IMG/VR virus record: IMGVR_UViG_3300034082_001974
Source of the DNA: a virus
Lineage: Duplodnaviria; Heunggongvirae; Uroviricota; Caudoviricetes
Direction: 5' to 3' (one strand)
Length of the DNA stretch: 64,000 bases
In this document: in pieces, positions 1-64,000 of the stretch
How the letters are laid out: the number at the start of each line of letters is the position of its first letter
Numbering within the stretch: position 1 is the stretch's first letter
The notes under the pieces: generated by a model
Seen by the model: the letters and a program-made list of their open reading frames with translations, nothing else
Told to the model about the DNA's origin: nothing
Database searches by the model: none
Position numbers and translations under genes: made by a program

Positions 1-85
1 AATTAACTGCATGATGTTCTGATGTAAAGAACTCCAGATCATCAGGATTAGATTTAGGAGCAACTGACCAGGAAACGAATGCCAT
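1..85 (-). CDS. hypothetical protein, 5' part only (continues past window start)
   Basis: ATG at ~85 with TATACT-type box, conserved leader CTTATACTAAACAAGTCAACCAAACA and the 26-nt intergenic element upstream; open to position 1. Confidence 0.35.
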   Translation of the reverse strand, partial: MAFVSWSVAPKSNPDDLEFFTSEHHAVN

Positions 86-140
86 GACGTTTGTTTGGTT
101 GACTTGTTTAGTATAAGGCACCCAGAGCGGATCTTAGGTG

Positions 141-166
141 CCTCGTGTGCCAGTTCTCAAACTGGT
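141..166 (-). promoter_or_regulatory. conserved ~26-nt intergenic element (minus-strand consensus GGACACTTNAAGAACCGGCACAAGG)
   Basis: copy 1 of >=24. Confidence 0.6.
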
Positions 167-336
167 CTGCTGTTCTTTGCTGCATGAATCAATTCTTCTT
201 CTGACAGAATGTCAATGTAACCATTCGGATAAACACTGCAGAAGTGATCCAGTGCATCATCTGCTTCATCATAAGAAGCATAAACCGCCAGAGTCTCATA
301 TGCATCTGGAGTGATCTCAACGATGTAGTGTTCCAT
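157..336 (-). CDS. hypothetical small protein (~59 aa)
   Basis: minus ORF found manually; stop codon lies inside conserved intergenic element at 141-166; upstream element and -10-like box at 395-422/370-380. Confidence 0.4.
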   Translation of the reverse strand: MEHYIVEITPDAYETLAVYASYDEADDALDHFCSVYPNGYIDILSEEELIHAAKNSRPV

Positions 337-394
337 GAGAGGTGTCCTTTGGTTGACTCTGTAATCATAAGGTACCTACAGGGTCTTCTAGGTG

Positions 395-422
395 CCTCTT
401 GTGCCAGTTCTTAAAGTGTCCA
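395..422 (-). promoter_or_regulatory. conserved intergenic element
   Basis: copy 2. Confidence 0.6.
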
Positions 423-756
423 ATTCTTATTTCCAAACACCAAAATATGACTCCTATGTGATAAGATTAAAATACAAAATCTTATCAGGAATCGTCCTGT
501 TATTTTTTATTTCTTACACTTCTCATCCTAACCGATCTGTTAGAGACTTATAATATGATGTTTCACTGTTTGATTTATTATGTCCTGTTTTATTACGCCG
601 GAGACAGGATATTATGACCAACTCCCTCTTTTTATAATGATCAATAACACATAATGTATCATAAGATCATTTGGTTCTTTTAAGATTGTTACCTCTTAGT
701 GCCGTAGCAAGAGTTCAATTGCTTATCAGAATTAATGTTCTTATGTATCTATTTAG

Positions 757-900
757 TCACATAAACTCTTCAATGAAGTAATCAACTGTAATATCATGAA
801 TCTTACAGAATTCTTCTACATCATCAGGTAGTTTCTCTAAGATCTCTGATGCTGTAAACTTAACATAGAGATCATAGAATTGGGTTTCATCAAACGCCAT
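757..900 (-). CDS. hypothetical small acidic protein (~47 aa)
   Basis: minus ORF found manually; preceded by TTGACA/TAGACT-like sigma70 box ~955-985. Confidence 0.3.
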   Translation of the reverse strand: MAFDETQFYDLYVKFTASEILEKLPDDVEEFCKIHDITVDYFIEEFM

Positions 901-1047
901 AAGTGTTTCTGAAGGGGTTTAGAGGAACTTAAAGATCTTATAGAATACAATTATTCTCAACCGGGACAAACCTAGTCTAGCAGTAACCTGATGGTCTTGT
1001 CAAGCCTTATGTTAATATTACGTAACATAAGGCTCTTATGCTATCTC

Positions 1048-1326
1048 TTACCCCATCACCAACTCAGGAGACTTAGTAATCCTATGACTAAACATAGCAG
1101 TGCATTCAATACTGTAAGGATAAGACTGAGAGTTAAACTCTTGAATCACCTCCCAAGTCTCATGTACACACTTAATGATCACTGCACCATCCATTTCAGG
1201 ATCTTGAAGGTGTGCATTATAAAAATTACAAGCATATCCAATGGAAGAAGAACAAGAATGTTGATTGAAGAAACCATGCTCGTTGTTCCCAAAACCAATC
1301 ACCTTATAAAGCGTTTGAGTAGTCAT
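1048..1326 (-). CDS. hypothetical protein
   Basis: track ORF; conserved element 1385-1410 plus -10-like box and AAGGA RBS upstream. Confidence 0.55.
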   Translation of the reverse strand: MTTQTLYKVIGFGNNEHGFFNQHSCSSSIGYACNFYNAHLQDPEMDGAVIIKCVHETWEVIQEFNSQSYPYSIECTAMFSHRITKSPELVMG

Positions 1327-1384
1327 CGGGTGTCCTTGGGTTACCTGAGTATCTTACACGCCTTCTAGGGTCTTACAGGCATCT

Positions 1385-1410
1385 CTCAGACGGTTCTTAA
1401 AGTGGCACAG
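1385..1410 (-). promoter_or_regulatory. conserved intergenic element (variant)
   Basis: copy 3. Confidence 0.5.
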
Positions 1411-1532
1411 CATACCAGCATAAGGACTTTCTTATGCATTATAGTTCTTATACAACCAAACGAGGTCTGATGTAGGACCAGATGTAAATGATCGTCACTG
1501 AACCTACCAAAAAATAATAAGAATTAAAACAT

Positions 1533-1560
1533 AAAAAAAGGGTTCCTTATGAGGAACCCT
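1533..1560 (-). terminator. intrinsic terminator (GGGTTCCT-TATG-AGGAACCC hairpin + T7 on minus)
   Basis: 8-bp GC-rich stem followed by T-run 7 nt after stop of 1567..1791. Confidence 0.6.
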
Positions 1561-1566
1561 GATGTA

Positions 1567-1791
1567 TCACCAGTTAGATTGGAAGTAATAATCGTTCTCT
1601 TCACAATAATAATAACGTACAAAACAATTCCACGTTGCTTCATAATCTATGCACAACCAGGAAGGAATATTTTCATCACTATTCTCAAGAAACTGCACTA
1701 CAAAATCCTCCACACTATTGAAATAACCTTCATAAACGTCCTCAAAATGCTTTAGATCATCTAGACTGTAGAGTGAAATAAAGGCATCCAC
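1567..1791 (-). CDS. hypothetical acidic protein
   Basis: track ORF; followed by hairpin+T-tract terminator 1533-1560. Confidence 0.55.
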   Translation of the reverse strand: MDAFISLYSLDDLKHFEDVYEGYFNSVEDFVVQFLENSDENIPSWLCIDYEATWNCFVRYYYCEENDYYFQSNW

Positions 1792-1821
1792 AGCAGCAGG
1801 ATCGTGATCATCCCGCAGTTC

Positions 1822-2076
1822 TTAATACTTCTCAAAGTATTCTAGATTTTCTACACCATGTTCTTCGATAAAATCGTAAAGATCACTCTTTGAAGCATCT
1901 GTATTCTCAAGAACCTCAAGAATTGCCTCAAGGTTCTTAGCATATTCTTCACCAAAGTAATCATAAACAGACAGAACTTCCTCAAGATCCCGACCATCTT
2001 CCACAAGATTGTCGATGATCTCAACAATCTCAGAAGGAAGAGTTTCCTTATAGTTGGCGGTGAGAGTGATAGACAT
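1822..2076 (-). CDS. hypothetical acidic protein (start trimmed to MSITLT...)
   Basis: track ORF 1822..2253 extends across the element/-10 module at 2156-2183 and 2120-2130; internal ATG at 2076 fits promoter-leader spacing. Confidence 0.5.
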   Translation of the reverse strand: MSITLTANYKETLPSEIVEIIDNLVEDGRDLEEVLSVYDYFGEEYAKNLEAILEVLENTDASKSDLYDFIEEHGVENLEYFEKY

Positions 2077-2155
2077 TGAAGTTGGTTGGTAGTGTGGTCG
2101 GTTGGTTGCCCTTCCGATGCACTTACTATACGGCATCAGAAGGGCGGTCTTATGG

Positions 2156-2183
2156 GATTTTAGACCAGTTTGCGAGGTGTCAC
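2156..2183 (-). promoter_or_regulatory. conserved intergenic element (variant GACCAGTTTGCGAGGTGTCAC)
   Basis: copy 4. Confidence 0.45.
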
Positions 2184-2380
2184 ATTGCCAGAATAAGATT
2201 TGCGACACGCTCTTCTCCAGGAAGTTCCTCCAAACGATTTGAAACCTCCTCAAACTGTTGCATGATGTTTAGATAATATGCAGAGAGATGTGGATTCTCT
2301 TCATATACAGACTGTTCCTTATCACACAATACACTTATAATGTCTAGAAGTTCACCAGATGTCAGGGAGATGGAAGTCAT
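2180..2380 (-). CDS. hypothetical protein
   Basis: track ORF; stop inside variant conserved element; TTGACA-18-TATATT box upstream (2408-2437). Confidence 0.5.
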   Translation of the reverse strand: MTSISLTSGELLDIISVLCDKEQSVYEENPHLSAYYLNIMQQFEEVSNRLEELPGEERVANLILAM

Positions 2381-2407
2381 GAGATTTCAGTGGTGTGTAA
2401 CAAATGT

Positions 2408-2437
2408 AATATAAGGGTTCTATGGGGGATCTGTCAA
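2408..2437 (-). promoter_or_regulatory. sigma70-like TTGACA-18-TATATT; -35 sits in loop of GGGGG/CCCCC hairpin
   Basis: seen directly upstream of 2180..2380. Confidence 0.35.
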
Positions 2438-2466
2438 CCCCCAGAACCATTAGCAATCCTTATGTG

Positions 2467-2628
2467 TCAGACACCAAAATCCTCTACATATGACTCTACA
2501 CTCTCAGCAGGTTCTAGGTCAAATACTTTCTCAAAATCAATATCCTTGGCATTAAAATCTGAAAATACATTAAACTCCAAGGTTACACGAACCTTTTTCT
2601 TTTGTGCTTGAAGAAATGCAACTGACAT
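2467..2628 (-). CDS. hypothetical acidic protein (start trimmed to MSVAFLQ...)
   Basis: consensus TTGACA-17-TATAGT promoter at 2644-2672 and GGAG RBS place start at 2628. Confidence 0.45.
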   Translation of the reverse strand: MSVAFLQAQKKKVRVTLEFNVFSDFNAKDIDFEKVFDLEPAESVESYVEDFGV

Positions 2629-2643
2629 AAGAACTCCGTGTGG

Positions 2644-2672
2644 TTGATCTGAAGGTACTATACGATGATATG
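2644..2672 (-). promoter_or_regulatory. sigma70-like promoter TTGACA-17-TATAGT on minus strand
   Basis: seen directly; GGAG RBS and ATG at 2628 downstream. Confidence 0.5.
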
Positions 2673-2786
2673 AGAGGTTTGTCAAGGGTGTTGAGAGTAT
2701 GTATGTGAGTCTCATGAGAAATGTGAGTCTTATGAGGTTTTATGTGTATTTTTATGTCCGGGGTCTGGGAAAAATATCGGGCCTGC

Positions 2787-2815
2787 TTGACAAAAATGCC
2801 CTCGTGTGATATAAT
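2787..2815 (+). promoter_or_regulatory. consensus sigma70 promoter TTGACA-17-TATAAT on plus strand
   Basis: perfect hexamers and 17-nt spacer; points toward repeat arrays and HNH gene. Confidence 0.55.
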
Positions 2816-2892
2816 TACTTCCAAGATCACAAGGATCTGAAGGGTATAAGTTACATAAGTTACATAATAATCTGATGAATCTGATGTATTTT

Positions 2893-3050
2893 AAGAACAT
2901 AAGAACCATAATATACACATAAGATTACATAAGAACCATAAGACTACATAAGAACCATAAGATTACATAAGAACCATAAGACTACATAAGAACCATAAGA
3001 TTACATAAGAACCATAAGACTACATAAGAACCATAAGATTACATAAGAAT
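2893..3050. repeat. tandem array of 19-bp AAGAACCATAAGAYTACAT (6 perfect + degenerate copies; 38-bp super-period)
   Basis: direct repeats read in sequence. Confidence 0.9.
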
Positions 3051-3053
3051 AAA

Positions 3054-3116
3054 GTTTTCCACAAGTATAAAGAGTTTTCCACAAGTATAAAGAGTTTTCC
3101 ACAGGTTTTCCACAAC
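3054..3116. repeat. tandem 20-bp GTTTTCCACAAGTATAAAGA x2 plus two partial copies
   Basis: direct repeats read in sequence. Confidence 0.85.
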
Positions 3117-3180
3117 TACAGATTGTCTCCATTTACTACCCTACTTTCACCTATATACAAAAAAGTATGAGAAAATCAAT

Positions 3181-3732
3181 ATGTTTCAGAAGGTCACAAA
3201 GAAGATCTCTGATATTGAAGGTATGGAAAACTATAAGTTCTATTATGTTACCACCGATGGAGAGATCTATTCAACCAAATATAAGAAACCAAGAAGATTA
3301 AAGGAACAATGGTCTAATGGTAATCAATCTTATAGAGTAGTTCAACTCTCTAATGGCAAGGGTAATCACAGATCCTTTTATATTCATCGTATTGTTGTAG
3401 AAGCATGGTTACCAAATCCAACAGACTCATGGGGTATTCAACATATTGACGGAAATGTTGAAAATAATGCTCTATCCAACCTAAGATGGATTGGTAGAAA
3501 AAAGGAAAGAGATGGTCTAATAGGTTTAGATACTGATCAATTAGAATTAAGTAAAGATCTAAGTGATTATATTCGTTTAGTACACGATGCTGCAATTAGA
3601 AAAAACATTCCTGTTCCTGATACATATGAGTTCTTTCATAAAATCTTAAATGAATCATTGAATGAGTACATCAATCGTTATGGTCTCAAGAAGACAATGT
3701 ACCAGATAGAGAATTCAAAAGAAACAATCTAA
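3181..3732 (+). CDS. HNH homing endonuclease (HNH_3-type, ...HIDGNVENNALSNLRW...)
   Basis: HNH motif H-x-D-G-N...N-x-x-L-x-N-L-R; only plus-strand gene; downstream of consensus sigma70 promoter 2787-2815; flanked by repeat arrays; 3' end overlaps convergent methyltransferase ORF. Confidence 0.75.
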   Translation: MFQKVTKKISDIEGMENYKFYYVTTDGEIYSTKYKKPRRLKEQWSNGNQSYRVVQLSNGKGNHRSFYIHRIVVEAWLPNPTDSWGIQHIDGNVENNALSNLRWIGRKKERDGLIGLDTDQLELSKDLSDYIRLVHDAAIRKNIPVPDTYEFFHKILNESLNEYINRYGLKKTMYQIENSKETI

Positions 3733-4119
3733 CGTAACTTGAGAAGGTGTTCCATCAAACTTATAATGATACGTAAGAGCATCTGCTTTTACATAATGAT
3801 CATGATTTACTGATACACCAAGAAGATCACACAATTCCTTATGATTATCTTCTTGATATTCAATTGCATATAACATATGATTCAGAACATGCTCTTCTGA
3901 ATGATACAAACATAAAAGTTCCTTAAGACGCACAATGAAATTACCGGAACCAGCACACAGATCTAAAAACTTGAAATTTGGATTCTTGAGTGTTTCTACT
4001 GGTATTTCTGCTAACATCTCATTGACCAATACTGATGGAGTAAAGACTTCACCAGTATTATCAATTCGGTCTTGAGTTCTTTCAAGACTTGAACCTACAT
4101 TCTTAACCTTTTTTGACAT
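3715..4119 (-). CDS. DNA methyltransferase fragment, C-terminal part (motif X EVFTP, motif I LDLCAGSGNF) of a split beta-class N6A/N4C MTase
   Basis: FTP and FxGxG motifs; begins in +1 frame overlapping end of 4103..4942 at an A6 run. Confidence 0.65.
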   Translation of the reverse strand: MSKKVKNVGSSLERTQDRIDNTGEVFTPSVLVNEMLAEIPVETLKNPNFKFLDLCAGSGNFIVRLKELLCLYHSEEHVLNHMLYAIEYQEDNHKELCDLLGVSVNHDHYVKADALTYHYKFDGTPSQVTLDCFF

Positions 4120-4942
4120 AATACGGATTTGGTATAACTTTTAACATATCACAAACTGTACGGAATCCTCCACTAATTTGACATGCCCTACGATAATTAT
4201 CTGCCTCACTTGAATTCAAATATTCAATAATATCATCTGCTTCTTCTTTTGAATCCACTAAAATGTACATACAATTATCAGACACACCATATTGCCCGTC
4301 ATCATAATACGGATAGAAGTTTCCACCTTCACGGAACACAACCTTTTTCTTTGTTGCTTCTGGTTCTTCTGTCTTATTATAGCATAGATTCAGTTCTCCT
4401 GATGCGGTAGTCTTGTTGATACTCACAAATGCACCATCAAAGGCAATCATTGGATCATAAGTCTTTGAACGGCAAATGTGTCGCCATGCTCTTCCAATTT
4501 GTGGGTTCAGACGAGGAATTGAGGAATCAGTATTCAGGTATTTCTGAAGTAAGTCGAGACTATGATTGGGAATAAAGGGATAGTCACGTAAATCAACATC
4601 AGTCCAGTCTTCAGATTCTTCAAAACGCACCTGTGTCGGTCCTGTACGGGGTGTCTTGTGAAGAACGTACCAGTCATAAGGTGTTCCTGCCTTAAAGGTC
4701 TTTTTACCCTCTACGGCGGAGTGAATGGAGAGTTTCTTTACCTGATTGTCAATTAGCAGATGGCGATGTGGATTATTTGGTTTTCTTAGGCCAGGTGGAT
4801 GTACGGAAATCATCAGACCATTATCTTTTGTCAGTTCATATTGAATCTGAGCAAAATCCCCATAGGTACTACTACCAGTATTATGAGAATCTAAAGAATA
4901 TGGTGGATTGGATATTGTTACATCAAATTGAATTGCGGTCAT
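4103..4942 (-). CDS. DNA methyltransferase fragment, N-terminal part (motif IV NPPY at residues 12-15) of a split beta-class MTase
   Basis: NPPY motif at N-terminus; ORF terminates 17 nt into next frame at GTCAAAAAAGG. Confidence 0.65.
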   Translation of the reverse strand: MTAIQFDVTISNPPYSLDSHNTGSSTYGDFAQIQYELTKDNGLMISVHPPGLRKPNNPHRHLLIDNQVKKLSIHSAVEGKKTFKAGTPYDWYVLHKTPRTGPTQVRFEESEDWTDVDLRDYPFIPNHSLDLLQKYLNTDSSIPRLNPQIGRAWRHICRSKTYDPMIAFDGAFVSINKTTASGELNLCYNKTEEPEATKKKVVFREGGNFYPYYDDGQYGVSDNCMYILVDSKEEADDIIEYLNSSEADNYRRACQISGGFRTVCDMLKVIPNPYYVKKG

Positions 4943-4991
4943 TGGAGTTGTTTATTATAGGGTCGTCTGAGATGTTCCGTGTGTCAGTTGT

Positions 4992-5666
4992 TCAGGTGTC
5001 CATGAAGGACAAAATACTTTCACTTTGCCCATAGATTCTGTTTTTAGTCATTTCAAAATATTCTGTGTTCATTTCAATTCCAATGAAGTTTCTACCACAC
5101 TGCTTAGCAGCAACACCAATCGCACCACTCCCCATACAGGGATCCAATACTGTATCACCAACATTTGAACTTGCCTCAATCAACCTTGACATAAGTTTCA
5201 CTGGTTTAGGTGTGGGGTGATCCTTGTAGTGTTCAATAGAATTACGCCATACGGCAGACTTACAATGCTCATTAAACACCGCTCCAGACTTCTTGGCAAA
5301 TACACAATTTTCAATGCTCGATAACCAGATATGTTGCCCATTCATCGGAGAAGGATTAGTTTTTTCCCATATACAGTGCCTTACAGATAATCCATGATTT
5401 ATCAGGTGACTGCGAATATGTGAAACTTGAACCGAACCACAGAAAATATAAATGCTTCCAGAAGTCACACGAACAACTTCATCGATAAAGTCATCCAGTG
5501 GAAATGTAATAATATCTGCATGACTCTTATCGAGGTTTCTTAATCCACCACTTTTACGATTTACCTCATCATATGGTATATCCGTAAGAGTAAGAGAAAT
5601 GCTCCCGTCAGCAAGTGATGGGAGCACATTCATACAGTCTTCATTGTATAATTTTACATTATTCAT
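4992..5666 (-). CDS. beta-class N6-adenine/N4-cytosine DNA methyltransferase (pfam01555-like; DIPY ... VLDPCMGSGAIG)
   Basis: motif IV DIPY near N-term, motif I FxGxG near C-term, IGIE tail. Confidence 0.8.
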   Translation of the reverse strand: MNNVKLYNEDCMNVLPSLADGSISLTLTDIPYDEVNRKSGGLRNLDKSHADIITFPLDDFIDEVVRVTSGSIYIFCGSVQVSHIRSHLINHGLSVRHCIWEKTNPSPMNGQHIWLSSIENCVFAKKSGAVFNEHCKSAVWRNSIEHYKDHPTPKPVKLMSRLIEASSNVGDTVLDPCMGSGAIGVAAKQCGRNFIGIEMNTEYFEMTKNRIYGQSESILSFMDT

Positions 5667-6291
5667 AGTTGAAAATAATTGTACTTGGACATACCTTAAT
5701 TAGGCGCCCCCAATCAATGGTATAACTAATTGTATCATAACTTTTATTTTTTGCAATCTTGCGGCGGCACTCATTAAGAGGGAAACGATTTTTATCAAGA
5801 CCATTTTTCAATTCTTGACGCATCACAAGTGCTGCTTTTTTATGAAAAGGAAGTATATAAAGTATAGCATCATTAATCTTATGATTGCAAATTGCCCATC
5901 CTTTTACGATTGGTTTTTTAGAATTAAATCGAATATAATCCTGACTTACAGTTTCGGCAAGAAAATCATCCCAAGTTGCATTTGGATCACGGAATTTATA
6001 ATCAAGTGTAAATCCCGTTTTTACAATCCTACGAGTCTTAATACAAATTAGATTGAATGTAGTATCTACTCCTAACCTGTTTTTAAATTTAGATACGCTG
6101 TCATTACCATAATTGTCCTCAAAAGATTCGAAGTCAATTCTCAAACCAAGTTTCTCAAACTCAATATTCAATTGGTGAATGACTTCAAGATGCTCACCAT
6201 TTTCAATGATTTTCTTTTCTTTTTTAATAGATTGTTGAAAATCATGAAGTTTATGATTTTTTAGATAAGGACGCTGAATAGTGTAAGTCAT
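5659..6291 (-). CDS. hypothetical protein translationally coupled to methyltransferase (ATGAATAA overlap)
   Basis: track ORF; 8-nt overlap with MTase start; no recognisable motifs. Confidence 0.55.
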   Translation of the reverse strand: MTYTIQRPYLKNHKLHDFQQSIKKEKKIIENGEHLEVIHQLNIEFEKLGLRIDFESFEDNYGNDSVSKFKNRLGVDTTFNLICIKTRRIVKTGFTLDYKFRDPNATWDDFLAETVSQDYIRFNSKKPIVKGWAICNHKINDAILYILPFHKKAALVMRQELKNGLDKNRFPLNECRRKIAKNKSYDTISYTIDWGRLIKVCPSTIIFNYE

Positions 6292-6399
6292 TGTTGGTCT
6301 TAGGAGATTAGTGCTGATTACCTTGTTATTATAGCAGCAGTTTAGAGACTTGCTTAGGTCTGTTGTGTCAGTTCCTAATGCACCGCAGGAGGTGAGAGT

Positions 6400-6606
6400 T
6401 TAGGTGCATTCAATTACCTCAGCAATAGTTTCAACATCCCAACCTGGTAATATGCTATACATCCATTCCATGTGGTCATCAAATTCAGAATCTTCTAACT
6501 CAAGAACACGATTGATTCGTTCACTTACTGCAAGTGCTTCATCTTTTGTATCAAACTTTAAAAGACAAGTTTGTGTTTCTGTAACTAAAACATCGTAAGT
6601 CATCAA
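6400..6606 (-). CDS. hypothetical acidic protein
   Basis: track ORF; ATGATGA junction with upstream ORF. Confidence 0.5.
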   Translation of the reverse strand: MMTYDVLVTETQTCLLKFDTKDEALAVSERINRVLELEDSEFDDHMEWMYSILPGWDVETIAEVIECT

Positions 6607-6764
6607 TTTTCCTCAGGATAAAGTTTCCAACCATCAGCATAAAGTCCAAGTTCTTCACATCGGACTTCATAGGCAATTCGTTGAAGTAGACGCAGATCCA
6701 TATCTTCCACTGATTTGATGATAGAACGGCGGATTTGCTTGTCCTGGACCGTATCGGTGACCAT
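6603..6764 (-). CDS. hypothetical small protein (start trimmed to MVTDT...)
   Basis: element 6823-6848 and CCCTATAATACA box at 6788-6800 lie inside longer track ORF; ATG at 6764 fits leader spacing. Confidence 0.4.
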   Translation of the reverse strand: MVTDTVQDKQIRRSIIKSVEDMDLRLLQRIAYEVRCEELGLYADGWKLYPEEN

Positions 6765-6822
6765 GTGTGGTGTTCTTGATACCTCTGTATTATAGGGGCA
6801 CACAGGAGCATGTGGAGTGGTG

Positions 6823-6848
6823 TGTGTGCCAGTTTGAGAAGTGGATCA
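6823..6848 (-). promoter_or_regulatory. conserved intergenic element
   Basis: copy 5. Confidence 0.55.
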
Positions 6849-8276
6849 GAAAAGTTTACCGTGTGGTGCAAAAATGTCACTTAATTTACGATTCTTCTTT
6901 AATGAAATGTAGAGCATGTCAGTCCAAAATTCTTTTTGATCTTTTTGCTCCAAAGATTCTGATAAAAACTCAAGTTGCATCAATTTACTGATTGCAATGT
7001 TTTTATTTTTAGTTTCATCTGAGTTGAATAAATCTTCAATGTATTGAGAAAATTCCTTTCTATTTTTAATATCTGTCTTTACTCTTTTACGCTTTATCTT
7101 TACAAATAAAGTTTCATATTTTTTTTGCACTCCTTGCTTTTTAAATTCCTCTAATGTATTTGGATATTTGCTATAGTTATTTTCAAATTTTTTATCTAAT
7201 AAAGTTTCAACCAAATCAACTGGAGCCTTTCCTCCTCTTCCACCTGAATCTTTGATATTACTCTCAAATTTTAAATTTGATATTTTTTTATCTGATCCAG
7301 AGTTACTTTTAATTTGTATTTTATTTTTATCCAGAGTTACTTGAGATTGCTCTACATATTCTTTTGTACCCTTCTGGTACATATTATATTCTATTTCTAT
7401 TTTATCTACATTATACTCATCATCCATATCTTCACTATTTAAGAGAAAATCTTTCATATTTACATAAACAAATCTTGCTTGATTAGCAGTAACCTTTTTA
7501 AGAGAAACTCCAATTAAATATTCTTTTTTTATTAAATTTCTAAGAATATCATTTAATTCTGATAATGTTTGTGTTTTGGGTTTTCCTTGGATTGATTGTG
7601 ATAAGATATCTTTAATTTCAGATTTTTTATCTTTACGAACAATCCATATGTCACTTGGATTCCAAGTTTCATATCTACCAGAATATACCTTCTTCAAACA
7701 GATTTTAATAAATTTAGTAAAATTATCCCCACTCTCTTTATATTCAATTTTTTCCCATTCTTTACCTTTAAATCTTTCTGTTATTTTTTTATTTTGCTTT
7801 AGATAAGATTCAAACCATTCTGTTGGAATATGATTATTATTAAATATCTTTTTTAATTCAAGATATTCTGGATCATTTTTAACATCTTTAAGTGATTCAA
7901 AAGTTACGTTACCAATTAGTGATCTGTTGAAAATCCAAACAGATCCATCTTCTTGAGTTTTGGTAGTGAGTATTGGTGATTGTTTAGTAATAAACTTTAT
8001 ATCAATTTTTTGGGTTACTATTTTACCAGATTTTTTTTCTTTATAGAGAATGGTGATAATTTTATTACTCTTATTTGCATAATTTAAAGTTGCTGTTGGA
8101 TCTATTTTTTTCAAAGTTGCTGGCAATTTAATTAATTTTACAACATCAGAATAAGAACTATCAAACCTAGATTTTGATAGTTCTATATCAATTTCTCCAT
8201 ATTTAATTGAAATATCTACGTTTACATCTGTATAAACCTTATCTTCTAATAAAGTCAATATTTCTTTTTCTTTCAT
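6846..8276 (-). CDS. hypothetical lysine-rich protein (476 aa) in strongly AT-rich stretch
   Basis: long track ORF; local GC clearly lower than flanks; no confident motifs. Confidence 0.6.
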   Translation of the reverse strand: MKEKEILTLLEDKVYTDVNVDISIKYGEIDIELSKSRFDSSYSDVVKLIKLPATLKKIDPTATLNYANKSNKIITILYKEKKSGKIVTQKIDIKFITKQSPILTTKTQEDGSVWIFNRSLIGNVTFESLKDVKNDPEYLELKKIFNNNHIPTEWFESYLKQNKKITERFKGKEWEKIEYKESGDNFTKFIKICLKKVYSGRYETWNPSDIWIVRKDKKSEIKDILSQSIQGKPKTQTLSELNDILRNLIKKEYLIGVSLKKVTANQARFVYVNMKDFLLNSEDMDDEYNVDKIEIEYNMYQKGTKEYVEQSQVTLDKNKIQIKSNSGSDKKISNLKFESNIKDSGGRGGKAPVDLVETLLDKKFENNYSKYPNTLEEFKKQGVQKKYETLFVKIKRKRVKTDIKNRKEFSQYIEDLFNSDETKNKNIAISKLMQLEFLSESLEQKDQKEFWTDMLYISLKKNRKLSDIFAPHGKLF

Positions 8277-8318
8277 GGGTTTAATCCTCGAATTTATTTT
8301 TAATACTTGAGAATGTCT

Positions 8319-8714
8319 TTATCTAAACCTCTTCGGTATCTTTGGTTTCTGTACTGTTCCTGTAGTATTTGAAACTCTTTTAGATGCATACTCTGGATCC
8401 ATCACTATTGAATAGTGTCTTCTTCCTAATGCATCAGTACCTCTTTGCCCTTGAGTTTTAACTGCCTTTGCACCTTTTTCTGGTTGGTCTTTAATGGACT
8501 TCTTAGGTACTAACATTGTGACATTTGATGTCTTTTCACCTTTTCTCTTCGCAAATCCACGAGCAGTGTTAGGGTGAGTGGCAGCATGTACCTCATCACC
8601 CTTGTATCCTGATTTTTTGATCTTTTCAGCAGTATCTGATGATGTACCATGATGTACTCTTACCATCTTCAATCGTTTTTCTGCTTCAGAGATAAACTGC
8701 GAATATGTTTGCAT
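8319..8714 (-). CDS. hypothetical basic protein
   Basis: track ORF. Confidence 0.55.
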   Translation of the reverse strand: MQTYSQFISEAEKRLKMVRVHHGTSSDTAEKIKKSGYKGDEVHAATHPNTARGFAKRKGEKTSNVTMLVPKKSIKDQPEKGAKAVKTQGQRGTDALGRRHYSIVMDPEYASKRVSNTTGTVQKPKIPKRFR

Positions 8715-9062
8715 TCAATTATTTTCAAGAATCTCATTTACCCAATCTTCACTGATATTCATTGCCATTACTTCAGCACTCCTAACATTATCAGCATATC
8801 CTTCTACGAACAGATATTCTGCAACTGATTCAAATACACTAGAACCATCTTTTCTCTTCAGTCCTTGTGATTTTAATTTTGCTCTTCCTGCTTTCTGTTT
8901 TGTTGCTTTTTCAGCTGCTTCCCTTCTTCTTTGAATGGCATCCGATTGTGCAAATTGCGTTGCTTCATCAGGTTCATCGTTTTCGCGTTCAACCAAATGA
9001 TTCACATTTTCATTAAGAATGTGTGCATTAGTAATATTAAAATAATTGTCGGAAGTAAACAT
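8715..9062 (-). CDS. hypothetical protein with EGYAD...MAMNISEDW domain (paralog of C-terminal region of 39453..40127)
   Basis: track ORF; shared motif L/F-x-EGYAD-x3-SA-x3-MA-x-MSEDW. Confidence 0.55.
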   Translation of the reverse strand: MFTSDNYFNITNAHILNENVNHLVERENDEPDEATQFAQSDAIQRRREAAEKATKQKAGRAKLKSQGLKRKDGSSVFESVAEYLFVEGYADNVRSAEVMAMNISEDWVNEILENN

Positions 9063-9119
9063 AATACGAAAGAATATCTTTAGTATTATTTAGTTTCATT
9101 ATTAATTGACCATCTAACA

Positions 9120-9443
9120 TCATTCAAACTCTTTCCGCAATTTCTCATACTCTTTGCGTCGGTGTTCTTTTGATACGATTTTAGCAGCATCTTTGATTTG
9201 TTTTTCTTTCTCCAGTTGCTTCATTCGTTTCTCATATTCTTTGTCGTTTTCTTCACGATGCTTGTAGAGATAAAAAACTTCGTGGTCTTCAGTCCATTGA
9301 TCACTTCCCATTTCAATGCCCTCCCAACCCTTATCTAGTTGAGATTGAAGTTCGGAGATAATATTTTCAAGAGAATCTTCAAAGTAAGATTCGCAATATC
9401 TTTCGGTTTCTTTGACTTGAATGCGGTTAGGTTGTTTAGTCAT
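9120..9443 (-). CDS. hypothetical charged coiled-coil protein
   Basis: track ORF. Confidence 0.55.
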   Translation of the reverse strand: MTKQPNRIQVKETERYCESYFEDSLENIISELQSQLDKGWEGIEMGSDQWTEDHEVFYLYKHREENDKEYEKRMKQLEKEKQIKDAAKIVSKEHRRKEYEKLRKEFE

Positions 9444-9454
9444 CGTTCAATAAT

Positions 9455-9757
9455 TTAAATAAAGGAAAATTCGGGGTCTTTAACTGCGAGAACTATTTTA
9501 GAATGTTCTCTCACTCTTTCTCTCATATAACTCATATAATCCAATTCCTCTACATCTTTCCAAATACCATTGGTATGAGAACGCACCCATTCAAGATACC
9601 TACGACGAACACCCTCGTGCCCACCATCAGGTTCTTTGGTTTCTGGATTATAAGACAAACACATCCAAGTGATAAAGGTTGGTGTCTGCCAGAGGTCAAT
9701 ATCACAATCGGTTGTCTTATCGGTCAAAGTTAGATTCATACTCATCGCTCTGCCCAA
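9455..9757 (-). CDS. hypothetical protein
   Basis: track ORF. Confidence 0.5.
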   Translation of the reverse strand: MGRAMSMNLTLTDKTTDCDIDLWQTPTFITWMCLSYNPETKEPDGGHEGVRRRYLEWVRSHTNGIWKDVEELDYMSYMRERVREHSKIVLAVKDPEFSFI

Positions 9758-10002
9758 TCCCTCAAATCAATTACTTCATACCAATCACAATTCCTATCAT
9801 ACTCTCCACCTTTTGCGACATAGGTTGTGTGAGTGGATTTGATTTCTCCTTTGTTTTTACCTTTGGAATAATAATCGTGAATTTCTTTAAACTCTACTTG
9901 TTCCCGTGCTTCCTTTTCAGTTTCATAGCACCCAATCCAGTCTCCAGTGCCGCTTTCTGGATAATAATAATCTCCTACAATCAATAAAAATGGTTTTCTC
10001 AT
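9742..10002 (-). CDS. hypothetical protein
   Basis: track ORF; element 10059-10086 and TATACT box upstream. Confidence 0.5.
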   Translation of the reverse strand: MRKPFLLIVGDYYYPESGTGDWIGCYETEKEAREQVEFKEIHDYYSKGKNKGEIKSTHTTYVAKGGEYDRNCDWYEVIDLRDWAER

Positions 10003-10058
10003 TTCAGTTCGTTGGTTGTTCTTTCATAGTATAGTATCCCACACACCATCCCAGAGCA

Positions 10059-10086
10059 CCCCTTGTGCCGGTTCTTCAAGTGTCTC
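10059..10086 (-). promoter_or_regulatory. conserved intergenic element
   Basis: copy 6. Confidence 0.6.
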
Positions 10087-10306
10087 CCCTCACTTCCTCA
10101 TAAGTCGTCACATCTAAACGGGATTTGCCTACCCACATTTTACCACAAGAAAGGCAATTCACTTTGAAAGTTGTTATATTTGCATCGGGGTTAGTATTCA
10201 CTCCATTTTTATCATAGACTGGAATATATGATGCAAGAGTTGATGATCCACCACTATGAGAAAAAGCACAATCCTCTCTAGGACATTCTGGATTTGGGTT
10301 TTTCAT
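10076..10306 (-). CDS. hypothetical Cys-rich (zinc-ribbon-like) protein
   Basis: track ORF; CxxC...CxxC; stop inside conserved element. Confidence 0.5.
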   Translation of the reverse strand: MKNPNPECPREDCAFSHSGGSSTLASYIPVYDKNGVNTNPDANITTFKVNCLSCGKMWVGKSRLDVTTYEEVRGDT

Positions 10307-11001
10307 TCTGGAATACTCTTCAAAGCATTCTCAATAGTATCAAGAATTTCAGGAATCACATCACTATGCTTCCTCACAGTCTCAAAATCTTTCAGTGCCT
10401 GTGATTTTAGAGTTGGTTTTGGACGACGATACTCACGGAGATATGGAACCAAATGTTCTTGGTCGGTACAGTTCAACTCAATTGAAACCCATTCAATACA
10501 CCTTTCCAGTTCCTCATCAGCAGCGAGTTGCTGAAGATACTGGATATTCTCTCGGAGACACTCTACAACTTTCTCTGGTGTTGGAGTTTTTCCTTTCCAT
10601 TCCCAAAGAGCAGGACTATCACCACCAAGTTCATCAATCAATCCTGAGAGTGCTGTTGCCCATCGTTTGGTCTCAATTTCCACCATATTAATTGGTTTGG
10701 GTTGTTTTGGATACATAGGTTCCTCTGTGTTTTGTGTTACGAATACTTTGAGCGTTTTTCCATCATCCTGTAGCGATGTGGTGATTTTATTGTACGGGTT
10801 CCAGTGCACATACTCTCTTGTATCTGTGATTACTTCAACTCTTGTGATTACTGGTTTTGGGGTCCTGAGAGCGTCAATATAACGGTCAAGAACAGCATCT
10901 GCTCTCACCATATAGGTGGCGGCAGGAATCTCCCCTATAGCCGCAAAGTTGCGTATTTCAATCAGACTCTCTGCGAGTTCTTTCGTTAGATTGTTAATCA
11001 T
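10303..11001 (-). CDS. hypothetical protein
   Basis: track ORF 232 aa. Confidence 0.6.
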   Translation of the reverse strand: MINNLTKELAESLIEIRNFAAIGEIPAATYMVRADAVLDRYIDALRTPKPVITRVEVITDTREYVHWNPYNKITTSLQDDGKTLKVFVTQNTEEPMYPKQPKPINMVEIETKRWATALSGLIDELGGDSPALWEWKGKTPTPEKVVECLRENIQYLQQLAADEELERCIEWVSIELNCTDQEHLVPYLREYRRPKPTLKSQALKDFETVRKHSDVIPEILDTIENALKSIPE

Positions 11002-11291
11002 TTTAGTTTCTCTATATGTCGTTTAGCAAATTCACTCATTTTTTTAAGTTCATCTCGTCCCTCATCACTCAAAAAGTATTCGGCATCATTTACCCAGGTG
11101 CTCGCCCCAGAACTGTCTATTTTTATCTCTGGTTTATAAGGTTTCTTTTTAATATCCTCGTATCTTTTTTTAACATCATCATAAGTTTTAATAGCATCAT
11201 ATCTACTAGGATTGAAGGCATTTGCGATAGTATAAAATCCTTCTCCAATAGAAGCAAATCCCATAGAAATATATTTAAGAAAGTTAGTCAT
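10998..11291 (-). CDS. hypothetical protein
   Basis: track ORF. Confidence 0.5.
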   Translation of the reverse strand: MTNFLKYISMGFASIGEGFYTIANAFNPSRYDAIKTYDDVKKRYEDIKKKPYKPEIKIDSSGASTWVNDAEYFLSDEGRDELKKMSEFAKRHIEKLK

Positions 11292-11467
11292 TGGAGCGCC
11301 TCCAGTTCATCAGCATACTTATAAAGAATACCAGGATACCCATTCATAGTGTCTGGGACGGTTCGCAAAGCAGTCACAAGTGCCTCACGCATATCATCTG
11401 TGGGTTCCTGGGTAAGTTCTCCACAAAAGGCGTCCCAGATTTTTTGTGTCCTCTCAGTGATGGTCAT
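11288..11467 (-). CDS. hypothetical small protein (~59 aa)
   Basis: manual minus ORF filling gap; ATGA overlaps at both ends. Confidence 0.45.
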   Translation of the reverse strand: MTITERTQKIWDAFCGELTQEPTDDMREALVTALRTVPDTMNGYPGILYKYADELEALQ

Positions 11468-11700
11468 TTCCGTGCCTCATAATAATATTTTGCATCTATT
11501 CCACAAGTATCAATTGTAGAATAACTGATTCTTTCGCAAGAGCAGAATGGTTGGACACTCTTTCCAGACACCAAATCATTACCTCTCGGTCTTACGCACC
11601 TAGCATACTCAAGTCCGTCTCCAAACCCAAGGGTGAAAATTATTTCAGCAATTTCGGGGCGGCAGTGCTTACAATTTTTACAGTATTTGAGGTCGGTCAT
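11464..11700 (-). CDS. hypothetical Cys-rich protein
   Basis: track ORF. Confidence 0.5.
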   Translation of the reverse strand: MTDLKYCKNCKHCRPEIAEIIFTLGFGDGLEYARCVRPRGNDLVSGKSVQPFCSCERISYSTIDTCGIDAKYYYEARK

Positions 11701-11987
11701 TAATTTAGTGAATGATTAGGGTCAGTGTGTCCTGTTGCTGGAGTCCAAAGAACAGAGAGTTTTTTACCTTTTGTTGAGATGTTTATGTGGTCTATTTGTC
11801 CGCTTTTGCGTGTGATACCAATCCACATCGCATCATCATCAAGTCTTTCTGCGTGAAACATCTCAATATCCTGAACGATAATCTCATCAGGATTTTTAGT
11901 TTCCTGTTTTGGGAAATCTGTCCTATTCTCCCGTTCCCTATGTTCTGCTATATCCAACATTTCCTCATAATTCAACGGTTTCGTCAT
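11700..11987 (-). CDS. hypothetical protein
   Basis: track ORF. Confidence 0.5.
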   Translation of the reverse strand: MTKPLNYEEMLDIAEHRERENRTDFPKQETKNPDEIIVQDIEMFHAERLDDDAMWIGITRKSGQIDHINISTKGKKLSVLWTPATGHTDPNHSLN

Positions 11988-12169
11988 TCTTCCTCCATCT
12001 CAAAACTCATATCATAATATGGCCCTAGTACTTCTGCTTTACTATAACACCAATTACAAAACTCCATACTTTCTATCATATCAACATCCCAACCACAACA
12101 TTCCACGGCAGTATGAAGTGTAGAAAGAAACTCTGGAGTAAGAAGTTCTTTTAGTTCTTGTTTCGCCAT
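11984..12169 (-). CDS. hypothetical protein
   Basis: track ORF. Confidence 0.45.
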   Translation of the reverse strand: MAKQELKELLTPEFLSTLHTAVECCGWDVDMIESMEFCNWCYSKAEVLGPYYDMSFEMEEE

Positions 12170-12396
12170 AATAGTTCAAGTTCATCACAAATAGCATCAA
12201 TTTCGTGAATAGCATCATCCCAACCATTCACATAACTTACGTGACAATCATCCCTCCAATTTACATTCTCATTAGTTCCCGAAATAAGTTCTCGTAGTTT
12301 CTCAAGAGTTTCTTTGAGTGCCCAGGCAGTATTATGATGTTTGCTATTGGAGATTACCCGTAGGAGTTCTTCTGCGATTTGTTGATTTGTAGTCAT
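12151..12396 (-). CDS. hypothetical protein (N-terminus MTTNQQIAEELL duplicated at 12964-13002)
   Basis: track ORF. Confidence 0.5.
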   Translation of the reverse strand: MTTNQQIAEELLRVISNSKHHNTAWALKETLEKLRELISGTNENVNWRDDCHVSYVNGWDDAIHEIDAICDELELLWRNKN

Positions 12397-12560
12397 TTTA
12401 GTGCATCAATAAATGTGTTATACATCCAAGAGATTACGAGTGCTTGTGCCCAAGTGAGAGGAAAGAAAGACACAAGTGCCCAACCAACTAATCCTATAAC
12501 AACATAAAATCCAATTGTTTCACCAATCTTTTCGGCAGACTTTTCAGTCATTTTAGTCAT
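12393..12560 (-). CDS. hypothetical small membrane protein (~55 aa, one TM)
   Basis: manual ORF; ATGA overlaps both neighbours. Confidence 0.4.
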   Translation of the reverse strand: MTKMTEKSAEKIGETIGFYVVIGLVGWALVSFFPLTWAQALVISWMYNTFIDALK

Positions 12561-12901
12561 TCCACACCCTCACTCATAAGAACTTTAAGAGCATCCCATT
12601 CATCCGTAGTCAGCATATCTTTCACTTTCTCTATAACTTCTTTACTTGATTCTCGTTTCTGAATTTCTTCTGTGGTATAATACTGAGCGGGTTTTCCATC
12701 TGCATCACCATAAGGAATTGCATCATACCAACCTTGGTTTGGGAATAGTTTACATAATGCGCCTATATTTACATACCTTGGTCTCTCATTTTCTACAATA
12801 TCTTGAATATGAGACCACGCAACATCTTCTGCGGTCTCACTGTCATCAGCAACTACCATTACATCGTAAATAACAGAGATGGGATAAAGTTTTTTCGTCA
12901 T
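12557..12901 (-). CDS. hypothetical protein
   Basis: track ORF. Confidence 0.55.
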   Translation of the reverse strand: MTKKLYPISVIYDVMVVADDSETAEDVAWSHIQDIVENERPRYVNIGALCKLFPNQGWYDAIPYGDADGKPAQYYTTEEIQKRESSKEVIEKVKDMLTTDEWDALKVLMSEGVE

Positions 12902-13002
12902 TTGGAGTTCCTCTTGTGTGTATGGGAAATAGAATTGGGAGTAGATGGATTTGCACCATCATTGCTAAGTAGGAGTTCTTCTGCGATTTGTTGATTAGTC
13001 AT
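12898..13002 (-). pseudogene. 34-aa ORF starting MTNQQIAEELL, remnant duplicate of 5' end of 12151..12396
   Basis: ~30-bp direct repeat TAGGAGTTCTTCTGCGATTTGTTGATT at 12360-12396 and 12966-13002. Confidence 0.3.
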
Positions 13003-13003
13003 T

Positions 13004-13501
13004 TCAGTTCTCCACCACTTTGATTTCTTGAGTGTAAGAACTTCTATTTACAAAGCAGTCATCAAGCACTTCAGGTTCAGAATAATACTCCACATATCCT
13101 TCTTCTGATGCTTCAAACCCATTTTCTTCACAACACATAAAATACTCTTCAGGAGTATAAATCACAGTGCGAATAATCTTCACAAGTTTTAGATTGGGAT
13201 AGTTCTTCTCTTCCCTCTTGAGACGGTCAATCTCCTTCTGCATTTCTGCAATCTGATTTTCCAGTTGTTCGTATTTTTTCATAGGTTTGATTTCCTCAAT
13301 GTGAATGATGTCTCCTGCGGTGGGTTCATCGGAATCTAACTCAAAACCATCATAGGTATGCTGACACTCATAATCACCTTCATCATTTTTATAATAATAA
13401 GGGTTGCCTGTAGCATTCTTTGTTATTTTACCTTCACAAATACATCCATTCCTCAAAGTCACTCGGACATTCTTATCAACAAACTGTGAAAGGTCAATCA
13501 T
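13004..13501 (-). CDS. hypothetical protein (N-terminal domain paralogous to 32470..32982)
   Basis: track ORF; element 13557-13583 and CCTATAATACACTCATACACA box upstream. Confidence 0.55.
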   Translation of the reverse strand: MIDLSQFVDKNVRVTLRNGCICEGKITKNATGNPYYYKNDEGDYECQHTYDGFELDSDEPTAGDIIHIEEIKPMKKYEQLENQIAEMQKEIDRLKREEKNYPNLKLVKIIRTVIYTPEEYFMCCEENGFEASEEGYVEYYSEPEVLDDCFVNRSSYTQEIKVVEN

Positions 13502-13556
13502 TGTGGTTCTGTGTGTATGAGTGTATTATAGGGTATTATGGACGGTTGTGGAGTTC

Positions 13557-13583
13557 CCTTGTGACGGTTCAAAGAGTGTCCTA
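13557..13583 (-). promoter_or_regulatory. conserved intergenic element
   Basis: copy 7. Confidence 0.6.
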
Positions 13584-13614
13584 CCCCTCAAGTTCTCCAT
13601 CCAATATCAGTGAT

Positions 13615-13749
13615 TTTATCTTCAAGTCGGGAGCACAAGGATTCCAAATCTTCAATCTTACATTCTAATCTAAACTTCGAATCATATTCAAGTTCATAAA
13701 TGCGGTCTTCAAGTTGTTGAAATCGTTGTTCAAGTTGTTCTTCAGTCAT
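13615..13749 (-). CDS. hypothetical small coiled-coil protein (~44 aa)
   Basis: manual ORF; overlaps the stop of 13742..13993 by a few nt (ATG at ~13749-13747). Confidence 0.3.
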
Positions 13750-13993
13750 TTTCAAGTTCCTTTGCTATTTTTTTAATCCAAATAATATCAAGTGCATCTG
13801 CTTTTCTTCCTGTTGCTCTACCCCATTTATTATAATGAACTCCACCACCATTTCCTAAATCAAATACAAAAGGACGGTCATCATCTGGATGCCTATGAAG
13901 CATTACAATTTTACCATAAAAAGTTTTATCGTCTCTGCGAACAACCTTGACAACATATCCAACACATTCTTCAAGGTCAACAAGTTCAGTCAT
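13742..13993 (-). CDS. hypothetical protein
   Basis: track ORF. Confidence 0.5.
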   Translation of the reverse strand: MTELVDLEECVGYVVKVVRRDDKTFYGKIVMLHRHPDDDRPFVFDLGNGGGVHYNKWGRATGRKADALDIIWIKKIAKELEND

Positions 13994-14225
13994 TCAAAAC
14001 ATCTCCAAGTTTAATGTCTTTGTTTCTCTGGTCTTTATGATACACCAAGCAATCCTTATTCCATCCCGATTCTTTCAGTACGATGTGGTTATAGGGAGTA
14101 GCATTAACATCTTTAAGGTATTCAGTATCCATAATCGCCTGCTCAAAAGTTCTTGCTTGTGTAGAATCTTCTGCTAAAACCCAACCAGATTTGGTAACTT
14201 CAACATAAAATAGTTTTTGAGTCAT
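13986..14225 (-). CDS. hypothetical protein
   Basis: track ORF. Confidence 0.5.
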   Translation of the reverse strand: MTQKLFYVEVTKSGWVLAEDSTQARTFEQAIMDTEYLKDVNATPYNHIVLKESGWNKDCLVYHKDQRNKDIKLGDVLND

Positions 14226-14545
14226 TTGTTCTCTCCTAATGTTTTTTTAAATTGATGTGAATAGTTCATTTCCGACCAAATATCATTCAGTTCTGCCCAG
14301 AATACTTCAGGATTTGAGTGATACCGTCTATCAGTCATACGATAAGACCACGCCTCAAAGGCATAATGAACGCTCTTCCATCCACAGATATACCTATCCA
14401 ACCACAGAGGAGTCCAATCGTCATTTCGGTAATCAAATGGATTCCAGCGATAATGAGGTTGACACCACTCATCCCAGGCATTTGTGTGTCCTTGAAGATA
14501 GTTGTAGGTATTGACCCACCGTTTGTATTTTTCAAGTAGGTTCAT
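14222..14545 (-). CDS. hypothetical Trp-rich protein
   Basis: track ORF. Confidence 0.55.
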   Translation of the reverse strand: MNLLEKYKRWVNTYNYLQGHTNAWDEWCQPHYRWNPFDYRNDDWTPLWLDRYICGWKSVHYAFEAWSYRMTDRRYHSNPEVFWAELNDIWSEMNYSHQFKKTLGENK

Positions 14546-14703
14546 TCGTCAGTCTCCAAGTAATCACCAGTAGTATAAAGAAATAAAACACCAGTTAAAA
14601 CCAGAGCAGAAATCCAAAGATTACCATCAGAAATTGTGTTTACTCCAATACCCAGAAAGATAAGTAGAGGTATTTGAAGTAGGAATTTGAATACAAATTT
14701 CAT
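14542..14703 (-). CDS. hypothetical small membrane protein (~53 aa)
   Basis: manual ORF; ATGA overlap downstream, TAAAATG upstream. Confidence 0.4.
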   Translation of the reverse strand: MKFVFKFLLQIPLLIFLGIGVNTISDGNLWISALVLTGVLFLYTTGDYLETDE

Positions 14704-14704
14704 T

Positions 14705-14974
14705 TTAGTTCATCATCCAACAGTTGTTTTCATCATCCCAGTGCCGACTATCGTAAAACCTAAAATCTACACTATATCCAAAAAGACCAACCCCTACATT
14801 AACTCCTGCGTGGTCGGTTCTAGTTTTCCAAGAAAATTCAAAGGAAACTATATCAGCAGAGCGAAAGAAGTCAAAATCCCAATACTTATGACGAAATGGA
14901 GTTTTACGAGTAGTAGACCAGATGTTTCCCCACCTATCAATCGGAAGTTCAATTTTGAAGTTAAAGTTAATCAT
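14705..14974 (-). CDS. hypothetical protein
   Basis: track ORF. Confidence 0.5.
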   Translation of the reverse strand: MINFNFKIELPIDRWGNIWSTTRKTPFRHKYWDFDFFRSADIVSFEFSWKTRTDHAGVNVGVGLFGYSVDFRFYDSRHWDDENNCWMMN

Positions 14975-15135
14975 TTTAGTTCATCTCCTTTATTAAGAAT
15001 ATCAGTCAGTTGATTTATGATTTTATCCAGTTTCCTACCATTACCCAAATATTGAGTATCAGCATCCCACAAATAACAGGCAAGACTTTCAAGTTGAGGA
15101 ATAATCATAGCACGAATTTGTTGTTCTTTAGTCAT
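14971..15135 (-). CDS. hypothetical small protein (~54 aa)
   Basis: manual ORF; ATGA overlap. Confidence 0.4.
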   Translation of the reverse strand: MTKEQQIRAMIIPQLESLACYLWDADTQYLGNGRKLDKIINQLTDILNKGDELK

Positions 15136-15278
15136 CAGTAATTCTCATCAACATGAAGTTCAGATTCATCTTCTCTACCTTTATCATACATTTCTCGGGC
15201 AAACTTTAAGAGTGGTTCGTTTACAAATTCATCAAGTCCACAGGTTATAGCAAGTTTAAAAATTTCTGCATCAGTCAT
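15135..15278 (-). CDS. hypothetical small protein (~47 aa)
   Basis: manual ORF; TGAAATG junction. Confidence 0.4.
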   Translation of the reverse strand: MTDAEIFKLAITCGLDEFVNEPLLKFAREMYDKGREDESELHVDENY

Positions 15279-15279
15279 T

Positions 15280-15669
15280 TCATTCTCCAATAAGTTCTAC
15301 AAAGTCTCTAAAGTAGTTATAGACTTCAAGGTAACCTAAAGAGTGTCCGTGTTCCCAAGCGAGTTCAAAACATTTGAACCTTTTAGGATTATTAGTCACA
15401 CCATAGTCTTCAAACAAATCATTCTTGAACTCTTCGTGAAGTTTAGTACTTTCAGTATCATATTGTTTGAGATGTGCTTTACATGCTTCTTCATCCAAAA
15501 CTTCTTGAATGACTGCATTAGGATATTCTTCTTTTAGTTCTGCTTTATCCTTTTCCCAAGTAGGACCAGACCAAAGAACTACACCCTTATCATAAACATA
15601 AGAGGTGATGTAATCCTTTTTGTTGGGATAAAAAGTTTGTGGTTTGGAATAATAATCAAAAGGTTTCAT
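15280..15669 (-). CDS. hypothetical protein (start trimmed to MKPFDYYSK...)
   Basis: track ORF 15280..15816 overlaps next gene by 146 nt; internal ATG gives TGAAATG junction. Confidence 0.5.
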   Translation of the reverse strand: MKPFDYYSKPQTFYPNKKDYITSYVYDKGVVLWSGPTWEKDKAELKEEYPNAVIQEVLDEEACKAHLKQYDTESTKLHEEFKNDLFEDYGVTNNPKRFKCFELAWEHGHSLGYLEVYNYFRDFVELIGE

Positions 15670-15670
15670 T

Positions 15671-15892
15671 TCAGTTCTCCTTGAAGAGTTTGTAGATGGC
15701 ATCAGCAATAGCAAGTGCTTCTTCCTTTCCCATACAAATATGTTGAATTCGTTTATCACCTCGTTCAGTATCTTCTTCCCAATAAGAAATGGTGCATCCA
15801 TCGCATCCCCCATCAAGGTGAGTATCCTCTACATTATACCAAAAATCTTGGTGTTGTTGAATGCGAACTTGGTTTGTGATTTCAATAGTCAT
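15671..15892 (-). CDS. hypothetical protein
   Basis: track ORF; element 15951-15976 plus TATAATACACTCATACACA box upstream. Confidence 0.5.
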   Translation of the reverse strand: MTIEITNQVRIQQHQDFWYNVEDTHLDGGCDGCTISYWEEDTERGDKRIQHICMGKEEALAIADAIYKLFKEN

Positions 15893-15950
15893 TTGGAGTT
15901 TGTCTTGTGTATGAGTGTATTATAAGGCATCTGGTGACCCTGTGGAGGGT

Positions 15951-15976
15951 GTTTGTGCCGGTTTCTCAAGTGTCCC
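15951..15976 (-). promoter_or_regulatory. conserved intergenic element
   Basis: copy 8. Confidence 0.6.
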
Positions 15977-16163
15977 CAACAGAGTTGAGAGCAAGACCAA
16001 TTCTACTAATTTTATTTTCTAAACTATTGTAATACTGATAAACATAATTATCATCAAGATTATCATTTTTTGCTTTCCTCACAAGAGCAAGCAAATCGTT
16101 AATCTCATAATTACTAAAGGGTTCTACCGTCCATTCACCGATAGATACAACTTTTTTAGTCAT
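15966..16163 (-). CDS. hypothetical protein
   Basis: track ORF; element 16220-16246 plus TATAATACATTCATACACA box upstream. Confidence 0.5.
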   Translation of the reverse strand: MTKKVVSIGEWTVEPFSNYEINDLLALVRKAKNDNLDDNYVYQYYNSLENKISRIGLALNSVGDT

Positions 16164-16219
16164 CAGGTGTCTTTGTGTGTATGAATGTATTATAGGGCAT
16201 CTGGTGCCCCTGTGAAGTA

Positions 16220-16246
16220 CCCTTGTGCCGGTTTCTCAAGTGTCCT
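16220..16246 (-). promoter_or_regulatory. conserved intergenic element
   Basis: copy 9. Confidence 0.6.
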
Positions 16247-16275
16247 CGTTCTCTATTTCCGAATAGCGAATAATA

Positions 16276-16461
16276 TCATAATGCTTGGTATTCATCAAAA
16301 CCTTCTGGGTTAAAATGTCCTATAGTAAGTTTAATTGTTTCACCAGTAAGTTCGTGTTTTAATACAACTCTGTGTGAATATTGTTTCACTACGATATAAG
16401 CATCATTAGAGGTTTTATGCTTCCATCTGGAATTTATTTCAAGTTGTCTCATAATCATCAA
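16276..16461 (-). CDS. hypothetical protein
   Basis: track ORF. Confidence 0.45.
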   Translation of the reverse strand: MMIMRQLEINSRWKHKTSNDAYIVVKQYSHRVVLKHELTGETIKLTIGHFNPEGFDEYQAL

Positions 16462-16485
16462 AATCTCTGGGTTCTACAAGTGTCC

Positions 16486-17157
16486 TTATTCTAATCTTTT
16501 TCTTTTGGAAGTATCAATACCTTTTGCTTTTTGATACTTTGTTAGATTTCCCGCATTAGTTATAAATCCAGTTTCAAGGCATTCCCATCGTTGTGCGGCA
16601 ACTTTTTTTCCAGTTTCACTTAATTGCTCTGTTGTAAGTCTGTGAATACCTATTTTTAGTTTTCTTCTCGTTAGCAAACTTTGTCTTGCTGTTTTTTGTC
16701 GTTGTTCTTTGGTTAAACCACAAATACCAACACCAAGTTCTTTTACTTTTGCTCCACCTTTTTTTGCATTTTCTATTGTTTCTTCTTTTGTAAGTGAGTG
16801 AATACCAAGTTTCAATTCAGTTATTTTTTGACCTCCTTTTCTTCCTGCTATTCTTGCTTGTTTTATTGATATTGTTCCCGCACAACTTTCATTTAGACAC
16901 CAGTTATCAGTATTATAAACTGGTTTTATCAATCTTTGTTCTACTTTATTTGCTTCTATCCAACTTTCATCAGTAAAAGAAAATACTTCCAATATTTGTT
17001 TCTTTGGAGTATAAAGTTCCCAGCACCATTTATGAGTTTCAGGAGAACCCCAATACTCCTCATCAAATCTTTTTTCCTTATGAACTCCATAATAGTAATA
17101 TGGAACTTCTTCAAATGTGATTTTATACAAGTATATTCTTGGACTATAAGAAGTCAT
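16486..17157 (-). CDS. GIY-YIG homing endonuclease with NUMOD3-like repeats
   Basis: N-terminal RIYLYKITFEEVPYYYYGVHK (GIY...YIG-like); repeated GIHSLTKEE/GICGLTKEQ/GIHRLTTEQ modules; own terminator hairpin upstream; paralog at 37309..38106. Confidence 0.65.
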   Translation of the reverse strand: MTSYSPRIYLYKITFEEVPYYYYGVHKEKRFDEEYWGSPETHKWCWELYTPKKQILEVFSFTDESWIEANKVEQRLIKPVYNTDNWCLNESCAGTISIKQARIAGRKGGQKITELKLGIHSLTKEETIENAKKGGAKVKELGVGICGLTKEQRQKTARQSLLTRRKLKIGIHRLTTEQLSETGKKVAAQRWECLETGFITNAGNLTKYQKAKGIDTSKRKRLE

Positions 17158-17196
17158 AGTTCTACTTTACTAATACGGCATTACTATTTATACAAG

Positions 17197-17216
17197 AAAA
17201 GGTGCCCGAAAGCACC
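17197..17216 (-). terminator. hairpin GGTGC-TTTCGG-GCACC + TTTTCTT, upstream of GIY-YIG gene
   Basis: short GC stem; near-identical copy at 38154-38173. Confidence 0.35.
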
Positions 17217-17260
17217 CAATCTATACTTATTGAAATTGCCGTATCAGTAAGCATCTTTAT

Positions 17261-17509
17261 TTATGTAGTTTCATTTTCTTCCTCTATCACATCATCAAGT
17301 TCTTGAACATTACTCTCAAATTTTATAAATCTCAAATTATTCAAGTCCTCTAAAAGTTCATTCTTTCTTTCATTTATCTTTTGAATTTCTTCTTTGCTTT
17401 CTTCTGTATCACTTATGCTGTTTTCATACCATACAAGATACTGTTCGCAACCCTCAATCTCTTCAAGAACAAGTTTCTCACACCTTTCAATTGTTTCTAT
17501 GAGTTTCAT
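17261..17509 (-). CDS. hypothetical acidic protein
   Basis: track ORF. Confidence 0.5.
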   Translation of the reverse strand: MKLIETIERCEKLVLEEIEGCEQYLVWYENSISDTEESKEEIQKINERKNELLEDLNNLRFIKFESNVQELDDVIEEENETT

Positions 17510-17708
17510 TTAGTTTCTCCTGTGCTTTACGACGAGCATCATATAATTCCCGAAGTCGTTGAGACCTCTCCCCTCGTTTCTTAACTTGTTCTGGACTATT
17601 ATACCACGCACTATTATATCCGTGCTCTGGGCATTCTGGATTTAGATTTTTATTGTCTGATACTGTGGTTCCTATTTTGATATGAGAACAGGTGCAGGTA
17701 GAGTTCAT
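17487..17708 (-). CDS. hypothetical Cys-containing protein
   Basis: track ORF. Confidence 0.45.
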   Translation of the reverse strand: MNSTCTCSHIKIGTTVSDNKNLNPECPEHGYNSAWYNSPEQVKKRGERSQRLRELYDARRKAQEKLNETHRNN

Positions 17709-17709
17709 T

Positions 17710-17988
17710 TCAAACCTCCAAAATCACAACTTCTTTTCTTTCCATAGCAATTTCACCATCTACCAACTTACCATCAATCTCGTCTCTATACTCACAAGTA
17801 TTTTCAGTAAATGAGTAGTATTCAATATTACTCTGCCACTTGGTAGTATAAACACAATGATGTATGCGGGATTGACGAATTACAAACTCATCCTCAATGT
17901 GCTCTCTATAGTTGTCCTTATAAACAATCAGGACTTCCATATCATCTGGGTAGTTCTCCAAAAGTGCTTTTAGATGTATAAGTTTCAT
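17710..17988 (-). CDS. member of MK(I/L)KHLKALLENYPDDMEV paralog family (long subtype)
   Basis: track ORF; N-terminal 20 aa shared with 17992, 18518, 18927 ORFs. Confidence 0.55.
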   Translation of the reverse strand: MKLIHLKALLENYPDDMEVLIVYKDNYREHIEDEFVIRQSRIHHCVYTTKWQSNIEYYSFTENTCEYRDEIDGKLVDGEIAMERKEVVILEV

Positions 17989-17991
17989 AAT

Positions 17992-18225
17992 TCAATAAAG
18001 CAAAAGGACATCTGTATTCACTCTTTGAAAATTCCAATAATCATCACTGTCTTCTTTATAATATAATGTATATTCAGTAGGGTTATTTAAATATGCAGGT
18101 CCCACTGTTGCTGTTATAACTACCAAGTCTATTGTTCTATTATAGTCACTACTCCCATCATCTGTAACAATTTCCATATCTTCTGGAAATTTTTTTAATT
18201 TTTCTATAAGGTCTTTGATTTTCAT
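17992..18225 (-). CDS. member of PDDMEV paralog family (short subtype, ends DVLLLY)
   Basis: track ORF. Confidence 0.55.
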   Translation of the reverse strand: MKIKDLIEKLKKFPEDMEIVTDDGSSDYNRTIDLVVITATVGPAYLNNPTEYTLYYKEDSDDYWNFQRVNTDVLLLY

Positions 18226-18235
18226 AAGTTAACAA

Positions 18236-18514
18236 TTAGTAACGAACGTCATAAAGTTCTTCCACTTTCTCAATACAGGGGCAGTAAAAATCCATTCTTG
18301 TTTTTTCTACGAAGCAACCAACTTTAAACATATGGGGAGTTAAACTAAAAGGACTTCTCCAAGAAATCCAATCCTGCCTTTGATTACACCAATAGATGCA
18401 TTTATAATAAAGATTTATATCCTCATAAGTCGTCAAGTAATATCCAGATTTACTTGGTTTTGTCTCTGGATATTTCGTCCAATCTTCTGTTGGGATGTTG
18501 CTATAGTTTTTCAT
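18236..18514 (-). CDS. hypothetical protein
   Basis: track ORF. Confidence 0.5.
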   Translation of the reverse strand: MKNYSNIPTEDWTKYPETKPSKSGYYLTTYEDINLYYKCIYWCNQRQDWISWRSPFSLTPHMFKVGCFVEKTRMDFYCPCIEKVEELYDVRY

Positions 18515-18517
18515 AAG

Positions 18518-18751
18518 TCAATAAAGCAAAAGAACATCTTTTTTAACTCTTCTCCAACTTAAATCATCATCAAGGTCTTTTTTATAATACATCAACATTA
18601 GAGGGTCATTTAAATCTTCAGGATATACTGTTGCAGTTATAACTTCTGAATCTATTTCAGTATCATAGAACATATGGGAAGAAATATCTTTAACCACTTC
18701 CATATCATCTGGGTAGTTCTCCAGAAGTGCTTTTAGATGTTTGATTTTCAT
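18518..18751 (-). CDS. member of PDDMEV paralog family (short subtype)
   Basis: track ORF. Confidence 0.55.
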   Translation of the reverse strand: MKIKHLKALLENYPDDMEVVKDISSHMFYDTEIDSEVITATVYPEDLNDPLMLMYYKKDLDDDLSWRRVKKDVLLLY

Positions 18752-18930
18752 CGTTCCGCAACTACCTCAAAATCTTTCATAGAAATTCGTTTTTTCATCC
18801 AATTACTTTTAGCAAGAATACCTTGATTCGGAAAATAAGGAATTGCTATAAGAGTGTAATAGGGAAACCTCAAAATGTTCTGATAAAGAGTGTAAAGGCA
18901 TCCATCTTTTTTGTATCTGTAAAGTTTCAT
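18748..18930 (-). CDS. hypothetical protein
   Basis: track ORF. Confidence 0.45.
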   Translation of the reverse strand: MKLYRYKKDGCLYTLYQNILRFPYYTLIAIPYFPNQGILAKSNWMKKRISMKDFEVVAER

Positions 18931-19220
18931 CGTTCAACAACCTCAAGAACAAGAACATCTTTTTTAGTTAGAGGGATATCTTCATAAATTTTCTGTCCAT
19001 CTTTATAGTCCGTCCTTGCATGATATGTATCAGTAAAAAACTTACCGTAAACTTCTTCTTTGAGTCTCCATTTAGTCGGAAAGGAACAGTATCCCAGTTC
19101 CCTATTATCAACTACAAAATCATTTTCATAAACAACATATAAATCCGAAGAGTAATGAAGGACGACCTCCATATCATCGGGAAACATTTCTAAGAGTTCT
19201 TTTAGTTCTTTGTTTTTCAT
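18927..19220 (-). CDS. member of PDDMEV paralog family (long subtype)
   Basis: track ORF. Confidence 0.55.
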   Translation of the reverse strand: MKNKELKELLEMFPDDMEVVLHYSSDLYVVYENDFVVDNRELGYCSFPTKWRLKEEVYGKFFTDTYHARTDYKDGQKIYEDIPLTKKDVLVLEVVER

Positions 19221-19399
19221 TTCGGTGCTTTATGAGAGTTGATATGATAGTAATTCAAGTAATACCAAAAAAGATTTCTCATTCGGTCTTCATTTGTAAA
19301 TCCGTCAATATGTGGATACATATGACTTCTCCAAGAATACACACAATATTCCAATAGGTGAATGGAAGTGTAGATAGTCCATTTAGTATTTTTAGTCAT
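19217..19399 (-). CDS. hypothetical protein
   Basis: track ORF. Confidence 0.45.
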   Translation of the reverse strand: MTKNTKWTIYTSIHLLEYCVYSWRSHMYPHIDGFTNEDRMRNLFWYYLNYYHINSHKAPK

Positions 19400-19581
19400 T
19401 CTTCCTCATCAAGTGTGGCGAGTAATTTTACGATATGATAGTATTCCTTATAATGCTCCGAGTTATTAAAATGCTCCACAGCATCTTCATAAGACAAATA
19501 CATTATCTCATTTGTCTTATGTAAGTCAGTATATACTTTGCCGTCTCGGCGTTTTTGCATAATCACCCAAAAATTAGTCAT
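19396..19581 (-). CDS. hypothetical protein
   Basis: track ORF. Confidence 0.45.
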   Translation of the reverse strand: MTNFWVIMQKRRDGKVYTDLHKTNEIMYLSYEDAVEHFNNSEHYKEYYHIVKLLATLDEEE

Positions 19582-19714
19582 TTTTAAATCCTTTGTGTTT
19601 GATTTCTGTTTTTAGTGTGTGGTGCATTCTTAACTTTGACCGCCTTTCTATTTCTTTTTTTATATTATCAAGTATTTCTTCTGCTGTTTGAGGTTCCCAA
19701 CTCTGGTTATTCAT
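19574..19714 (-). CDS. hypothetical small protein (~46 aa)
   Basis: manual ORF filling gap; overlapping junctions. Confidence 0.35.
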   Translation of the reverse strand: MNNQSWEPQTAEEILDNIKKEIERRSKLRMHHTLKTEIKHKGFKND

Positions 19715-19716
19715 TT

Positions 19717-19908
19717 TCACCAATCCATCATTCGTCCTGCTTTTGTGTCTGTGTAAATCATCACATATCCTGTGCTATAAGGATTGTTTTTACATTCGTA
19801 GTAATGCACTTTTGCTCCATTTTCATCAGTAGTTCTTCCAACATACTTTGCGTCTCCTCTTCCATCAACACTCTCCCCATCAAAGAGACAATACCAAGTT
19901 TCATTCAT
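19717..19908 (-). CDS. hypothetical protein
   Basis: track ORF. Confidence 0.5.
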   Translation of the reverse strand: MNETWYCLFDGESVDGRGDAKYVGRTTDENGAKVHYYECKNNPYSTGYVMIYTDTKAGRMMDW

Positions 19909-20075
19909 TTCATCATTCTATAAGTAAGTGGATAGTTGCAGTTGATGTGATTGAAGAAGTCCCAGGCGGGTTGTTCGTCTTCATCATAATAACCAAGCAT
20001 CACAGTATCATACCATTCATCCCAGCAAATTCCAAACCAGTAGAAACCATAAGAGAGTTTATCAAAGAAGTTCAT
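19905..20075 (-). CDS. hypothetical small Trp-rich protein (~56 aa)
   Basis: manual ORF; ATGA overlap with 19717..19908; further ~45-57-aa overlapping ORFs continue to ~20385. Confidence 0.4.
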   Translation of the reverse strand: MNFFDKLSYGFYWFGICWDEWYDTVMLGYYDEDEQPAWDFFNHINCNYPLTYRMMK

Positions 20076-20422
20076 TTTCTTTCATAAGTTTTTGGATTTT
20101 CTCCTTACCATATTCTGTAAGTTTTCTTTTATTGTATCGTAATTCTTCTACTTCTTCTTTGGATAAATTCAACCAAGGAGTATCATCGGGAACTGGGAGA
20201 TTGGGTTCAGTCATAATAACACCCTTTTCCATTCCAAATATAGTCTGGTTGAGAATACTCTAAAACTCTTTTATATAATTTGGTTTCTCCTTCCGTATAA
20301 ACTTCAACAGAATGAGTTTTCAAGTATTCTTCCATTTGTTTGTGGATTTTTACTCCCCTTTCATATACTTCTTGGTTAGTCATAATGTTTTTGTGTGTTT
20401 GTGTAAGAAAACTTGGTTGAAT

Positions 20423-20611
20423 TCATTCTCTTCCCCTAAATGTATCTGCGATTTCATCTGGAAGTAGAAATGAACCCATCCAACTATCATCTCTAGCAAA
20501 GTTACGACATTCAACTGAAAATGCCCTAATCACTGCTTTTCGCAGTTCATCTTCCGGCATATTCATAATATCTTCCTTCATACATCCACTATACCCAGTT
20601 GCGATAGTCAT
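20423..20611 (-). CDS. hypothetical protein
   Basis: track ORF. Confidence 0.45.
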   Translation of the reverse strand: MTIATGYSGCMKEDIMNMPEDELRKAVIRAFSVECRNFARDDSWMGSFLLPDEIADTFRGRE

Positions 20612-20802
20612 TTTGTTTTCTCCGTGAGTTTTAGATACTGATATTCAACCTTACATTTTGCTGGTTGTTCCATACAGTAGATGATACCTTTGTTTCTTCC
20701 AGTATCTTCTCCTATATTAAAACCTATAGAATATACCCCAGCAAGACAAGCAGCAAAAGCAGAAACTACTGGAGCAACCCACCAATCATCATTGTACATC
20801 AT
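20608..20802 (-). CDS. hypothetical small membrane protein
   Basis: track ORF; element 20856-20880 plus TGCTATACT box upstream. Confidence 0.5.
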   Translation of the reverse strand: MMYNDDWWVAPVVSAFAACLAGVYSIGFNIGEDTGRNKGIIYCMEQPAKCKVEYQYLKLTEKTK

Positions 20803-20855
20803 TCATTCCTTGGTTTCTCACAGTATAGCAGAAGGCACACCACCTCACCAGAGAC

Positions 20856-20880
20856 AGTGTGACGGTTCTTCAAGTGTCCT
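20856..20880 (-). promoter_or_regulatory. conserved intergenic element
   Basis: copy 10. Confidence 0.6.
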
Positions 20881-21124
20881 CAACTATGAGACAATAATGA
20901 CACTGAAAAGCAAACACATCTTTGTCGTGTGTTTTTTTCTCCTCATTTTCATACCAAGAATACACAACTTCATACCAAGGGTCTGTGCTTCCATAAGAAT
21001 TGAGACCTTCAACAGTCACAATACCACCAGAAGCACCAATCCAACGAGAACCAACTTGAATTTCTTCCCCTTTAAAAATGTGACCGACTATAAATTTGTG
21101 TCCGTTTTCGATTTTAGTTTCCAT
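20870..21124 (-). CDS. hypothetical protein METKIENGHK... (paralog of 25395..25658)
   Basis: track ORF; ~65% identity to second copy; TATGATACTCTCATACACG box upstream. Confidence 0.55.
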   Translation of the reverse strand: METKIENGHKFIVGHIFKGEEIQVGSRWIGASGGIVTVEGLNSYGSTDPWYEVVYSWYENEEKKTHDKDVFAFQCHYCLIVEDT

Positions 21125-21148
21125 CAGTCCTTTGCGTGTATGAGAGTA

Positions 21149-21502
21149 TCATAGCACCTTTGGTGGTGGGTTGGGGTCTGCAGGGACAGTTTGTGAATTG
21201 GACTTTTTAAGTTTGAGAGGTGGTTTGGGTTCTGGACAGTTCAAATTGGGTTCAAGATATTCCACTTTATCTTTTTGACTATATTTAAAATCATCACGAA
21301 TTATTGCATTCGCCCAACCCTCATCTCTATAAGGTCCATCAACAATATTCAACCAAACCCACAGAACTTTCTTTTGTGGGCAATACAAAACTGTTCCATC
21401 ACCTTTGGTGACTTTTTTAAGTCTATAGTTATTCATTGGGTCTTGTTCTGGTAGGAAATCTTCACGGATTACTCGTGCTTTAGGGAATTCTGGTTTATTC
21501 AT
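21149..21502 (-). CDS. hypothetical protein
   Basis: track ORF. Confidence 0.5.
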   Translation of the reverse strand: MNKPEFPKARVIREDFLPEQDPMNNYRLKKVTKGDGTVLYCPQKKVLWVWLNIVDGPYRDEGWANAIIRDDFKYSQKDKVEYLEPNLNCPEPKPPLKLKKSNSQTVPADPNPPPKVL

Positions 21503-21831
21503 TTTTCATCATCCCAAGGTGCTTTACGAGATAACAAATCAGAAAGACCTTGATTAAACTTTGGAGGTTCGGCAAGTCTCGCCTGAAGAGCATCAAAGTC
21601 TGTTGGAGACAATAAAATTGTTTCGGGTTTCGCATCTCTGCCCCATATTTTCTGGAATTGGTATTTGTAGTGCATATCATAATACCCAGAATTCAAAGAA
21701 GTCCAAAATTGAAACTGCAAATGATTATCATCAAATCTATATACGGAATGGCGTATAAATCTATACCACCACCATATCGGTTTTCGTTGAAGAAACTTAT
21801 TATCAAGTATAAGTCTGTTTAGAAATCTCAT
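21499..21831 (-). CDS. hypothetical protein
   Basis: track ORF. Confidence 0.5.
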   Translation of the reverse strand: MRFLNRLILDNKFLQRKPIWWWYRFIRHSVYRFDDNHLQFQFWTSLNSGYYDMHYKYQFQKIWGRDAKPETILLSPTDFDALQARLAEPPKFNQGLSDLLSRKAPWDDEK

Positions 21832-22034
21832 TCTTCAACCTCCATTAGATTGTATTCATCATCACAAGAGTATCCACATTTCTTACACTTATAAACATCA
21901 ATCATATTTAAAGTTTTGTGGTTTAGTGGAGTTGGACCCGAAAAGCAAACTCTTTCGTTAAACACTCCACCTGGATTTATAGCAATTCCTATTTGAATTT
22001 CACCTTTACATTCAGGGCATACTAGGTTAATCAT
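21828..22034 (-). CDS. hypothetical zinc-ribbon protein ending ...MEVEE
   Basis: track ORF; CPECKG...CKKCGYSC. Confidence 0.5.
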   Translation of the reverse strand: MINLVCPECKGEIQIGIAINPGGVFNERVCFSGPTPLNHKTLNMIDVYKCKKCGYSCDDEYNLMEVEE

Positions 22035-22168
22035 TCTTCAACCTCATTTTCCTTTACTTCATCCAACCAACTGTAATTAGATTTAAGAAAAATATCTGGA
22101 ATATAAGGACAATAAAAGACACCATCTTCCCACCCTATCTTTACTTTAGGGAAACTAGTTTCAATCAT
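22031..22168 (-). CDS. hypothetical small protein (~45 aa) ending ...NEVEE
   Basis: manual ORF; ATGA overlaps both sides. Confidence 0.4.
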   Translation of the reverse strand: MIETSFPKVKIGWEDGVFYCPYIPDIFLKSNYSWLDEVKENEVEE

Positions 22169-22383
22169 TCTTCAACCTCCCATTCCTCTACACGAAACAT
22201 ATTGCGATAGCGTTGATACTCATCAGTTTTACGATACTCTTCATCACAATAATAATCATAATCTTTTAGAAGTTTATCTATCTTCTCATTTGCCCGTTCT
22301 TCTGTTGAAAAGATATTACAGATGTTTAGACTTGTAATTCCAGGTCCACTATCGTAATCTTCCACTACGACATAAATTTTCAT
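22165..22383 (-). CDS. hypothetical protein MKIYVVVED... ending WEVEE (paralog of 22670..22909)
   Basis: track ORF. Confidence 0.5.
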   Translation of the reverse strand: MKIYVVVEDYDSGPGITSLNICNIFSTEERANEKIDKLLKDYDYYCDEEYRKTDEYQRYRNMFRVEEWEVEE

Positions 22384-22634
22384 ATAATCATAATGTCCCT
22401 TACTTCACGACCTTCATATTGTTTTTTTCTCCATTCAAGGAACAGTTCTTTGAGTTCCTTATCTTGAGGATAAAAAACTGGGTTCCAAATTCCACCCAAA
22501 TAATTTTCCCAATTTTCTCCAAATTCATCGGTCGTCCTATAAACTGGATAATCTGGGTCATCAGTTTTCACATACCAAGTCAAAGTCTTTGAGACTTCTG
22601 TGATTTTCATTTTGTTTCTTCCAGTTTTTTCCAT
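22380..22634 (-). CDS. hypothetical protein
   Basis: track ORF. Confidence 0.5.
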   Translation of the reverse strand: MEKTGRNKMKITEVSKTLTWYVKTDDPDYPVYRTTDEFGENWENYLGGIWNPVFYPQDKELKELFLEWRKKQYEGREVRDIMII

Positions 22635-22669
22635 TCTTCATATCTTAAGTATTTACAAAATGAATTTAG

Positions 22670-22909
22670 TCATTCTTCAACCTCAACTTCTTCTACTTTA
22701 TATAACCAACGGGGAAAATCTTCTTTTACAAATTTAATTGCTTCTTCTTTACTAACTTCCTCATTAGCAATATAATCTTTAATCTGCATTAGATACTCAT
22801 TATCTCTTAATTGCTTTGATTTTGATTGTGCTTTTTTCTTTGAGATGTATGCAGAATGAATTGCATTATAAGACGCATAACGATTATCAATTACGACATA
22901 AATTTTCAT
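22670..22909 (-). CDS. hypothetical protein MKIYVVIDN... ending EVEVEE (start trimmed)
   Basis: track ORF 22670..23005 overlaps neighbour by 100 nt; internal ATG gives ATGA junction and paralogy with 22165..22383. Confidence 0.5.
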   Translation of the reverse strand: MKIYVVIDNRYASYNAIHSAYISKKKAQSKSKQLRDNEYLMQIKDYIANEEVSKEEAIKFVKEDFPRWLYKVEEVEVEE

Positions 22910-23142
22910 ATATTCGCAACCTCCGCCCATATTCCATCTACGGTCATAGCATAAAATTTTGGATAGTTTCTCAACATACGAACACACGCTGATGCTGCTG
23001 CCCAAGTATCAAAGATTGGTTGCTCAAAATAAGGACATTCTTCAATTGGTTGTTTGATTACTTGATATCTAACAGTCCAGGTGTTTCGGTCAAGAAACTC
23101 GGTGATTGAGTAGTCTTTTAAAATTTCAGGTTGTTCGGTCAT
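22906..23142 (-). CDS. hypothetical protein
   Basis: track ORF. Confidence 0.5.
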   Translation of the reverse strand: MTEQPEILKDYSITEFLDRNTWTVRYQVIKQPIEECPYFEQPIFDTWAAASACVRMLRNYPKFYAMTVDGIWAEVANI

Positions 23143-23408
23143 TTTGTTTCCTCAAGTTCTTTTGCGGTGGTCTTGATGTATTGCATTGCGGCATTCCAAC
23201 CATTCTCCCAATCATCTGGAGTAGTTCCCTGAATATGCTCTGCAGATAGCATTCCTTGTTCTGCAGCGGCACGGAGAGCGGCAGCAGCGATTGTGTGAGC
23301 GTCAGCAGGGCACAGATTACCCCAATCCCAATACACCTGTTTAACAGCGTCAGAGACTACTTGTGTGGCGGGAGAGAGTGGTTTTTCAAACATTTTCAAG
23401 TTCCTCAC
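23139..23408 (-). CDS. hypothetical protein
   Basis: track ORF (track start may be GTG; first ATG ~16 nt downstream). Confidence 0.5.
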   Translation of the reverse strand: MRNLKMFEKPLSPATQVVSDAVKQVYWDWGNLCPADAHTIAAAALRAAAEQGMLSAEHIQGTTPDDWENGWNAAMQYIKTTAKELEETK

Positions 23409-23574
23409 AAAGTTCTAAAATATCAGGACAGTGAATAATACCAGGAGATACTTGCAACTGATTTATAAGTTCTTTGAATGCAACAGCAAGGGCACGATGT
23501 TCGTGAAAAGGTTTTTGTAGACAATACTCTTCCTCCCAAGCATCATAAATTTTCTGTGCTCTTTCAGTCATCAA
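23386..23574 (-). CDS. hypothetical protein
   Basis: track ORF (TTG/ATG start). Confidence 0.45.
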   Translation of the reverse strand: MMTERAQKIYDAWEEEYCLQKPFHEHRALAVAFKELINQLQVSPGIIHCPDILELCEELENV

Positions 23575-23744
23575 AATTCCTCCATAATTAGAACACCCCG
23601 AAGAGTACTTTTAATAAACCACCCATCCTCTTCATCCCAACAACAACCGACAAGTGCCTCTGCAATATCATCCGCTTCTACATCGGTTTCTACTGAAAGA
23701 GTTGTAAGTGCTTCAATAATGAGATTAAGTTTTTCTTCCGTCAT
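23571..23744 (-). CDS. hypothetical small acidic protein (~57 aa)
   Basis: manual ORF filling gap; ATGA overlap with 23741..24106. Confidence 0.4.
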   Translation of the reverse strand: MTEEKLNLIIEALTTLSVETDVEADDIAEALVGCCWDEEDGWFIKSTLRGVLIMEEF

Positions 23745-24106
23745 AGTCCAAACCTATTATAAAGATACACTTGTGCTTTCCCCTTTGTTTGAACTACAAT
23801 GTTATAACCGAGTTTAATAATAATAGTTGCTAAATTGTTTCCGTGTTGTTTAGCAGCACTCCAATTATGAGGATAATGGTCTATAAACTCCACACCTTTA
23901 CCTGGATTTTCAAGTGCTTCTGTGATACTTTTGAGATAAAGTGTGGTAGTTCTTCCAGTTCCTCTGGTTGTTGCTTCTTCGTATTTTTTAGTAAGGTTAT
24001 CTACTCTTTCCATTAATGAAACTGGGACTTTATCATAGTCAATAAAATCACTTACTTCTTCAAGTGATTTGTAAAGTTCTTGTGCGAGTTGTTTGTATTC
24101 ATTCAT
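23741..24106 (-). CDS. hypothetical protein with GTGRTT P-loop-like segment
   Basis: track ORF; TRGTGRTTTL. Confidence 0.5.
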   Translation of the reverse strand: MNEYKQLAQELYKSLEEVSDFIDYDKVPVSLMERVDNLTKKYEEATTRGTGRTTTLYLKSITEALENPGKGVEFIDHYPHNWSAAKQHGNNLATIIIKLGYNIVVQTKGKAQVYLYNRFGL

Positions 24107-24450
24107 TTGTGATACTTCAAAATCATTTTGAGTGTTGTTGCAGGAGACATATCATCTTCAAGTTTATGAGGTTGCAGAAGTTCTACAAGTTCCTCATATT
24201 TCTCTTTGTAGTTAGTTCCCAAATCTACATTCTTATCACACAGAGCATCTTTAAGAATTCTCAAGGATGCTTCTATTTTATCTGGATGGTTTGAAGGTGA
24301 GTATTGAAATGCATCAAATACAGCACTCATCCATTCCGGGGGATATGCATACTTATGAAGAACTTTTCGGACTTCATCTTCGTCTAAAGTGTAGCGGAAA
24401 TGATATACTGGGAAACCTACTCCCATTTCTTTACAATACTCAAATTTCAT
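24103..24450 (-). CDS. hypothetical protein
   Basis: track ORF. Confidence 0.5.
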   Translation of the reverse strand: MKFEYCKEMGVGFPVYHFRYTLDEDEVRKVLHKYAYPPEWMSAVFDAFQYSPSNHPDKIEASLRILKDALCDKNVDLGTNYKEKYEELVELLQPHKLEDDMSPATTLKMILKYHK

Positions 24451-24628
24451 TTTGCCCCTCTTGTTGGTCTAATCGTTTCTCAAGTTTCTCAATCCTATCA
24501 CACAATTCCGTGATAATACTAATCAAGGAAGGATAGTAAATGGTTTCCGTATCATCACCATCATTCATATCAATATACTTGGAATAGTAGAGTTCCTTTC
24601 CAAAGTCTCGGTCAGTAGTCATTTTCAT
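24440..24628 (-). CDS. hypothetical protein (start trimmed to MKMTTDRD...)
   Basis: track ORF. Confidence 0.45.
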   Translation of the reverse strand: MKMTTDRDFGKELYYSKYIDMNDGDDTETIYYPSLISIITELCDRIEKLEKRLDQQEGQNEI

Positions 24629-24908
24629 CTCCAATAAGGTTAGCAAGGTCTTGAACGGTCATTTTACGAAGGTCTTCAAGCATAATAGTATTTTCTTGTA
24701 CATTTCTTAATCCTTGTTTATATCCAAAATCATATCCTTCTTTTTCTGCCTCACGGTATGCTCCATGCCATTCTATATTTAAATTTCGTAGACTTCTATG
24801 ACTTTCAATTAATTGGACAAGAGACATATTGTCCCTAGTGCCGTAGTAGTATTTTCCGTGAATTTCTTTAGAGTAATCTTCAAGTAGTTGTTCGTCTTCA
24901 GTCATCAA
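24612..24908 (-). CDS. hypothetical protein
   Basis: track ORF. Confidence 0.5.
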   Translation of the reverse strand: MMTEDEQLLEDYSKEIHGKYYYGTRDNMSLVQLIESHRSLRNLNIEWHGAYREAEKEGYDFGYKQGLRNVQENTIMLEDLRKMTVQDLANLIGDENDY

Positions 24909-25186
24909 AATTCCTCCACAATTAAAACATCATTTACATAGGTAATACCAGTTTTATCAAGTTCTTCTTTTGCTTTTTGTGCATCCATAGCATCAAGTTT
25001 TCTACCCAAATAATCTCCAATATCAACCTCACAATACTCGGAGCAATAATCAGGCAGAGTATCAATCAAATAATCCTCAACACCACAAAGAATTTGAATT
25101 GCTTTGCGTTTGTGTTGTTCAGTAATCTCGGTATCGGGTCGTGCGATAATTTGAGTGATGTGATTAAAGAGTTCGTCCATAGTCAT
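24905..25186 (-). CDS. hypothetical protein
   Basis: track ORF. Confidence 0.5.
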   Translation of the reverse strand: MTMDELFNHITQIIARPDTEITEQHKRKAIQILCGVEDYLIDTLPDYCSEYCEVDIGDYLGRKLDAMDAQKAKEELDKTGITYVNDVLIVEEF

Positions 25187-25398
25187 TTAAATCCCTCACA
25201 ATCAGCATCAAGATATTCTACCACAGGTTTTCTTATAGTATCACAAAGGGTTTTCTTTGCTTCCTCATAAGAATGGAACCCCTCGTAATAGTCATTCCAA
25301 GCATACATATTAATCCAAATAAGACCCAAGATTTTCCTTTGGGGATAAAATCTTACAAATTCCCCGTCTGTAAGTTTTGCAATACGATAGTTTTTCAT
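25183..25398 (-). CDS. hypothetical protein
   Basis: track ORF. Confidence 0.5.
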   Translation of the reverse strand: MKNYRIAKLTDGEFVRFYPQRKILGLIWINMYAWNDYYEGFHSYEEAKKTLCDTIRKPVVEYLDADCEGFK

Positions 25399-25658
25399 TT
25401 CAGTTCCTCACAAATCATACAGTATTTACATTGAAAAGAAAAATGGTCTTTATCGTTGGTTTTCTTTTCTCCATTTTCATACCAAGAATACACAACTTCA
25501 GTCCAAGGGTCTATGCTTCCATATTGATTAAGACCTTCAATCGTTACAACAGTTTTACCACCACCAGCACCAATCCACCGAGAACCAACTTTGAGTTCTT
25601 CTGCTTTGAATATGTGGCGAACAATTGCTTTATGCCCGTTGATGATTTCAGTTTCCAT
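25395..25658 (-). CDS. hypothetical protein METEIINGHK... (paralog of 20870..21124; start trimmed)
   Basis: track ORF extended N-terminally across its own TGCTATGAT box; element 25715-25740 upstream. Confidence 0.55.
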   Translation of the reverse strand: METEIINGHKAIVRHIFKAEELKVGSRWIGAGGGKTVVTIEGLNQYGSIDPWTEVVYSWYENGEKKTNDKDHFSFQCKYCMICEELK

Positions 25659-25714
25659 CGGTTTGCTTGTGTATGTGAGTATCATAGCAGAAACACACCA
25701 CCCCACAAGGAGCA

Positions 25715-25740
25715 GTGTGCCGGTTCTTCAAGTGTCCTAC
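25715..25740 (-). promoter_or_regulatory. conserved intergenic element
   Basis: copy 11. Confidence 0.6.
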
Positions 25741-26075
25741 TTAAGGAGTTCTTCAGGGGACTTTTGAGTGCAAATTTGGTACTGGTTCCCTTCGGTTGCG
25801 GTGTGGCGAAGGCATTCATTCCACCGAGGGTCGGGAGTTACATTAGAATACTTTGTAGACCAGTCATACCAGCGATTTGCGTGAGGAAGATAGACATTCA
25901 CTCGCACAAGTCGTTGATTAGAAAACCACGCCTTACACTGAACTCCTTCAAATACACGACCACGATTGTTATAATAAACATTACAAGTCGTAGAACGATA
26001 TACTGTTTGTGAATATGCAGGAAGAGTGAATAGAAAAACTGAAGCAGCAAGAAGAAGGTTTTTCATAAGTATCAA
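25737..26075 (-). CDS. predicted secreted/periplasmic protein (N-terminal signal peptide MKNLLLAASVFLFTLPAYSQ)
   Basis: hydrophobic h-region followed by AYSQ cleavage-like site; Cys-containing mature part. Confidence 0.5.
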   Translation of the reverse strand: MILMKNLLLAASVFLFTLPAYSQTVYRSTTCNVYYNNRGRVFEGVQCKAWFSNQRLVRVNVYLPHANRWYDWSTKYSNVTPDPRWNECLRHTATEGNQYQICTQKSPEELLK

Positions 26076-26141
26076 GGTAGAAGGTCAAGAAGAATTGCAA
26101 ACTCCCAGCACAGGAGAATTGCTGTAAAGGAATTAAAGAGA

Positions 26142-26348
26142 TTAATTTGGGTCATTATAATGTTCAAGAATTGCCTTCGCCATCGCAATTACAAGGTCTT
26201 TACTTCCAATAGACAAGTCTTCTCGTGCTCCTTTATGACAAGCAGTCAGGAAAAGTCCGTCATCATCTAGTGTGACCTCTACACGCTCATTTTCAGTTGT
26301 GAATACATCAATTTTACTGCGGATTACATTAGACATTTCAGTTCTCAA
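26142..26348 (-). CDS. hypothetical protein (possible start at 26336)
   Basis: track ORF. Confidence 0.45.
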   Translation of the reverse strand: MRTEMSNVIRSKIDVFTTENERVEVTLDDDGLFLTACHKGAREDLSIGSKDLVIAMAKAILEHYNDPN

Positions 26349-26508
26349 ATTTCAGGTGATTACGGCAATACTCAAATCGTTTCCATTCCTCATCAGAAAA
26401 ATTGTCCGAAGCATAAGGAATACCTACGACATAAGCACAAACCTTGTTGAGTTTTTCGGATGGGTCGTTGCTTGATGCGATAAGAGCACTTGCAAGAAAT
26501 TCAATCAT
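26338..26508 (-). CDS. hypothetical small protein (~56 aa)
   Basis: manual ORF; element 26578-26603 and TGCTATAAT box upstream; TGAAATG junction. Confidence 0.4.
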   Translation of the reverse strand: MIEFLASALIASSNDPSEKLNKVCAYVVGIPYASDNFSDEEWKRFEYCRNHLKFEN

Positions 26509-26577
26509 TTTGGATGGGTGGTTCCTTTGCGGTTATGAAGTCATTATAGCAGAAAACACACCACACCCGAAGGTGTA

Positions 26578-26603
26578 GTGTGCCGGTTCTTAAAGCGTCA
26601 CTT
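26578..26603 (-). promoter_or_regulatory. conserved intergenic element
   Basis: copy 12. Confidence 0.6.
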
Positions 26604-27416
26604 GCTAGTGAAAACACCGTCAGAAAGTGAAAGGACGTTAGCACCGTTGATAAGAATCTTCTGAATGCTACCATTCTTCATTGCTTCACGCAAAATTTCA
26701 TTCTGCTGATACTTTAGATATTCTGGAGTGATGGTAGATGCAATAGACTTATTCTCATTTGCCTTCAGTTCAGCAGTTCGGTTCTTCACAATCTGCTCTC
26801 GTTCGGCAGATTGAGCAGTCACAACACGATTTACAGCATCCACCAAATCAGCAGGAAGGTCTGCTTTCACAACAACCACAGATTCAATCTGAATTTTACC
26901 CGCAAGGTCATTCTTCTCCAGAGACAGATTCAGGTTATTCTTAATAGTATCTTGTATCTTGTCAAGGGAACTATTTACTTCCAGAGCAGGATATTCATCA
27001 ACTGATTGATTGACCGCAGAAGTAATCAAACGCTTAATGAAAGTAGACATTAGTTCAATTTGACCATTATCACTAAAGGAATGATTAGAAGTATCATATC
27101 CACTATAAAACTCATAAAGTGATGATGGCGACAAACTATAAGTAACAACAACATCCATATCTTTCATAATGGTGTTGTCTTTAGTTTTTGGAGTTAGGTC
27201 ATTTGATTGAACTGTAATCTTTCGGGTGTTGAAGACCTTAATGCTACCAAAGCCGTCATAGTGAATTCCAGGCAAAAGAATTTCATTTGTTACTTGACCA
27301 CTGAAATTCGTATAAAGACCATTCTCACCAGTGCTAATCGTAGTGAATTGTCCAGCAGTAAATGCAAGAACAATCACACCAGCACCGATACCAATACCAA
27401 GTTTTGCGAGAGACAT
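26598..27416 (-). CDS. SPFH/band-7 (prohibitin/HflC-like) membrane protein
   Basis: N-terminal TM helix, SPFH-like core, C-terminal AQSAEREQIVKNRTAELKANEN coiled coil. Confidence 0.6.
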   Translation of the reverse strand: MSLAKLGIGIGAGVIVLAFTAGQFTTISTGENGLYTNFSGQVTNEILLPGIHYDGFGSIKVFNTRKITVQSNDLTPKTKDNTIMKDMDVVVTYSLSPSSLYEFYSGYDTSNHSFSDNGQIELMSTFIKRLITSAVNQSVDEYPALEVNSSLDKIQDTIKNNLNLSLEKNDLAGKIQIESVVVVKADLPADLVDAVNRVVTAQSAEREQIVKNRTAELKANENKSIASTITPEYLKYQQNEILREAMKNGSIQKILINGANVLSLSDGVFTSK

Positions 27417-27667
27417 AATTAAAAAAAAGTTAGTTAGTTAAGGAAAAAATCAATCAGAAGTTAAACCAGCGTAAATAAATGCTATTGCAACAAAAAGCAA
27501 AAGAGCGAGAGGAATCATTTTGAGAAAGAACAACACTGGAAGTCCTCTCAAAAGAAGAATGTAGAGTAGAGCAGATACTCCTACTAAAATACCAAGAATT
27601 CGTACTACCACATTGGAGTTTTCAAATCAACAAACATAGTATAGGGTGAATTGGTCGGTTATGCAAG

Positions 27668-27696
27668 GGGTCTTGTGCCAGTTCAACGAGTGGCAA
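27668..27696 (-). promoter_or_regulatory. conserved intergenic element
   Basis: copy 13. Confidence 0.55.
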
Positions 27697-27961
27697 CTTT
27701 TAAAATAATCACATCAAAAGTAGGAGTATCATATAATATAAAAACTGATGCTTTCACCAAAAACTTATCATCCAAAGTATGAATCACAAAGGTAAGAGGC
27801 CATGCTTCTTCCCATCCACATTTACCATAATAAAACAGTTTTGCCGCTTCTTCCACAATATCTTCAATTGTCTTATCATAAGGATTCAGAATTGAAAATC
27901 TCTCAAAATCAGAAGCAAGTTCTAAAATTGAAAACTTGTAGTGACGGTTAAGTGTTTTCAT
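27683..27961 (-). CDS. hypothetical protein
   Basis: track ORF; stop at element 27668-27696. Confidence 0.5.
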   Translation of the reverse strand: MKTLNRHYKFSILELASDFERFSILNPYDKTIEDIVEEAAKLFYYGKCGWEEAWPLTFVIHTLDDKFLVKASVFILYDTPTFDVIILKVATR

Positions 27962-28320
27962 TGATCTATGAGATGTTCCTCGGTAGTTATACTCACAATC
28001 GTATAATCACCAGTCGCAATCAACAAATTCGCAACAGCAATCGCCTTGGGCATCGTCTTATGATACTGCCAGCGTCGTTCCAGATCATTTTTGTAGTAGT
28101 AATCAATACGATACCGTGTAGTTTGTTCCACCCATTTATTTAAGTCCTTATCATAGGTTTTGCCCCTTGTAAGTTCGTCAATATTCAGAGTGGGTTCATT
28201 ATCACCATTCTCATTTTCCCAAAATTCATCATAGCATTCGCCGGGACATTGTGAGAATGATGGTTGGTCTTTAGTCATTTTCCAAAAATCCCCCAAATAA
28301 TATAAACAATCAAGTAGCAT
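27958..28320 (-). CDS. hypothetical protein
   Basis: track ORF. Confidence 0.5.
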   Translation of the reverse strand: MLLDCLYYLGDFWKMTKDQPSFSQCPGECYDEFWENENGDNEPTLNIDELTRGKTYDKDLNKWVEQTTRYRIDYYYKNDLERRWQYHKTMPKAIAVANLLIATGDYTIVSITTEEHLIDQ

Positions 28321-28405
28321 ATACCGACACCTAACGCAAACTTTGTGTCTTTAATTCCATGTACTATCCAGATGTTTGCAAGGATTAATAGGATTTGAGA
28401 ATTAG

Positions 28406-29065
28406 TCATTTGAGTTTCTCCATTAGAGCATCACGATAAGAATTATATCCATCATCCCAATCATCATCACCAACAACCCTAATAGCATCAGGCATCCACT
28501 CCATAAACATTTGAATAAACCTCTCTACTTCTTCTTCATAAAGTTCACTACTCCTATTCTTTGGATTTTCCCATTTAAAAGCGAAATTAAACTCCCATTT
28601 CTTAAGAAGGTTTTTGAGTGTTAGTGTTTCGGGTTCTTGTTCATCAAACACCCCATTTTGCTTTGCAGTCTTCATAGCATCTTTGAGACTTTTTTCAGTT
28701 TCTTCTGGAGTTTGAGGTTTAGGTTCCCAATTAGATTTCAGGAGTGTTTTTGGGTCAACATACCAATTGCTCTCTTTGAGTTTTTCTAGTGGAGTTGGTT
28801 GAAACTTACTCACTCTTTCTTCTTTTGCGGCATTATATCCCTGTTGGAAGGAAATCCAACTATCTTCATTACCAATAGTCCATACACCATTCTCACGACC
28901 TTTTGGGTAATGACCGTAAACTCTTTTGAATGCTTCTTTGCAAGGAGTTTTATGATTTTGAAGTTCTTCAAGAAAAGACAGTTTTGCTTCTAATACTTTG
29001 ATTTCTGCTTTTGTTTTTTCAATTTCTTGTGCTCCGATTTCTGCTTTTTCGTTTGGGAAAGTCAT
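28406..29065 (-). CDS. hypothetical coiled-coil protein
   Basis: track ORF; element 29124-29150 plus CCCTATAATACTCTCATACACA box upstream. Confidence 0.55.
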   Translation of the reverse strand: MTFPNEKAEIGAQEIEKTKAEIKVLEAKLSFLEELQNHKTPCKEAFKRVYGHYPKGRENGVWTIGNEDSWISFQQGYNAAKEERVSKFQPTPLEKLKESNWYVDPKTLLKSNWEPKPQTPEETEKSLKDAMKTAKQNGVFDEQEPETLTLKNLLKKWEFNFAFKWENPKNRSSELYEEEVERFIQMFMEWMPDAIRVVGDDDWDDGYNSYRDALMEKLK

Positions 29066-29123
29066 TTGAGGTCTTTGTGTGTATGAGAGTATTATAGGGC
29101 ATCAGGACACAAAGTTCAAGTGC

Positions 29124-29150
29124 CTCTGTGACGGTTCAAGGAGTGTCCTC
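29124..29150 (-). promoter_or_regulatory. conserved intergenic element
   Basis: copy 14. Confidence 0.6.
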
Positions 29151-29406
29151 AATAATCCGTATAAGTTTTCAGTTCTCCACACTTTTTACATCGTAGAGTG
29201 TATTTGGAACCAATGGGAAAGTGTTTTCCTGTTAAAATATCTTCAGGAGTAACCTCAAAATCAAATACTTTTTTCTTGCCTTCTATCTCCCATTCGTGAA
29301 AGCATCCAGTCAGTAGAAATTCAAGTAGTTTTTTCATCCTATGCGTTTCCAGGGTTCCGTAAATACAATCCAGTTTTCTATATTGTGGGACATTTGGGCA
29401 GTCCAA
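29149..29406 (-). CDS. hypothetical Cys-containing protein
   Basis: track ORF. Confidence 0.5.
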   Translation of the reverse strand: MDCPNVPQYRKLDCIYGTLETHRMKKLLEFLLTGCFHEWEIEGKKKVFDFEVTPEDILTGKHFPIGSKYTLRCKKCGELKTYTDY

Positions 29407-29497
29407 TGCTGATTATCAGTATCAATAGCATCAAGATAATGAATTCTAGTCTTGGGGTCAATTACACGAGTAATGTGTATGAATTTTGTTGGTTTAG

Positions 29498-29782
29498 TCA
29501 TTTAATCCTCTCAATTTCTGTAATGCGTTTCATAAAACTATCATCACCAAGATCGCCGGAGTACAAATAGTCAATTGCCCTCATAATTTCCGACATCTTA
29601 CGGAGATGGGGCACTTGCGTTTTGAGATATTCAATTACCTCTTCACTATGATTGGGAAACCAACCCTCATCATACCTTCCTTCAGGTTTCCCATTGACTA
29701 AAATTTCTTCTTGTAGTTCATCAGCAAACTGATATACTTTGTAGTATTCATAACCGTTGTCGTTAAAATGCCCACCAGACAT
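29498..29782 (-). CDS. hypothetical protein
   Basis: track ORF. Confidence 0.5.
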   Translation of the reverse strand: MSGGHFNDNGYEYYKVYQFADELQEEILVNGKPEGRYDEGWFPNHSEEVIEYLKTQVPHLRKMSEIMRAIDYLYSGDLGDDSFMKRITEIERIK

Positions 29783-29811
29783 AGAAAATCTCCTTTATGT
29801 ATAAATTTAGA

Positions 29812-30354
29812 TCAACCTTTATGATTTTTATCAAATGGTGCCTTGAAGTAATGATTTGCCGAACTATGAAATACAATTAAACCTTCAACATTCATAAAAC
29901 CAGGCGAGGCAAGAGAACCTTTTCCTTGGAGTTCATACATTAAGTGATTAATCACAGCAGTATCAAACTCTCCAGTATAAAGAGTAGGAACAACATAGCA
30001 ACATTCTGGTTTGTTTTCTTCATTCCAGATATTTACATTAAACAAGGAGAAACGCTTCTCACCTTTTGGAAGATTATAACCTCGTTGAATACCACTTCCC
30101 CACCATTCTCCGTGATGACGACCAGGACCAAGTTTCATCAGTTCGCTCTTATTTTCAGATGCCCAACGACGAAAACCAAAGTTGTCGGCATCCTCACTCA
30201 ACCAACGATTACGACTGCCGATAAACATATCTCCATCGTCAGTGATGTAGATAAGACCATTGGTTCCGTCAATCTTTTCGGTGACTACGCATTCTTTATG
30301 AAGACGGGGAATCTTGGGAAAGGGAATAAATTCAGGGTAAACAGTTAGACTCAT
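29812..30354 (-). CDS. Rnl2-family ATP-dependent RNA/nucleic-acid ligase, nucleotidyltransferase core only (180 aa)
   Basis: motif [10 protein letters not shown] (KxDGxN), motif IV-like EGLIVF, motif V-like KAPFDK; lacks C-terminal domain. Confidence 0.55.
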
Positions 30355-30676
30355 TAGTTTTGTCTCCTTTAAGTTGATTACAAGTGTAGCACATTGGTTG
30401 AAGATTTTCTAAATCATTTGACCCACCTTTTGATTTGGGGAAAATATGGTCTACAGTCAGTGGGAGAAAATCTTCAGTATAAACATCCCAGTGTTTGGAT
30501 TTACCTTTGTCTATTCCTCTTGCAAGAATAGTTCCTTCAATTCCACAGGAGACGCAGATACATCCTTTTTCAGCGAATACCTTCAGTCGTCTATGTGTTT
30601 TGAAAGGAGAATCTTGAAGAGATGAAATGTCTTTGATTGTATCCAGAGTGTATGAAAATTGTGGAATGAAAGTCAT
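30332..30676 (-). CDS. HNH endonuclease (small, zinc-finger type)
   Basis: [29 protein letters not shown] plus CxxC pairs. Confidence 0.7.
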
Positions 30677-30700
30677 TGAGGGTGCGTTCTTACCCTACTA

Positions 30701-30946
30701 TCATATGGCATCCTGTGAGGCAGTGGAGTCGTCTTGGGACAGTTCTTCAAGTGTCTTTTTGATTTCTTTGAGATTATTCAGGTGTTGCTTTTTCTCTTCC
30801 AAATCAGATTGTAGTTGTGACCTGAACTGATATTCAGATTTATGAATGGGTTCGTAGTTTATTTCTTCCTTAAGGTCAAGAGAAAGTTCTTCCAAGTATG
30901 ATTCAAATTCTTCTATGATATGATTGAGAGTATTAAGGGGTTTCAT
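30701..30946 (-). CDS. hypothetical coiled-coil protein
   Basis: track ORF. Confidence 0.5.
   Translation of the reverse strand: MKPLNTLNHIIEEFESYLEELSLDLKEEINYEPIHKSEYQFRSQLQSDLEEKKQHLNNLKEIKKTLEELSQDDSTASQDAI
30732..30757 (-). promoter_or_regulatory. conserved intergenic element
   Basis: copy 15. Confidence 0.55.
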
Positions 30947-31176
30947 TCAACGTAATAGATTTTTTCTTTTGGTTTTCCAATTTGACGATTCAGAAACTTA
31001 CGAGCACTTTCAATCGTCTCAAACTCTATTTTCTTTGGAAACATATTAAATTCCATAAAAGGAAACCAAAAAAAGATAAACTTTCGCTCTTGAGGAACAA
31101 AAACCATATTACCACTGATATTTTGTTGTTCTATGATCCGATGAGCTTTGAGCATTATCCCACAACACGAACACAA
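30943..31176 (-). CDS. hypothetical protein
   Basis: track ORF. Confidence 0.45.
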   Translation of the reverse strand: MCSCCGIMLKAHRIIEQQNISGNMVFVPQERKFIFFWFPFMEFNMFPKKIEFETIESARKFLNRQIGKPKEKIYYVE

Positions 31177-31469
31177 ACACTAGCTCGTCCTTGATCCACA
31201 GATGCAATTTTAGAAAATGCCCCATAGCTTAGATCAATTCCAGCACCAGAATCATAAGGACCACGATCATTTACTGTCACATATACTTGTCGCCCATTAT
31301 CTTGATTCGTAACCCGGAGACGAGTTCCCATACGATAATAAGGATGAGCAGCAGTATTTGCATAAGCATTAAAGGTCCTTCCTGATGCAGTGACTTGACC
31401 ATGAAATCCGTCACCAACACCATAAAAAGTAGCAATAGTGCAAGTAAGTCCAGCAATCAAAGTAATCAT
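31155..31469 (-). CDS. RlpA-like double-psi beta-barrel (DPBB) protein with N-terminal TM/signal segment
   Basis: GQVTASGRTFN...AHPY...GTRLRVTN...NGRQVYVTVNDRGPY...GIDLSYGAF matches RlpA/3D-domain signature. Confidence 0.55.
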   Translation of the reverse strand: MITLIAGLTCTIATFYGVGDGFHGQVTASGRTFNAYANTAAHPYYRMGTRLRVTNQDNGRQVYVTVNDRGPYDSGAGIDLSYGAFSKIASVDQGRASVCVRVVG

Positions 31470-31522
31470 AAAAATTTAAGTCTCCTTTAGTTTAGTTTTA
31501 TGTTTTGGACGTTGTTGATTTA

Positions 31523-31873
31523 TCAGAGATGTTCTTCAATCAGTTGTGCGATTTCTTCAAATGTTTTGCCGGCATCATTCAACTCAGCAAGGGATAATTC
31601 TTCTTTAATAAGTGGATTTGGCATATCAAGACCCGCCCATTTTTTCACAGATTCAGGAAGAGTAATGGATGCCTCATCAAAATAGTAATAAGTAAATGGA
31701 ATCGCATCTTCGGTAAGTTGAATAATCCATTTATTGCCAGTTTGTTTTGCATAAACATCACACAATACACCAAGACAACAGAATCCGTTAGGAGACCGAA
31801 GATTTCCTTGTGTTTGACTGTATTCGTTGGATCGTAGAGCAGTGACCCATTGTTGCTTGATTTGTGAATTCAT
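31523..31873 (-). CDS. hypothetical protein
   Basis: track ORF. Confidence 0.5.
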   Translation of the reverse strand: MNSQIKQQWVTALRSNEYSQTQGNLRSPNGFCCLGVLCDVYAKQTGNKWIIQLTEDAIPFTYYYFDEASITLPESVKKWAGLDMPNPLIKEELSLAELNDAGKTFEEIAQLIEEHL

Positions 31874-31889
31874 TTTAATAAGTTTCAGT

Positions 31890-32153
31890 TTAATTTACTA
31901 ATAGCAGGAAGGCATCCAAGATCTTTCGCATCTTAGACTTTGGTTTCTCATATGGTCTCTGTTCCCATTCAAGACCATCGGGACCACATTTACCATCTGA
32001 TTTTCTTAGTTTTTCACAGTCTTCTCTCCATGTAGTAACTTCACCTTTCACATAATCAGTTGTATCATATGTGAATTTACCACACCAGGCAAAATAGATA
32101 GTATCTGGATTGATACAGTGCTTGCAAGTAATGCAGGATTTGATTTCAGACAT
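31890..32153 (-). CDS. hypothetical Cys-rich protein
   Basis: track ORF; element 32207-32232 plus TATACTAAACAAGTCAACCAAACA leader. Confidence 0.5.
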   Translation of the reverse strand: MSEIKSCITCKHCINPDTIYFAWCGKFTYDTTDYVKGEVTTWREDCEKLRKSDGKCGPDGLEWEQRPYEKPKSKMRKILDAFLLLVN

Positions 32154-32173
32154 GATGTGTTTGGTTGACTTGT

Positions 32174-32473
32174 TTAGTATAGGATGTCTTGATCGTCTGT
32201 GAGAGACCCTTGTGCCAGTTGATCAGGTGACCTCTTGGCATTCATTTCATCTTCAATTTTACCACGCTCATAGCATCCACTCAGGTACAGTGGAGCAACC
32301 AGAATGCCCATAAGTCCAGCACCACTCGCAAAACCCCTAATATCATTACTCTTATTCAGTCCTGCAAGTCCACCCATAAGAAGAAATGCGATGAGAAGAG
32401 CAGTACCTGGATGATCACCACAGGAATCAAGATGTCCAATTCCTTTGATTGTGCGACGAATTGTTTGAATCAT
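32174..32473 (-). CDS. hypothetical membrane protein
   Basis: track ORF; hydrophobic. Confidence 0.45.
   Translation of the reverse strand: MIQTIRRTIKGIGHLDSCGDHPGTALLIAFLLMGGLAGLNKSNDIRGFASGAGLMGILVAPLYLSGCYERGKIEDEMNAKRSPDQLAQGSLTDDQDILY
32207..32232 (-). promoter_or_regulatory. conserved intergenic element
   Basis: copy 16. Confidence 0.55.
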
Positions 32474-32982
32474 TTGTTATCAGGAACGATGTCGATTTGT
32501 TCAAAAATACCGATACAAATATCACTCAAAAGATTTTCATCCATTTGTCCCATTCGTTCAATCAAAAACCTATTGATTACACTCACCGTAGTTTCAATAT
32601 ATTCTTCATCAGTTTCAATATACTTTACTGCCTCGCCAAGAAGAGCATCGGCAAGTTTGGCAATCGTAGCGTCAGAGAGTTGTTGAGTCATTGCTTTTTG
32701 AGGTTGTTTGAGTTCAATTTTTACAATATCAAGTAGAGACCGTTGCATACTTAGGTCATTAATACCTTCTTGAGTATAAGTAAAAGGTTGACCGCAAGGA
32801 TGTTCAAAACAATATGAATATGAGTGTGCACCATATTTTTTGATTGTCGTCACATACTCTTCATCATTACGAAGAGTAATATAAACTTCCTTATTAACGA
32901 ACTCTTCAAGATTAATCATTTGTTTTTTGTTGTTGTTATTATTTTTATATTCAATTATCTGCATACTGCCAATCACAACCAC
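32470..32982 (-). CDS. hypothetical protein (N-terminal MINLEEFVNKEVYITLRN domain paralogous to 13004..13501)
   Basis: track ORF. Confidence 0.5.
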   Translation of the reverse strand: MVVIGSMQIIEYKNNNNNKKQMINLEEFVNKEVYITLRNDEEYVTTIKKYGAHSYSYCFEHPCGQPFTYTQEGINDLSMQRSLLDIVKIELKQPQKAMTQQLSDATIAKLADALLGEAVKYIETDEEYIETTVSVINRFLIERMGQMDENLLSDICIGIFEQIDIVPDNK

Positions 32983-33391
32983 CAGGAGTGACTACAGTTT
33001 CATTTCCGTCATACTCATCAATTTTGTATATTCCATCAACTTCCTCAATTTGAAGGTCCGCATGATCACCATTTGCTTTCTTTCCAAGTTCTTCTACAAC
33101 TTGAATTAGAGCAGGATCATGACGAGAGACATTCATATAATACCAAGTTTGCTCAGAGTGTGCTTTATTATAAGCAACCCGTTCATCCATAGACATAGCA
33201 CAGAACTCGTTTGAGCTTTTATGTTTGATACGTTCTGCAGGAGAAACTAACCAAACAGTAAACATACCCATGATTTTAGGTTTATTGTCTTCAATCCAAA
33301 CTTGTTGCCCTTTGATGTCCCAATAACGTTGACATGCTTCTTTGCTGAGACCGAAACCACCGTAGCAGTTGTTGTAAACGACTTTTGCCAT
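32951..33391 (-). CDS. hypothetical protein
   Basis: track ORF; element 33448-33473 plus CCCTATACTAT box. Confidence 0.55.
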   Translation of the reverse strand: MAKVVYNNCYGGFGLSKEACQRYWDIKGQQVWIEDNKPKIMGMFTVWLVSPAERIKHKSSNEFCAMSMDERVAYNKAHSEQTWYYMNVSRHDPALIQVVEELGKKANGDHADLQIEEVDGIYKIDEYDGNETVVTPGGCDWQYADN

Positions 33392-33446
33392 GAGTGCTGT
33401 ATGTGTACTTTAATAGTATAGGGTGAATTGAATCAGTTGTCAGTGG

Positions 33447-33647
33447 TCAGTGTGCCAGTTCAATAAGTGTCACATCATAATCCTGCCAGTGAGAGGTGAA
33501 GTAGTTATAATGACTGTCAACGTCTTTTTGATTCATTTCAAGTTCTTTACCCCATCGCTTACACAACCAGTTATTCTCAACGATTAGATAAAACTCATAA
33601 GTCTCTTCATTCTCAAAATCTTTAACTTTGAAGGATTGAGTAATCAT
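33447..33647 (-). CDS. hypothetical protein
   Basis: track ORF. Confidence 0.45.
   Translation of the reverse strand: MITQSFKVKDFENEETYEFYLIVENNWLCKRWGKELEMNQKDVDSHYNYFTSHWQDYDVTLIELAH
33448..33473 (-). promoter_or_regulatory. conserved intergenic element
   Basis: copy 17. Confidence 0.55.
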
Positions 33648-33850
33648 AGTGCTGGTTCAATTCCGTTATCAAGAAAAACATAATCATACCTTTCGCCGTA
33701 TTCTTCACAGAGAGATGCAATCGTATTCTTTCTCATAAATCTACGAGACATTGCTTCTTCGGCAAGTTTGTAAATTTCGTTGTAGTCCAGGTCTTTGCAA
33801 ACTTCTTGAGAAAGAAACTTTGCGAGTTTAAGAGATACTTCAGTACTCAT
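33644..33850 (-). CDS. hypothetical protein
   Basis: track ORF. Confidence 0.45.
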   Translation of the reverse strand: MSTEVSLKLAKFLSQEVCKDLDYNEIYKLAEEAMSRRFMRKNTIASLCEEYGERYDYVFLDNGIEPAL

Positions 33851-34034
33851 TCAAAACCTCCTTATACCTTTTAACTTCGTGATTGCATTTGCTACAGTGA
33901 AGAACCCCATCCCAGTCATCGTGAATACTGGTTTCTTTGTAGTATCCTTCATCACATTTCTCACAATCTTTTTCCATACGGTCAATGTGAGTATAAAAAT
34001 CCAGTTGCTGTTCTGGGTTCATCATTCTCCCCAC
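33840..34034 (-). CDS. hypothetical zinc-finger protein
   Basis: track ORF; CxxC...CxxC. Confidence 0.45.
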   Translation of the reverse strand: MGRMMNPEQQLDFYTHIDRMEKDCEKCDEGYYKETSIHDDWDGVLHCSKCNHEVKRYKEVLNEY

Positions 34035-34279
34035 CCTTCAAAGTATTCTGTAAAGAAACCAAATGCTAAACCAAATTTGTATTGTTGAAAATCTACACTA
34101 AAAAGAGAAGAACCGAAAAAAGAAAACAAGATGTTAATACCACCAGAAGAATGAATTATACCACCAGGAGTTTCATAATTTACCCAAAGTAGTGCTCGGT
34201 TCTTGATAATACCAAACTGCAAAGTGCGATCTACTTCACCATTAGTCCAAATTTTCTTATCAAATTGAAAGAGTTGCAT
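34022..34279 (-). CDS. hypothetical protein (start trimmed)
   Basis: track ORF 34022..34375 overlaps neighbour; TGAAATG junction at 34279. Confidence 0.4.
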   Translation of the reverse strand: MQLFQFDKKIWTNGEVDRTLQFGIIKNRALLWVNYETPGGIIHSSGGINILFSFFGSSLFSVDFQQYKFGLAFGFFTEYFEGWGE

Positions 34280-34280
34280 T

Positions 34281-34574
34281 TCAATATTCCTCAATAAAAA
34301 TGTAACCAACACCACCACAGGTTTCGCAAGGATAAAGATAACATTCACCCCAAGAATACTCTGGGTAATCATCAACTACGAAGTTTGTAGCAAATACTTC
34401 ACTAACATCTTTAAAATCTTCCAGTTCGTTAGGGTCGTCTGCTGAAACATAATGAAGTGTCCAAGATTTTCCGTGAGTTTCGCAATCAGGGCACTTACGA
34501 ATTTCTGTTACACCTTTAATGATGTTACGAAGTTCATCTGCGTCAAGCGTAATTCCGTTTTCAGAGCGTTGCAT
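34281..34574 (-). CDS. hypothetical Cys-containing protein
   Basis: track ORF. Confidence 0.5.
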   Translation of the reverse strand: MQRSENGITLDADELRNIIKGVTEIRKCPDCETHGKSWTLHYVSADDPNELEDFKDVSEVFATNFVVDDYPEYSWGECYLYPCETCGGVGYIFIEEY

Positions 34575-34576
34575 TA

Positions 34577-34837
34577 TCAGTGAGAAAAATAAAGAACTTG
34601 GTCTAGAACATCTTGAATACCTTGTTCGGTGGTAATCAAGTTTGCGGCGACTTTAGATTTGAGATAAGTGTTTGGAGTTTGAATCCAGTGCCTCATCGCA
34701 TCATAATCCCCACCGCACAATGAGTAAAGATGCTTAAAGATTTCAAGAAACTTTACATCATCATACCAATCGGTGACTCCTAAAATTTCACCTGCCTTTC
34801 CAGCAGACTTTTGAAGTAGGTGTTTATCAGAAATCAT
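34577..34837 (-). CDS. hypothetical protein
   Basis: track ORF. Confidence 0.5.
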   Translation of the reverse strand: MISDKHLLQKSAGKAGEILGVTDWYDDVKFLEIFKHLYSLCGGDYDAMRHWIQTPNTYLKSKVAANLITTEQGIQDVLDQVLYFSH

Positions 34838-35703
34838 ACTCGAAATCCGTGTTGTTGTGCTTGGGCGATGATGTTCTCGTAGGAATGAGAAGTCAACTCA
34901 ATATCTCGGTCATACAGAAAATCCTCTGCGTCTTCTGCAAGAGTTTCTTTAGAAACTTTAAGAATACCTTTTTCCAAGTATCCATAATCCCTTGATTCAG
35001 TCACAGATTTAGTTTTCCCACAAACATCGCACTTTCCTGTCCAATGTGAAGAACAACCGACAGAATATTCACCATACTTAGTTCCACATTGGTTACATAC
35101 TTGATATGCTTCTTGAAGAGTCTTCGCAGTAACCGAAGTTTCTGTAGGAAATTCTACGAACATAGGCATAGCATCCAGTTCCTCATCAGTATACTGTGGA
35201 TTATCAGGATTCTGAGTAAGGGAAAGTCGTGCTTCAAGATCTTTGATTTTGGAGAGTGATTCCTCATAAGTTTCCATCAACGATACATAATCTTTACTAC
35301 TATACAACTGCTTATCTTGCAGTTCGTATTCTTCCATCAGTTTATCCAGATACATCTTTTCGTTAGAATCGCTGAAAGCAAGACGACAGGCACCGTCCAT
35401 AATACTGTATTCGGCAAATCCAACAGCACGAAGAAAACCCCGGAAGAGATCATAATATTGATGCACATTTAGATCTTGTGCAGGTGCCTCAATCGTGATT
35501 GTATGCTTATCAACGATTTCTGGGAAATACTTACTCGGAGTTGATTCGGAATCGTTGACGTAAGAAAACTGGACTTTTGCGTTGTAGGACATAATGAGTT
35601 GCGTTTCAATGTAGTTACTATAAAACCCTTGACGGCAAAAGTCAAGGGTTAGTGGGCGGTTCAGAAACTGTCTACTCTCCCCAATACTCATAAAGAAATC
35701 CAT
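34834..35703 (-). CDS. hypothetical protein with C-terminal zinc-ribbon (CNQCG...CDVCG)
   Basis: track ORF 289 aa. Confidence 0.55.
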   Translation of the reverse strand: MDFFMSIGESRQFLNRPLTLDFCRQGFYSNYIETQLIMSYNAKVQFSYVNDSESTPSKYFPEIVDKHTITIEAPAQDLNVHQYYDLFRGFLRAVGFAEYSIMDGACRLAFSDSNEKMYLDKLMEEYELQDKQLYSSKDYVSLMETYEESLSKIKDLEARLSLTQNPDNPQYTDEELDAMPMFVEFPTETSVTAKTLQEAYQVCNQCGTKYGEYSVGCSSHWTGKCDVCGKTKSVTESRDYGYLEKGILKVSKETLAEDAEDFLYDRDIELTSHSYENIIAQAQQHGFRV

Positions 35704-36115
35704 TTGGAGTTGAGTAGTGAATATGAACTACTGTGCTACAACTACGAATATAGGACGAACACACAGGGCAGGGTCTCGCATTTCGTAGTTCTTGTCCTCC
35801 GTGACCACCTACACGACAAACAATAATTGTATCAGCATCTTCTTTTGCTTTTATAAGAACTCGCAACTCTCCGTGAAGGTAGATTTTATTTTCCAGTTGT
35901 GGTTCGTTGAAAATCCTTGCAGCATTCTGTGCCGCCCAATACTGAATTGGGTGAGTAATTTCATAAGAATTTACAGCAGAAGCAATAATACGATTTTTCT
36001 TCAAAAGAATCGCACCAATCTTCTTCGGTGCGTCTGAAGACATAGAAACTGCATATGCTTGCTTAAGTATTTCCCTCTTCAGTGGAGACTTTGTTGCCAA
36101 GATTTGCGATTTCAT
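35672..36115 (-). CDS. cytidine/dCMP deaminase-like zinc-binding protein
   Basis: HGE...PCPVC zinc-binding motifs (H-x-E / PCxxC). Confidence 0.6.
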   Translation of the reverse strand: MKSQILATKSPLKREILKQAYAVSMSSDAPKKIGAILLKKNRIIASAVNSYEITHPIQYWAAQNAARIFNEPQLENKIYLHGELRVLIKAKEDADTIIVCRVGGHGGQELRNARPCPVCSSYIRSCSTVVHIHYSTPNGFLYEYWGE

Positions 36116-36293
36116 TAGAAAGTTCAGTTAGATCGTTTCGGTCTAAAACTATTAAATCATTTTGTGCTGTGTATGTCCTCACATAATCACAGGAGAGTGA
36201 GAGGATTGCAGATACTAACTTTGATTCTGTATCTGCACCAGCATTTCTTGCATCCCACACTCGGGTCATAAACTCTTGTGCTTTGTCACTCAT
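36063..36293 (-). CDS. hypothetical protein (start trimmed to MSDKAQEF...)
   Basis: track ORF overlaps 36286..36915 in another frame; ATGAGTGA junction at 36293. Confidence 0.4.
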   Translation of the reverse strand: MSDKAQEFMTRVWDARNAGADTESKLVSAILSLSCDYVRTYTAQNDLIVLDRNDLTELSNEIANLGNKVSTEEGNT

Positions 36294-36915
36294 TTTCTTT
36301 AATGTTGTAGATATAATGGTTTGAAGTTTCAAATGTTCTTGTGTTTTCCACAGAATATACAGTAGTATCAATCTCATATCCAGGGTTTTTGGAGATGCGA
36401 TTGAATGTCCAAGCACTATCATACCATATAATCCTGTTGTTTGGATAGGCATAATAGTTACCAGTTTCTACCTTGAATAAATGAGCACACTTATGTTCTG
36501 GCGTTTCAGAATAATTGAAATCAGTCATTCCTTTATTCTCAAATCCCCAGTCAAGTGTGAACATATAGTTACCTTGAACTTTAGTATTGTCTGGACGAAT
36601 AAGTTCTGCTTTCAATCCAGCAAGACGATTTCTTCGTTGAACATCAATATAAGAAGAAAAACAGTCCCAATACATTATTTGATTGAGTGGTTCTATTTCA
36701 GCATCAGGTTTCCAACAAAGTGAGTGTAATGGTCTGCGTGTCCAGTTTACGCCATTTTCCAAAAAACACTCAAACAATGGAACTCTTTTTTCCATTGATG
36801 CCACGGAATGAACATCACATTTCGTAACTTCTCCGTGACCTTGTTGGTGATTATATAAAAATTCATTACGAATGTAACAAGACCAATCTGGTAGATTATG
36901 ATTTAGATAAGACAC
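36286..36915 (-). CDS. hypothetical Trp/Tyr-rich protein
   Basis: track ORF. Confidence 0.55.
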   Translation of the reverse strand: MSYLNHNLPDWSCYIRNEFLYNHQQGHGEVTKCDVHSVASMEKRVPLFECFLENGVNWTRRPLHSLCWKPDAEIEPLNQIMYWDCFSSYIDVQRRNRLAGLKAELIRPDNTKVQGNYMFTLDWGFENKGMTDFNYSETPEHKCAHLFKVETGNYYAYPNNRIIWYDSAWTFNRISKNPGYEIDTTVYSVENTRTFETSNHYIYNIKENE

Positions 36916-36918
36916 TAA

Positions 36919-37197
36919 TTAATTCTTCTCAAAGTTGTTTCTAAATTCTTCTAATTTTTCTGGTTCATTAAGAACTGTATTAAGACCATATTGAGCAATA
37001 AATGAATTAAGAACTGGATCGTCTACAGATTCCTCAAGATAAAGTCCACTCACCTTATTGTAGAAGTTCTCAACATCTTCAGTGACATAAGTACCAGTAT
37101 CACTATCTAATCCTGACTTTGCATATGAATATAAGGCATTAGTAAGGATTTCAAGTTCTTGCTCGGACAGTTGAAAAGTAACTTTGTATTGTGACAT
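36919..37197 (-). CDS. hypothetical protein
   Basis: track ORF. Confidence 0.5.
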   Translation of the reverse strand: MSQYKVTFQLSEQELEILTNALYSYAKSGLDSDTGTYVTEDVENFYNKVSGLYLEESVDDPVLNSFIAQYGLNTVLNEPEKLEEFRNNFEKN

Positions 37198-37308
37198 TTG
37201 GTTTAATGTTTTCTTTATTTAGAATCAATTAAGTTTTTTAGGTTTGCTGCACTCATTACACACAGTAGAAAATCCGTACTTAAAGCGTTCGATTTTTTGA
37301 AAGTGTCC

Positions 37309-38106
37309 TTATGACATTCGTATTCTTTTAGAAGTATCTATACCTCTTTTGTTTTGATACCGGGTAAGTGGTCCTGATGTTGATACATATCCAGTTTCAA
37401 GGCACATCCATTTTTGTGAGTTTGTTATTTTACTACCTATTTTACCACCTATTTTACCATTTTCAATTGTTTGTTCTGCAGTTAATCCAAAAATTCCTAC
37501 ACCAAGTTCTTTTGTTTTTTTACCACCCTTTTTATTATATTTTTTACCATTTTCCATTCTTTGTTCTGGGGTAAATCCGCATATTCCTATACCAAGTTCC
37601 TTTGCTTTTTTACCAGCTTTTTTACCATCTTCCGTCATTTGTTCTTTTGTTCTTCCACAAATCCCTGTTTTATTTTCCTTATGTTTTTGTCCTGATATTT
37701 TCCCACCTTTTTTACCATCTTTGGTCATTTGTTCTTTTGTTCTTCCGTGAACTCCTATACCAAGTTCTTTTGTTTTTTTACCAGTTATTTTACCTGAATT
37801 TCTACAAATTTCTAAAGAAACCTTACCACCACAATTTTTATTAAGACACCATTTATCAGTATTATAAAATGATTTAATCAATCTTGTTTCAACTTCTTGT
37901 GCTTTAATCCATCCTTCATCTGTATAAGAAAAGACTTCAAGTATTTGTTTCTTTGCTGTATAAAAATTCCAGCACCACTTATGAGTATATGGGGAACCCC
38001 AGTATTCCTCACCAAACTTCGTTTCCTTATGAACTCCATAGTAATAGTAAGGAACTTCCTCAAAAGTAATTTTGTATATGTAAATTCTTGGACTTTGTGA
38101 AGTCAT
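37309..38106 (-). CDS. GIY-YIG homing endonuclease with expanded NUMOD3-like repeats (paralog of 16486..17157)
   Basis: N-terminus 90% identical to first copy for ~100 aa; >=6 GI(G/C/H)G(R/L)TKEQ modules; same upstream hairpin. Confidence 0.65.
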   Translation of the reverse strand: MTSQSPRIYIYKITFEEVPYYYYGVHKETKFGEEYWGSPYTHKWCWNFYTAKKQILEVFSYTDEGWIKAQEVETRLIKSFYNTDKWCLNKNCGGKVSLEICRNSGKITGKKTKELGIGVHGRTKEQMTKDGKKGGKISGQKHKENKTGICGRTKEQMTEDGKKAGKKAKELGIGICGFTPEQRMENGKKYNKKGGKKTKELGVGIFGLTAEQTIENGKIGGKIGSKITNSQKWMCLETGYVSTSGPLTRYQNKRGIDTSKRIRMS

Positions 38107-38153
38107 CGTTATTCTATAAGAACTGCATTATTATTTATAAAAGTTTATAATAG

Positions 38154-38173
38154 AAAAGGTGCCCGGAAGCACC
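38154..38173 (-). terminator. hairpin GGTGC-TTCCGG-GCACC + TTTTCT, upstream of second GIY-YIG gene
   Basis: duplicate of 17197-17216. Confidence 0.35.
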
Positions 38174-38217
38174 TAATCTTGTCCGTAGAGAATTGCAGTT
38201 CCTATAGACAATATTAT

Positions 38218-38451
38218 TTATTCATCTATTTTAATAGGTTTATCGCAAGAATTGCAATAATAACTAAATCCAGTCTTAAAGTATTTAACTGACTGAAAGT
38301 TTTCCAAATTCAGTGGTTTGGTTTCTTTGCACCGAGAACAAGTTCGTTCAGCGGGGAGTGATGATAATGTCTTTTGCACCTTGAGTTTTGATGTGATTTT
38401 CCCAAAAAATCGCTCCCTCCAGGTCAAGAAAAATTGCAGTGTGCTGAACAT
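38218..38451 (-). CDS. hypothetical zinc-ribbon protein
   Basis: track ORF; CSRC...CNSC. Confidence 0.4.
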   Translation of the reverse strand: MFSTLQFFLTWRERFFGKITSKLKVQKTLSSLPAERTCSRCKETKPLNLENFQSVKYFKTGFSYYCNSCDKPIKIDE

Positions 38452-38490
38452 AAGTTTTTTTCTTTGGTTTGAGATAAATGACTTCGTATT

Positions 38491-38676
38491 TCATTTTTCG
38501 CTTTCTTTGAGTAGTTTAATTTTATCAAATTCTTTGGGATAAATCAAGATGCATACCTCTTTCAGTCTTTCTTCTGGATACTTATTAATACAAACTGTAA
38601 TGTACGAGTTACATATAAACTGAATAGTACCAACATAATCTTTATACTGAACCACAAGACCTTCATAAAATGTCAT
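38491..38676 (-). CDS. hypothetical protein
   Basis: track ORF. Confidence 0.45.
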   Translation of the reverse strand: MTFYEGLVVQYKDYVGTIQFICNSYITVCINKYPEERLKEVCILIYPKEFDKIKLLKESEK

Positions 38677-39365
38677 TGAAACCTCTTTAGAACCTTATTG
38701 TTAATATCATAAAGACCAAGAGCGCCATCAGGAGAACCACACTCTGGATCCAATACAATAGAGTTTTCATTCATAAAAACTGTATGATAATGACCCGAAA
38801 CAAGTACATAATCTTGTGTTCGGTTGTTCTTCCACCATTCAATTCTTTGCTTTTTTTCTCGCTGAATTGGACCGTAGAGCATTGTAGACTTTGTGGATCT
38901 ATTCAATCTATCTTCATATATTAGACAATAATCATCATACTCAGGAACTTCAATACGACTTGAAAAGTATGCGTGTGCAACTCGGTATTCTATTTGATTT
39001 TTATCCTGAAATACCACACCATAAGGCATTGTATTAAGAAACTCATACAATTCTTCCAAAGAAATATTAGAGTTCTCAAAGTCATTTAGAGTTCTTTGAA
39101 GATCTTCACCAATAAAAACGTTATTACCTTTTAAATGACGGAGTAATTTGTTTTGATGATTGGATTGAAGACAAATCGCAGAGTTATTCTCAATTTGTTC
39201 TTTGACCTGATTATATACGGAAACGGAGTTAGTGTTTTCTACACGAGAATCAAATAGGTCTCCCAGAAACAATGGAGTTAAATTGTGATTAATACAATAC
39301 TCCAGTGCAGATTTCAGTAAATGTGCCTGAGAATGCACATCACTGATTAATGCAAATGACTTCAT
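38673..39365 (-). CDS. calcineurin-like metallophosphoesterase
   Basis: ISDVHS, GDLFDSR, SNHQ, VSGHYH motifs; terminator then TATAAT upstream. Confidence 0.65.
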   Translation of the reverse strand: MKSFALISDVHSQAHLLKSALEYCINHNLTPLFLGDLFDSRVENTNSVSVYNQVKEQIENNSAICLQSNHQNKLLRHLKGNNVFIGEDLQRTLNDFENSNISLEELYEFLNTMPYGVVFQDKNQIEYRVAHAYFSSRIEVPEYDDYCLIYEDRLNRSTKSTMLYGPIQREKKQRIEWWKNNRTQDYVLVSGHYHTVFMNENSIVLDPECGSPDGALGLYDINNKVLKRFQ

Positions 39366-39400
39366 TGAATTTTTCTTGGTTATGAAAACATTATACCATA

Positions 39401-39426
39401 AAAAAGAGGGTCTTGAGAACCCTCTG
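39401..39426 (-). terminator. intrinsic terminator AGAGGGT-TCTCAAG-ACCCTCT + T6, immediately followed by TATAAT
   Basis: 7-bp stem, T6; sits between conserved element (39423-39447) and -10 box (39391-39396). Confidence 0.6.
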
Positions 39427-39447
39427 TGTGCCAGTTTGAAAAGTGGT
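39423..39447 (-). promoter_or_regulatory. conserved intergenic element
   Basis: copy 18 (followed by terminator). Confidence 0.55.
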
Positions 39448-39452
39448 TTTAA

Positions 39453-40127
39453 TCAACGAAGTCCATATTTTTTGATATCTGCTTGTGCATCATCTCTTGC
39501 TTGAAGTTCTTTACCTTTTCTATATTCGCTACCAGATCCTGCTCTATTTTTTCTTGCTTGTGATGTTGAACGCTTACGCCATTCTGGTGTATCCACCATA
39601 TTAGAAAGACTACGAAGAATAATTTCTTTATCACCACCAAGTTTTTTTGCCTGTCTTTCAATTTTACCACGATTCATTTTTTTGAATCCCTCATCAAGAA
39701 CTTCTTCACAAATACTCTCCTTCCAATCTTCACTCATATTCGCCATAATAGCAGTTGCTGACTCTTCAGTATCAGCATAACCTTCATCAAGAAGATGTGT
39801 GAGGATTAGGTCGTAGAGGTCTACTTCTTCTTTTCTAGTGTTCCCATGAATTGGTTCCAGTCCTCGTCTACGACGGGATTTATTACCAGCACCTCTGTCT
39901 CCAAAATCAGAATATCTTTCTCCTTTGCCACCTGTTGATTTTTTATCTCGTGGACGTTCATCGCGAACTCCAACATTAAAAGCAGTGGCACGATCTCTTG
40001 ATGATACATATGGACTATGTTGTTTTGCAATCATCTTGTCCTTACGAGGACCATCCATCATTGCCTCATCAAGTTCATAAACACCTTGATATGCGTCTAG
40101 AAGATCTAGAAATTCTCTTGCGTTCAT
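39453..40127 (-). CDS. hypothetical charged protein with EGYAD...MANMSEDW domain
   Basis: track ORF; paralogous domain with 8715..9062. Confidence 0.55.
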   Translation of the reverse strand: MNAREFLDLLDAYQGVYELDEAMMDGPRKDKMIAKQHSPYVSSRDRATAFNVGVRDERPRDKKSTGGKGERYSDFGDRGAGNKSRRRRGLEPIHGNTRKEEVDLYDLILTHLLDEGYADTEESATAIMANMSEDWKESICEEVLDEGFKKMNRGKIERQAKKLGGDKEIILRSLSNMVDTPEWRKRSTSQARKNRAGSGSEYRKGKELQARDDAQADIKKYGLR

Positions 40128-40184
40128 TTTACAAATACGTTTTAGGTATTTATAAAAAAAAGAATCCTCTCTTTTTGAAGTGGA

Positions 40185-40598
40185 TCATCTATTTTTATTT
40201 AATCTTTCTACATGCTTTTTATTTAATCTTTCTACATGCTTTTTATGTCCCTCTTCATCTCTATAAATGTGTCTACCGGGAACTGTTAGGTTATATCCAA
40301 GTCTATCTTTTCCACCATGCCATTTATCTTTTCTTAAAAATTTATCAGCATTTTGTTTAGCAAAAGTCCTTTTACCTTTTTCAGTTTTCTTTTCTTTAAA
40401 TCCCTTTGATTTTTGTTGAGGTCCAATAACCTTAATTGCAGTTATCATATTACTAAATCTACTATCAGAGTCCCTTTCACCACGCTCTCTTTTAGCTTTA
40501 TCTCTTGCAAGATGTCTCTTCATTTGAGATTGCATTTTAGGTTCATTCATTGGCTTAAATGCTTCAGCAATCATCATAAACTCCTGAAAGGTTTTCAT
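40185..40598 (-). CDS. hypothetical basic protein with internal KKHVERLN tandem duplication
   Basis: track ORF; 21-bp direct duplication at ~40200-40245. Confidence 0.5.
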   Translation of the reverse strand: MKTFQEFMMIAEAFKPMNEPKMQSQMKRHLARDKAKRERGERDSDSRFSNMITAIKVIGPQQKSKGFKEKKTEKGKRTFAKQNADKFLRKDKWHGGKDRLGYNLTVPGRHIYRDEEGHKKHVERLNKKHVERLNKNR

Positions 40599-40655
40599 AT
40601 TAACAAATACTTTTTAGATATTTATAAATTTTAATCACTCAAATAGATTCCCATA

Positions 40656-41111
40656 TTATCCTCTAATAATAGTATCAAAACCCTCCTCGTTTGTTGGAAG
40701 TTCATATTCTTTTATCATTCTCTCAAGGACTTCTGGTGGAATGACTTTACCTGGTCTTTGGGTATTTCTTTTGAGTGCTGTTTCTAATGATACCACAAAG
40801 TACACTGCTGTTTTTTTATAAGTATCTGGAATATGCTTAAGTTTCTCACGTCTTTGCTTCTTGGTCAAATTTGTTTGATCCCAAATTATACTCTTACCAT
40901 CTTCTATTGCTTGCCTAAGAACCTTCATCATAGCAATCTGTGCGAACCTTATGTTTCCTTTAAAAACAGTATTATAAGATTGCTGGCGTTCTTTTGCGAC
41001 CTCTTGAAGAATGTCATCAGAAGAAACGCGAACATATTTTTTGTATTTTGGATCATTGGAGAAGGTTGATTTTCCTGCAGTAGGAATGCCAACAAGCATT
41101 ATCAGTTCCAT
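40656..41111 (-). CDS. P-loop kinase, polynucleotide 5'-kinase-like
   Basis: Walker A GIPTAGKST at N-terminus; 151 aa; overlaps and follows RNA ligase gene. Confidence 0.55.
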   Translation of the reverse strand: MELIMLVGIPTAGKSTFSNDPKYKKYVRVSSDDILQEVAKERQQSYNTVFKGNIRFAQIAMMKVLRQAIEDGKSIIWDQTNLTKKQRREKLKHIPDTYKKTAVYFVVSLETALKRNTQRPGKVIPPEVLERMIKEYELPTNEEGFDTIIRG

Positions 41112-42262
41112 TTCAAGTTACCCCACATCCAACGAGCACTTTCAATTTTCGTTTGGGAACTCAAAGATTTTCCAATCATTTTTATCAATACCTCTTGAGA
41201 ACCTTTACCCGCTTTCATTTCATACATTATAGGAACATATTTAGTCAGCAAGATTTTCTGGACGAACTCAACAGCGAAGTCTTTCTTATCAGGATACTTT
41301 GTATTTCCAGTCACAAAGAGTTCCGCCAAATCACAGGCAACGTCTTCCAGACCCACCCAGAATGCCCTCTCAAAAGAGCGTAGGCGTTGAGCGTCCTCTG
41401 GTGTCAGCAGCGGCACCAAATCGTCTACAGAGTCGTCTAGGATGGTCTGAAGGACATTCTTCTCCTGACTGATGCTGTCTTTGGAGCGGTGGCGAAGCAC
41501 ATAATCATCTGCCTTGATCTTAATCATATGACCAGAATCAAAACGAATTACCACACCCTCCAAGTCTTCCCATTTACGGATGTGTTCTACAATCTTGGTG
41601 ATGTCTTTGTCATCACCAGCAATTGCTTTGACTATAGGAATATTCCATGATTCGGTATATCGCTTCATAATATCATAGGGAACATATTCACCAGTATTTA
41701 AATAACGAATGCCAGTCAGAATCAGTTGATCTTCAGGATAATCAATGACAATACGATTCTTACGAGAGCACCATTCAAAAATAGGAGTGGTTCCCTTTTG
41801 GATACATTTATTAATAAAGGTGGAATAGTGTGATTTATCAGAAATGAACGCTTCTGCTTGTTCAGAAATATCAGTAACACCTGCCTTGGTTGCGAGGAGG
41901 AAACCCTCTTTGGTGGAAATATGACGAATCATGGATCCATCAAGTTTCTCTAGAACAACGTGAGGTTCATACAGATTGATTCTATTCAGTTGAGTTTCTT
42001 CCTTCTCACCAGCATTAAAGAATTTATTGTATGGTCTTGAAATAAGAACTCCATTATCATCAAAAATCAAACCACGACATTCCCGACGAACAGAAGAACC
42101 TACAGGGTCATTAGAGTCCCACTTAAAGGTTTCCTCAAGTGCGACCATATACTGAATTACGGTGTAACCTTCTTTCTCCATTACCCGGAACTCATCTCTA
42201 CCTTCAATATGAGGAAGAACGTCATGAATGGTTTTAATTTCTGGGAAGTCGTAATTCATCAT
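41102..42262 (-). CDS. RNA ligase, Rnl1 (T4 RnlA)-like
   Basis: motif I EKLDGS, motif IV EGVVIRF, motif V KIKADDY; 386 aa; terminator then TGCTATAAT upstream. Confidence 0.7.
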   Translation of the reverse strand: MMNYDFPEIKTIHDVLPHIEGRDEFRVMEKEGYTVIQYMVALEETFKWDSNDPVGSSVRRECRGLIFDDNGVLISRPYNKFFNAGEKEETQLNRINLYEPHVVLEKLDGSMIRHISTKEGFLLATKAGVTDISEQAEAFISDKSHYSTFINKCIQKGTTPIFEWCSRKNRIVIDYPEDQLILTGIRYLNTGEYVPYDIMKRYTESWNIPIVKAIAGDDKDITKIVEHIRKWEDLEGVVIRFDSGHMIKIKADDYVLRHRSKDSISQEKNVLQTILDDSVDDLVPLLTPEDAQRLRSFERAFWVGLEDVACDLAELFVTGNTKYPDKKDFAVEFVQKILLTKYVPIMYEMKAGKGSQEVLIKMIGKSLSSQTKIESARWMWGNLKWN

Positions 42263-42289
42263 TACTTTGATTTATAAGGTCATTATAGC

Positions 42290-42316
42290 AAAAAAGGAGG
42301 GCGTTGAAACCCTCCT
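42290..42316 (-). terminator. intrinsic terminator AGGAGGG-loop-CCCTCCT + T6, followed by TGCTATAAT
   Basis: 7-bp stem, T6; between element 42313-42339 and extended -10 42282-42290. Confidence 0.6.
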
Positions 42317-42339
42317 TGTACCAGTTTAAAAATTGTCTA
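42313..42339 (-). promoter_or_regulatory. conserved intergenic element
   Basis: copy 19 (followed by terminator). Confidence 0.55.
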
Positions 42340-42349
42340 CTACAGAAGG

Positions 42350-42685
42350 TTATGGTGATGGAGTAGAATTTTGTTTTTTGTTTTTTACTGTTCGTGCAAT
42401 TTGTTTTACAAGATCAACAGTTCCTTTCACTGCTTGAGTTACATTACGTGATGTTTGTGCAGACTTTGCTTTAGCATTTTGTCTTTGATATTCTTTTCTT
42501 TTTTTGAGTGCTTCTGCTTTTTCTTGTTGTGCCCGAAATAGTTGAGATGTAATTTTTCTTTTAGTTTTTGATTTTTTTCTTGCTGCCCTAGTTAAATCTA
42601 CGGATCTTTTTTCACGAGCATCTGATTCTGCCTTAGCAGTTGCAACATCTTCCATAAACACAGAAAAGGATTTCATAAGCACCAA
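42350..42685 (-). CDS. hypothetical basic protein
   Basis: track ORF. Confidence 0.5.
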   Translation of the reverse strand: MVLMKSFSVFMEDVATAKAESDAREKRSVDLTRAARKKSKTKRKITSQLFRAQQEKAEALKKRKEYQRQNAKAKSAQTSRNVTQAVKGTVDLVKQIARTVKNKKQNSTPSP

Positions 42686-42704
42686 AAACTCTTCTAGTAT
42701 TTAT

Positions 42705-42884
42705 TTAAAGTTCTTCGTGATAAGGCATAAAGACATATTCTTCAGGTTCTTCACCCTCAACCACAAACTCTTCAAAAATTGCATGTGAGTCATCAAAGTG
42801 TTCTTTATTCACAAGATATTGCATTCGGTTACAATAAAACTCTTCAATTTGGTAGATGCTCAAGTTGCGCTCTGCTTGTGTCAT
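42705..42884 (-). CDS. hypothetical small acidic protein (~59 aa)
   Basis: manual ORF filling gap. Confidence 0.4.
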   Translation of the reverse strand: MTQAERNLSIYQIEEFYCNRMQYLVNKEHFDDSHAIFEEFVVEGEEPEEYVFMPYHEEL

Positions 42885-42927
42885 GTAAAATACTACTTCA
42901 AAATTTATACAGTTTGATCGTGATTAA

Positions 42928-43164
42928 TTAAGTTGCAAATGCTTCCACCACACGAGATTCTTCATTTTCCACAAGAGCAAATTTTTCTGCTTTCACAATA
43001 TATTCACGAAGTTTTGGGTAGTATTCTTCATACCCTTGATATTCATAATGATTAGAAATTAAGACAAAACACTCATCATCAGTTTCAGCAATAACATTCC
43101 ATAGTCCCCCGTATTCCGAACAGGGAAAACTGATTGCGTGGTCAACGATATACAGATATTTCAT
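42928..43164 (-). CDS. hypothetical protein
   Basis: track ORF. Confidence 0.5.
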   Translation of the reverse strand: MKYLYIVDHAISFPCSEYGGLWNVIAETDDECFVLISNHYEYQGYEEYYPKLREYIVKAEKFALVENEESRVVEAFAT

Positions 43165-43251
43165 TAGTTTGGGTAAATTACTCCTTAATTGTAGTAGAGT
43201 TTTGTGTTTTAGTCAAGAGTAGTTGGCGTTTAGTTTCTGTAGTCATTAATT

Positions 43252-43530
43252 TCAGTCTATAGTAGTAAAACGGTCACTCCAAAGAATGTAGAACCTTTCG
43301 CTAAGGTTCTGAAGCATGGTATATCGTTGAACGATTTCGCTGTCAATTGGAAGATCAACCATACCATAAGGACAAGCAAAATCAAAAGAAGTTGACGCTT
43401 GCATGAGAACTTCATTAATCAGTTCGTGTTCGGCAAAGGTCAAGAGAACTTGAATGTCACCTTGAGCAATGTGAGAATCTTCGTTGGTGTCTTCAACAAC
43501 CGGATAGTTGGGAGTAGGAAGAGAAATCAT
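43252..43530 (-). CDS. hypothetical protein
   Basis: track ORF; element 43587-43610 plus CTCTATAATAACC box. Confidence 0.5.
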   Translation of the reverse strand: MISLPTPNYPVVEDTNEDSHIAQGDIQVLLTFAEHELINEVLMQASTSFDFACPYGMVDLPIDSEIVQRYTMLQNLSERFYILWSDRFTTID

Positions 43531-43586
43531 AATTTGATTTTGTTTACAAGGTTATTATAGAGTGTTTGAGTGAGAAGTGAGAGCAT

Positions 43587-43610
43587 CCTTGTGCCAGTTT
43601 AGCAATCGCC
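43587..43610 (-). promoter_or_regulatory. conserved intergenic element
   Basis: copy 20. Confidence 0.55.
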
Positions 43611-43772
43611 ACTCTCCAGGCAGGCACTGACATCCTGAATTTCCTTTGCCTTGCGCGTGAGTTCCTTAAGATGCAGTGAGAGGATGTTGAGATCGTCTTC
43701 TGTGCGTCCCATAAGAGCATCATAGACTCTCTCAAAGGCCGCTGCGGTTTGTAATGTGAGTTGTCTTTCCAT
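43599..43772 (-). CDS. hypothetical small coiled-coil protein (~57 aa)
   Basis: manual ORF; stop inside conserved element; preferred over track ORF 43544..43735 in other frame. Confidence 0.4.
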   Translation of the reverse strand: MERQLTLQTAAAFERVYDALMGRTEDDLNILSLHLKELTRKAKEIQDVSACLESGDC

Positions 43773-43807
43773 TATTTGATATTATGTTAATGAAGGAATA
43801 AATTTTT

Positions 43808-44317
43808 TCATTTTTGACGAACCTGTTCTACTTTAGTTTGGTTACCATCAAGATTATATTCTTTATTTAAATCTTTATTCCACACAGTTCCGTGAATAAA
43901 ACCAACGCCACCAAAAACAATAGCGGCGATCAGAATGGCGGCACCTCTTTTAACTTCATCTTCAGTGGCATCATCATTATCAGCGAAATCAGAAATGTTA
44001 AGTCCTACAATTTTCTGAGTCAACCAAGTTGCACCAGCACCATAAGCAGTCATAAGAATCAAAGGAGTAAAATACAAAAGAAGGGCTGAACCTCCAAGAA
44101 GTCCCATCAACCAAATACCACCAGATCCACCACTAAAGTCTAGACTGCTTCCACCAGAATTTTCACGAATCTCACGGAGGTTGATGATTTGTTCTGCACC
44201 ATAAACATTTTGAAGTTGTTCTTTTGCTCCACCAGAGGTGCTTGCACCAACTTCAATGTCAACATAACCAGATTTACTCCCAAGCCAGCATTTTGCCGTC
44301 CAACGTCGTGATGCCAT
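43808..44317 (-). CDS. hypothetical Gly-rich membrane protein
   Basis: track ORF; TM segments; terminator then TAGTATAAT upstream. Confidence 0.55.
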   Translation of the reverse strand: MASRRWTAKCWLGSKSGYVDIEVGASTSGGAKEQLQNVYGAEQIINLREIRENSGGSSLDFSGGSGGIWLMGLLGGSALLLYFTPLILMTAYGAGATWLTQKIVGLNISDFADNDDATEDEVKRGAAILIAAIVFGGVGFIHGTVWNKDLNKEYNLDGNQTKVEQVRQK

Positions 44318-44352
44318 AATAAGATTCCTTTGAGTTACTGTGTAATTATACT

Positions 44353-44377
44353 AAAAAAGGGTTGCTTGTGACAACCC
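44353..44377 (-). terminator. intrinsic terminator GGGTTG-TCACAAG-CAACCC + T6, followed by TAGTATAAT
   Basis: 6-bp stem, T6; between element 44378-44403 and -10 44345-44350. Confidence 0.55.
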
Positions 44378-44403
44378 CCTGTGACAGTTTTTAAATTGGC
44401 TCA
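44378..44403 (-). promoter_or_regulatory. conserved intergenic element
   Basis: copy 21 (followed by terminator). Confidence 0.55.
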
Positions 44404-44565
44404 ACCACCCCGTTCCTGAAGAGACCTTACCATCAATTTGGAAAATTTTTCCATTTGTTCAAAATGGACTGTTGCTGGATTATCGTTGATTGCTAGTTTA
44501 AGTGCGATTAGTTCTTCCCATTCTTCAGTACTTAATGGTTTAACATTAAATGTAGTAAATGTCAT
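44401..44565 (-). CDS. hypothetical small protein (~54 aa)
   Basis: manual ORF; stop inside element 44378-44403. Confidence 0.4.
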   Translation of the reverse strand: MTFTTFNVKPLSTEEWEELIALKLAINDNPATVHFEQMEKFSKLMVRSLQERGG

Positions 44566-44646
44566 TTTATCTTATAAATTTGCACATTGTAACAGTATTT
44601 ATACAATTATGTTGGTTTGCTAACAATTTATTGTAAAACTCAATAA

Positions 44647-44871
44647 TTACATCTCACCAAAGAACGGACCAAAAGATCCGCTGCTGCCAAATTTACGACT
44701 ATCTAATTTTTCTAGAAGGATTTGAGTTTTTTCAATGCTATCAACAGCATAAATTAGATCAGCAATTGATTTGATTACCAACGGACTCTCATTTCTTGAG
44801 GCAAAAGAAAGTGCATTTTTTAGATGACTTTGTGCTTCTAATAGTTCTTCTTTGACTTTTTCGGAAAGCAT
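44647..44871 (-). CDS. hypothetical protein
   Basis: track ORF. Confidence 0.5.
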   Translation of the reverse strand: MLSEKVKEELLEAQSHLKNALSFASRNESPLVIKSIADLIYAVDSIEKTQILLEKLDSRKFGSSGSFGPFFGEM

Positions 44872-44892
44872 TTTAATCTCCAGTTAATAGTA

Positions 44893-45093
44893 TTAATTTA
44901 GTTTAGTTTGTGGATTAAGTAAAGTACGGCAATCCTCCTCTGGAAGCATACACATAGCGCAGGATGCAATTTGATAGACATCTTCTTTTGAAAGTCCGTC
45001 CAGTGTCATACAGGGTCCGTCTCCAAAGGCAATAGAAAAACTATAACCATCATCAGGGTGGCAGGAACCACAAGTTTGGATTTGTTTTTTCAT
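44893..45093 (-). CDS. hypothetical Cys-rich protein
   Basis: track ORF. Confidence 0.45.
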   Translation of the reverse strand: MKKQIQTCGSCHPDDGYSFSIAFGDGPCMTLDGLSKEDVYQIASCAMCMLPEEDCRTLLNPQTKLN

Positions 45094-45611
45094 TAAAACT
45101 CATTCATTCCAAGAGGTCCAGTTACTTTTTTAAGAAGAAAACTACCATCACCTCGATCTATCCATACTACCTCATCACCGGTTTTAAGATTTGCTTCCTC
45201 TAACAGGTCGTCAGGAAATTGAATATAATAGTCATCCACACCATTTTCAATTTTTCGCTCAATAGGAAGACGCCACTTGACTACCTTATCTGGTTTAGGT
45301 TCTTCTGGAGATAGTTTAGAAAGATATTCCATATCACTATGTCCCCAGGGTGGCATACAATCATCAATTTCTTGTTGCTTGACTTTACTTACAGTTTCTT
45401 TCCAGGCATCTTTAAACTTTGTATCAAATTCTTGAAGATAATACTGAAGATACTCATCTACAGCATACATAAGAGTTTCTGTTTTCTTTAAATTATGATT
45501 CTCAAGAGCATCTATTGCACTATCCAGAATCTCACGGGCACTACAGATTTTTGATGATACAGACTCAAGTTCGTTGAGTGAGTTCCACACCTTTTGATAA
45601 TCAAGAGTCAT
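45093..45611 (-). CDS. hypothetical protein with possible C-terminal AbrB/MazE-like swapped-hairpin segment
   Basis: C-terminus TGDEVVWIDRGDGSFLLKKV. Confidence 0.5.
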   Translation of the reverse strand: MTLDYQKVWNSLNELESVSSKICSAREILDSAIDALENHNLKKTETLMYAVDEYLQYYLQEFDTKFKDAWKETVSKVKQQEIDDCMPPWGHSDMEYLSKLSPEEPKPDKVVKWRLPIERKIENGVDDYYIQFPDDLLEEANLKTGDEVVWIDRGDGSFLLKKVTGPLGMNEF

Positions 45612-45774
45612 TTTGATTTAGTCTGTTTTGGATTGCTTGTTGAATTATAACCTGGATTTCAGAAGAAGTAAAGTGATTCATAAATGCCCAAGTAGGGTCA
45701 TTTTTATCCCAATCCATCGTATAAGACCCATCAGTATTTTGAGTAATTTTAAGAGAATCTATTTCTTGAGTCAT
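45601..45774 (-). CDS. hypothetical small protein (~57 aa)
   Basis: manual ORF; ATGA overlap. Confidence 0.35.
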   Translation of the reverse strand: MTQEIDSLKITQNTDGSYTMDWDKNDPTWAFMNHFTSSEIQVIIQQAIQNRLNQNDS

Positions 45775-46019
45775 TGATAACTTTCCATTACAATATCAAT
45801 ACGAGCATCTACTGCATTAATAGAATGTATGGTCTCACATAAAACATTTGTAGTCTCAATGTTCGCCTCCTCAAGGCATTTAATGTCCTCAAGAGCACCA
45901 TTATACTTTTCTTCAAGAACATTCATTCTTTCTTCAAGTTCTTGAATGATTTGATATAAACTAGGCGATGCATTTTCATTACCATAACGAGAAATCATAT
46001 AATCATAAAAATTTTTCAT
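45771..46019 (-). CDS. hypothetical coiled-coil protein (start trimmed to MKNFYDY...)
   Basis: track ORF 45771..46133 overlaps 46016..46330; ATGA junction at 46019. Confidence 0.45.
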   Translation of the reverse strand: MKNFYDYMISRYGNENASPSLYQIIQELEERMNVLEEKYNGALEDIKCLEEANIETTNVLCETIHSINAVDARIDIVMESYQ

Positions 46020-46330
46020 TTTGGTTTTTTGATTTGCTGAAAGGGAACATTGAGAGTATCTGCATAAGTAACCGGGCATTCTGACGTTGAACCGTAAGTA
46101 ATAACCCATTTGTTCAGAAGTATTATAGCACATTCCTTGCGATATGCAAATGCTTGCTTGCGTTGGTCAAAGTACTCTTGTGATTTGAAAGGAAGGGTCT
46201 CTGCATCCTCAAGAAGTGAATACTCAATAGTGTTCACAAAGTTTAAGTAAGTTTCTTTAAGTTCTTCTGTTGGGTTTTTTACCAGACATTCAATAAGTTC
46301 TTCAATGTTCATTTTTTGGTTTTGTATCAA
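46016..46330 (-). CDS. hypothetical protein
   Basis: track ORF. Confidence 0.5.
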   Translation of the reverse strand: MIQNQKMNIEELIECLVKNPTEELKETYLNFVNTIEYSLLEDAETLPFKSQEYFDQRKQAFAYRKECAIILLNKWVITYGSTSECPVTYADTLNVPFQQIKKPK

Positions 46331-46544
46331 ATACTTTATAAGAATCTTTCACTAATTTATATCGTTTGAGATATGAGTCGCAATGTTCCTTACAAACAAA
46401 AAAGCATCTTTTAAAATCCTTACCTTCCATAAACTCCAAAGTTACAGGAAAGCTTTCGTGAAAAGTTTCGGATAGGACTAATACACTTGCAGGAGATTTT
46501 AGAGTTGGATTTTTTTGAATTTTTGTTGGTTGTTTTCGTTTCAA
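46302..46544 (-). CDS. hypothetical Cys-containing protein
   Basis: track ORF (apparent TTG start). Confidence 0.45.
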   Translation of the reverse strand: MKRKQPTKIQKNPTLKSPASVLVLSETFHESFPVTLEFMEGKDFKRCFFVCKEHCDSYLKRYKLVKDSYKVFDTKPKNEH

Positions 46545-46714
46545 TCAGTTTCCTCATAAAGTTGTTGAGATTTTTCGTAACCCATTCGATAAGCAGTTTT
46601 TAACCATTCCATCATAGAATCTCGATTTTGTGTCTCATAGTCAGTCCAAAATCTTTCAGCACGGATGTGAAAACCTTCTTGTTCATAAAACCAATTTTCA
46701 AATTCATCTTTCAT
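46541..46714 (-). CDS. hypothetical small protein (~57 aa)
   Basis: manual ORF filling gap; ATGA overlap. Confidence 0.4.
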   Translation of the reverse strand: MKDEFENWFYEQEGFHIRAERFWTDYETQNRDSMMEWLKTAYRMGYEKSQQLYEETD

Positions 46715-46935
46715 TGTTCAGTAAAAAGTTTCTTATAGTATTCATTGTACCTCATGTAAGAGGTAATGGAAGGTTTAAATCCTAAAGAGTTACAACACTC
46801 AATGTAAAGGTTAAAGTTGTACCAGGGAGTTGAATTGCACAATGCAGGGTAGTTTTTATTAGTGTACCCCATATTTTTTCGTAAGTCAATCATAAATTCT
46901 AACTTTTTTTTAGATAAAGTAAAAATTCTGTTCAA
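46711..46935 (-). CDS. hypothetical protein
   Basis: track ORF. Confidence 0.5.
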   Translation of the reverse strand: MNRIFTLSKKKLEFMIDLRKNMGYTNKNYPALCNSTPWYNFNLYIECCNSLGFKPSITSYMRYNEYYKKLFTEQ

Positions 46936-47183
46936 TTAACCTTTGATAATTTGTCATTTAATTCTTTTTCAAGATCTTTTGCTATCCTGTCATATTTGAG
47001 ATTCTGTGTCCAAGTGGTAATAAAGTTATTAGGATGAAATCTTACCATCCATAAAAATCTTACCATATTTATTTTCATCATTTTGACGACCAATAGAAAA
47101 TAATCGACAACATTCTGGTCTGTAATCATTACATACAAAACAATTCCCAATACAAGAAGCAATCCGTAATTAAGTGAAAGCAT
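46932..47183 (-). CDS. hypothetical membrane protein
   Basis: track ORF; N-terminal TM helix; internal ATGGTAAGATTT duplication. Confidence 0.35.
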   Translation of the reverse strand: MLSLNYGLLLVLGIVLYVMITDQNVVDYFLLVVKMMKINMVRFLWMVRFHPNNFITTWTQNLKYDRIAKDLEKELNDKLSKVN

Positions 47184-47256
47184 ATATCTGTTTATGATGT
47201 GAAAATATTTATTAATCTAAATGTAAATCACCGACTACTTTATTCAAATGGTGAAG

Positions 47257-47460
47257 TCATTTGTCAATCCTCCAGTGCTCATTACCTTCCCGTTGTATCC
47301 AAAAAAAATATTTCCTATTTATTGAAGCAAGAAAAATCATATTACCATTTTCCTGCTCCACTTCGCAAGCGTGAAAAGATTGCATAATGTTTGAGAACCT
47401 GTTCTTTGCTTTGGAACTCAAAGGAGTCACATTTACAAATTTTTTCTTGGTCACAATCAT
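47257..47460 (-). CDS. hypothetical protein
   Basis: track ORF; variant element 47517-47542 plus CTTGTATAATATACTC box. Confidence 0.5.
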   Translation of the reverse strand: MIVTKKKFVNVTPLSSKAKNRFSNIMQSFHACEVEQENGNMIFLASINRKYFFWIQREGNEHWRIDK

Positions 47461-47484
47461 TTGGTTGGTTGCTTTATGAGTATA

Positions 47485-47688
47485 TTATACAAGATTTTTG
47501 GGTTCTTTGGTGAACCTTGTGACACCTGTAGGATTGTCCTCACGGTGCTTCTTGATAAAAATGTTTGCCTGGCGAACCGTGCTCACATCTTCCAGTTGCT
47601 CACCATTGTAAATAATGACAAATCTCTTTCCCCAAGGGACTGTTGCATACCCATCCTCAAGAATAAATCCTCCCGTCTTACTTGCCAT
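47485..47688 (-). CDS. hypothetical protein
   Basis: track ORF. Confidence 0.45.
   Translation of the reverse strand: MASKTGGFILEDGYATVPWGKRFVIIYNGEQLEDVSTVRQANIFIKKHREDNPTGVTRFTKEPKNLV
47517..47542 (-). promoter_or_regulatory. conserved intergenic element (variant)
   Basis: copy 22. Confidence 0.45.
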
Positions 47689-48256
47689 AATAATCTAAGT
47701 CCTCGGTGTAACGCTTCAATATAGTAATACATAATTCGTTGTAGAACTCCATATTCTCACTCAGTTGTTCGGGTGAACTGTCAAAATCATTCGTGAGTAA
47801 TTCAATAGTTCGTTGAGAAGGAATATCTGCAAACAGAAGAGTTAAACCTGCAACAATATAAGAAGCAGTATGATGCCCCGGAGAAATATTAGGCATCCCA
47901 ATGATCTCATCAAATGGTTTGGGTTCAATTTCCTCATATTGAGGCATGTTCTCACTATACCAGGAAATTGCCCCCATACCACACATATAGACACAACCTT
48001 TGAGAAGATAGTCCTGTGCTTCCGCAGTCATTGTAGAAAGGTATTCTCTCTTTGGAACTTCACCTTTCTTGAGTGCTTCAGTAACTTCATCAGGAGTATC
48101 ATCAAACTCGTGATCCTCATGAAGAATATTTGAAAGGTCATGTCGTTTAATTAAGCACTCAAAAAATTGGAGTGAAAATTCAGTGGTCTCTTCAGTTTCT
48201 TTCTTAACTTCAGCAATACGAGACTGAAGTGCCTTGATGTCAAATTTTTCTTCCAT
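47678..48256 (-). CDS. hypothetical protein
   Basis: track ORF 192 aa. Confidence 0.55.
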   Translation of the reverse strand: MEEKFDIKALQSRIAEVKKETEETTEFSLQFFECLIKRHDLSNILHEDHEFDDTPDEVTEALKKGEVPKREYLSTMTAEAQDYLLKGCVYMCGMGAISWYSENMPQYEEIEPKPFDEIIGMPNISPGHHTASYIVAGLTLLFADIPSQRTIELLTNDFDSSPEQLSENMEFYNELCITILKRYTEDLDYYGK

Positions 48257-48825
48257 TATTCAGTGAGAAATTGTTTTTCGTAGTTTAAAAGTTCTTGTGG
48301 TGTTTCTATGTAGTTACTGACAGAATCTGTTGGTTTATGATACCAGTTTCTACCGTAGTTTCGCTTCATCAGTTGAATATCTAAATGTTGATACTTTTTA
48401 TCAGTAGGAACATAAATCTTGAAGTCACCTTTTTGATTTGATGTCAGTAATGAGAGTTGGCGATTCTCTTCTGAGGTGATATCAACAGTTGTACATGCAA
48501 TGTAAAAGAGTTTCTTAAATTGATCATATTCATTCAAGTAAATCTCTGAGTGATCCATAATCATTCTTCCCATAAATTGAGGAGAATAGCAATGATCTTT
48601 ACAGAGTGGCCATTTGGAATCCTCTTGTTTTTTCTGAAGAGCAGTGAGTGTAATGTACCCTGAAGGAATGGAGAGAGCGTGTACTAGATCGTAATAAGGT
48701 CTTGTAACTCCTCGTAGTACGTCTTTGTCGTTTAGTTTTGACCTCCATAGATCTAGATTTGATGTGAGTGCATTGAACGCAATGAGACAGTAAGTATCAA
48801 TACGATATTGAGTTGTAGGTTTCAT
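48256..48825 (-). CDS. hypothetical protein
   Basis: track ORF 189 aa. Confidence 0.55.
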   Translation of the reverse strand: MKPTTQYRIDTYCLIAFNALTSNLDLWRSKLNDKDVLRGVTRPYYDLVHALSIPSGYITLTALQKKQEDSKWPLCKDHCYSPQFMGRMIMDHSEIYLNEYDQFKKLFYIACTTVDITSEENRQLSLLTSNQKGDFKIYVPTDKKYQHLDIQLMKRNYGRNWYHKPTDSVSNYIETPQELLNYEKQFLTE

Positions 48826-48828
48826 GAA

Positions 48829-50064
48829 TTACTTTTTGATTACGTCAGCAACGAAGTTACCCTTTACAAATACCTCGTCAACCACATTCTGCACACGGCG
48901 AGCAGTTGCAATGCCAACTTTGTTATTGTACACGGGAATGACCACTTTGCCAAATGGTTTGATGTAGTTAGAGAAATCACCTGGTTCCAGTTCACCAGAC
49001 TTCATACGGGCAGTATCATCAGGATTCACCCGAATGCAACGACCAATGCTCTGAACAGTAGAGATAAAGTTTTGTTGACGAAGAAAGATACAAGACTGAA
49101 TACCAGGAACACTGATACCCTCGGTGAGAATACCAATATGTAGAACAACAAACTTACGATTGGAGTCAGCACCATACTCACTCAACGTATCCAGAAACTC
49201 AGTACGTGAAACCTTACGCTTACCCACATATGCTCCCAACTTGGAGGTAATATGCAGAACTTCATAACCATTGTCGTGCATTTCCTCCATAAAGGAAGTT
49301 TCAGAGAGCATCTTTATCATTACTTTGGTGTTCGGTGCCACCACCAGAACCTTGTTCATATCATCATCATTAAAAATAGTATCACATAGAGTGTAGAAGT
49401 CACGTTCGTGTGCAGTTTCTTTGTCACGGAATGAACCAACTTCCGTCACCGCAACCACAGGAGGAAGAATACTACCATTGAGAAGCAGTTCAGGTGCCTT
49501 GACATTATGAATCTTGGAACCAAATACCTCAGCATTATTGTTACCGGGTTTTGATGCAACTTGACTGAACTTAGGAGTTGCAGTGAGAGAATAGAAGTTC
49601 TTTGCAGTCTTACTGATTGCCTCTACAGCATCAAAGAACTTACCATTTACGGCATTATGACATTCATCCAAGTAAACAACATCAATGTCCAGTTCTGCTT
49701 TTACAATTTTATCCAGAGAATGATAAGTGGTAAAGATGAGTTTGTGACCTTCTGTCTTCTCATGCCAGTAAGCAAGTTCTAGAAAGTCAGTGATACGAGT
49801 GTGCTTGGTTTCACCACTATGAATGTGGGCGATAGAAGCATTATCAATAAACTTCTCAAACTCTTCGCTGAGTTGCTGGCAAAGAACTAGTTTCGGAGCA
49901 ACCACTAGAATGGTCTGGTTACTTTCACCTTCGGTGAAACGATGCTTCGCATCGGCAATAATCATAATAGTTTTACCCGCACTAGTAGGAGCGACTGTAA
50001 GCATCCTAGAGTGCTGTCGCATCAGTCCAAAGACTTCTTGCTGGTGAGGACGCAAATCAAACAT
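48829..50064 (-). CDS. SF2 DExH-box helicase (UvsW-like), start trimmed to MFDLRPHQQ
   Basis: LRPHQQ, APTSAGKT (motif I), DECH (motif II), TATP (motif III); track ORF's 41-aa N-terminal extension covers element 50122-50148 and TGCTATAATGA box. Confidence 0.7.
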   Translation of the reverse strand: MFDLRPHQQEVFGLMRQHSRMLTVAPTSAGKTIMIIADAKHRFTEGESNQTILVVAPKLVLCQQLSEEFEKFIDNASIAHIHSGETKHTRITDFLELAYWHEKTEGHKLIFTTYHSLDKIVKAELDIDVVYLDECHNAVNGKFFDAVEAISKTAKNFYSLTATPKFSQVASKPGNNNAEVFGSKIHNVKAPELLLNGSILPPVVAVTEVGSFRDKETAHERDFYTLCDTIFNDDDMNKVLVVAPNTKVMIKMLSETSFMEEMHDNGYEVLHITSKLGAYVGKRKVSRTEFLDTLSEYGADSNRKFVVLHIGILTEGISVPGIQSCIFLRQQNFISTVQSIGRCIRVNPDDTARMKSGELEPGDFSNYIKPFGKVVIPVYNNKVGIATARRVQNVVDEVFVKGNFVADVIKK

Positions 50065-50121
50065 GGGTAGTTTCCTTGTGTACGAGATCATTATAGCAGT
50101 AAAAAAGTCCACTAGGAGGTT

Positions 50122-50148
50122 CCCAGTGGACGGTTTCTTAAGTGGTTC
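50122..50148 (-). promoter_or_regulatory. conserved intergenic element
   Basis: copy 23. Confidence 0.55.
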
Positions 50149-50205
50149 AGAGGCTTTAGAGATACAATTGTTTCTCAAAAGGAACAAACCTATTCTACAC
50201 AGTTT

Positions 50206-50631
50206 TTATAGGGTTGTCAAGTAATTTAAATATTCTTGATAAAGTTCATTTTCTCTTTTATATGCTGCTATTTCATGTGATTGTTGATAATACTCCAAAT
50301 CTTCCATACACTCACCCATATAATACCTTTTGGAGGACTTGAGTTTCAGTTCCCCCTTTACCCACTGTAGAATATGTTCACACTCATGTAAAAGTGTTTT
50401 CACATAGGTTTCCTTATCCAAGTGTGTATCCAGTTCTATTAGGAAACTTCTTGGACGATATGATCCTTCAGCAATATCACAATATCCATAAGCACCGTCT
50501 TTTTTCAAACTTCGGTGAAGAACTTCAATATCCAGTTTGTGTCGAGGAAGATACTCAGACACAAACCAACACACTACTTTTTTGCAAAGACGCTTGGAAT
50601 AACCGTATCCAGTGGTTTGTAGAAAAATCAT
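50206..50631 (-). CDS. small HExxH zinc-metallopeptidase-like protein
   Basis: LLHECEHILQW HExxH motif; 141 aa. Confidence 0.45.
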   Translation of the reverse strand: MIFLQTTGYGYSKRLCKKVVCWFVSEYLPRHKLDIEVLHRSLKKDGAYGYCDIAEGSYRPRSFLIELDTHLDKETYVKTLLHECEHILQWVKGELKLKSSKRYYMGECMEDLEYYQQSHEIAAYKRENELYQEYLNYLTTL

Positions 50632-50733
50632 TTAGAAAGAATTGAGAATGGTGTAGGTAACACGAGTTCCCCAGTTCATAAGAATCATAAAGGATCCTAC
50701 GAAAAGCAGTCTCTCAAGGGTTGAAAAGGTCAT
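50632..50733 (-). CDS. hypothetical 33-aa hydrophobic peptide
   Basis: manual ORF; TAAATG junction; element 50789-50815 and TTTATAGTA box upstream. Confidence 0.3.
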   Translation of the reverse strand: MTFSTLERLLFVGSFMILMNWGTRVTYTILNSF

Positions 50734-50788
50734 CAGGTCTCTTGGGTTGCTCACATACTATAAAGCACCTTGCAGGTGATCCTGAAGG

Positions 50789-50815
50789 TGCTTGTGACGG
50801 TTTGTGGAGTGGTTC
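50789..50815 (-). promoter_or_regulatory. conserved intergenic element
   Basis: copy 24. Confidence 0.55.
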
Positions 50816-52059
50816 TAGATCTCTACAGGTCCTGGGTATCTTGGTCCATCTTTAAGAGCAACTAGGTGAGTATTGACTACAGCAATCTTGGTTCCCTCCC
50901 ACCAACTAGTTTCTAGTCTCATAGATGAAAACCTTATATCAGTATTACGAATGAACACTGCTTTGTTTTTATTTGTATAATATGGGAAACTATCTTCATT
51001 CCAAAAAGATATATGAGTTGGATCACACCAAGCACCATTACCTTCTGTAGATGGGACTTCAATAAATGCCCACCCTCCAGGTGCTAGAACACGATGTATC
51101 TCCCTCATAGTTTTAATAGGATCTCTTAAGTGCTCAATCACATGAGAAGCATTGAGTACTCCAACACTATTATCTTCTAAAGGAATACCATCGTTTAAAT
51201 TGCAAGTAATATCTCCATCTTCTTGATCTATAGTGGTATATCCTTCTTTAGGGAATAAACCGCCACCCATATCAATTTTTAATAGTCCTTTATCATCAGC
51301 ATCCTTTTCCGCAAGTCGTTGTGCATACTGATTATGGAGTTCTTTAGTTTTAATTTGAATTGCTTCATTTCTTTCTAGGAAACTATTATCTCCAGTAATT
51401 CTGTAAATATAAAGAACTTTAGGAATATGATAAAAATTAGTTTCAAGATAAGTTTTTATCATCAATTCATGGTCATCACATATAGAAAGTTCTACATTAT
51501 GCCCACCAATTTGATGATAAACATCCCTTTTCCATGCTCTTACATGATCTGGAGCATACCAAATATAAGAAAGTGAGTGACTAGATGGTTCAAAAGAATT
51601 CATCGCAATCAGTTTCTTACCATTCCAGTCATAATTCGTATAAGTCCAACCAAATACGGGACCATAGGGAACAAACTTATCTTCCATATGATAAGTTGCA
51701 TTATTACTATAAACAAAACCACACTCTGGATTATTTTCAAATGCTATTTCAAGTTCGTTTAAGCAATCTGGAGTAAGAATGTCGTCATGGTCAACTTCAA
51801 CAAGAACATCTCCAGTTCCTAATGAGAATGCTTTATTTTTTACATATCCGATGTTAGTATTGTTTTCTTTGTCTTCGAAGATTTTTACTTTGCTATCTTT
51901 TGTGATTTTTTGCGAAAGTTGATTTTTAGTTAAAGATCCATTTAAATAAAGAATCCATTCCCAGTCATCGTGAGTTTGTTTTGTGATGCTCTCATAGAGT
52001 TCATCAAGATAAGAATGTTGTTTATGTGAAGGCGTAATAATACTAAATTTCATTTTCAA
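50815..52059 (-). CDS. bifunctional GT2-family glycosyltransferase / class I SAM-dependent methyltransferase
   Basis: N-terminal FSIITPS...DDWEWIL...VDHDD (GT-A fold); C-terminal GGGLFP...VIEHL...LAPGGWAF (Methyltransf_11-like). Confidence 0.6.
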   Translation of the reverse strand: MKMKFSIITPSHKQHSYLDELYESITKQTHDDWEWILYLNGSLTKNQLSQKITKDSKVKIFEDKENNTNIGYVKNKAFSLGTGDVLVEVDHDDILTPDCLNELEIAFENNPECGFVYSNNATYHMEDKFVPYGPVFGWTYTNYDWNGKKLIAMNSFEPSSHSLSYIWYAPDHVRAWKRDVYHQIGGHNVELSICDDHELMIKTYLETNFYHIPKVLYIYRITGDNSFLERNEAIQIKTKELHNQYAQRLAEKDADDKGLLKIDMGGGLFPKEGYTTIDQEDGDITCNLNDGIPLEDNSVGVLNASHVIEHLRDPIKTMREIHRVLAPGGWAFIEVPSTEGNGAWCDPTHISFWNEDSFPYYTNKNKAVFIRNTDIRFSSMRLETSWWEGTKIAVVNTHLVALKDGPRYPGPVEI

Positions 52060-54878
52060 TCAAAGAAGAATAAGTGAAATAATCTTGAGTTAGTTAGGTC
52101 TGTTCCAAAGTATTCATTTGCAGAGTGAATACATTTTGCATCAAAAAGAACCAGACGATTAAAAACATTGCCAGCGGTGTCTACAAGTTGAAATTTGGTC
52201 TTATCATAATAACCACCTTCAAAAACATTAGTATCTTTAAAATCATTTTCATTTCTTAATTTTGTATCTTTATGAGCATACAAAGAAGTCCCACAAGAGA
52301 ATGGTGCATCAGGAGTTAGATATACCATACCGGCAAGTGTTTGTCCATCGCAGTGATACACTAGAGAATCTTCTGCTGTGCAATACTGAAATCTACCACA
52401 CATTCCGTGAGTTTCAGTCCAGTTTGTAATCTTTTTCCCTATAATTTTCTCAAATGCTTCCTTCGTTCCTGGGGCAATATACTGTTGATTTGAACGACTG
52501 CCTTTATAGTAATTAAGATTTGGTTCAAATTCTTGTTGAAGAGCAAATTCTCTTACAGCATATGGGTCAGCATAAAAATCATCTACAATCCAAAGTCTCG
52601 GTTTGGTTGTTGTATTAATAGTGAATGAGTTAATAGTTTTTTCTTCACTGACCTTTAACAGAGCATAGTTATGAAGATTTTGTGGGCAATCCCCACTATC
52701 TTGATAGATGTTGGTATCAATTAAGAAGTAATAATCTGGAAATGGAAGTTTTCTTTCCGGATCTACGAGTCTTGTTGTTTGCTCCAGCATCTTATCATAC
52801 TGCTTTAGTTCATCATAAGTTTGAGCAAGATATACAATGTGCTCATTTCTTACTGGGCAGTATTTTTCCGCTTTATGAAACCATTCTATTGCTTTCTCAT
52901 AATTTCCAAGATACTTATACCCAAGACCAATAGAGAATGTAGAGAAATAAGACATCTCGTGAATACCTTGTGCATTTACGTGCTTTAGATATTCTTCAAA
53001 GTAGAAAATAAATCTGCGGGCAAACTCTTTTGAGTGTGCTTCTTTTAAGGGATAAAAATTTCCTCCATAACAATCTTGATAAGATTTTGCAATATACCAG
53101 AAGTGATAAGTATCCGTGAGCATTGTTTCTTCACGAATCATTTTTTCTTCAAGTTTAAGTGCATCAGTAATATACTTAGTTCTTATAGTATAACTTTCCC
53201 CATCACTGGTTCCCGACATTCTTAAACCGCGAGGAAGATTTAATCTCTCAAAGTTCTCTCCTTTATCATTATCCAGATAAATGATTTCGTGAGCGAGATC
53301 GTGTTGAAATCTCCAGGGTAGTTTTGCATTCCAAATCCAGGCACGATAGTAGATACAACCAGGATTAACTGCAGTTACATGAAAACTTTCAGTATTAGTA
53401 TTATAGAAATAAGACCAATCAAAATCTTCGTCTACTTCTAGATATTCATCACAATCCATTTTCATGATCCAATCACACCCGTGGTCATTACGAAGTGTGG
53501 TTTGAAGTAAATGGTCTCGGTTCCAACCAAAACCAACCCAACCTTCCTCAATATTATAAATGAAACCAGGAATGTTCTTATCTGCAAAAAACTCTTTTAC
53601 AATATCTGGTGTTCCGTCAGTGGAACCATTATCTTGAAATACATAAAAATCAATATGTCTCCAGACACTCTCAAGCATTCTACGAATACCCTTCGCTTCA
53701 TTCTTAAACATAGAAATCATACAGATATTTGTACGGATTTCTTGCCCAGACTTGTGTGCCCGAAGAAAGTTATAGTATCCTAGATACTCGTTGAGCATTA
53801 GAACTGAACCTTGTTTCGATGCTTCTTCCGCATAAATTCCGTCTGCTTCGTAAATATGAGCAAAACGAAGGTTCTTTGCAACACTCCAACGAACCATGTA
53901 TTGTGAAGTATCAATCTGTGCAATTTTAGGAGTGTCTGTGGGTGCAGTGCGAGGTTCATCATTTGCCCAGACCTGACCCCAAGTAATGATTGAAGCATCA
54001 CTGTTGAGGTGTGATTGAATATTGCTCCACCAATTTGGATGAATTATATTATCATCATCTAAAATATAAACCCAATCATTATCACTTGGATTTAACTGAT
54101 TCTTAATATATTCTAGACCAATATTGCGATTTGGATTTCCCCAGAACCCAGTCTCTTGTGAATGAATAACAGTAGCATTTTCTACTGTGTGCTCATTCTT
54201 TACAGTATCATCAAATACTACAACCCATTCACATTCTCTCGGAACTGAACCTACAATAAACTCAAGATTAAAAGGTCTACGAGAAGGAGTGACGATGAAT
54301 ACTTTTGAGTTCAATTCAACCTCGGTCTTCTCATAAACCCAACAAGTTTCTTGTGTGGTAATTTTATTTCCAAGAACTTCTTGAACTGCCTTTTCAACTC
54401 CAGGAAAATCGACATTAAGATAATCGTGCCCAGCAATTACGCCCCCTTGCTTTACTTTTGGGAGCCAAGAAATTATATCGTCTTTTACATCTTGGTATTC
54501 GTGTGAAGCATCAATAAAAACAAAGTCTAATGAGTTGTCTTCAAATTGCTTGACTCCTTGTAGTGATTTTGCACGAATACCTTTATAATACTTTCTTACT
54601 GGTTCCATATTATTCAGGAAAGTATCGTAAAGATTAGAAGTGTCCATTTCATATTGTTCGTGTTCAACACTTCCTTCCCACGTATCCACACAGTATAAAT
54701 CAATATCTTTTCCCGAGTTTGCAATTTCTACCGCCATATAAGCAGAAGACATTCCTTTCCAAGAACCAATCTCTACAAATTTACTTCCAGATGAAAATCT
54801 TTTCACCATAGAACTATAAAGTTCTGGATAATTAAACCAGACTTCACCGAATTGCGATTGGTTGTAAATGTGGTTCAT
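52056..54878 (-). CDS. 940-aa multidomain glycan-modification protein: SAM-MTase (TylF/CmcI-like) - GT2 glycosyltransferases - TPR region - C-terminal 2OG-Fe(II)-oxygenase-like domain
   Basis: VEIGSWKG...FIDASHEYQDV; ISMFKNEA...QDNGSTDGT; TPR-like helices; C-terminal HxD...H pattern (VYHCDG...CIHSA). Confidence 0.6.
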   Translation of the reverse strand: MNHIYNQSQFGEVWFNYPELYSSMVKRFSSGSKFVEIGSWKGMSSAYMAVEIANSGKDIDLYCVDTWEGSVEHEQYEMDTSNLYDTFLNNMEPVRKYYKGIRAKSLQGVKQFEDNSLDFVFIDASHEYQDVKDDIISWLPKVKQGGVIAGHDYLNVDFPGVEKAVQEVLGNKITTQETCWVYEKTEVELNSKVFIVTPSRRPFNLEFIVGSVPRECEWVVVFDDTVKNEHTVENATVIHSQETGFWGNPNRNIGLEYIKNQLNPSDNDWVYILDDDNIIHPNWWSNIQSHLNSDASIITWGQVWANDEPRTAPTDTPKIAQIDTSQYMVRWSVAKNLRFAHIYEADGIYAEEASKQGSVLMLNEYLGYYNFLRAHKSGQEIRTNICMISMFKNEAKGIRRMLESVWRHIDFYVFQDNGSTDGTPDIVKEFFADKNIPGFIYNIEEGWVGFGWNRDHLLQTTLRNDHGCDWIMKMDCDEYLEVDEDFDWSYFYNTNTESFHVTAVNPGCIYYRAWIWNAKLPWRFQHDLAHEIIYLDNDKGENFERLNLPRGLRMSGTSDGESYTIRTKYITDALKLEEKMIREETMLTDTYHFWYIAKSYQDCYGGNFYPLKEAHSKEFARRFIFYFEEYLKHVNAQGIHEMSYFSTFSIGLGYKYLGNYEKAIEWFHKAEKYCPVRNEHIVYLAQTYDELKQYDKMLEQTTRLVDPERKLPFPDYYFLIDTNIYQDSGDCPQNLHNYALLKVSEEKTINSFTINTTTKPRLWIVDDFYADPYAVREFALQQEFEPNLNYYKGSRSNQQYIAPGTKEAFEKIIGKKITNWTETHGMCGRFQYCTAEDSLVYHCDGQTLAGMVYLTPDAPFSCGTSLYAHKDTKLRNENDFKDTNVFEGGYYDKTKFQLVDTAGNVFNRLVLFDAKCIHSANEYFGTDLTNSRLFHLFFFD

Positions 54879-55567
54879 AACTTAGCTCTTTCCTCAATAA
54901 GTTTTAAAATTTCTTGATTCAGTTCTTGCCCTTTTGATGGGGCATAAAGTGCTCTGGGTCTTGGGTCAGTTCCTTCTGGTGGATCAGTAAGATAATAAAC
55001 TGCCAGACTCTTTCTATAAACTCCTTCTGGACAAGTCATTGGAGTTGCAAATCCGTGCCAGGAATTGTGAGTTGTATCAAATAAAACTGCACGATTAAAG
55101 ATATTATCTACTGTAACTATCTTTTCATCCGGTTTATTTATTAAATTATTATGAGACCAAAATTCAAGATTACCACCCCATTCTACATTCCAATTTTGAG
55201 TTGTATAAATGATAAGATTTAATTTTCTTTGAAGTTTTAATTTAGGATGAATTGAATAATCTAGATGGACATTTAATTTACCATTTTTTCCAAGTAAATG
55301 TAACCCACCACCATGCAATCCAATATCAGGGTATAGTGTTTTTATTCCTGTTATTTCTTTGAGTTTTTCAATAAACTCTGGAGAATTTAAATATGCAAAA
55401 GTTTTATAAGTTTCTGGTCCAAAATAATACCAGTTATTACAAGATCTTTTAACTTCCAGTTGGTTGTTATATTCAAACCACGCTGGGCAATTATATTCTG
55501 GAAATTCTTGTTCTATTCTTTTTGCTCTTTCAATATCAAAAAAATTATCTATGATATGATATTTCAT
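54875..55567 (-). CDS. 2OG-Fe(II) oxygenase superfamily protein
   Basis: NVHLDYS (HxD) ... WHGF; 230 aa; phage-typical VIDNFF start. Confidence 0.55.
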   Translation of the reverse strand: MKYHIIDNFFDIERAKRIEQEFPEYNCPAWFEYNNQLEVKRSCNNWYYFGPETYKTFAYLNSPEFIEKLKEITGIKTLYPDIGLHGGGLHLLGKNGKLNVHLDYSIHPKLKLQRKLNLIIYTTQNWNVEWGGNLEFWSHNNLINKPDEKIVTVDNIFNRAVLFDTTHNSWHGFATPMTCPEGVYRKSLAVYYLTDPPEGTDPRPRALYAPSKGQELNQEILKLIEERAKL

Positions 55568-55717
55568 ATATGCTCATAATCTGTTCTTGAATGTATTTAT
55601 TATACGTCTCATATGCTTGTGATCTTCCTGGACCCCAAATAATTCCAATTGCTCCTGGTACTTCTTGAGCAACATAAACACTTAAAGTATCAAGCGTATT
55701 CGTCAAGGTGAGAGGGA

Positions 55718-56518
55718 TTAAATGCCGAACCGTGCTCTCATCGCCAAAAAGTTTTGTGAGATTTCTGATGCTGTGAGTGCTCTGTTGTATAATTTGTACG
55801 AATACATTATTCCATTAAAGGATCTAGCAAAGTTTGTATCCAATCCTGCTGTTATTCTTGTTAGGCTATCTCCAAATATTCTAGTTGTTGATAAAGAACT
55901 TCGTATAAAGATACCATTAATATAATATGAAAATCCATTTGTAGTTTTGATTACAACTAAATGGCATATATTTGGATAACTAGTATAATTCACCAATATT
56001 GTTGGGGCAAAATTATTGTTATGTACTCCTACTACAAATCCGTTAGTTCCAAAACAAAACTGATATCCTGCGTAGGCACTATTGTTATAATTGTAATAAG
56101 TATCACCAGATAGTCCATTTCCAGACCTATTTCCATAATATGATGTTCCAGAAAGACTTTCAGTATAGGAGGCATATATGGTTGAGTTTGCTTTTAACCA
56201 ATATTCATACGTAAGTGAACCCTCAATTTGTGCAGTTGTTAAATTAGGAGCAATATTGGTAACATAATCATCAACCCCATCAAAACTCAAAGAACCACCA
56301 TTAGACGCATTATAACCCACACCATTCACAAGAGTTCCATTATTTCCATTACCACTCAAATCAGTCCAAGTCGTTCCAGAACCTCCATAAGAACTTGAAA
56401 CTCCCGCATCCAGATTCAATACTAATCCAGACTGAACTACTCCTTTGGTTGCAACGTGAGTTCTTCCTGTGTTTGTGAGTGCTGCCCAGTTCTTTTCAAC
56501 ACCACCATAAACACCCAC
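55718..56518 (-). CDS. LamG/concanavalin-A-like lectin domain protein (paralog 1 of 3), putative fibre/receptor-binding
   Basis: LNLDAG...SGTTWTDLSGNGNNGTLVNGVGY...SLSFDGVDDYV; conserved C-terminal NRALTASEISQNF...RFGI. Confidence 0.55.
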   Translation of the reverse strand: MGVYGGVEKNWAALTNTGRTHVATKGVVQSGLVLNLDAGVSSSYGGSGTTWTDLSGNGNNGTLVNGVGYNASNGGSLSFDGVDDYVTNIAPNLTTAQIEGSLTYEYWLKANSTIYASYTESLSGTSYYGNRSGNGLSGDTYYNYNNSAYAGYQFCFGTNGFVVGVHNNNFAPTILVNYTSYPNICHLVVIKTTNGFSYYINGIFIRSSLSTTRIFGDSLTRITAGLDTNFARSFNGIMYSYKLYNRALTASEISQNFLAMRARFGI

Positions 56519-56519
56519 C

Positions 56520-56774
56520 TTACATTACCTCCATAGGTGCAGACCATTCTGGAGTGTTTAAAATATCTAAAATCTCTTCATAAGTGTAATACCCCTGAAT
56601 GGTTGTGAGTGCCTGTACTGATGGTGGTGGAGTTTCTCCGTCCCACTTTACAAACGTCAAAGTTTCATCCACAGATTTTCTTACAGTCTCGGCGGAAGTT
56701 TCTAATACCTGTGAGAAATCAATAAGATTGAGTTCTGATGTTGCAAAGATGCAAAAGTTTCTATCGTCGTACAT
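56520..56774 (-). CDS. hypothetical protein between LamG paralogs
   Basis: track ORF. Confidence 0.45.
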   Translation of the reverse strand: MYDDRNFCIFATSELNLIDFSQVLETSAETVRKSVDETLTFVKWDGETPPPSVQALTTIQGYYTYEEILDILNTPEWSAPMEVM

Positions 56775-56791
56775 ATTAGTTTTTTAAATAT

Positions 56792-57532
56792 TTATGTGAG
56801 ACCATAACGTCCTTTAAGAGCATCATAGTTTTGTTTTACTTCTGTTGCGGAGAGTGCTCTGTTGTATATTTGGGTGTTGGAGATGTTGCCTTTAAAAATT
56901 CGTGAACCAAAAAAACTAAAACGAATTTGCGCAATAAACAAATCTCTATTGATTATATAATTAACGTTACCATTACTAGCAGTTCCCGTATATACTTGGA
57001 TGCCATTTTTATATCCCAATAACGATGTTCCATTTTTGGCATAAGTTATATTTTGCCAAACTGAAGTTGTAATTTGAATACCTTTTCCTGCGCCAATTCC
57101 ACCTCCACCAGTAGGTTGAAAGGTTGCTCCGTCGTGCCAAGCAAGATAAAAATATCTGTTTGTAGTTGCATCTTCAGATTGTAACACCCATCCCTGATTA
57201 AAACTAGTAGTGGCGTGATCAAAATCTATCATTGAAACAAGTGCAAGAGTTTGAACTGCGGGATTAACCCAAACAGATAAAGTAAAATTTTGGTTGCGAA
57301 TAGTTGAGGGATTAGTTAATGAAGTATAATCATCAACCCCATCAAAAACAAAAGACCCATAATTGCTTCCACTATATCCCACTCCATTCACAAGAGTTCC
57401 ATTATTTCCATTACCACTTCTATCAAACCAAGTCAGTCCAGATTTTGGATAAGACCTTGCATTTGCCGCATCAAGATATAAGACTAATCCTGATGTTACT
57501 CCCAGTGGTTCTTTTGCTCCGTGCATTAACAT
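56792..57532 (-). CDS. LamG-like lectin domain protein (paralog 2)
   Basis: same N-terminal ~70 aa signature and C-terminal NRALSATEVKQNY...RYGL. Confidence 0.55.
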   Translation of the reverse strand: MLMHGAKEPLGVTSGLVLYLDAANARSYPKSGLTWFDRSGNGNNGTLVNGVGYSGSNYGSFVFDGVDDYTSLTNPSTIRNQNFTLSVWVNPAVQTLALVSMIDFDHATTSFNQGWVLQSEDATTNRYFYLAWHDGATFQPTGGGGIGAGKGIQITTSVWQNITYAKNGTSLLGYKNGIQVYTGTASNGNVNYIINRDLFIAQIRFSFFGSRIFKGNISNTQIYNRALSATEVKQNYDALKGRYGLT

Positions 57533-57557
57533 TTTTTATTTCCTCTTCTTTTTATAT

Positions 57558-58250
57558 TCAAAGACCATAGCGGGACTTGGTTGCATTATAGTTTTGTTTG
57601 ACTTCTGCTGCGGAGAGTGCTCTGTTGTATCTAAAATAATTATAAACATTCCCTTGCCCATTTCTACCTCCTTGTTGATCACTTCCAATCCAAGTGGATA
57701 CTGGAGAAGGTGTTGTTGTTCTTGTAATTGATGTGGTGTTAGTAATCATAAGAGTTCCGTCAATATATACTTTATGCTCGTTGCTACCATTTGTAGTGTA
57801 AACATACATATGAGGAATTGTTATATCAGATAAAGTAGTAATCCTACCAATCTGGGTAAATGTTACAGAAGAACTTAAAACATAAAACTCTATATCTCTA
57901 GTTGCACCATAATAATTATTTGGATGTATGATATGTCCATTTGCCTGTCTAGAAGAAGAAATCCAACCATCCTTATTCCAAGTTGTAGTGACAGATTTTG
58001 CCCACACTATAACTGTTTCAGCATAAGGATTAGCAAGATTATATGTAACATAATCATCAACCCCATCAAAAACCAAAGAACCCTTATTAGCACTAGAATA
58101 TCCAACCCCATTCACAAGAGTTCCAGTATTACCACGACCACTCAAATCAGTCCAAGTGGTTCCAGACCCTGGATAAGACTTTGGATTTGCTGCGTCTAAA
58201 CAAAGAACGAGATTATCTGTTATTATTTTTGGATTGTAATTTATCGCCAA
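57558..58250 (-). CDS. LamG-like lectin domain protein (paralog 3)
   Basis: same signature; C-terminal NRALSAAEVKQNY...RYGL. Confidence 0.55.
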   Translation of the reverse strand: MAINYNPKIITDNLVLCLDAANPKSYPGSGTTWTDLSGRGNTGTLVNGVGYSSANKGSLVFDGVDDYVTYNLANPYAETVIVWAKSVTTTWNKDGWISSSRQANGHIIHPNNYYGATRDIEFYVLSSSVTFTQIGRITTLSDITIPHMYVYTTNGSNEHKVYIDGTLMITNTTSITRTTTPSPVSTWIGSDQQGGRNGQGNVYNYFRYNRALSAAEVKQNYNATKSRYGL

Positions 58251-58283
58251 CTTTATTTCACCTGTTTCTTATGAGAGTATTTA

Positions 58284-58646
58284 TCAAATTTTATGAATCT
58301 TAATTTCTTTATAAAATGAGTGAGTGAGTTCATTAATTTCTTTTTTGATTCTTGCTCGTTCATCATTAGTTCGATAAACACTTCTTGCAAGTTCAATAAA
58401 ATGAGAAGAAAAATCTTTAGTTCTTTCTAATTTTCTTAAATCATCTTCAATCTTCCATAGTTTTTGATTGACTTCTTTAAGTTTTTGTAAATATGACGAA
58501 AGATATACCTGATGATTTTTTGCAATTTCAATAAGATCATTTAGTTCTTGGGTAATGAAACTACTAGATGAATGTTCTGACTTGATTTGGAGAATAGTAA
58601 TCTTATCTAATAGTTCACCGACTGATGTTTGAATGTTTATTTTCAT
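58284..58646 (-). CDS. hypothetical coiled-coil protein
   Basis: track ORF. Confidence 0.5.
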   Translation of the reverse strand: MKINIQTSVGELLDKITILQIKSEHSSSSFITQELNDLIEIAKNHQVYLSSYLQKLKEVNQKLWKIEDDLRKLERTKDFSSHFIELARSVYRTNDERARIKKEINELTHSFYKEIKIHKI

Positions 58647-58679
58647 TTATGAAGACTCATAATAATATTTTTTTAATTC

Positions 58680-59459
58680 TCATAAAACCTCTTGAACTTT
58701 ATTTTTAATTTTAAGTATTCTATTACTCCACCATTTCCTTACATCTTGAGAACTTACTTTACTATCTAGAGTATTTAATACATCACTCCAAGTTTCGGCA
58801 AAAATCCAAGGAGGATTGTCTTCATATTTGAAAGTATTTTCTATTTCTTTTTGTATTCCAACTACAATAGGAATTGCTCCATTCATTGATGCCTCATAAA
58901 GACGAAAACAATCCAGAGAAGAATTACCACGACCACAAGGAACAAAAGTAGATTGAGAATATACTTTACACATTAGTTCTTTTGATAATGAGTCTCCAAT
59001 CATATAAGGTGTAATTTGACGAAACTTACTTATCATTTCCACTCTATCCGTTTTAATTGAACCAAAAAAAGACCATTTTAAATTTTTATCTTCTTCAAAA
59101 ACTTTACAACCATTTGTATAACCAAGAGGTATGTGTAAAGTATTTGAAGTATATTTATATTCTGGATGATGATATTGTCTTAAAAATAATTCACATTCAT
59201 TTCCAAGTTCATTGTAGATTGAATTATTATCTTGATAAAATTCATCAGACAGCATAATAATAATCTTTGGTCTAAGTCTTTGTATCGTAGATTTTATATT
59301 TGAAAAATTATGAACTCTACAAGAAAAAGCAAAAACCTCACATTTAGATTGAGTATTTTCTAAATTTGAGGTATTTACATATTCAACATTTCCTTTTGGT
59401 AATATTTCATTTAACAAAAAGTCAGTTTCCCATAATCCAGTTTCAAACACATAATTCAT
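58680..59459 (-). CDS. putative glycosyltransferase (exostosin/GT47-like C-terminal region)
   Basis: FRLYEASMNGAIPIV resembles GT C-terminal catalytic region; weak. Confidence 0.35.
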   Translation of the reverse strand: MNYVFETGLWETDFLLNEILPKGNVEYVNTSNLENTQSKCEVFAFSCRVHNFSNIKSTIQRLRPKIIIMLSDEFYQDNNSIYNELGNECELFLRQYHHPEYKYTSNTLHIPLGYTNGCKVFEEDKNLKWSFFGSIKTDRVEMISKFRQITPYMIGDSLSKELMCKVYSQSTFVPCGRGNSSLDCFRLYEASMNGAIPIVVGIQKEIENTFKYEDNPPWIFAETWSDVLNTLDSKVSSQDVRKWWSNRILKIKNKVQEVL

Positions 59460-61621
59460 AAAGGTCTTGATAAATCAAAATTATTTTGAATTAATTTAAT
59501 TAACTGTTGATTTTTTGATACTACTCCAAGACCATAGGTGTGAGTAAAAGTACATTTTGGAAGGTCAATTTCATCAAAAAATCTCTTGACTCCATATTCA
59601 TTACCAAAGGCACTTTCTACACAAGTATCGTGTAAAAGAATTACTCCATCATCACTTAAGAACTTACTCCAAGTTTCAAAATCATTCTTAACATCTTCGT
59701 ATTTGTGACTTCCATCAATATGAAGAATATTAATCTTCTTATTCCAGGTTTCTGCAATTTCATTAAAATCTCCTTTAATAAAAGTCACATTTTCGTCCAT
59801 AAAAAGTTTCTCTCTTTTCGTCAGAACATAATCATAATTATGTCCTCCAGTAAGTCCTGTAAAGTCATCACCCATAAAATTATCAATTCCATATACTTGA
59901 CCAATTCTAGGCATAGCAAAGCAAAAGGTTGAGAACCCCCAATCAACACCTAAATCAACAGTTACTTCTGGTTTTAGATAACTTACAATCCATTCAGCAA
60001 ATCTACGATGTCCAGTCCAACAGGTTGATGGAATATCATCAAGATTAGTTAAAAATAAGTTATCAATTGCTTTATGCCTTTCTGCAGATAGTAATGTATT
60101 TTGATTAAATGCTGTAGCAAAGACAGTAATATTTGGATTGTTTAATTTTTTAGAGAGTTCAGTGAGATATGAAAATGCTTGAGAGAGATAAGGTTCTCCT
60201 AGATTCATTGCTTCACTTACTGCGTGAAAAGCATAGTTTGCTCCTTTTGGAGTATCTTGAAGTTGTATGAGGCAAATACTACACTTAATGAAAGCAATAA
60301 TTCTAAAAGTATCAAAGTATGATTTGGATACATTTAAATATTCTTGACCAAACTCAAGTGCCTTTTGATGATTTCCAACATTAAAATAGTGATTGAAAAT
60401 AAACCAAATATAATACCAGTTAGTTTTGTCTTTTTGATATTCTCTTTCACAAATATCAAAGTAAAATAGTTCCTTTGAGACTGAACGATTAATCTTTTTT
60501 GTAATCTTAATAGAAGTTTCTATATGAACTTCATTTTCAAACTCTTCACTAGAAACAAACACAGGCATTTCGTGAACTGCATTTACCCACTTATAATTCT
60601 TGGTGCGATGAAATCTTGTATGAACTTCATTTGATTGTTGTGGTTCTTCTTCACCAATATCATCAAATCTCAAATGTTTAAAGGATGTGAGTTCATTCTC
60701 AATCATATTCAATCCTTCTAAAAATAAGTCTTGAATATCTTCATTAAAATCAATTGAAAATGCCCAGTCAGTTTTTACATAAGAAAGTGCCTGATTTCTT
60801 GCTACCGAAAAATCAAATTCCTTTTTAGATTGTGAATGCTCATAAACTTCAATTCCAGCGTCTTTAAGTAATGAAACTGTATTATCAGTGCTTCCAGTAT
60901 CAACTACTACTGTATGAGAAAATCTTTTTGAGTTTTTAATGAACTTCTCAATATTTCTCTCTTCATTTTTAGCGATAGCATATAAAGTTACATTCATTTT
61001 AGTCTCCTCGGGTTTTGGTTTAAAGTTACACCAGTGAAAAATTCTTTGAGAATAATCATAATTCAAATTCCCATTTAGAAAAAATGTAGTCTTATTTTTA
61101 AAATACTCATCAACTGCTTGAATAACCCCACTCCAACAGAGAGCATAATCATCACCAGCAATTAATCCACCTGGTTTAAGTTTTGGATACCAAGCAGTAA
61201 TGTCTGCTAAAACATTTTCATAATCGTGAGATGCATCTATAAAAATAAAGTCAATACTTTCATCATCAAATTGTGATGCAATATCTAAACTTCTTCCTTG
61301 AATTGGAGAAACAATATCATCAACTTCACATAGAGACATATTTCTTTGAAATATTTCTAATAATGAAGTTGAATTATTTCTTATATCATTTACTATTTCA
61401 GTATGCTCTTCACTACCTTCAAAAGTATCTACGGCAAATACCTTGATATTCTTTTTAGATTCCTTAATAAGTTGCCCTAAACAAGATGCAGACTTACCCA
61501 TCCAGGAACCAATTTCAACAAAAGTTGAATCATCCGAAAACTTATTTACTGCTAATTTATAAACTAAATCAGAATCAAAGAATCCAGGAACTTCTTTCCA
61601 ATTCATAGATAAAGACTCCAA
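59456..61621 (-). CDS. 721-aa multidomain protein: SAM-MTase - GT2 glycosyltransferase - TPR-like region - second SAM-MTase
   Basis: VEIGSWMGKS...FIDASHDYENV; YAIAKNEE...VDTGSTDNT; C-terminal VDLGVDWGFS...LHIDGSHKYEDV. Confidence 0.6.
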   Translation of the reverse strand: MESLSMNWKEVPGFFDSDLVYKLAVNKFSDDSTFVEIGSWMGKSASCLGQLIKESKKNIKVFAVDTFEGSEEHTEIVNDIRNNSTSLLEIFQRNMSLCEVDDIVSPIQGRSLDIASQFDDESIDFIFIDASHDYENVLADITAWYPKLKPGGLIAGDDYALCWSGVIQAVDEYFKNKTTFFLNGNLNYDYSQRIFHWCNFKPKPEETKMNVTLYAIAKNEERNIEKFIKNSKRFSHTVVVDTGSTDNTVSLLKDAGIEVYEHSQSKKEFDFSVARNQALSYVKTDWAFSIDFNEDIQDLFLEGLNMIENELTSFKHLRFDDIGEEEPQQSNEVHTRFHRTKNYKWVNAVHEMPVFVSSEEFENEVHIETSIKITKKINRSVSKELFYFDICEREYQKDKTNWYYIWFIFNHYFNVGNHQKALEFGQEYLNVSKSYFDTFRIIAFIKCSICLIQLQDTPKGANYAFHAVSEAMNLGEPYLSQAFSYLTELSKKLNNPNITVFATAFNQNTLLSAERHKAIDNLFLTNLDDIPSTCWTGHRRFAEWIVSYLKPEVTVDLGVDWGFSTFCFAMPRIGQVYGIDNFMGDDFTGLTGGHNYDYVLTKREKLFMDENVTFIKGDFNEIAETWNKKINILHIDGSHKYEDVKNDFETWSKFLSDDGVILLHDTCVESAFGNEYGVKRFFDEIDLPKCTFTHTYGLGVVSKNQQLIKLIQNNFDLSRPL

Positions 61622-62301
61622 TCAATACAAGGGGAAATCATTTCTTTTACTGCGTGTGTTGAATAACCAGGAAGACAAGAAATTAAATATCTTCCTTTTT
61701 GATTTAAATCTAAAAACTTTTGATGGTCTGCTGTAGGTTCTACATTTGTAGAATATTGATAATGAATTCTCTTATCTTCTTTTAGTGTTTTGAACTTTGT
61801 TGCAAAAGTATTTGTAGTGGAAGGAACTGGTTTCCAATGAGAACTCTTTGTAATTAAAATCTTACTCATCAAATCCCCATACATTTCTGAATATTTGTCT
61901 TTGTGGTCATATAAAGTCACATAAGAAACTGGAAGTTCAAATCCTTCTTGTAAAATTGTATCCCAGTTTGGGCGATGAACATAATCATCTTCTAGAAAAT
62001 AAATGATTGTATCATCATCAAAGTTCTTTGAAAGAACATATTCTAAAGTTTTTAGAAAACTTATTGATTCTCCTCCCGCATTAATGATATGAATATTCTC
62101 TTCTTGAGAAAGAAAGGTATCTTCAATCTTCCCATAATGCTCATCATAAATGAGAGTATAATTAGTGGTTTCTGAATTTAAAGTATTTTTGAAATTCCCA
62201 AATACTTTTTCCTTATTCCACCAATCTGGTCTTTCTTTATTCGGTTGTTCTTGTATCTTTGAATAATAACAATGTCTTAAGAAGACTTCAATTTTTTTCA
62301 T
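61603..62301 (-). CDS. hypothetical protein, possible sugar-modifying enzyme
   Basis: track ORF in glycan cluster; no secure motif. Confidence 0.45.
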   Translation of the reverse strand: MKKIEVFLRHCYYSKIQEQPNKERPDWWNKEKVFGNFKNTLNSETTNYTLIYDEHYGKIEDTFLSQEENIHIINAGGESISFLKTLEYVLSKNFDDDTIIYFLEDDYVHRPNWDTILQEGFELPVSYVTLYDHKDKYSEMYGDLMSKILITKSSHWKPVPSTTNTFATKFKTLKEDKRIHYQYSTNVEPTADHQKFLDLNQKGRYLISCLPGYSTHAVKEMISPCIDWSLYL

Positions 62302-63077
62302 ATATTAAATTTATCATAAAGTTTTACATTTTCTTCTCCAATAATTTCTTCTGGAGAAGGTGAAGTTCTTTGAAGTTTTGGACGAATTTGATGAAGATTA
62401 TCAATTCCCCAGGCATCATCTTTATCTTCGGCACAAGTATTTAGAATGTTGGAAAAATCGTGTTTATGAGATTCTATTTCTAGAAATTCATAAATCTTTT
62501 TCACTTCATTCTCTGGATTTTCTATAAGATGATTATAATCAACTAAATGAATATTATGTGAATGATGTTGTAATCCATAGACTAGACTTTGATATGGGTC
62601 ACTTACATAATTTTTCCAAAGACATTCAATACGATTAGTTGTTGTGATGGGAGTTCCTTCTCGTCTTAAATGAGCATCTACAAAATTATTAGTTCCATTT
62701 TTTTCCAAAAGAATAATATAAGAAGCAAGAACTTCTGAAATTCTACGATTAGTTGCTATAATTTTTGGTTTTTGATGAATATACTTTTCAATTGAAGAGA
62801 CATTCTTACACCATCCACGATGCTTATCTAATATACAAGGTTTTTCAATATGATTATAAAAATTTGAAAGAATTGAATGATAAGTATTGTATTGAATGTT
62901 ATCTTTGTCGTATGTATATTGAATATCTAATTTAGAAAATCCTTCATCAATCCAACAAAGTAAATCGGCAAGAGGAGATGTTGGAGTTGCTTGAAGTTTG
63001 GAATGTTGAGAAAGAATGGAACCTAATAATGTTGAACCACTTCTGGGAAGACCAGAAAGAAAATAAAGATTTTTCAT
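62298..63077 (-). CDS. sulfotransferase family protein
   Basis: N-terminal SGLPRSGSTLL (5'-PSB PAPS-binding loop). Confidence 0.55.
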   Translation of the reverse strand: MKNLYFLSGLPRSGSTLLGSILSQHSKLQATPTSPLADLLCWIDEGFSKLDIQYTYDKDNIQYNTYHSILSNFYNHIEKPCILDKHRGWCKNVSSIEKYIHQKPKIIATNRRISEVLASYIILLEKNGTNNFVDAHLRREGTPITTTNRIECLWKNYVSDPYQSLVYGLQHHSHNIHLVDYNHLIENPENEVKKIYEFLEIESHKHDFSNILNTCAEDKDDAWGIDNLHQIRPKLQRTSPSPEEIIGEENVKLYDKFNI

Positions 63078-63090
63078 TTGTTATGATATT

Positions 63091-64000
63091 TTAGGGGTCA
63101 GGTTGATATTGAATTGCTATAGTATGATAACCTCCAGCAATAGATTTCCAATTGTTACCACCAAGTAGTGTAGTGACTGGAGTATTTCTTTGTGTAATAT
63201 CATTGACTCCTAATTGTCCATAAACATTACGACCCCAAGTCCATAGAGTTCCATCAGTCTTAATTGCTATGGTATGAAAAAATCCACTCGCAATAGATTT
63301 CCAATTGTTACCACCAAGTAGTGTGGTGACTGGAGTGCTTCTATGTGTGGTATCATTTACACCTAATGCTCCATAAGAATTACGACCCCAAGTCCATAGA
63401 GTTCCATCAGTCTTAATTGCTATGGTATGAAAACCTTTACCAGCAATAGATTTCCAATTGGTTCCACCAAGTAGTGTGGTGACTGGAGTGCTTCTAGATG
63501 TAGTATTATTTACACCTAGTTGTCCATTATCATTACTACCCCAATTCCATAAAGTCCCATCAGTATTAAGTGCTATAGTATGATAATATCCACCAGCAAT
63601 AGATTTCCAATTGGTTCCACCAAGTAGTGTGGTGACTGGAGTGCTTCTAGATGTAGTATTATTTACACCTAGTTGTCCATTATCATTATAACCCCAAGAC
63701 CATAGAGTTCCATCAGTCTTAAGTGCTATGGTATGATAAAATCCACCAGTAATAGATTTCCAATTGTTACCACCAAGTAGTGTAGTGACTGGAGTGCTTC
63801 TTCGTGTAGTATCATTTACACCTAGTTGTCCAAAAAGATTAGAACCCCAAGACCATAGAGTTCCATCAGTCTTAAGTGCTATCGTATGATAACCTCCACA
63901 AGCAATAGATTTCCAATTGTTACCACCAAGTAGCGTAGTGACTGGAGTGCTTCTATGTGTATTATCATTTACACCTAGTTGTACACTATTATTACCACCC
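63091..64000 (-). CDS. RCC1-repeat (beta-propeller) protein, C-terminal ~300 aa (N-terminus beyond window end)
   Basis: >=5 tandem ~52-aa blades HT(I/L)A(L/I)KTDGTLW(S/T)WG.N..GQLGVN..T.RSTPVTTLLGG.NWKSIA; stop ~63091. Confidence 0.75.
   Translation of the reverse strand, partial: GGNNSVQLGVNDNTHRSTPVTTLLGGNNWKSIACGGYHTIALKTDGTLWSWGSNLFGQLGVNDTTRRSTPVTTLLGGNNWKSITGGFYHTIALKTDGTLWSWGYNDNGQLGVNNTTSRSTPVTTLLGGTNWKSIAGGYYHTIALNTDGTLWNWGSNDNGQLGVNNTTSRSTPVTTLLGGTNWKSIAGKGFHTIAIKTDGTLWTWGRNSYGALGVNDTTHRSTPVTTLLGGNNWKSIASGFFHTIAIKTDGTLWTWGRNVYGQLGVNDITQRNTPVTTLLGGNNWKSIAGGYHTIAIQYQPDP

Follow-up and report, generated by a model that had tools for sequence, protein, structure and literature searches.

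Doron et al. are said to have described, in 2016, a novel element that controls the early genes of Syn9 and P-TIM40 and is conserved among T4-like cyanophages. The Ogr-dependent late promoters of phage P2 and the Delta-dependent ones of P4 carry a TGT-N12-ACA dyad near -55, and their activator contacts the alpha subunit of RNA polymerase. Strong phage and rRNA promoters, including the early promoters of T4, have UP elements, which are A+T-rich and non-palindromic. In the T4-like phages RB49/phi1, T4/PST and KVP40/nt-1, promoter-early stem-loop cassettes (PeSLs) recur as intergenic motifs in hyperplastic regions; they run from an upstream stop codon through a promoter and a stem-loop terminator of variable position to a Shine-Dalgarno sequence and an ATG, are tied to gene-order breaks between relatives, and place an AT-rich tract before a -35 close to consensus (Arbiol 2010, PMC2839356; Comeau 2014, PMC4122927). 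Cyanomyoviruses are without alt, modA, motA and asiA, and their early and middle control has been termed unclear (PMC2984593).

We analysed a 64-kb stretch of viral DNA (hereafter the window), which belongs to a divergent T4-like cyanophage (Kyanoviridae), an identity that a preliminary description had missed. That description had reported an element recurring in one orientation at 24 or more sites, and this 25-base repeat proves genuine, forming the upstream half of some 24 compact terminator-promoter cassettes (Table 1). The literal 25-mer, with up to three mismatches, gave only 5 matches against 0 expected, and the full family was recovered by a Hamming scan and an iterated position weight matrix (PWM). 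At a PWM score of at least 15, the minus (coding) strand carries 23 sites that do not overlap, a count that is partly circular, since the matrix was trained on 22 of them; the copy at 50123-50147 raises the total to 24. The plus strand holds no site at this threshold (maximum score 14.0), so that the motif is not equally frequent on both strands, and 20 shuffles yielded zero or one. A generalised dyad pattern matched 30 times against 0.87 expected, with palindromic copies scoring on both strands.

The element in the window is a local form, degenerate in its left arm, of a 24-bp palindrome, TGTGMCAST-N6-ASTGKCACA. Across the 24 copies, positions C4, A13, A14 and G17 are invariant and C15, C19 and A22 (23/24 each) and C21 (22/24) nearly so, while M3, Y16 and K18 each admit two bases and positions 9-12 vary freely; such punctate conservation with two-fold degenerate positions is typical of a protein-binding site. 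In 35% of 133 viral-contig sites, the otherwise unconstrained left flank reads TGTG, and the full palindrome in relatives strengthens an earlier hint, drawn from internal half-sites, at a dimeric binder. Within the window itself, the degenerate left arm makes symmetric dimer binding less obvious than in these relatives.

In 20 of the 24 copies, the -10 box follows the end of the 25-mer after 26-27 nt; three others have 25 or 28 nt here, and the copy at 4977 has 17 nt. These values bear out the fixed spacing first described; the extended -10 said to be frequent is a true TGn in only 6/24. The -10 hexamers are TATAAT, TATACT, TATGAT, TATAGT and TAAGAT. A start codon could be assigned for 22 copies, with the ATG 19-27 nt past the -10 in 20 of them; the remaining distances are 11 nt for copy 4977 and 34 nt for copy 26576. 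About 10 of the 24 copies have a -35-like hexamer with at least 4/6 matches 16-18 nt from the -10 (TTCACA, TCCACA, CTGACA, TTGAAC and similar); the -35 is usually weak, and the dyad lies directly upstream of it. As its 3' end is 29-30 bp upstream of the -10, the dyad spans about -65 to -42 relative to the predicted transcription start, in agreement with the original estimate of -65 to -40. Its centre, near -53.5, coincides with neither the classical class I nor the classical class II activator position.

Upstream stop codons do lie at or inside the element, as had been noted; they are mostly TGA, placed just before it (TGA-GGACAC) or within it (ACT-TGA-AG). Both leader subtypes proposed earlier exist, and the proposed modular unit of upstream element, optional terminator, -10 and leader holds. 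Spacers filled by a terminator hairpin and T-run, initially counted at three copies, occur at four sites (39.4, 42.3, 44.4 and 50.1 kb, the last being the addition), and strong hairpins without a perfect T6 are found at 26.6, 25.7, 50.8 and 0.14 kb. Altogether, 10 of the 24 spacers fold with z < -2. In about half of the copies, hairpins take in the 3' end of the element, which may thus have a role at the RNA level.

Table 1. Cassettes and remnants in the window; all lie on the minus strand.
Feature	Span	Element	-10 box	ATG	Remarks
Cassette	83..167 (-)	143-167	TATACT 110-115	83-85	hairpin z=-3.1
Cassette	334..421 (-)	397-421	TATGAT 364-369	334-336	
Cassette	1324..1407 (-)	1383-1407	TAAGAT 1351-1356	1324-1326	weak right arm
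Decayed copy	2164..2184 (-)				left arm TGTGACAC good, right arm degraded
Short-spacer cassette	4940..5001 (-)	4977-5001	TATAAT 4954-4959	4940-4942	17 nt to -10
Right-half-only copy	6321..6375 (-)		TGc-TATAAT		GGAACTGACACA; -10 at usual distance
Cassette	6762..6846 (-)	6822-6846	TATAAT 6789-6794		-35-like TCCACA; hairpin z=-3.9
Cassette	10000..10085 (-)	10061-10085	TATACT 10028-10033	10000-10002	best consensus match
Leader-only remnant	12899..12924 (-)				CATACACACAAGAGGAACTCCAAATG; no element, no -10
Cassette	13499..13581 (-)	13557-13581	TATAAT 13525-13530	13499-13501	-35-like TCCACA
Cassette	15890..15975 (-)	15951-15975	TATAAT 15919-15924		
Cassette	16161..16245 (-)	16221-16245	TATAAT 16189-16194		-35-like TTCACA
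Truncated copy	16465..16485 (-)				left half GGACACTTGTAGAAC fused to unrelated sequence; no -10
Cassette	20800..20879 (-)	20855-20879	TGc-TATACT 20822-20827		hairpin made from element 3' end
Cassette	25656..25737 (-)	25713-25737	TGc-TATGAT 25681-25686		terminator-like hairpin z=-4.2
Cassette	26506..26600 (-)	26576-26600	TGc-TATAAT 26543-26548		terminator-like hairpin z=-5.3
Cassette	27638..27695 (-)	27671-27695	TATACT 27638-27643		near-perfect dyad
Cassette	29063..29148 (-)	29124-29148	TATAAT 29091-29096		-35-like TTGAAC
Cassette	30674..30756 (-)	30732-30756	TATGAT 30700-30705		
Cassette	32151..32232 (-)	32208-32232	TATACT 32176-32181		
Cassette	33389..33472 (-)	33448-33472	TATACT 33415-33420		full dyad (0 mismatches, both strands); -35-like CTGACA
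Truncated copy	37285..37308 (-)				left half GGACACTTTC only
Cassette	39363..39448 (-)	39424-39448	TGg-TATAAT 39390-39395		intrinsic terminator 39405-39425 + T6
Cassette	42260..42338 (-)	42314-42338	TGc-TATAAT 42282-42287		terminator 42294-42317 + T6; before RNA ligase 1
Cassette	43528..43611 (-)	43587-43611	TATAAT 43554-43559		
Cassette	44315..44401 (-)	44377-44401	TATAAT 44345-44350		terminator 44356-44380 + T6
Weaker cassette	47458..47539 (-)	47515-47539	TATAAT 47484-47489		
Cassette	50062..50147 (-)	50123-50147	TGc-TATAAT 50090-50095		terminator 50107-50131 + T6; before UvsW-like helicase
Cassette	50757..50814 (-)	50790-50814	TATAGT 50757-50762		hairpin z=-5.9; directly after glycosyl/methyl-transferase gene

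The initial judgement that this layout is unlike T4 MotA-box or TATAAATA late promoters stands. Late-type sites of the TATAAATA kind are present separately, in other gaps of the window, as are a few promoters of the host-like type TTGACA-N17-TAnAAT that lack the element; together with the dyad promoters, there are therefore three coexisting promoter classes.

A search of other phage genomes, which the preliminary description had suggested, shows the dyad to be shared across the Kyanoviridae. It recurs in many cyanophages, at identical spacing in S-SRM01, DSL-LC03, S-PM2, Syn9, Syn10, P-TIM40, S-RSM4, S-RIM8, S-ShM2 and Syn19 and in more than 100 viral metagenome contigs, with more than 25 copies in S-SRM01, 7 in S-PM2 and about 5 in DSL-LC03. 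Syn9 has five copies at 47.2-53.0 kb, all exactly 29 nt before the -10, and one of its dyads precedes the helicase gene gp75, just as the window cassette at 50062..50147 precedes a UvsW-like helicase. The full palindrome is found at a fixed distance upstream of Kyano_Gp96/gp90 orthologues, including those of P-TIM40 and Syn10, in many lineages whose intergenic sequence has otherwise diverged. In a set of 132 non-redundant sites from viral contigs, the -10 follows 29-30 nt after ...CACA whether the site is palindromic or not, and TTGACA, where present, sits 6-7 nt after the element despite unrelated spacers.

The window dyad most likely corresponds to the early-gene element that Doron et al. 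2016 are said to have described, for which it is a candidate match. Like the element reported there, that of the window belongs to a T4-like cyanophage, recurs before small-gene clusters, differs from host-like -35/-10 and TATAAATA late promoters, and is conserved in cyanomyoviruses; moreover, Syn9 and P-TIM40 both carry the dyad at this spacing, P-TIM40 before its gp90 orthologue. The window differs in its degenerate left arm, with GGACAC instead of TGTGMCAS, in its inner bases, CACTT...GAAC rather than the commoner CAGT...AAGTG, and in that its copies are joined to stop codons and, often, terminators. The window element is a new example of a kind of early-gene signal that has probably been published already.

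The P2/P4 late promoters likewise form a phage promoter family, in which a dyad with its centre in the mid -50s precedes a poor -35 and a usable -10, but sequence and arm spacing differ, and promoters of the P2 type are late and need a zinc-finger activator from the phage; in the window phage, no gene resembling Ogr was seen. UP elements share the -40 to -60 position and a presumed boost of early promoters, whereas the window element shows dyad symmetry and includes G/C positions that are invariant.

We consider it likely that the window cassettes are early-type promoters of a T4-like cyanophage, built as compact terminator-promoter units, in which the dyad is read by a dimeric activator. Alternatively, they might be purely mobile cassettes of the PeSL type, in which the 25-mer is kept by recombinational spread and homogenization, supplies a terminator's 5' arm together with stops in several frames, and has no protein reader. 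Much of the anatomy is what such a cassette would show: TGA stops are built in at -3 and +7, hairpins use the GGCACAC end of the element, and leaders are nearly identical across cassettes and across phages. Gene order is mosaic with junctions at the cassettes, the gene blocks between them being rearranged in the closest relative (L157), and truncated remnants are scattered over the window. One cassette (13499..13581) has orthologues in L157 and L158, and a block swap is limited to the variable centre of one orthologous cassette; S-SM2 and S-B68, which belong to other lineages of cyanophages, carry cassettes that share this layout but are unrelated. Part of the identity among cassettes, leaders included, may come from concerted evolution and not from selection on binding. 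Nevertheless, we regard mobility as an unlikely explanation for the element itself, because the exact distance from dyad to -10 is kept between promoters with unrelated spacers, -35 regions and leaders, and even across phages whose helicases are only ~43% identical; the punctate conservation argues in the same direction, and in relatives the palindrome lies outside any hairpin and distant from stop codons. The window cassettes resemble PeSLs in being repeated between genes of hyperplastic regions, in their order of parts from stop codon to ATG, in the changing place of the stem-loop and in their link with breaks in gene order, but they carry a specific G+C-containing dyad in place of the AT-rich tract of PeSLs, and their -35 is mostly weak.

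Somewhat less probable still is that the dyad is an operator, to which an early phage protein binds to shut off, at the early-to-middle switch, promoters that work unaided. Some relatives carry the dyad before consensus TTGACA-N17-TATAAT-like promoters, which presumably need no activator, tandem dyads exist (L065 and L103), and these phages encode small proteins with an AbrB/SpoVT-like DNA-binding domain. However, the site is placed before the -35, clear of the core promoter, the -35 is poor in most window and marine copies, as in activator-dependent promoters, and the AbrB-like gene fails to track the motif: S-B68 carries the gene, yet has no promoter-type copy in the 40 kb scanned. Finally, it is very improbable that the element acts in RNA, at the 3' end of the transcript from upstream, as a terminator-proximal or processing motif read by an RNase or a termination or antitermination factor. 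In several copies, it does follow a stop codon and precede a U-run hairpin, and the palindromic form has arms that could pair. However, over half of the copies lack a significant hairpin, the spacing is held to the -10 box and not to the hairpin, an Rfam search of the window gave no match, and the arms are conserved rather than covarying, with dyad positions 8 and 17 often non-complementary (all four base combinations are found), which fits a DNA site.

Returning to the activator reading, the dyad is probably bound by a dimeric protein that recruits host RNA polymerase. This protein, for which the preliminary description had proposed a phage transcription factor or a sigma-appropriator, may be a host factor or, perhaps more likely, one that is brought or made by the phage, and would recruit or stabilize the host sigma-70-type polymerase at otherwise weak promoters. 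The AbrB/SpoVT-like protein encoded at 45093-45611 was the sole DNA-binding candidate seen, and it does not track the motif. In the window phage, the element additionally supplies or overlaps the stop codon of the upstream gene, and its 3' end often forms the 5' arm of an intrinsic terminator in the spacer. The closely similar cassettes, which sit at gene-order breaks, may also act as homology patches for the exchange of gene modules, as in PeSLs, while activation through the dyad would give priority to the small early genes of the phage.

The larger proteins encoded in the window include a T4-type RNA ligase 1 (RnlA), a UvsW-like helicase and an SPFH protein, together with glycosyl-, methyl- and sulfo-transferases and cyanophage-type GT/MT and 2OG genes. 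The best tblastn matches of the helicase all lie in Synechococcus and Prochlorococcus myoviruses, the closest being the freshwater phage S-SRM01 (48% identity). These proteins and matches identify the window as the hyperplastic region, rich in small genes, of a divergent T4-like cyanophage (Kyanoviridae); a megablast search of 9-17 kb against GenBank phages yielded no close DNA relative.

The repeated minus-strand element reported in the preliminary description is real. A Hamming scan with an iterated position weight matrix recovered 23 non-overlapping minus-strand sites in the window (score of at least 15) and none on the plus strand (maximum 14.0), and 20 shuffled replicates gave 0-1 sites each; this count is partly circular, because 22 of the 23 sites had served to train the matrix. 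A further copy at 50123 raises the total to 24. The literal 25-mer, at up to three mismatches, matched five times (0 expected), and the generalized dyad GMCAST-N6-ASTGKCACA, with palindromic copies counted on both strands, 30 times (0.87 expected). Every copy sits between minus-strand ORFs, the downstream genes being small ORFans, and the stop codon of the upstream gene, mostly TGA, was found where it had been described, either directly before the element (TGA-GGACAC) or within it (ACT-TGA-AG). The -10 hexamers (TATAAT, TATACT or TATGAT) follow the 25-mer after 26-27 nt in 20 of the 24 copies, after 25 or 28 nt in three and after 17 nt in one, so the spacing first called fixed holds for most copies and is broken in one; measured from the terminal ...CACA, it amounts to 29-30 nt. 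Where a start codon could be assigned, the ATG lies 19-27 nt past the -10 (20 of 22 copies). Both conserved leader subtypes were found again among the copies, but the extended -10, previously described as frequent, has a true TGn in only six of 24.

If the -10 hexamer occupies -12 to -7, the dyad covers approximately -65 to -42, is centered near -53.5 and directly adjoins the -35 region, in agreement with the position first proposed. The hint of a dimeric site, initially taken from internal half-sites, was also right: the general form is the palindrome TGTGMCAST-N6-ASTGKCACA; in the window copies the right arm is preserved and the left arm is reduced to its inner part, with the outer part lost, often to a stop codon. 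Conservation among the 24 copies is punctate, with C4, A13, A14 and G17 invariant, C15, C19 and A22 kept in 23 copies and C21 in 22, M3, Y16 and K18 two-fold degenerate, and positions 9-12 free. An orthologous cassette from L157, the closest relative, matches almost throughout, apart from a 5-nt swap that stays within this free center; the parts that persist in L158, which is more distantly related, are the right arm, a CCACA -35-like block and the -10. On the level of sequence, the punctate conservation, the symmetry and a spacing that is kept where the helicases are about 43% identical point to a putative DNA site for a dimeric protein at the promoter, and speak against its being a mere side effect of recent duplication.

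The element is also widespread in other phage genomes, where the preliminary description had suggested looking for it: it is present in S-SRM01, S-PM2, Syn9 and P-TIM40, and its core CACTT-N3-GAACYGKCACA in at least 119 IMG/VR contigs. Among the matches listed, 132 non-redundant sites have a -10-like hexamer 29-30 nt after ...CACA, and any TTGACA stands 6-7 nt past the element; both spacings hold for palindromic and non-palindromic sites with unrelated spacers. The five unconstrained bases left of the core read (T/G)(G/A)(T/G)G(A/C), and TGTG, which completes the palindrome with the right arm, occurs in 35% of the listed sites. Contigs with palindromic sites do not represent another type of phage; they belong to the Kyanoviridae and carry Kyano_Gp96 and DUF6267. 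In most of the best 80 loci with Gp96 orthologues, picked regardless of the motif, the dyad TG(A/C)CA(G/C)T...A(G/C)TG(G/T)CACA stands at a fixed 83-85 or 109-116 nt before the ATG, kept in otherwise diverged intergenic DNA, and a minority carry an S-SM2-type motif instead. Several cultured phages have the complete dyad-spacer-(-10) unit (see table), and one Syn9 dyad precedes a UvsW-like helicase, the same arrangement as in the window. S-SM2 (L156, around 20000-24000) has cassettes of the same design with another upstream sequence, GGGGGGTCGCnTAAAGCGTCCC-TATAGT, and a repeated GGGGGGTCGCnTAAAGCGTCCCTATAGT, and those of S-B68 (L161, 1-16000) consist of TAAGTAATGTTAC, a GGGGGTTGA...CCCCC (G5/C5) hairpin, a T-run and TATACT. 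As these two phages carry repeated cassettes of their own, early-promoter cassettes look lineage-specific. Gp96/gp90 also has homologs in Pseudomonas and Xanthomonas phages (H161-H164); in the Pseudomonas phage genomes, of about 40 kb, they are encoded some 1.3-1.7 kb in from the left end, and such proximity to the end would fit an early host-takeover role.

Promoter-like and related features in the window and dyad units in other cyanophages
Feature	Genome	Position	Strand	Remarks
Truncated cassette	Window	16465-16485	-	Left half only
Truncated cassette	Window	37285-37308	-	Left half only
Truncated cassette	Window	6321-6375	-	Right half and -10
Truncated cassette	Window	12899-12924	-	Leader only
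Host-like promoter	Window	50154-50220	-	TTGACA-N17-TAGAAT type, gap without element
Host-like promoter	Window	937-1003	-	Paired with 50154-50220 by common downstream stretch
Host-like promoter	Window	43188-43216		Gap without element
Host-like promoter	Window	2408-2437		Gap without element
Terminator and late-promoter unit	Window	38126-38173	-	Near-identical to 17179-17217
Terminator and late-promoter unit	Window	17179-17217	-	Near-identical to 38126-38173
Tandem repeat	Window	2918-3049		19-nt unit, 6.9 copies, 94% matches; gap between small genes
Tandem repeat	Window	3053-3103		20-nt unit, 2.5 copies; gap between small genes
Gene for AbrB-like protein	Window	45093-45611	-	172 aa
Gene run without early-type cassette	Window	50815-63077		Glycosyltransferase/methyltransferase/sulfotransferase/2OG-oxygenase-like genes
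Dyad-spacer-(-10) unit	S-SRM01			More than 25 copies
Dyad-spacer-(-10) unit	S-PM2			7 copies, several in the 'ORFanage' region
Dyad-spacer-(-10) unit	DSL-LC03			About 5 copies
Dyad-spacer-(-10) unit	Syn9	47.2-53.0 kb		5 copies, each exactly 29 nt before the -10
Dyad-spacer-(-10) unit	S-RSM4, S-RIM8, S-ShM2, Syn19, P-TIM40, Syn10			Before the gp90/Gp96 orthologue

In about half of the copies, a hairpin is formed from the 3' end of the element (GGCACAC) or from the spacer. The three terminator hairpins noted initially (39.4, 42.3 and 44.4 kb) are present, but such structures are more common than this: a fourth classic T-run lies at 50.1 kb, and the spacer hairpins of ten of the 24 copies reach z < -2, the remaining spacers being without a significant hairpin. 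Several of these hairpins are predicted bona fide terminators. The cassettes are further connected with gene shuffling. In L157, the one relative compared, the gene blocks between motifs encode proteins up to 92% identical to those of the window and match it at 14, 13, 37, 28, 45-44 and 39 kb; gene order is thus shuffled, with cassettes at the junctions. Truncated cassettes also occur. The last cassette of the window begins exactly at the stop codon of a 414-aa GT/MT gene.

With the hairpins of about half of the copies, the embedded stop codons and the conserved leaders, the cassettes have the layout of the promoter-early stem-loops (PeSLs) of T4-like phages, described in RB49/phi1, T4/PST and KVP40/nt-1 (PMC2839356, PMC4122927). 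Both are repeated intergenic cassettes of hyperplastic regions that extend from the upstream stop codon through to the SD/ATG, both mark junctions where related genomes differ by indel or replacement (here by comparison with L157 only), and both have a good sigma-70-type -10. However, PeSLs combine a near-consensus -35 with an AT-rich upstream tract, whereas the window cassettes have a -35-like hexamer (at least four of six matches, 16-18 nt from the -10; TTCACA, TCCACA, CTGACA or TTGAAC) in only about ten of 24 copies and the specific dyad in place of an AT-rich tract. Judged by layout, PeSLs appear to be their closest structural analogue. In S-PM2, Puxty et al. noted one stem-loop, which lies inside a dyad cassette, and judged PeSLs to be sparse (PMC4503421).

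Besides the cassettes, T4-late-type TATAAATA sites are frequent in gaps without the element, and a few such gaps hold host-like TTGACA-N17-TAnAAT promoters; three promoter-like classes therefore coexist in the window. Downstream of two of the host-like promoters, with the -10s TAGAAT and TAGACT, a conserved sequence of some 45 nt recurs, AGGTTTGTYCC..TTGAGAA.AATTGTAT (aligned at 75% identity); it may represent a small RNA or a common 5' leader, and an Rfam search of the window, this sequence included, returned no RNA family. The two terminator and late-promoter units share GG(G)TGCTT(C/T)CGGGCACCTTTTCT...TATAAATA and form a second, late-type cassette family beside the early-type one.

A similar picture has reportedly emerged from work on Syn9 and P-TIM40. 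Doron et al. are said to have found in 2016 that the early genes of both phages are under a novel regulatory element and middle genes under host-like promoters, with such elements reportedly numerous and conserved across T4-like cyanophages. Before the small-gene cluster of Syn9, the dyad is the repeated motif that stands out, and it also precedes the P-TIM40 gp90 orthologue, at the same spacing as in the window. The window, likewise from a T4-like cyanophage, presents the same three classes. We therefore count the dyad as probably a new member of this kind of early element. Literature searches by sequence string and keyword retrieved, among the papers covered, none describing the motif, and promoters go unmentioned in the S-SRM01 genome paper (PMC8557907).

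Taken together, the best explanation is that these are early-type promoter cassettes in which the upstream dyad would recruit RNA polymerase via a dimeric protein, and which would double as terminators and recombination joints. The known promoter classes compared do not fit. The layout matches neither of the T4 types, as had been suggested at the outset. T4 middle promoters carry a MotA box, TGCTT, at -30 in place of the -35, and the spacers have no conserved TGCTT-type box; T4-type late promoters have TATAAATA at the -10 and no upstream element, and this sequence occurs in gaps other than those of the cassettes, whose -10s are of non-late type. CRP/FNR sites are 22 bp long (TGTGA-N6-TCACA) and centered at -41.5 or -61.5; the dyad has arms similar to these two, but 14 bp apart and centered near -53.5. 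The right arm contains the TGGCAC of sigma-54 promoters (TGGCAC-N5-TTGC at -24/-12) without TTGC at the required distance. NtcA, LexA, HLR1 and UP-element readings fail in sequence or spacing against the consensus sequences. Cyanomyoviruses also lack alt, modA/B, motA and asiA, and their early and middle control was called unclear in a 2010 review (PMC2984593).

As to the protein that would bind the dyad, a host regulon finds little backing: the exact pattern, a strict one with degenerate host sites outside its reach, gave 33 matches in 185,579 species genomes (one per bacterial species), none in picocyanobacteria, and most belong to a site family in Acidobacteria that looks unrelated and adjoins GntR-type regulator genes. 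There, GTGACACTTnnnGAACTGTCAC lies 20-40 nt upstream of these genes (MAG contigs L123, L130, L131, L134 and L148) and is probably an autoregulatory operator family that fits the search pattern by chance. Two Nostoc assemblies (MAG contigs L144 and L152) carry the palindromic motif GTGCCACTTGTTGAACTGGCAC where an integrase-like gene ends, perhaps as part of a prophage or other mobile element. The dyad is absent from the first 8 kb of the T7-like cyanopodoviruses P-SSP7 and Syn5, early regions transcribed by host RNA polymerase, which makes it slightly less likely that all cyanophages exploit a host activator. Within the phage, for which a transcription factor or sigma-appropriator had first been proposed as a possible binder, the one DNA-binding candidate was a protein with a C-terminal AbrB/MazE/SpoVT-like domain (weak Pfam match, E = 3e-4), 54% identical in this domain to S-SRM01 gp130; many cyanomyoviruses also have the domain as a small protein of its own (phrog_661). 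Such genes are found in S-SRM01, DSL-LC03 and S-B68, but S-B68 shows no promoter-type motif in the 40 kb scanned and S-PM2 has the motif without the gene, so gene and motif are not correlated. Neither Gp96 nor the AbrB-like protein had an informative match among solved structures, and a Pfam scan of all 149 window proteins returned top families without an obvious transcription factor.

A further idea, to which we give a rather low probability, is that the dyad is read not by a general host regulator but by a dedicated factor of the cyanomyovirus family, which could arrive with the virion or be translated from the first transcripts. If true, this would account for the way these phages start an infection in the absence of T4's Alt/Mod/MotA/AsiA toolkit, and lineages of the Kyanoviridae (with dyad, S-SM2 and S-B68 types) would differ in their early-promoter recognition systems, which would be orthogonal to one another. 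T4-like cyanophages are a major cause of death among marine and freshwater picocyanobacteria, and the window shows clearly what some 24 early-type promoters look like in an uncultured, freshwater-type lineage. Since the palindrome is family-wide and lies at a fixed distance from the -10, its binding factor is open to pull-down, EMSA and reporter assays, in which the 24-bp dyad can serve as a defined probe and the critical bases are known from its conservation. Finally, the joining of the element with stop codons and terminators in shuffling-prone cassettes ties promoter architecture to the mosaic evolution of accessory genes.

Follow-up and report, generated by a model that had tools for sequence, protein, structure and literature searches.

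What does a 550-bp stretch without genes, dense in promoters and ordered repeats, do in a relative of the cyanobacterial viruses? The stretch lies within 64,000 nucleotides of viral DNA (hereafter the window), and in the original prediction it belonged to a larger region, 2405–3180, which was taken to be non-coding and to hold an iteron-like origin or an early control region. The gene-free part is 2629–3180 only, while 2405–2628 cannot be called non-coding, as a 53-aa gene occupies the minus strand at 2467–2628. Our tentative answer is that the 550-bp stretch may well be a site at which copying of the viral DNA starts.

Genomic setting

As judged from its predicted proteins, the window comes from a T4-like cyanomyovirus: the best matches of the phage proteins are Synechococcus myoviruses, and homologues of RnlA and of a helicase indicate the T4-like affiliation. 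Quite possibly, 2629–3180 represents in this phage a type of intergenic module that T4-like cyanophages (Kyanoviridae) have in common, and we refer to it below as the module; its features are collected in Table 1. For comparison we used a related set of 12 modules, made up of the window and 11 metagenomic loci (L001 and others), the relatives being reached via their flanking proteins. The ORFs neighbouring the module encode small acidic proteins, an HNH endonuclease and methyltransferases (Pfam, PHROG and ORF list). The genes on its two sides are alike in kind and orientation, and the small early-type genes beside it have sigma70 promoters of their own. The earlier claim that the module heads the only plus-strand transcription unit of the window is plausible: no other plus-strand ORF of at least 100 aa has a PHROG match, and the longest other plus-strand ORF overlaps the tiling of minus-strand ORFs. 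No initiator gene linked to the repeat arrays was found among the neighbouring ORFs, and the sole lead is an AbrB/MazE-like ORF 42 kb away, at 45093–45611.

Table 1. Features of the module and its surroundings, in coordinates of the window
Feature	Position	Strand	Evidence and remarks
66-aa gene	2380-2180	-	ORF list; behind the sigma70-like promoter at 2408..2437
Sigma70-like promoter TTGACA-18-TATATT	2408..2437	-	11/12 in promoter scan; in front of the 66-aa gene
53-aa early-type gene	2467..2628	-	phrog_12516 (PHROG, E=1e-17); homologous sequence in L001 and L093
Sigma70-like promoter TTGACA-17-TATAGT	2657..2685	-	11/12 in promoter scan; serves the 53-aa gene, divergent from the plus-strand promoter
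Upstream operator-like sites	2703..2752		duplicated ATGTGAGTCTYATGAG; direct repeat D5 and inverted repeat I1 relative to the downstream array
10-bp palindrome TCTCATGAGA	2710-2719		within the upstream operator-like sites
Reverse-oriented motif TCTTATG	2728-2734		within the upstream operator-like sites
Conserved G-rich element	2760..2786	+	immediately 5' of the -35 hexamer; alignment of 12 modules
Strong promoter TTGACA-17-TG-n-TATAAT	2787..2815	+	12/12 match in promoter scan, upstream TG; predicted start ~2822
Perfect palindrome AGATCACAAGGATCT	2824..2838	+	start of the transcript; read from the sequence
YATAAG(A) array, ~18 forward sites	2845..3049	+	9/10-bp alternating spacing; TRF, pattern search and site map
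Four perfect DnaA boxes TTTTCCACA	3055, 3075, 3095, 3106 (3055..3114)	+	start-to-start distances 20, 20 and 11 bp; pattern searches
AT-rich spacer	3115..3180	+	conserved ATTGTCTCCA and TATACAAAAAA element before the HNH start codon; compared with L001 and L093
HNH endonuclease gene, 183 aa	3181..3732	+	Pfam HNH_3; PHROG 959/59

Promoters and repeat arrays

The promoters and repeats on which the original prediction was built are all present and are non-random. The plus-strand promoter is the sole perfect match to TTGACA-17-TATAAT in 64 kb, where 0.11 would be expected, and both minus-strand sigma70-like promoters were recovered as well; around the one in front of the 66-aa gene, the region is kept in L001 and L090–L092. 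In the alignment of the 12 modules, the −35 hexamer, the spacing and the TGnTA element of the strong promoter are kept in every locus, and the place of the operator-like sites of the window is taken in the relatives by reverse CTTAT sites and by ATCTCGWCGAGAT palindromes. The palindrome at the start of the transcript is the sole stable hairpin in the fold of the leader, and a partly conserved form of it, AAGATCACA(A/T)A(A/G)GA, occurs in L001, L011 and L093.

The array that follows consists of 2.4 copies of a 9-bp unit at 2846–2867 and 6.9 copies of a 19-bp unit at 2918–3049 (TRF period 19, score 243). Within it stand the six perfect 19-bp repeats that had been described, with C and T alternating: the 19-mer ACATAAGAACCATAAGAYT is present in six exact copies at 2927–3040, together with a seventh, degenerate copy at 2897. 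Its 7 matches in the window compare with 0.10 expected, a count that none of 100 shuffles attained, and the proposed search for further copies gave no match outside the array in the rest of the 64-kb window. The exact array is also absent from IMG/VR, being private to this genome, and nucleotide searches of the region against INPHARED gave no match. The smaller duplications are found at 2846–2867 and 2869–2886 (TRF), the latter being two 9-bp copies of AATCTGATG that lie inside the array span and are unrelated to its motif.

What the relatives have in common is the core of the motif, while the length and sequence of the array unit change from one to another. YATAAGA sites are 12-fold enriched across all 12 modules, and the distances between them peak at 9–11 and 19–22 bp. 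Downstream of the promoter 90 sites are forward and 18 reverse, whereas upstream of it 36 are reverse and 19 forward; several relatives have a reverse site within the promoter spacer. Because the core is kept despite the change of unit, with helical phasing and with an orientation that is inverted across the promoter, these comparisons support the view that the arrays behave like protein-binding iterons, the six exact 19-mers and the phased motif copies being putative binding sites. Two other readings of the repeats were rejected. An HLR1/RpaB-like reading of GTTACATAAGTTACATAA was dropped as the spacing is 9 bp and not 10 and the TTACA part is missing in the relatives, and YATAAGA is not a feature of host oriC, as it shows no enrichment near tandem DnaA boxes in bacterial genomes (0.19 versus 0.17 per kb).

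The 11 relatives follow a common plan, in which upstream operator-like sites, a strong sigma70 promoter, phased YATAAGA arrays, DnaA boxes and AT-rich, least-stable DNA recur, and in the close relatives the early genes flanking the module are syntenic. The gene downstream is variable: an HNH gene follows the module in nine of the 12 loci (the window and eight relatives), a GIY-YIG gene replaces it in L169, and a tiny zinc-ribbon ORF of 60 aa does so in L141 and L210. The arrays are thus present without an HNH gene in three loci. Since the relatives keep the module while the downstream gene varies, the module is distinct from an HNH cassette, and by this comparison the HNH gene is a variable homing-endonuclease passenger that lies downstream, outside the module core.

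DnaA boxes and weakly paired DNA

The 20-bp repeat of the original prediction resolves into two full copies and two copies of 10–11 bp, which together give four exact occurrences of GTTTTCCACA at 3054, 3074, 3094 and 3105. Its core, TTTTCCACA, had been missed as a DnaA box of the cyanobacterial type; it fits both TTWTNCACA and the cyanobacterial consensus, and it is the 'species-specific' DnaA box reported for most cyanobacteria (PMC4674748, PMC6323995). Of its 6 exact matches in 64 kb, 4 are packed into 60 bp of a single strand. Eleven of the 12 related modules have boxes, 1–4 in each; L011 has no box within one mismatch in its module, though the promoter, arrays and HNH gene are kept. The spacing of 20–21 and then 11 bp recurs in L001, L091, L169 and L178 with spacer sequences that differ, and 10 of 12 loci retain the last two boxes as an 11-bp pair. 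As the boxes were found by pattern, their per-position conservation is circular for positions 1–8, and the non-circular evidence is that the spacing is kept while the spacers diverge. The 11-bp tandem pair is also found in loci of many bacterial phyla, 26 being cyanobacterial among the 80 genome loci listed. At one Thermosynechococcus locus the pair is followed by CTA trios and AT-rich DNA (CTACTACTACTA), whereas here no more than one or two CTA triplets come after the last box (A CTA CAG in the window; A CTA CTA ATT in L093), and no clear DnaA-trio run was found after the boxes in the window or its relatives.

The 80 bp past the last box have an A+T content of 69%. In 11 of 12 loci the module contains the 50-mer that is, by computed stability, the weakest within ±2.5 kb; that of the window is 2844–2893, in the array, and those of seven relatives lie 17–79 bp past the last box. 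The module therefore has, as far as computed stability can tell, a candidate for the AT-rich unwinding element of a DnaA-type origin, and its strong promoter reads into the least stable local DNA, which is the succession of promoter and AT-rich DNA of T4 oriF and oriG. The switch in GC skew that had been proposed as a check is not seen at the module: the window has negative skew to either side of it, and no consistent sign change was found within ±4 kb of the 12 related loci or in DSL-LC03 (50 kb). This null result is weak evidence, because skew in these genomes tracks gene orientation.

The leader RNA is less structured than its shuffles (z=+1.6), folding worse than 98 of 100. Rfam gave no match at E<=1 on the window and only spurious miRNA-like matches, on long inverted repeats, in the marine modules. 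The transcript is A/C-rich, not G-rich, and R-loops are not specially favoured.

Modules in cultured cyanophages

Modules with a promoter and DnaA boxes were also found in unannotated intergenic DNA of the Kyanoviridae S-PM2, S-CAM1, S-RIM44, Syn1, S-CAM3 and DSL-LC03. With a tandem-box probe of INPHARED, 83 of the 91 matching records were cyanophages, the match falling always in unannotated DNA, and a module probe matched 47 cyanophage records. The box cluster is unique in the stretches searched (1–50 kb of S-PM2 and 50–100 kb of DSL-LC03). In S-PM2, S-CAM1, S-RIM44, Syn1 and S-CAM3, nothing but the end of a convergent gene lies past the module and there is no endonuclease; across the window, its relatives and the marine phages, the promoter serves no fixed gene. 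The arrangement varies: the boxes of ACG-2014d lie just 5' of a promoter's −35, the module of DSL-LC03, which combines YATAAGA sites with boxes, is co-directional with the neighbouring genes, and in the marine phages the AT-rich stretch is 5' of the boxes and the transcribed part has no array. The 53-aa flanking gene has no homologue among the genes beside the modules of S-PM2 and Syn1, and the putative orthology of freshwater and marine modules is one of anatomy only. In L111 and L098, which belong to other box-carrying phage groups, the neighbours of the box clusters gave no informative Pfam matches. A full-text literature search that covered few subscription journals returned no description of DnaA boxes in cyanophages or T4-like phages, and for the start of cyanomyovirus replication a review gives only a skew-based single-origin prediction, for Syn9 (PMC2984593).

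A candidate early origin

On balance we tentatively read the module as a transcription-activated early replication origin in which host DnaA assists, akin to T4 oriE/oriF and to the iteron origins. The steps of the proposed mechanism, each of them inferred, are as follows. Host RNA polymerase would fire the very strong sigma70 promoter, which in this phage points against the surrounding genes, and an untranslated, unstructured transcript would cross the easily melted DNA that bears the phased array. A putative factor, probably phage-specific, would bind the YATAAGA sites; placed also on the reverse sites upstream of the promoter and, in the relatives, in the promoter spacer, it could throttle the promoter. 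Host DnaA would assemble on the four head-to-tail boxes, and transcription, DnaA and the array factor would jointly melt the AT-rich DNA or keep an R-loop in place there. From this opening the phage replisome would then start, as at T4 oriF/oriG and oriE. The iteron-like origin first proposed is thus borne out in part: the protein-site-like arrays and the DnaA boxes by the weakest DNA speak for it, and the missing skew switch and the private nature of the exact array speak against it. Further points against an origin are the lack of boxes in L011, the variable arrangement (ACG-2014d, DSL-LC03 and the marine phages), the lack of a linked initiator gene, the missing clear DnaA-trio run and the A/C-rich transcript.

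We hold it to be doubtful, and somewhat unlikely, that the T4-like cyanophages, their own replisome notwithstanding, would start early replication at a DnaA-recruiting origin that joins an imitation of the box pair of host oriC to a strong early promoter and a lineage-specific iteron factor. T4-like phages have their own replisome, and no need for DnaA is known among them, which also counts against the candidate origin.

Three kinds of known origin resemble the module. The perfect boxes, placed head to tail and 11 bp apart like those at genome loci of cyanobacteria, and the AT-rich, weakest DNA 3' of the boxes recall the core of a bacterial oriC; in E. coli oriC the unwinding element lies, relative to box R1, on the side that matches the AT-rich DNA of the module. 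Unlike a bacterial oriC, the module sits in a lytic phage with its own replisome, has 1–4 boxes (in one orientation in the window), lacks a convincing DnaA-trio run and a skew inflection, and incorporates, besides a strong promoter, another repeat array that is specific to the phage. Among the T4 origins, oriF and oriG each join a promoter to an AT-rich unwinding element downstream of it, where an R-loop forms and serves as primer, whereas oriE depends on an early promoter and has evenly spaced 12-nt iterons; DnaA boxes are not mentioned in the review of these origins (PMC3016281). Common to these and to the module are a T4-type virus, a promoter that reads into easily melted DNA, even direct repeats and, as at oriE, an early sigma70 promoter. 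In contrast to the MotA middle promoters of oriF and oriG, that of the module has a canonical −35 TTGACA and is more like oriE, which depends on an early promoter; neither motA nor asiA is present in cyanomyoviruses (PMC2984593). The repeat units and motif of the module show no sequence relationship with the T4 iterons. No use of DnaA in T4 replication is known. Iteron origins with DnaA boxes include P1 oriR, RK2 oriV, pSC101 and R6K gamma, and lambda ori has four 19-bp iterons and is activated by transcription. The module shares with such origins DnaA boxes, helically phased direct repeats of ~19–22 bp, an AT-rich region and motif copies at the promoter, which suggest autoregulation; it differs in having no adjacent Rep or O-type initiator gene, in units built on a 7-bp core at 9–10-bp spacing and in an architecture that changes between close relatives.

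Alternative readings

A serious rival to the origin, for which a good part of the evidence also speaks but which we nevertheless consider unlikely, is that the module is a regulatory boundary, a DnaA-gated transcription control or insulator. DnaA on the boxes would block or modulate polymerase coming from the strong promoter and from convergent genes, and a repressor bound to the array would tune the divergent early promoters, so that early transcription and the downstream gene would be tied to the DnaA state of the host. The boxes indeed lie always between the promoter and the next gene, or by the −35 (ACG-2014d), a motif site can fall in the promoter spacer, operator-like sites separate the divergent promoters, an intrinsic terminator stands directly past the boxes in L131, and a skew inflection is absent. 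Also in favour of such control, RNA polymerase can be blocked by complexes of DnaA with its boxes in E. coli, and lambda pR is modulated by DnaA that binds downstream of it. It leaves unexplained, however, why the least stable local DNA lies in the module and why the 11-bp spacing matches that of pairs in cyanobacterial and other bacterial genomes, and selection for elaborate control is hard to see where the gene that follows differs between loci, is often a selfish endonuclease, or is missing.

It is improbable that the boxes are a decoy which titrates host DnaA in the manner of datA, amplification of the phage genome shutting down initiation at the host chromosome origin. In E. coli, high-affinity box clusters do titrate DnaA, and datA is such a cluster outside the chromosomal origin, where DnaA-ATP is hydrolysed in an IHF-dependent manner; boxes of perfect consensus kept across the family would suit this role. 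A genome with only 1–4 boxes, or with none as in L011, would not, and the promoter, arrays and unstable DNA beside the boxes are not needed for it, datA having neither a built-in promoter nor an iteron array.

We likewise give little credence to a non-coding RNA, in which an unstructured transcript of ~300 nt would sequester an RNA-binding protein or an RNA by its CAUAAGA repeats. The strong promoter without a fixed ORF, the predicted lack of RNA structure and the L131 terminator are in keeping with it, but the reverse motif copies that lie upstream, between the divergent promoters, are transcribed by neither, in the marine relatives the transcribed part is free of arrays, the array units are not conserved, and Rfam gave no credible match. 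The weak fold and the Rfam result also separate the module from a structured RNA or riboswitch.

A DNA-entry pause site is very improbable, although the composition of the module resembles the injection stop signal of the lytic phage T5, for which DnaA boxes, palindromes and both direct-type and inverted repeats are described next to small pre-early genes (PMC13250531), and although the neighbours here are small early-type genes with promoters of their own. T5 has fixed ends and a two-step DNA transfer, and a fixed entry pause is not expected in a T4-like phage such as this one, with its RnlA and helicase homologues. T4-like genomes are circularly permuted and headful-packaged, so no fixed sequence enters first, and like genes flank the module on both sides. 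Equally remote is the idea, raised as a way to undo the original prediction, that the promoter and repeats merely travel with a mobile HNH cassette and serve only its homing endonuclease: HNH genes do follow most modules, but the GIY-YIG and 60-aa ORF loci, the marine modules without an endonuclease and the syntenic early genes of close relatives all go against it.

Implications

Few viruses of the main phototrophs of sea and fresh water are as abundant as the cyanomyoviruses, and the module offers a concrete candidate for a replication start site, recognisable in sequence and so far unannotated, with DnaA as a named host factor. If it is an origin, a T4-type virus would have co-opted the bacterial initiator, which lies outside the T4 picture; as a control element, it would be an instance of a lytic phage that reads the replication state of its host. 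Cyanobacterial replication is light-dependent. Should a DnaA-recruiting origin prove true, phage DNA synthesis would depend on the DnaA state of the host, which could explain at the molecular level why cyanophage replication depends on light.

A promoter, repeat arrays and DnaA boxes in a gene-free region

All the elements listed in the original prediction were confirmed in the window sequence (Table). Its description of 2405–3180 as non-coding holds for 2629–3180, which is gene-free, but not for the stretch occupied by a 53-aa gene conserved in relatives. The perfect TTGACA-17-TATAAT promoter is the single perfect match in 64 kb, versus 0.11 expected, and a small minus-strand gene lies downstream of each of the two minus-strand promoters in the ORF list. 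The 19-mer ACATAAGAACCATAAGAYT occurs in six exact copies, alternating C/T, with a degenerate seventh copy 5' of them (TRF: period 19, 6.9 copies, score 243); when sought elsewhere in the window, it proved confined to this array (7 matches versus 0.10 expected). The second repeat consists of two full 20-mers and two 10–11-mers, yielding four copies of GTTTTCCACA.

Table. Features in and around the module
Feature	Position	Strand	Source or remark
Promoter, 11/12	2437–2408	-	Promoter scan
53-aa gene, phrog_12516	2467–2628	-	PHROG, E=1e-17
Promoter, 11/12	2685–2657	-	Promoter scan
Strong promoter TTGACA-17-TATAAT with upstream TG	2787–2815	+	Promoter scan
ACATAAGAACCATAAGAYT array, six copies	2927–3040		TRF and pattern search
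TTTTCCACA boxes, four on the same strand	3055, 3075, 3095, 3106		Exact match
HNH endonuclease gene	3181–3732	+	3' of the gene-free stretch

The invariant core of the second repeat, TTTTCCACA, conforms to the general DnaA-box consensus TTWTNCACA and is the box reported for most cyanobacteria as their "species-specific" DnaA site (PMC4674748, PMC6323995). The window holds six exact copies, four of them in the module; the last two have a spacing of 11 bp, identical to that of pairs at genome loci of cyanobacteria and other bacteria. At least 120 bacterial genome contigs, from many phyla besides cyanobacteria, contain the pair TTTTCCACA-NN-TTTTCCACA, with cyanobacteria contributing 26 of 80 among the matches listed. 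At a Thermosynechococcus locus, a GC cluster, CTACTACTACTA and AT-rich DNA come after the box pair, the arrangement of a classical origin core.

At the nucleotide level the region had no match in INPHARED. By protein the window belongs to a T4-type myovirus akin to Synechococcus phages: its helicase shares 48.5% identity with the S-SRM01 enzyme and its RnlA 59% with RnlA of phages B3 and B23, all of them freshwater Synechococcus phages, and further proteins match S-ShM2, S-RIM14 and ACG-2014d. These affinities make a picocyanobacterial host probable, perhaps one of freshwater type. The strongest repeat of the window is a 153-bp tandem repeat at 63115–63982, reaching the window end (5.7 copies, 88% matches, TRF score 1253); nested 90-bp and 12-bp tandem repeats (37426–37794) lie within a 265-aa ORF (37309–38106, minus strand) with no match in PHROG.

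A common plan in twelve loci

Close relatives are IMG/VR environmental contigs, found via flanking proteins, with more added via the tandem-box pattern. Twelve loci (the window and L001, L011, L090–L093, L131, L141, L169, L178 and L210), read along the strong promoter, share a common plan. It starts with small ORFs on the minus strand, which have promoters of their own, and with upstream sites, where reverse-oriented TCTTATG is joined in nine loci by ATCTCGWCGAGAT palindromes. A G-rich element then precedes the promoter cTTGACa-17-TGnTA, whose spacer often contains TCTT(A/G)TG. Past the promoter come YATAAGA sites in an array, between one and four DnaA boxes, 60–150 bp of AT-rich DNA and finally a variable plus-strand gene. 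The sole exception is L011, whose module has zero boxes at up to one mismatch. Among relatives the box spacing of 20–21 bp and then 11 bp is kept while spacer sequences diverge. In an unbiased k-mer comparison of modules with flanks, exactly two motif families emerged: ATAAGA/CATAAG, enriched 12–13-fold in 12/12 loci, and CGAGAT palindromes, enriched up to 46-fold in 9/12.

Array units vary in length from genome to genome (window, 19 bp; L001, 29 bp; L011, 21 bp; other lengths in L131, L141 and L210), yet the 7-bp core is retained. Neighbouring sites are 9–11 bp or 19–22 bp apart, with 90 forward versus 18 reverse sites 3' of the promoter and 36 reverse versus 19 forward sites 5' of it. Spacing, orientation and retained core suit candidate sites for a DNA-binding protein rather than a conserved RNA. 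YATAAGA density rises near tandem boxes in viral contigs (1.69 versus 0.39 per kb), whereas bacterial genomes show no such enrichment (0.19 versus 0.17 per kb), which makes the motif a phage feature and not a host-origin feature. One speculative candidate for the array-binding protein is a 172-aa ORF (45093–45611, minus strand). Its C-terminus shares 54% identity with a protein of phage DSL-LC03 annotated as AbrB/MazE/SpoVT DNA-binding, and its Pfam MazE_antitoxin match (E=3e-4) falls short of the curated cutoff.

Nearest-neighbour energies of 50-mers over ±2.5 kb placed the least stable 50-mer inside the module in 11/12 loci, 17–79 bp past the last box in seven and within the array in four, including the window (2844–2893). 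The leader RNA (359 nt) has less structure than its shuffled counterparts (z=+1.6). The GC-skew switch raised as a check in the original prediction did not appear, the skew having no sign change at the module.

A variable gene downstream of the boxes

Credible genes around the HNH gene are all on the minus strand. In L169 the boxes are followed by a GIY-YIG endonuclease gene (Pfam E=1e-8), in L141 and L210 by a 60-aa zinc-ribbon-like ORF, and in L131 an intrinsic terminator separates boxes from the HNH gene. The site thus has the look of an insertion site for homing endonucleases, with the HNH gene as a passenger, and the lesser rival that the arrays are part of an HNH cassette, an alternative named in the original prediction, was rejected. 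A conserved TA(T/C)A(T/C)AAAAAA at 3157–3170, and at the equivalent position in L001 and L090–L093, lies 10–35 nt 5' of the start codon of the HNH gene. Given its resemblance to the late promoter of T4-type phages, TATAAATA, the HNH gene may have a late promoter of its own.

Two overlapping minus-strand ORFs (3715–4119 and 4103–4942) with DNA methyltransferase fragments (N6_Mtase N-terminal part; phrog_3689) adjoin a complete N6_N4_Mtase gene (4992–5666). The overlapping pair may represent a methyltransferase gene that has been split or frameshifted; L011 lacks the block at the equivalent position. A second homing-endonuclease-like gene lies at 16486–17157 (minus strand; phrog_314, E=3e-8).

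Comparable modules in cultured cyanophages

A 32-nt tandem-box probe matched 91 INPHARED records, 83 of them Synechococcus or Prochlorococcus myoviruses, invariably in unannotated DNA, and a 171-nt S-RIM44 probe matched 47 cyanophage records of many genera. In the marine phages S-PM2, S-CAM1, S-RIM44, Syn1 and S-CAM3, a TTGAC(A/T) promoter leads into about 60 nt including a conserved AT-rich stretch, after which come 2–3 boxes about 12 bp apart, with an additional inverted box in S-PM2 and S-CAM3. Directly beyond the boxes a convergent gene ends, so the marine promoter serves no ORF. Different repeat arrays lie 5' of these modules; those at L334 2693–2803 (S-PM2), L338 433–509 and L339 448–524 are long imperfect inverted repeats, from which spurious Rfam miRNA-precursor matches arose. 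The module of DSL-LC03, a lake phage, has YATAAGA sites, four forward boxes and one inverted box, and is co-oriented with neighbouring genes; in ACG-2014d the boxes adjoin the -35 of a promoter. The box cluster is single in the stretches searched (S-PM2, 1–50 kb; DSL-LC03, 50–100 kb), and the genes that flank freshwater and marine modules share no homology. RefSeq tRNA features of S-PM2 (NC_006820.1, 17.4–19.4 kb) overlie CDSs and the module; they appear misplaced, since ARAGORN returned zero tRNAs in the 6-kb locus L334.

Larger TTTTCCACA clusters in both orientations, amid other repeats, occur in two further groups of viral contigs (L111, L204, L206 and L211, e.g. L111 3700–4200; L098, L162 and L189, e.g. 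L098 480–900), where ATAACGAA units are interleaved and CTTATAAG adjoins boxes. These resemble replication origins of unrelated phages; neighbouring ORFs gave nothing informative in Pfam. The tandem TTTTCCACA probe also matched unannotated DNA of small gut microviruses (MG945484.1, PQ006418.1, MZ089777.1), ten times in one 5.2-kb genome.

A possible transcription-activated origin

An early promoter without fixed cargo, phased arrays touching it, a DnaA-box pair and the weakest local DNA together lead us to favour, tentatively, a transcription-activated, DnaA-assisted replication origin, whose functional steps we infer throughout: transcription from the early promoter would activate the origin, and DnaA would assist initiation. 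Iteron origins carrying DnaA boxes are an established layout, which the module resembles. It also follows the logic of T4 origins, of which oriF and oriG combine a promoter with an unwinding element and form R-loops, and oriE an early promoter with iterons (PMC3016281).

The main rival, a DnaA-gated transcription boundary, seems less likely: it accounts for the missing skew change and for boxes lying at different places with respect to promoters, but leaves unexplained both the unstable DNA and the absence of a regulated gene. A DnaA decoy and a sponge RNA are lesser candidates. By published account the T5 injection stop signal comprises repeats, palindromes and DnaA boxes (PMC13250531), but in a permuted genome of the T4 type a similar signal is implausible.

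The one origin given in a review (PMC2984593) is a predicted single theta origin in Syn9. Full-text literature searches on DnaA or DnaA boxes in cyanophages, cyanomyoviruses and T4-like phages yielded nothing relevant; subscription journals were mostly outside this coverage, and an earlier description is possible. Altogether, the module would be an origin or control region assembled from known parts in an unexpected host–virus setting.

Follow-up and report, generated by a model that had tools for sequence, protein, structure and literature searches.

A probable RNA end-healing and end-sealing module of three separate genes in a large phage

We analysed a stretch of 64,000 nucleotides of phage DNA (the window), the closest cultured relatives of which are Kyanoviridae-type Synechococcus phages, and found on its minus strand three genes that quite probably constitute an RNA end-healing and end-sealing module of a large phage, the RNA most plausibly being tRNA. 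The most likely reading is that a ligase, a kinase and a bacterial-type 3'-phosphatase, encoded by separate genes, would jointly mend cut tRNA. The cassette is a split version of a repair system already known and not a new kind, and its concept is present in earlier literature: the ATP-dependent RNA ligases of jumbo phages come with polynucleotide kinases and phosphatases, a few of the latter being calcineurin-like (PMC7824862). An initial annotation had grouped the ligase, the kinase and a calcineurin-type phosphatase as a healing-and-sealing set, and this core proposal is upheld by conserved synteny and by a three-domain fusion protein. All four open reading frames that it named are real and lie on the minus strand, their coordinates and motifs agreeing with the ORF list and a motif check, and the HMM E-values for the Rnl1-family ligase, the kinase, the phosphoesterase, a further 180-aa ligase and an HNH protein are far past chance.

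41102..42262, minus strand: Rnl1-family ATP-dependent RNA ligase, 386 aa, the putative sealing enzyme (PF09511, phrog_562, TIGR02308, 2c5u)
40656..41111, minus strand: P-loop kinase, 151 aa, predicted 5'-OH polynucleotide kinase (AAA_33, KTI12, phrog_505, Walker A)
38673..39365, minus strand: stand-alone binuclear metallophosphoesterase, 230 aa (4j6o, TIGR04075, AF2/Foldseek, family invariants)

The three putative repair proteins

Profile and structure matches assign each protein to a family, or relate it to one at the level of the domain, and judged by alignment the catalytic residue sets are complete. The 386-aa protein belongs to the ligase family of T4 Rnl1, and the KLDGS, EGVVIRF and KIKADDY motifs on which this assignment had first been made are all present (EKLDGS, residues 105-110; LEGVVIRF, 234-241; IKIKADDY, 247-254). 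It matches PF09511 (E=1e-32), phrog_562 (E=8e-72, residues 26-370), the T4 Rnl1 structure 2c5u (E=1e-24), TIGR02308 (E=6e-41, under the equivalog cut-off at 140.8 versus 242 bits) and also phrog_8238, a family of kinase-metallophosphoesterase-Rnl1 fusions. T4 residues R54, K75, F77, K99, G102 and K119 correspond to R63, K80, F82, K106, G109 and K126 of the ligase, and T4 E159, E227, G228, K240, K242 and Y246 to its E163, E235, G236, K248, K250 and Y254. T4 Rnl1 has a second, unrelated activity in tail-fibre attachment, so the presence of the ligase is by itself no proof of a repair role.

Its matches place the 151-aa protein among the P-loop kinases of the polynucleotide-kinase/PSTK clade, and we predict it to be a 5'-OH polynucleotide kinase. 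The Walker A motif (GIPTAGKST) and the overlap with the ligase gene were both as first described; the kinase gene begins before the ligase gene has ended, and the 10-nt overlap (common sequence ATGGAACTGA) is consistent with co-expression. A dNMP or adenylate kinase had been named as the identity that would speak against repair, and adenylate kinase was matched at E=0.0065 only, the best matches being AAA_33 (E=3e-22), KTI12 (E=3e-13), the structures of PSTK (3a4l, E=5e-8) and T4 Pnk (1ly1, E=1e-5), and positions 9-137 of the bacterial Pnkp model (E=4e-9). The kinase also matches phrog_505, 'polynucleotide kinase' (E=2e-18), phrog_8238 and, weakly, the Pnkp1 kinase in the PDB (4xrp, E=0.026), and Ser-tRNA(Sec) kinase scores slightly above T4 Pnk. 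All 13 homologues in the alignment have D32 and D78, R115 of the RN motif is conserved and R119 is not invariant. In an alignment with the kinase domain of T4 Pnk the protein matches at Walker A, at the general-base Asp and at the RNxxR lid, but T4 Arg38 has no equivalent, its position being occupied by Leu35.

From its sequence and a structural model the third protein is a predicted RNA 2',3'-cyclic phosphodiesterase/3'-phosphatase with the motifs SDVHS, GDLFDSR, SNHQ and GHYH. Its sole match in a PDB sequence search was 4j6o, the phosphatase domain of CthPnkp (E=3e-6; identity about 22%). It matches TIGR04075 at positions 224-325 (E=2e-12) and no PHROG family. For the repair proteins, matches to curated equivalog models were all far under the cut-offs (46 versus 750 bits for Pnkp). 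With the AF2 model (pLDDT 94) as the Foldseek query, 4j6o was again at the top (E=1e-11, TM 0.77; next best 1e-7), a fold match some four orders of magnitude better than that to ApaH or lambda phosphatase and also ranking above PP1. The suggestion that the phosphatase is calcineurin-type, as in bacterial Pnkp, and not HAD-type as in T4 thus agrees with both the best sequence match and the best fold match, and the competing identity of a Ser/Thr protein phosphatase ranks behind CthPnkp. The family invariants D9, H11, D36, R41, N69, H70, H131, H192 and D206 coincide with the nine CthPnkp residues reported as essential (PMC3675462), where the phosphate-binding His, here H70, determines 2',3'-cyclic phosphodiesterase activity.

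Proposed pathway and known repair systems

The substrates of the three enzymes and the order of their reactions, as we infer them, would be the following. A metal-independent ribonuclease would cut an RNA, most plausibly a tRNA, after which the phosphoesterase (38673-39365) would open the cyclic phosphate and then strip the phosphomonoester to give a 3'-OH, the kinase (40656-41111) would add a phosphate to the 5'-OH, and the Rnl1-family ligase (41102-42262) would close the break via ligase-AMP and AppRNA. No tRNA gene was found within the window.

By analogy, the purpose may be to undo a host tRNA-cleaving defence, since the action of T4 Pnkp and Rnl1 against PrrC is, to our knowledge, the sole demonstrated biology for such an enzyme trio. 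That these T4 enzymes counter PrrC is stated in PMC1920235. It is unlikely that the module acts instead on phage or host RNA outside counter-defence (in transcript processing or repair, or RNA quality control), or that the Rnl1 homologue is mainly a tail-fibre attachment catalyst after the second activity of T4 gp63, given that the ligation residues are intact, Y254 (T4 Y246) included, and that the PrrC precedent points towards repair. What speaks for such a role is the name of phrog_562 ('RNA ligase and tail fiber protein attachment catalyst'), the fact that no host nuclease is identifiable, and the many lineages in which the phosphoesterase is paired with Rnl5-type ligases, the characterised examples of which seal duplex nicks and not tRNA loops.

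The proposed counter-defence module resembles T4 Pnkp and Rnl1 in combining a 5' kinase, a 2',3'/3' phosphatase and Rnl1-type sealing, in being phage-encoded and in the clear homology of the ligases. In T4, however, kinase and phosphatase make up one protein, the phosphatase part being a HAD (DxDxT) domain, whereas the window has a lone kinase and a separate binuclear metallophosphoesterase, and no HAD domain was found within it. With CthPnkp of the bacterial Pnkp-Hen1 system the kinase and phosphoesterase share the first two modules of the Pnkp model (9-137 and 224-325), and the phosphoesterase its best fold and all nine essential residues. On the other hand, bacterial Pnkp is one polypeptide that includes a ligase module and depends on Hen1, while the window encodes three polypeptides and an Rnl1-type ligase, with no Hen1-like gene detected within it. 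The bacterial Pnkp1-Rnl-Hen1 complex (PMC4411300) is a precedent for a ligase split from the healing enzyme, but Pnkp1 still unites kinase and phosphatase, and Hen1 is indispensable; the system in the window is split further and lacks Hen1.

Gene linkage, fusion proteins and the intergenic gap

Clustered at 90% identity, the homologues of the phosphoesterase gave 25 groups, of which 24 were informative, and in 20 of these 24 lineages an Rnl1 or Rnl5-like ligase lies on the same strand no more than 5.6 kb away. A kinase is found within 1.3 kb in 11 lineages and is often directly adjacent. In close relatives the three genes sit side by side, and at loci whose phosphoesterases are 48%, 73% and 96% identical to that of the window, Rnl1, kinase and phosphoesterase are contiguous or nearly so. 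The ligase partner changes family (Rnl1 versus an OB+PF09414 Rnl5-like protein) while the phosphoesterase remains. Counting against a joint module, Rnl1 is 36 kb distant from the phosphoesterase in Synechococcus phage B3/B23, although an Rnl5-like ligase adjoins the latter, and in three lineages, one of them that of the cultured phage S-CBWM1, the 10 kb around the phosphoesterase contain no ligase.

The same three domains also exist as a single polypeptide. One viral locus (L044) encodes a 743-aa AAA_33-Metallophos-RNA_lig_T4_1 protein to which the kinase, phosphoesterase and ligase of the window align colinearly at 24-28% identity, and 130 cultured phage records contain homologues of it. Such fusions make up phrog_8238, are about 740 aa long and are present in, for example, Brochothrix phage A9 (gp147), SPbeta-like Bacillus phages and Staphylococcus phages. 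They have the same three domain families, ordered as in the Pnkp layout, but unlike the genes of the window they form one polypeptide and belong to phages of Firmicutes and Fusobacterium; no biochemical characterisation of them was found in the papers searched. Linkage kept among divergent phages, together with the fusion, argues that ligase, kinase and phosphoesterase belong together.

The phosphoesterase had been described as lying about 1.3 kb downstream on the minus strand behind a terminator and a promoter; the distance from the kinase stop to its start is 1291 nt, and terminator-like and promoter-like signals are both present. The gap is a variable insertion slot, and we suggest that an insertion of two unrelated ORFs parted the phosphoesterase gene from the ligase and kinase, leaving it with its own promoter-like site. 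The features of this region, all on the minus strand, are:

42294..42317: terminator-like hairpin upstream of the ligase start (9-bp stem, 5 GC pairs, T run)
40603..40626: 24-nt element TATAAATATCTAAAAAGTATTTGT, repeat copy 1, just 5' of the 137-aa insert ORF
40185..40598: inserted 137-aa basic ORF in the kinase/phosphoesterase gap, outside the repair set, absent here in relatives
40131..40154: 24-nt element TATAAATACCTAAAACGTATTTGT, repeat copy 2, just 5' of the 224-aa insert ORF
39453..40127: inserted 224-aa ORF in the same gap, outside the repair set, absent at this position in relatives
39390..39425: terminator-like hairpin (39425-39405) overlapping a promoter-like site (39419-39390), 5' of the phosphoesterase
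38491..38676: 61-aa ORF overlapping the phosphoesterase stop, conserved downstream neighbour (phrog_522, E=7e-16)

The 224-aa ORF has no Pfam match; its position is taken by no ORF in L003, a 60-aa ORF in L001 and a 194-aa ORF in L129, and segments homologous to it are found elsewhere in other phage loci. The 137-aa ORF (38 K+R against 18 D+E) matches no Pfam or PHROG family. Only two copies of the 24-nt element occur within the window, the chance expectation being 0. In L001-L004 and L007-L012 a homologue of the 61-aa gene comes directly 3' of the phosphoesterase; L005, L006 and L013 have one no more than 2.5 kb away, and in L129-L131 the phosphoesterase is likewise followed by a gene of 61 aa.

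The hairpin 5' of the phosphoesterase has a stem of 8 bp with a T run behind it, and the promoter-like site reads TTCTCA-18-TATAAT with TG upstream (10/12 matches). This terminator sets the phosphoesterase transcriptionally apart from the ligase and kinase, which counts against a joint module. It would fit a phosphoesterase outside RNA repair, whether an Ap4A hydrolase (PrpE/ApaH-like), a lambda-type protein phosphatase or a phosphodiesterase destroying cyclic-nucleotide defence signals, whose proximity to the ligase and kinase would reflect only the clustering of phage early or accessory genes. A weak match to PrpE (NCBIfam, E=4e-7), next-best folds that are ApaH, lambda phosphatase and Ap4A hydrolases, public annotation of the homologues as 'ser/thr phosphatase', 'prpE' or 'PhoS', and the three lineages with no nearby ligase all lean the same way. 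We nevertheless consider this quite improbable: the Pnkp phosphatase is the top match by sequence and by fold, linkage to a ligase survives the change of ligase family, the same domain sits between kinase and Rnl1 in one polypeptide, and PADLOC gave no matches.

The 180-aa ligase-family protein and the HNH gene

29812..30354, minus strand: 180-aa nucleotidyltransferase-only ligase-family protein, unlinked to the cassette (PF09414, phrog_548, TIGR02306)
30332..30676, minus strand: 114-aa free-standing HNH endonuclease (PF01844, E=3e-12)

With the motif EKIDGTN and matches to PF09414 (E=4e-12), phrog_548 (E=2e-27) and TIGR02306 (DraRnl, E=1e-4), the 180-aa protein is a catalytically complete representative of a very large family of phage-borne proteins that consist of the nucleotidyltransferase domain only. 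It has at least 7986 homologues, nearly all of 176-200 aa, in which K27, D29, E83, E157, K171, C118 and C119 are invariant. The description of it as minimal Rnl2-like holds for the absent C-terminal domain; in affinity the protein is no further from Rnl5 (DraRnl/NgrRnl), which carries its accessory domain at the N-terminus, than from Rnl2. Its AF2 model (pLDDT 90) finds NgrRnl (1.3e-5) and T4 Rnl2 (2.5e-5) as best folds, and K27, D29, E83, E157 and K171 are spaced as K170, D172, E227, E312 and K326 of NgrRnl. It shares the nucleotidyltransferase fold and catalytic residues with Rnl5 (DraRnl, NgrRnl) and T4 Rnl2, but is without the N-terminal OB module of the former and the C-terminal domain of the latter, and differs from both in a single invariant motif V lysine and an invariant Cys-Cys pair. 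Its inclusion in the repair toolkit was not borne out: Rnl1 and kinase lie within 6 kb of a homologue at only 1 of 80 loci, and no conserved neighbours of this ligase were found.

The HNH gene is probably a mobile homing-type endonuclease gene. It does overlap the 180-aa ligase gene, by 23 nt, but the overlap is incidental: the HNH gene is missing from relatives whose ligases are 81-91% identical. That the two form a functional pair within the same repair toolkit, as a split form of jumbo-phage HNH-Rnl2 fusions, is very improbable despite the overlap and the related HNH genes at other positions in or beside the repair cassettes of other phages, because HNH adjoins the ligase in 0 of 80 related loci, a relative with a 91% identical ligase has an unrelated 86-aa gene in its place, the ligase keeps no fixed neighbours, and the position of the HNH family varies among genomes, as is typical of mobile endonuclease genes.

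Gene layout of the window

Features of the ligase, kinase and phosphoesterase cassette and of the mini-ligase locus
42317-42294: terminator-like hairpin, preceding the ligase gene
41102-42262, minus strand: Rnl1 ligase, 386 aa, with the motifs EKLDGS, LEGVVIRF and IKIKADDY
40656-41111, minus strand: kinase, 151 aa, with the Walker A motif GIPTAGKST at its start
39425-39405: terminator-like hairpin upstream of the 230-aa gene, overlapping a TTCTCA-18-TATAAT site at 39419-39390
38673-39365, minus strand: phosphoesterase, 230 aa, with the motifs SDVHS, GDLFDSR, SNHQ and GHYH
30332-30676, minus strand: HNH gene, 114 aa, with a 23-nt overlap with the mini-ligase gene
29812-30354, minus strand: mini-ligase, 180 aa, with the motif EKIDGTN

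All of the open reading frames (ORFs) called in the initial annotation were recovered on the minus strand at these positions. The ligase and kinase genes overlap by 10 nt and share the sequence ATGGAACTGA, the kinase ATG lying within the final ligase codons. In overall character the window resembles an accessory region of a phage, with almost all genes on one strand, a GC content of ~36% and a phage-like gene content (helicase, dCMP deaminase, multidomain glycosyl/methyltransferases). Both a tRNA scan and an Rfam scan of the window returned zero matches, so it contains neither a tRNA nor a Y-RNA-like partner. The PADLOC defence models gave nothing beyond weak generic HNH matches, and Hen1, RtcB, HAD, 2H, Macro, Tpt1 and RlaP domains were absent from the 83 other window ORFs. 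When the cassette was compared with cultured phages by megablast, the only match was 97 nt of Synechococcus phage S-SRM01, which was uninformative.

The glycan and modification gene set of the window is unusually rich for a phage. At 50815-54878 and 59456-61621 (minus strand) are genes for very large proteins of 414, 940 and 721 aa in which methyltransferase, family-2 glycosyltransferase, TPR and DUF6445 domains are combined, and sulfotransferase and 2OG-Fe(II) oxygenase genes are found elsewhere in the window. At 34577-34837 (minus strand) an 86-aa protein carries an Xre/MbcA/ParS C-terminal antitoxin domain (PF09722, 35 bits, above the cut-off) that is also present in the related phage loci L003 and L129. 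No recognisable toxin gene is adjacent to it, and the protein may be a phage-borne antitoxin against a host toxin.

The three enzymes and their relation to known systems

Judged by its sequence, the 386-aa protein is a full-length Rnl1 homologue. It matched PF09511 (E=1e-32), phrog_562 (E=8e-72, residues 26-370) and the T4 Rnl1 structure 2c5u (E=1e-24), and Rnl1 motifs I (the KxDG lysine), III, IV and V are all present, with K106 (in EKLDGS), E163, E235-G236 and K248 plus K250 equivalent to T4 K99, E159, E227-G228 and K240 plus K242, respectively. The N-terminal elements specific to Rnl1 were also kept, R63, K80, F82 and K126 corresponding to T4 R54, K75, F77 and K119 in a phmmer alignment to 2c5u. 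The all-helical C-terminal domain of Rnl1 is the source of its tRNA specificity; the Pfam model of this domain (PF20819) scored 24.4 bits against a gathering score of 27, phrog_562 and TIGR02308 were colinear with the ligase to residues 370 and 358, and T4 Y246 has its counterpart in Y254, while equivalents of R318/K319 are not among the aligned residues. Since TIGR02308, an NCBIfam equivalog model, scored 140.8 bits and thus fell below its cut-off of 242.25, we regard the ligase as a homologue and not as a curated equivalog.

By its profile matches the 151-aa kinase is placed in the AAA_33/KTI12/PSTK/polynucleotide-kinase clade, and it matched phrog_505 (‘polynucleotide kinase’), the kinase domain of T4 Pnk and, in the model of bacterial Pnkp, positions 9-137. 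A kinase of the dNMP or adenylate type, considered at the outset as the alternative, is disfavoured by these Pnk and Pnkp matches, adenylate kinase reaching only E=0.0065. The protein has the Walker A Lys/Ser (K14/S15), the Asp general base (D32), the Walker B-like Asp (D78) and the RxxxR lid (R115 and R119) of a T4-type enzyme, D32 being identical in 13 of 13 aligned homologues and Walker A, D78 and the RN motif likewise conserved. In T4 Pnk, R38 binds the substrate phosphate; at this position, three residues after the catalytic Asp, the window kinase has L35, and among homologues an Arg is found only in the group formed by the related loci L032, L034 and L036. The protein is a kinase only, without a fused C-terminal HAD (DxDxT) 3'-phosphatase.

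The phosphatase had been described as calcineurin-type, as in bacterial Pnkp, and not of the T4 HAD type, and this description agrees with both sequence and fold, no HAD domain having been found. [quoted passage not shown] When its AlphaFold model (pLDDT 94) was searched with Foldseek, 4j6o was again the top fold (E=1e-11, TM 0.77), with ApaH, lambda phosphatase and PP1-type enzymes at ~1e-7 or worse. Nine residues invariant in 20 family members (D9, H11, D36, R41, N69, H70, H131, H192 and D206) pair one-to-one and with similar spacing with CthPnkp D187, H189, D233, R237, N263, H264, H323, H376 and D392, all of which are essential in that enzyme (PMC3675462). Among the family invariants is the phosphate-binding His that in CthPnkp determines 2',3'-cyclic phosphodiesterase activity (PMC3675462). 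The phosphoesterase family gains a specific, testable predicted function, and free-standing 3' end healing of the bacterial Pnkp type is predicted to be widespread in large aquatic phages. The practical value of the finding lies in re-annotation, as cultured phage records of the family (including Synechococcus phages S-CBWM1 and B3/B23 and Pseudomonas phage PA5oct) are labelled hypothetical protein, ser/thr phosphatase, PrpE or PhoS. Overlapping the phosphoesterase stop codon is a 61-aa ORF (phrog_522; 38491-38676, minus strand) whose position downstream of either the phosphoesterase or the ligase is conserved across relatives; it may belong to the module as a fourth member.

The cassette would work in the same manner as Pnkp plus Rnl1 of T4, but it cannot be classed as a T4-type Pnkp, the kinase being unfused and a HAD domain being absent from the 83 other window ORFs. 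Its kinase and phosphoesterase share homology with the first two modules of bacterial Pnkp, in which kinase, phosphatase and ligase form one polypeptide of ~850-870 aa. However, it is not a bacterial Pnkp either, since it comprises three polypeptides and an Rnl1-type ligase and the window lacks Hen1, no match to this 2'-O-methyltransferase having been obtained in the neighbouring ORFs or the 83 further ORFs of the 64 kb; TIGR04075, whose cut-off is 750 bits, gave scores of 35 and 46. The three domains of the kinase-MPE-Rnl1 fusion phrog_8238 are homologous to and colinear with the cassette proteins, but the fusion is a single polypeptide, whereas the cassette consists of separate genes with two unrelated ORFs between kinase and phosphoesterase. 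Pnkp1-Rnl-Hen1 offers a bacterial precedent for partial splitting (PMC4411300), and a jumbo-phage survey describes ATP-dependent RNA ligases as occurring together with polynucleotide kinases and phosphatases, the phosphatase apparently being calcineurin-like in a few phages (PMC7824862). In light of this precedent and this survey, we consider the cassette a fully split form of an already known system type.

Linkage of ligase, kinase and phosphoesterase across phages

Because the window phosphoesterase lies 1.3 kb off, behind a terminator, functional linkage is the key question. The order Rnl1, kinase, phosphoesterase is kept in metagenomic relatives whose phosphoesterases are 48%, 73% and 96% identical, with the interval between kinase and phosphoesterase holding a 60-aa ORF, no ORF and one 194-aa ORF, respectively. 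From this differing content we take the 137- and 224-aa ORFs of the window to be an insertion into a variable slot; they were ruled out as module components, the relatives having none, one or different ORFs. A 24-nt element (TATAAATAyCTAAAAmGTATTTGT) occurs in exactly two copies in the window, at 40131-40154 and 40603-40626 (both minus strand), each stopping a few bases short of the ATG of one inserted ORF. The element contains TATAAATA, the consensus of T4 late promoters, and may be the mark of a mobile cassette made up of a promoter and a gene.

Phosphoesterase homologues in IMG/VR formed 25 clusters at 90% identity, 24 of them with enough flanking sequence. A same-strand ATP-dependent RNA ligase, scored as any ligase and not by type because iterated Rnl1 and Rnl5 HMMs may cross-hit (locus L012 is Rnl5-like by HMM and Rnl1 by tblastn), lies ≤5.6 kb from the phosphoesterase in 20 of the 24, and a kinase homologue lies ≤1.3 kb from it in 11. 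Depending on lineage, the ligase partner is either Rnl1 or an OB+PF09414 protein (DraRnl-like, Rnl5-type). The cultured Kyanoviridae phage B23 encodes gp24 (Rnl5-like), gp27 (phosphoesterase) and gp28 (HNH), all annotated as hypothetical. In the related loci L018 (6072-6614, 7055-8527) and L029 (8802-9311, 13794-15272), which represent phosphoesterase lineages with the ligase farther away, we observed a Macro-domain protein and a ~490-aa DUF2828/DUF7788 protein.

On the viral contig L044 a single 743-aa protein carries AAA_33 kinase, Metallophos and RNA_lig_T4_1 domains in that order, and the three window proteins align colinearly with it. Homologues of this fusion were found in 130 cultured phage records, mostly annotated ‘RNA ligase’, with carriers including SPbeta-like Bacillus phages, Staphylococcus phages and Brochothrix A9 (gp147). 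A linkage that outlasts a change of ligase family, combined with the three-domain fusion, is strong evidence that ligase, kinase and phosphoesterase would act in one pathway, and the proposal of the initial annotation that this trio forms a healing-and-sealing set is supported by linkage in 20/24 clusters and by the fusion.

The model with the best support is the classic healing-and-sealing route: homology of the domains, their catalytic residues, gene linkage and the fusion are shown here, and we infer the substrates and biological role. The metallophosphoesterase would convert a 2',3'-cyclic phosphate end to a 3'-OH, the kinase would convert the 5'-OH to a 5'-phosphate, and Rnl1 would then seal the break. 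By analogy with T4, whose Pnkp and Rnl1 counter PrrC, the module may counter host tRNA-cleaving nucleases. The healing enzymes are modular, their ligase partner coming from one or the other of two families, a modularity which suggests that these phages face RNA-cleaving defences, presumably in cyanobacterial or other aquatic hosts. Phage RNA repair as a known concept is unchanged by the finding.

The mini-ligase and HNH genes

The mini-ligase belongs to a family of at least 7986 homologues, almost all of those among the matches listed being 176-200 aa in length. Cultured carriers include Caulobacter giant phages and many mycobacteriophages, in whose records the protein is annotated ‘RNA ligase’. 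Nucleotidyltransferase motifs I, III, IIIa, IV and V are present, with K27, D29, E83, F102/F105, E157-G158 and K171 invariant and the spacing of K27, D29, E83, E157 and K171 like that of NgrRnl K170, D172, E227, E312 and K326. Only one motif V lysine (K171) is invariant, the second one varying, and the family also has an invariant Cys-Cys pair.

This protein had been called a minimal Rnl2-like ligase. Rnl2 consists of a nucleotidyltransferase domain and a C-terminal domain required for nick sealing, and the latter is indeed missing, the mini-ligase ending 9 residues past K171 of motif V. The specific tie to Rnl2 did not hold, as NgrRnl (Rnl5) and T4 Rnl2 were almost tied as best folds; the NCBIfam match was to the DraRnl model. 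Rnl5 in turn consists of an N-terminal OB-like module and a C-terminal nucleotidyltransferase domain. The mini-ligase lacks this module as well, with only 26 residues before motif I, and it gave no match to PF21189, which the Rnl5-like ligases of the related loci L005, L021 and L023 do match. On these comparisons it would be best described as nucleotidyltransferase-only, rather than specifically as a truncated Rnl2.

Membership of the mini-ligase in the repair toolkit was not borne out, Rnl1 and kinase being found within 6 kb at 1 of 80 related loci and its neighbours not being conserved; the commonest genes near its homologues encode a DNA methyltransferase, DNA polymerase and SSB. The family is the least explored element of those described here. 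If self-sufficient, the mini-ligase would be much smaller than any ligase known to us as characterised. Two readings are put forward tentatively, and we consider them rather doubtful: that the mini-ligase is a self-sufficient polynucleotide ligase or works with a partner in trans, and that the stand-alone kinase and Pnkp-type phosphoesterase are a portable healing pair, combined interchangeably by phages with tRNA-specific Rnl1 or nick-sealing Rnl5-type ligases.

The overlap of the mini-ligase and HNH genes, pointed out in the initial annotation, appears incidental, since none of 80 related loci shows this adjacency, nor does a relative with a 91% identical ligase. On the same grounds a split HNH and mini-ligase fusion was rejected, and the genes flanking the mini-ligase are not conserved. 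Related 158-aa HNH genes lie between Rnl1 and kinase in the loci L007 (~9100-9210) and L012 (~8650-8750), and related HNH genes directly follow the phosphoesterase in L022, L025-L028, L035 and L125 (phage B23 gp28, 5679-6155). One HNH family is recurrent beside or inside the RNA-repair genes of different phages, and its varying positions are the behaviour of a mobile homing-type endonuclease, which suggests one prone to land in RNA-repair cassettes. A 265-aa ORF at 37309-38106 (minus strand), which had no Pfam or PHROG match, has by eye a GIY-YIG-like N-terminus (IYIYKITF...YYYGVHK) followed by repeated lysine-/glycine-rich segments, and may be a second homing-endonuclease-type gene near the repair cassette.
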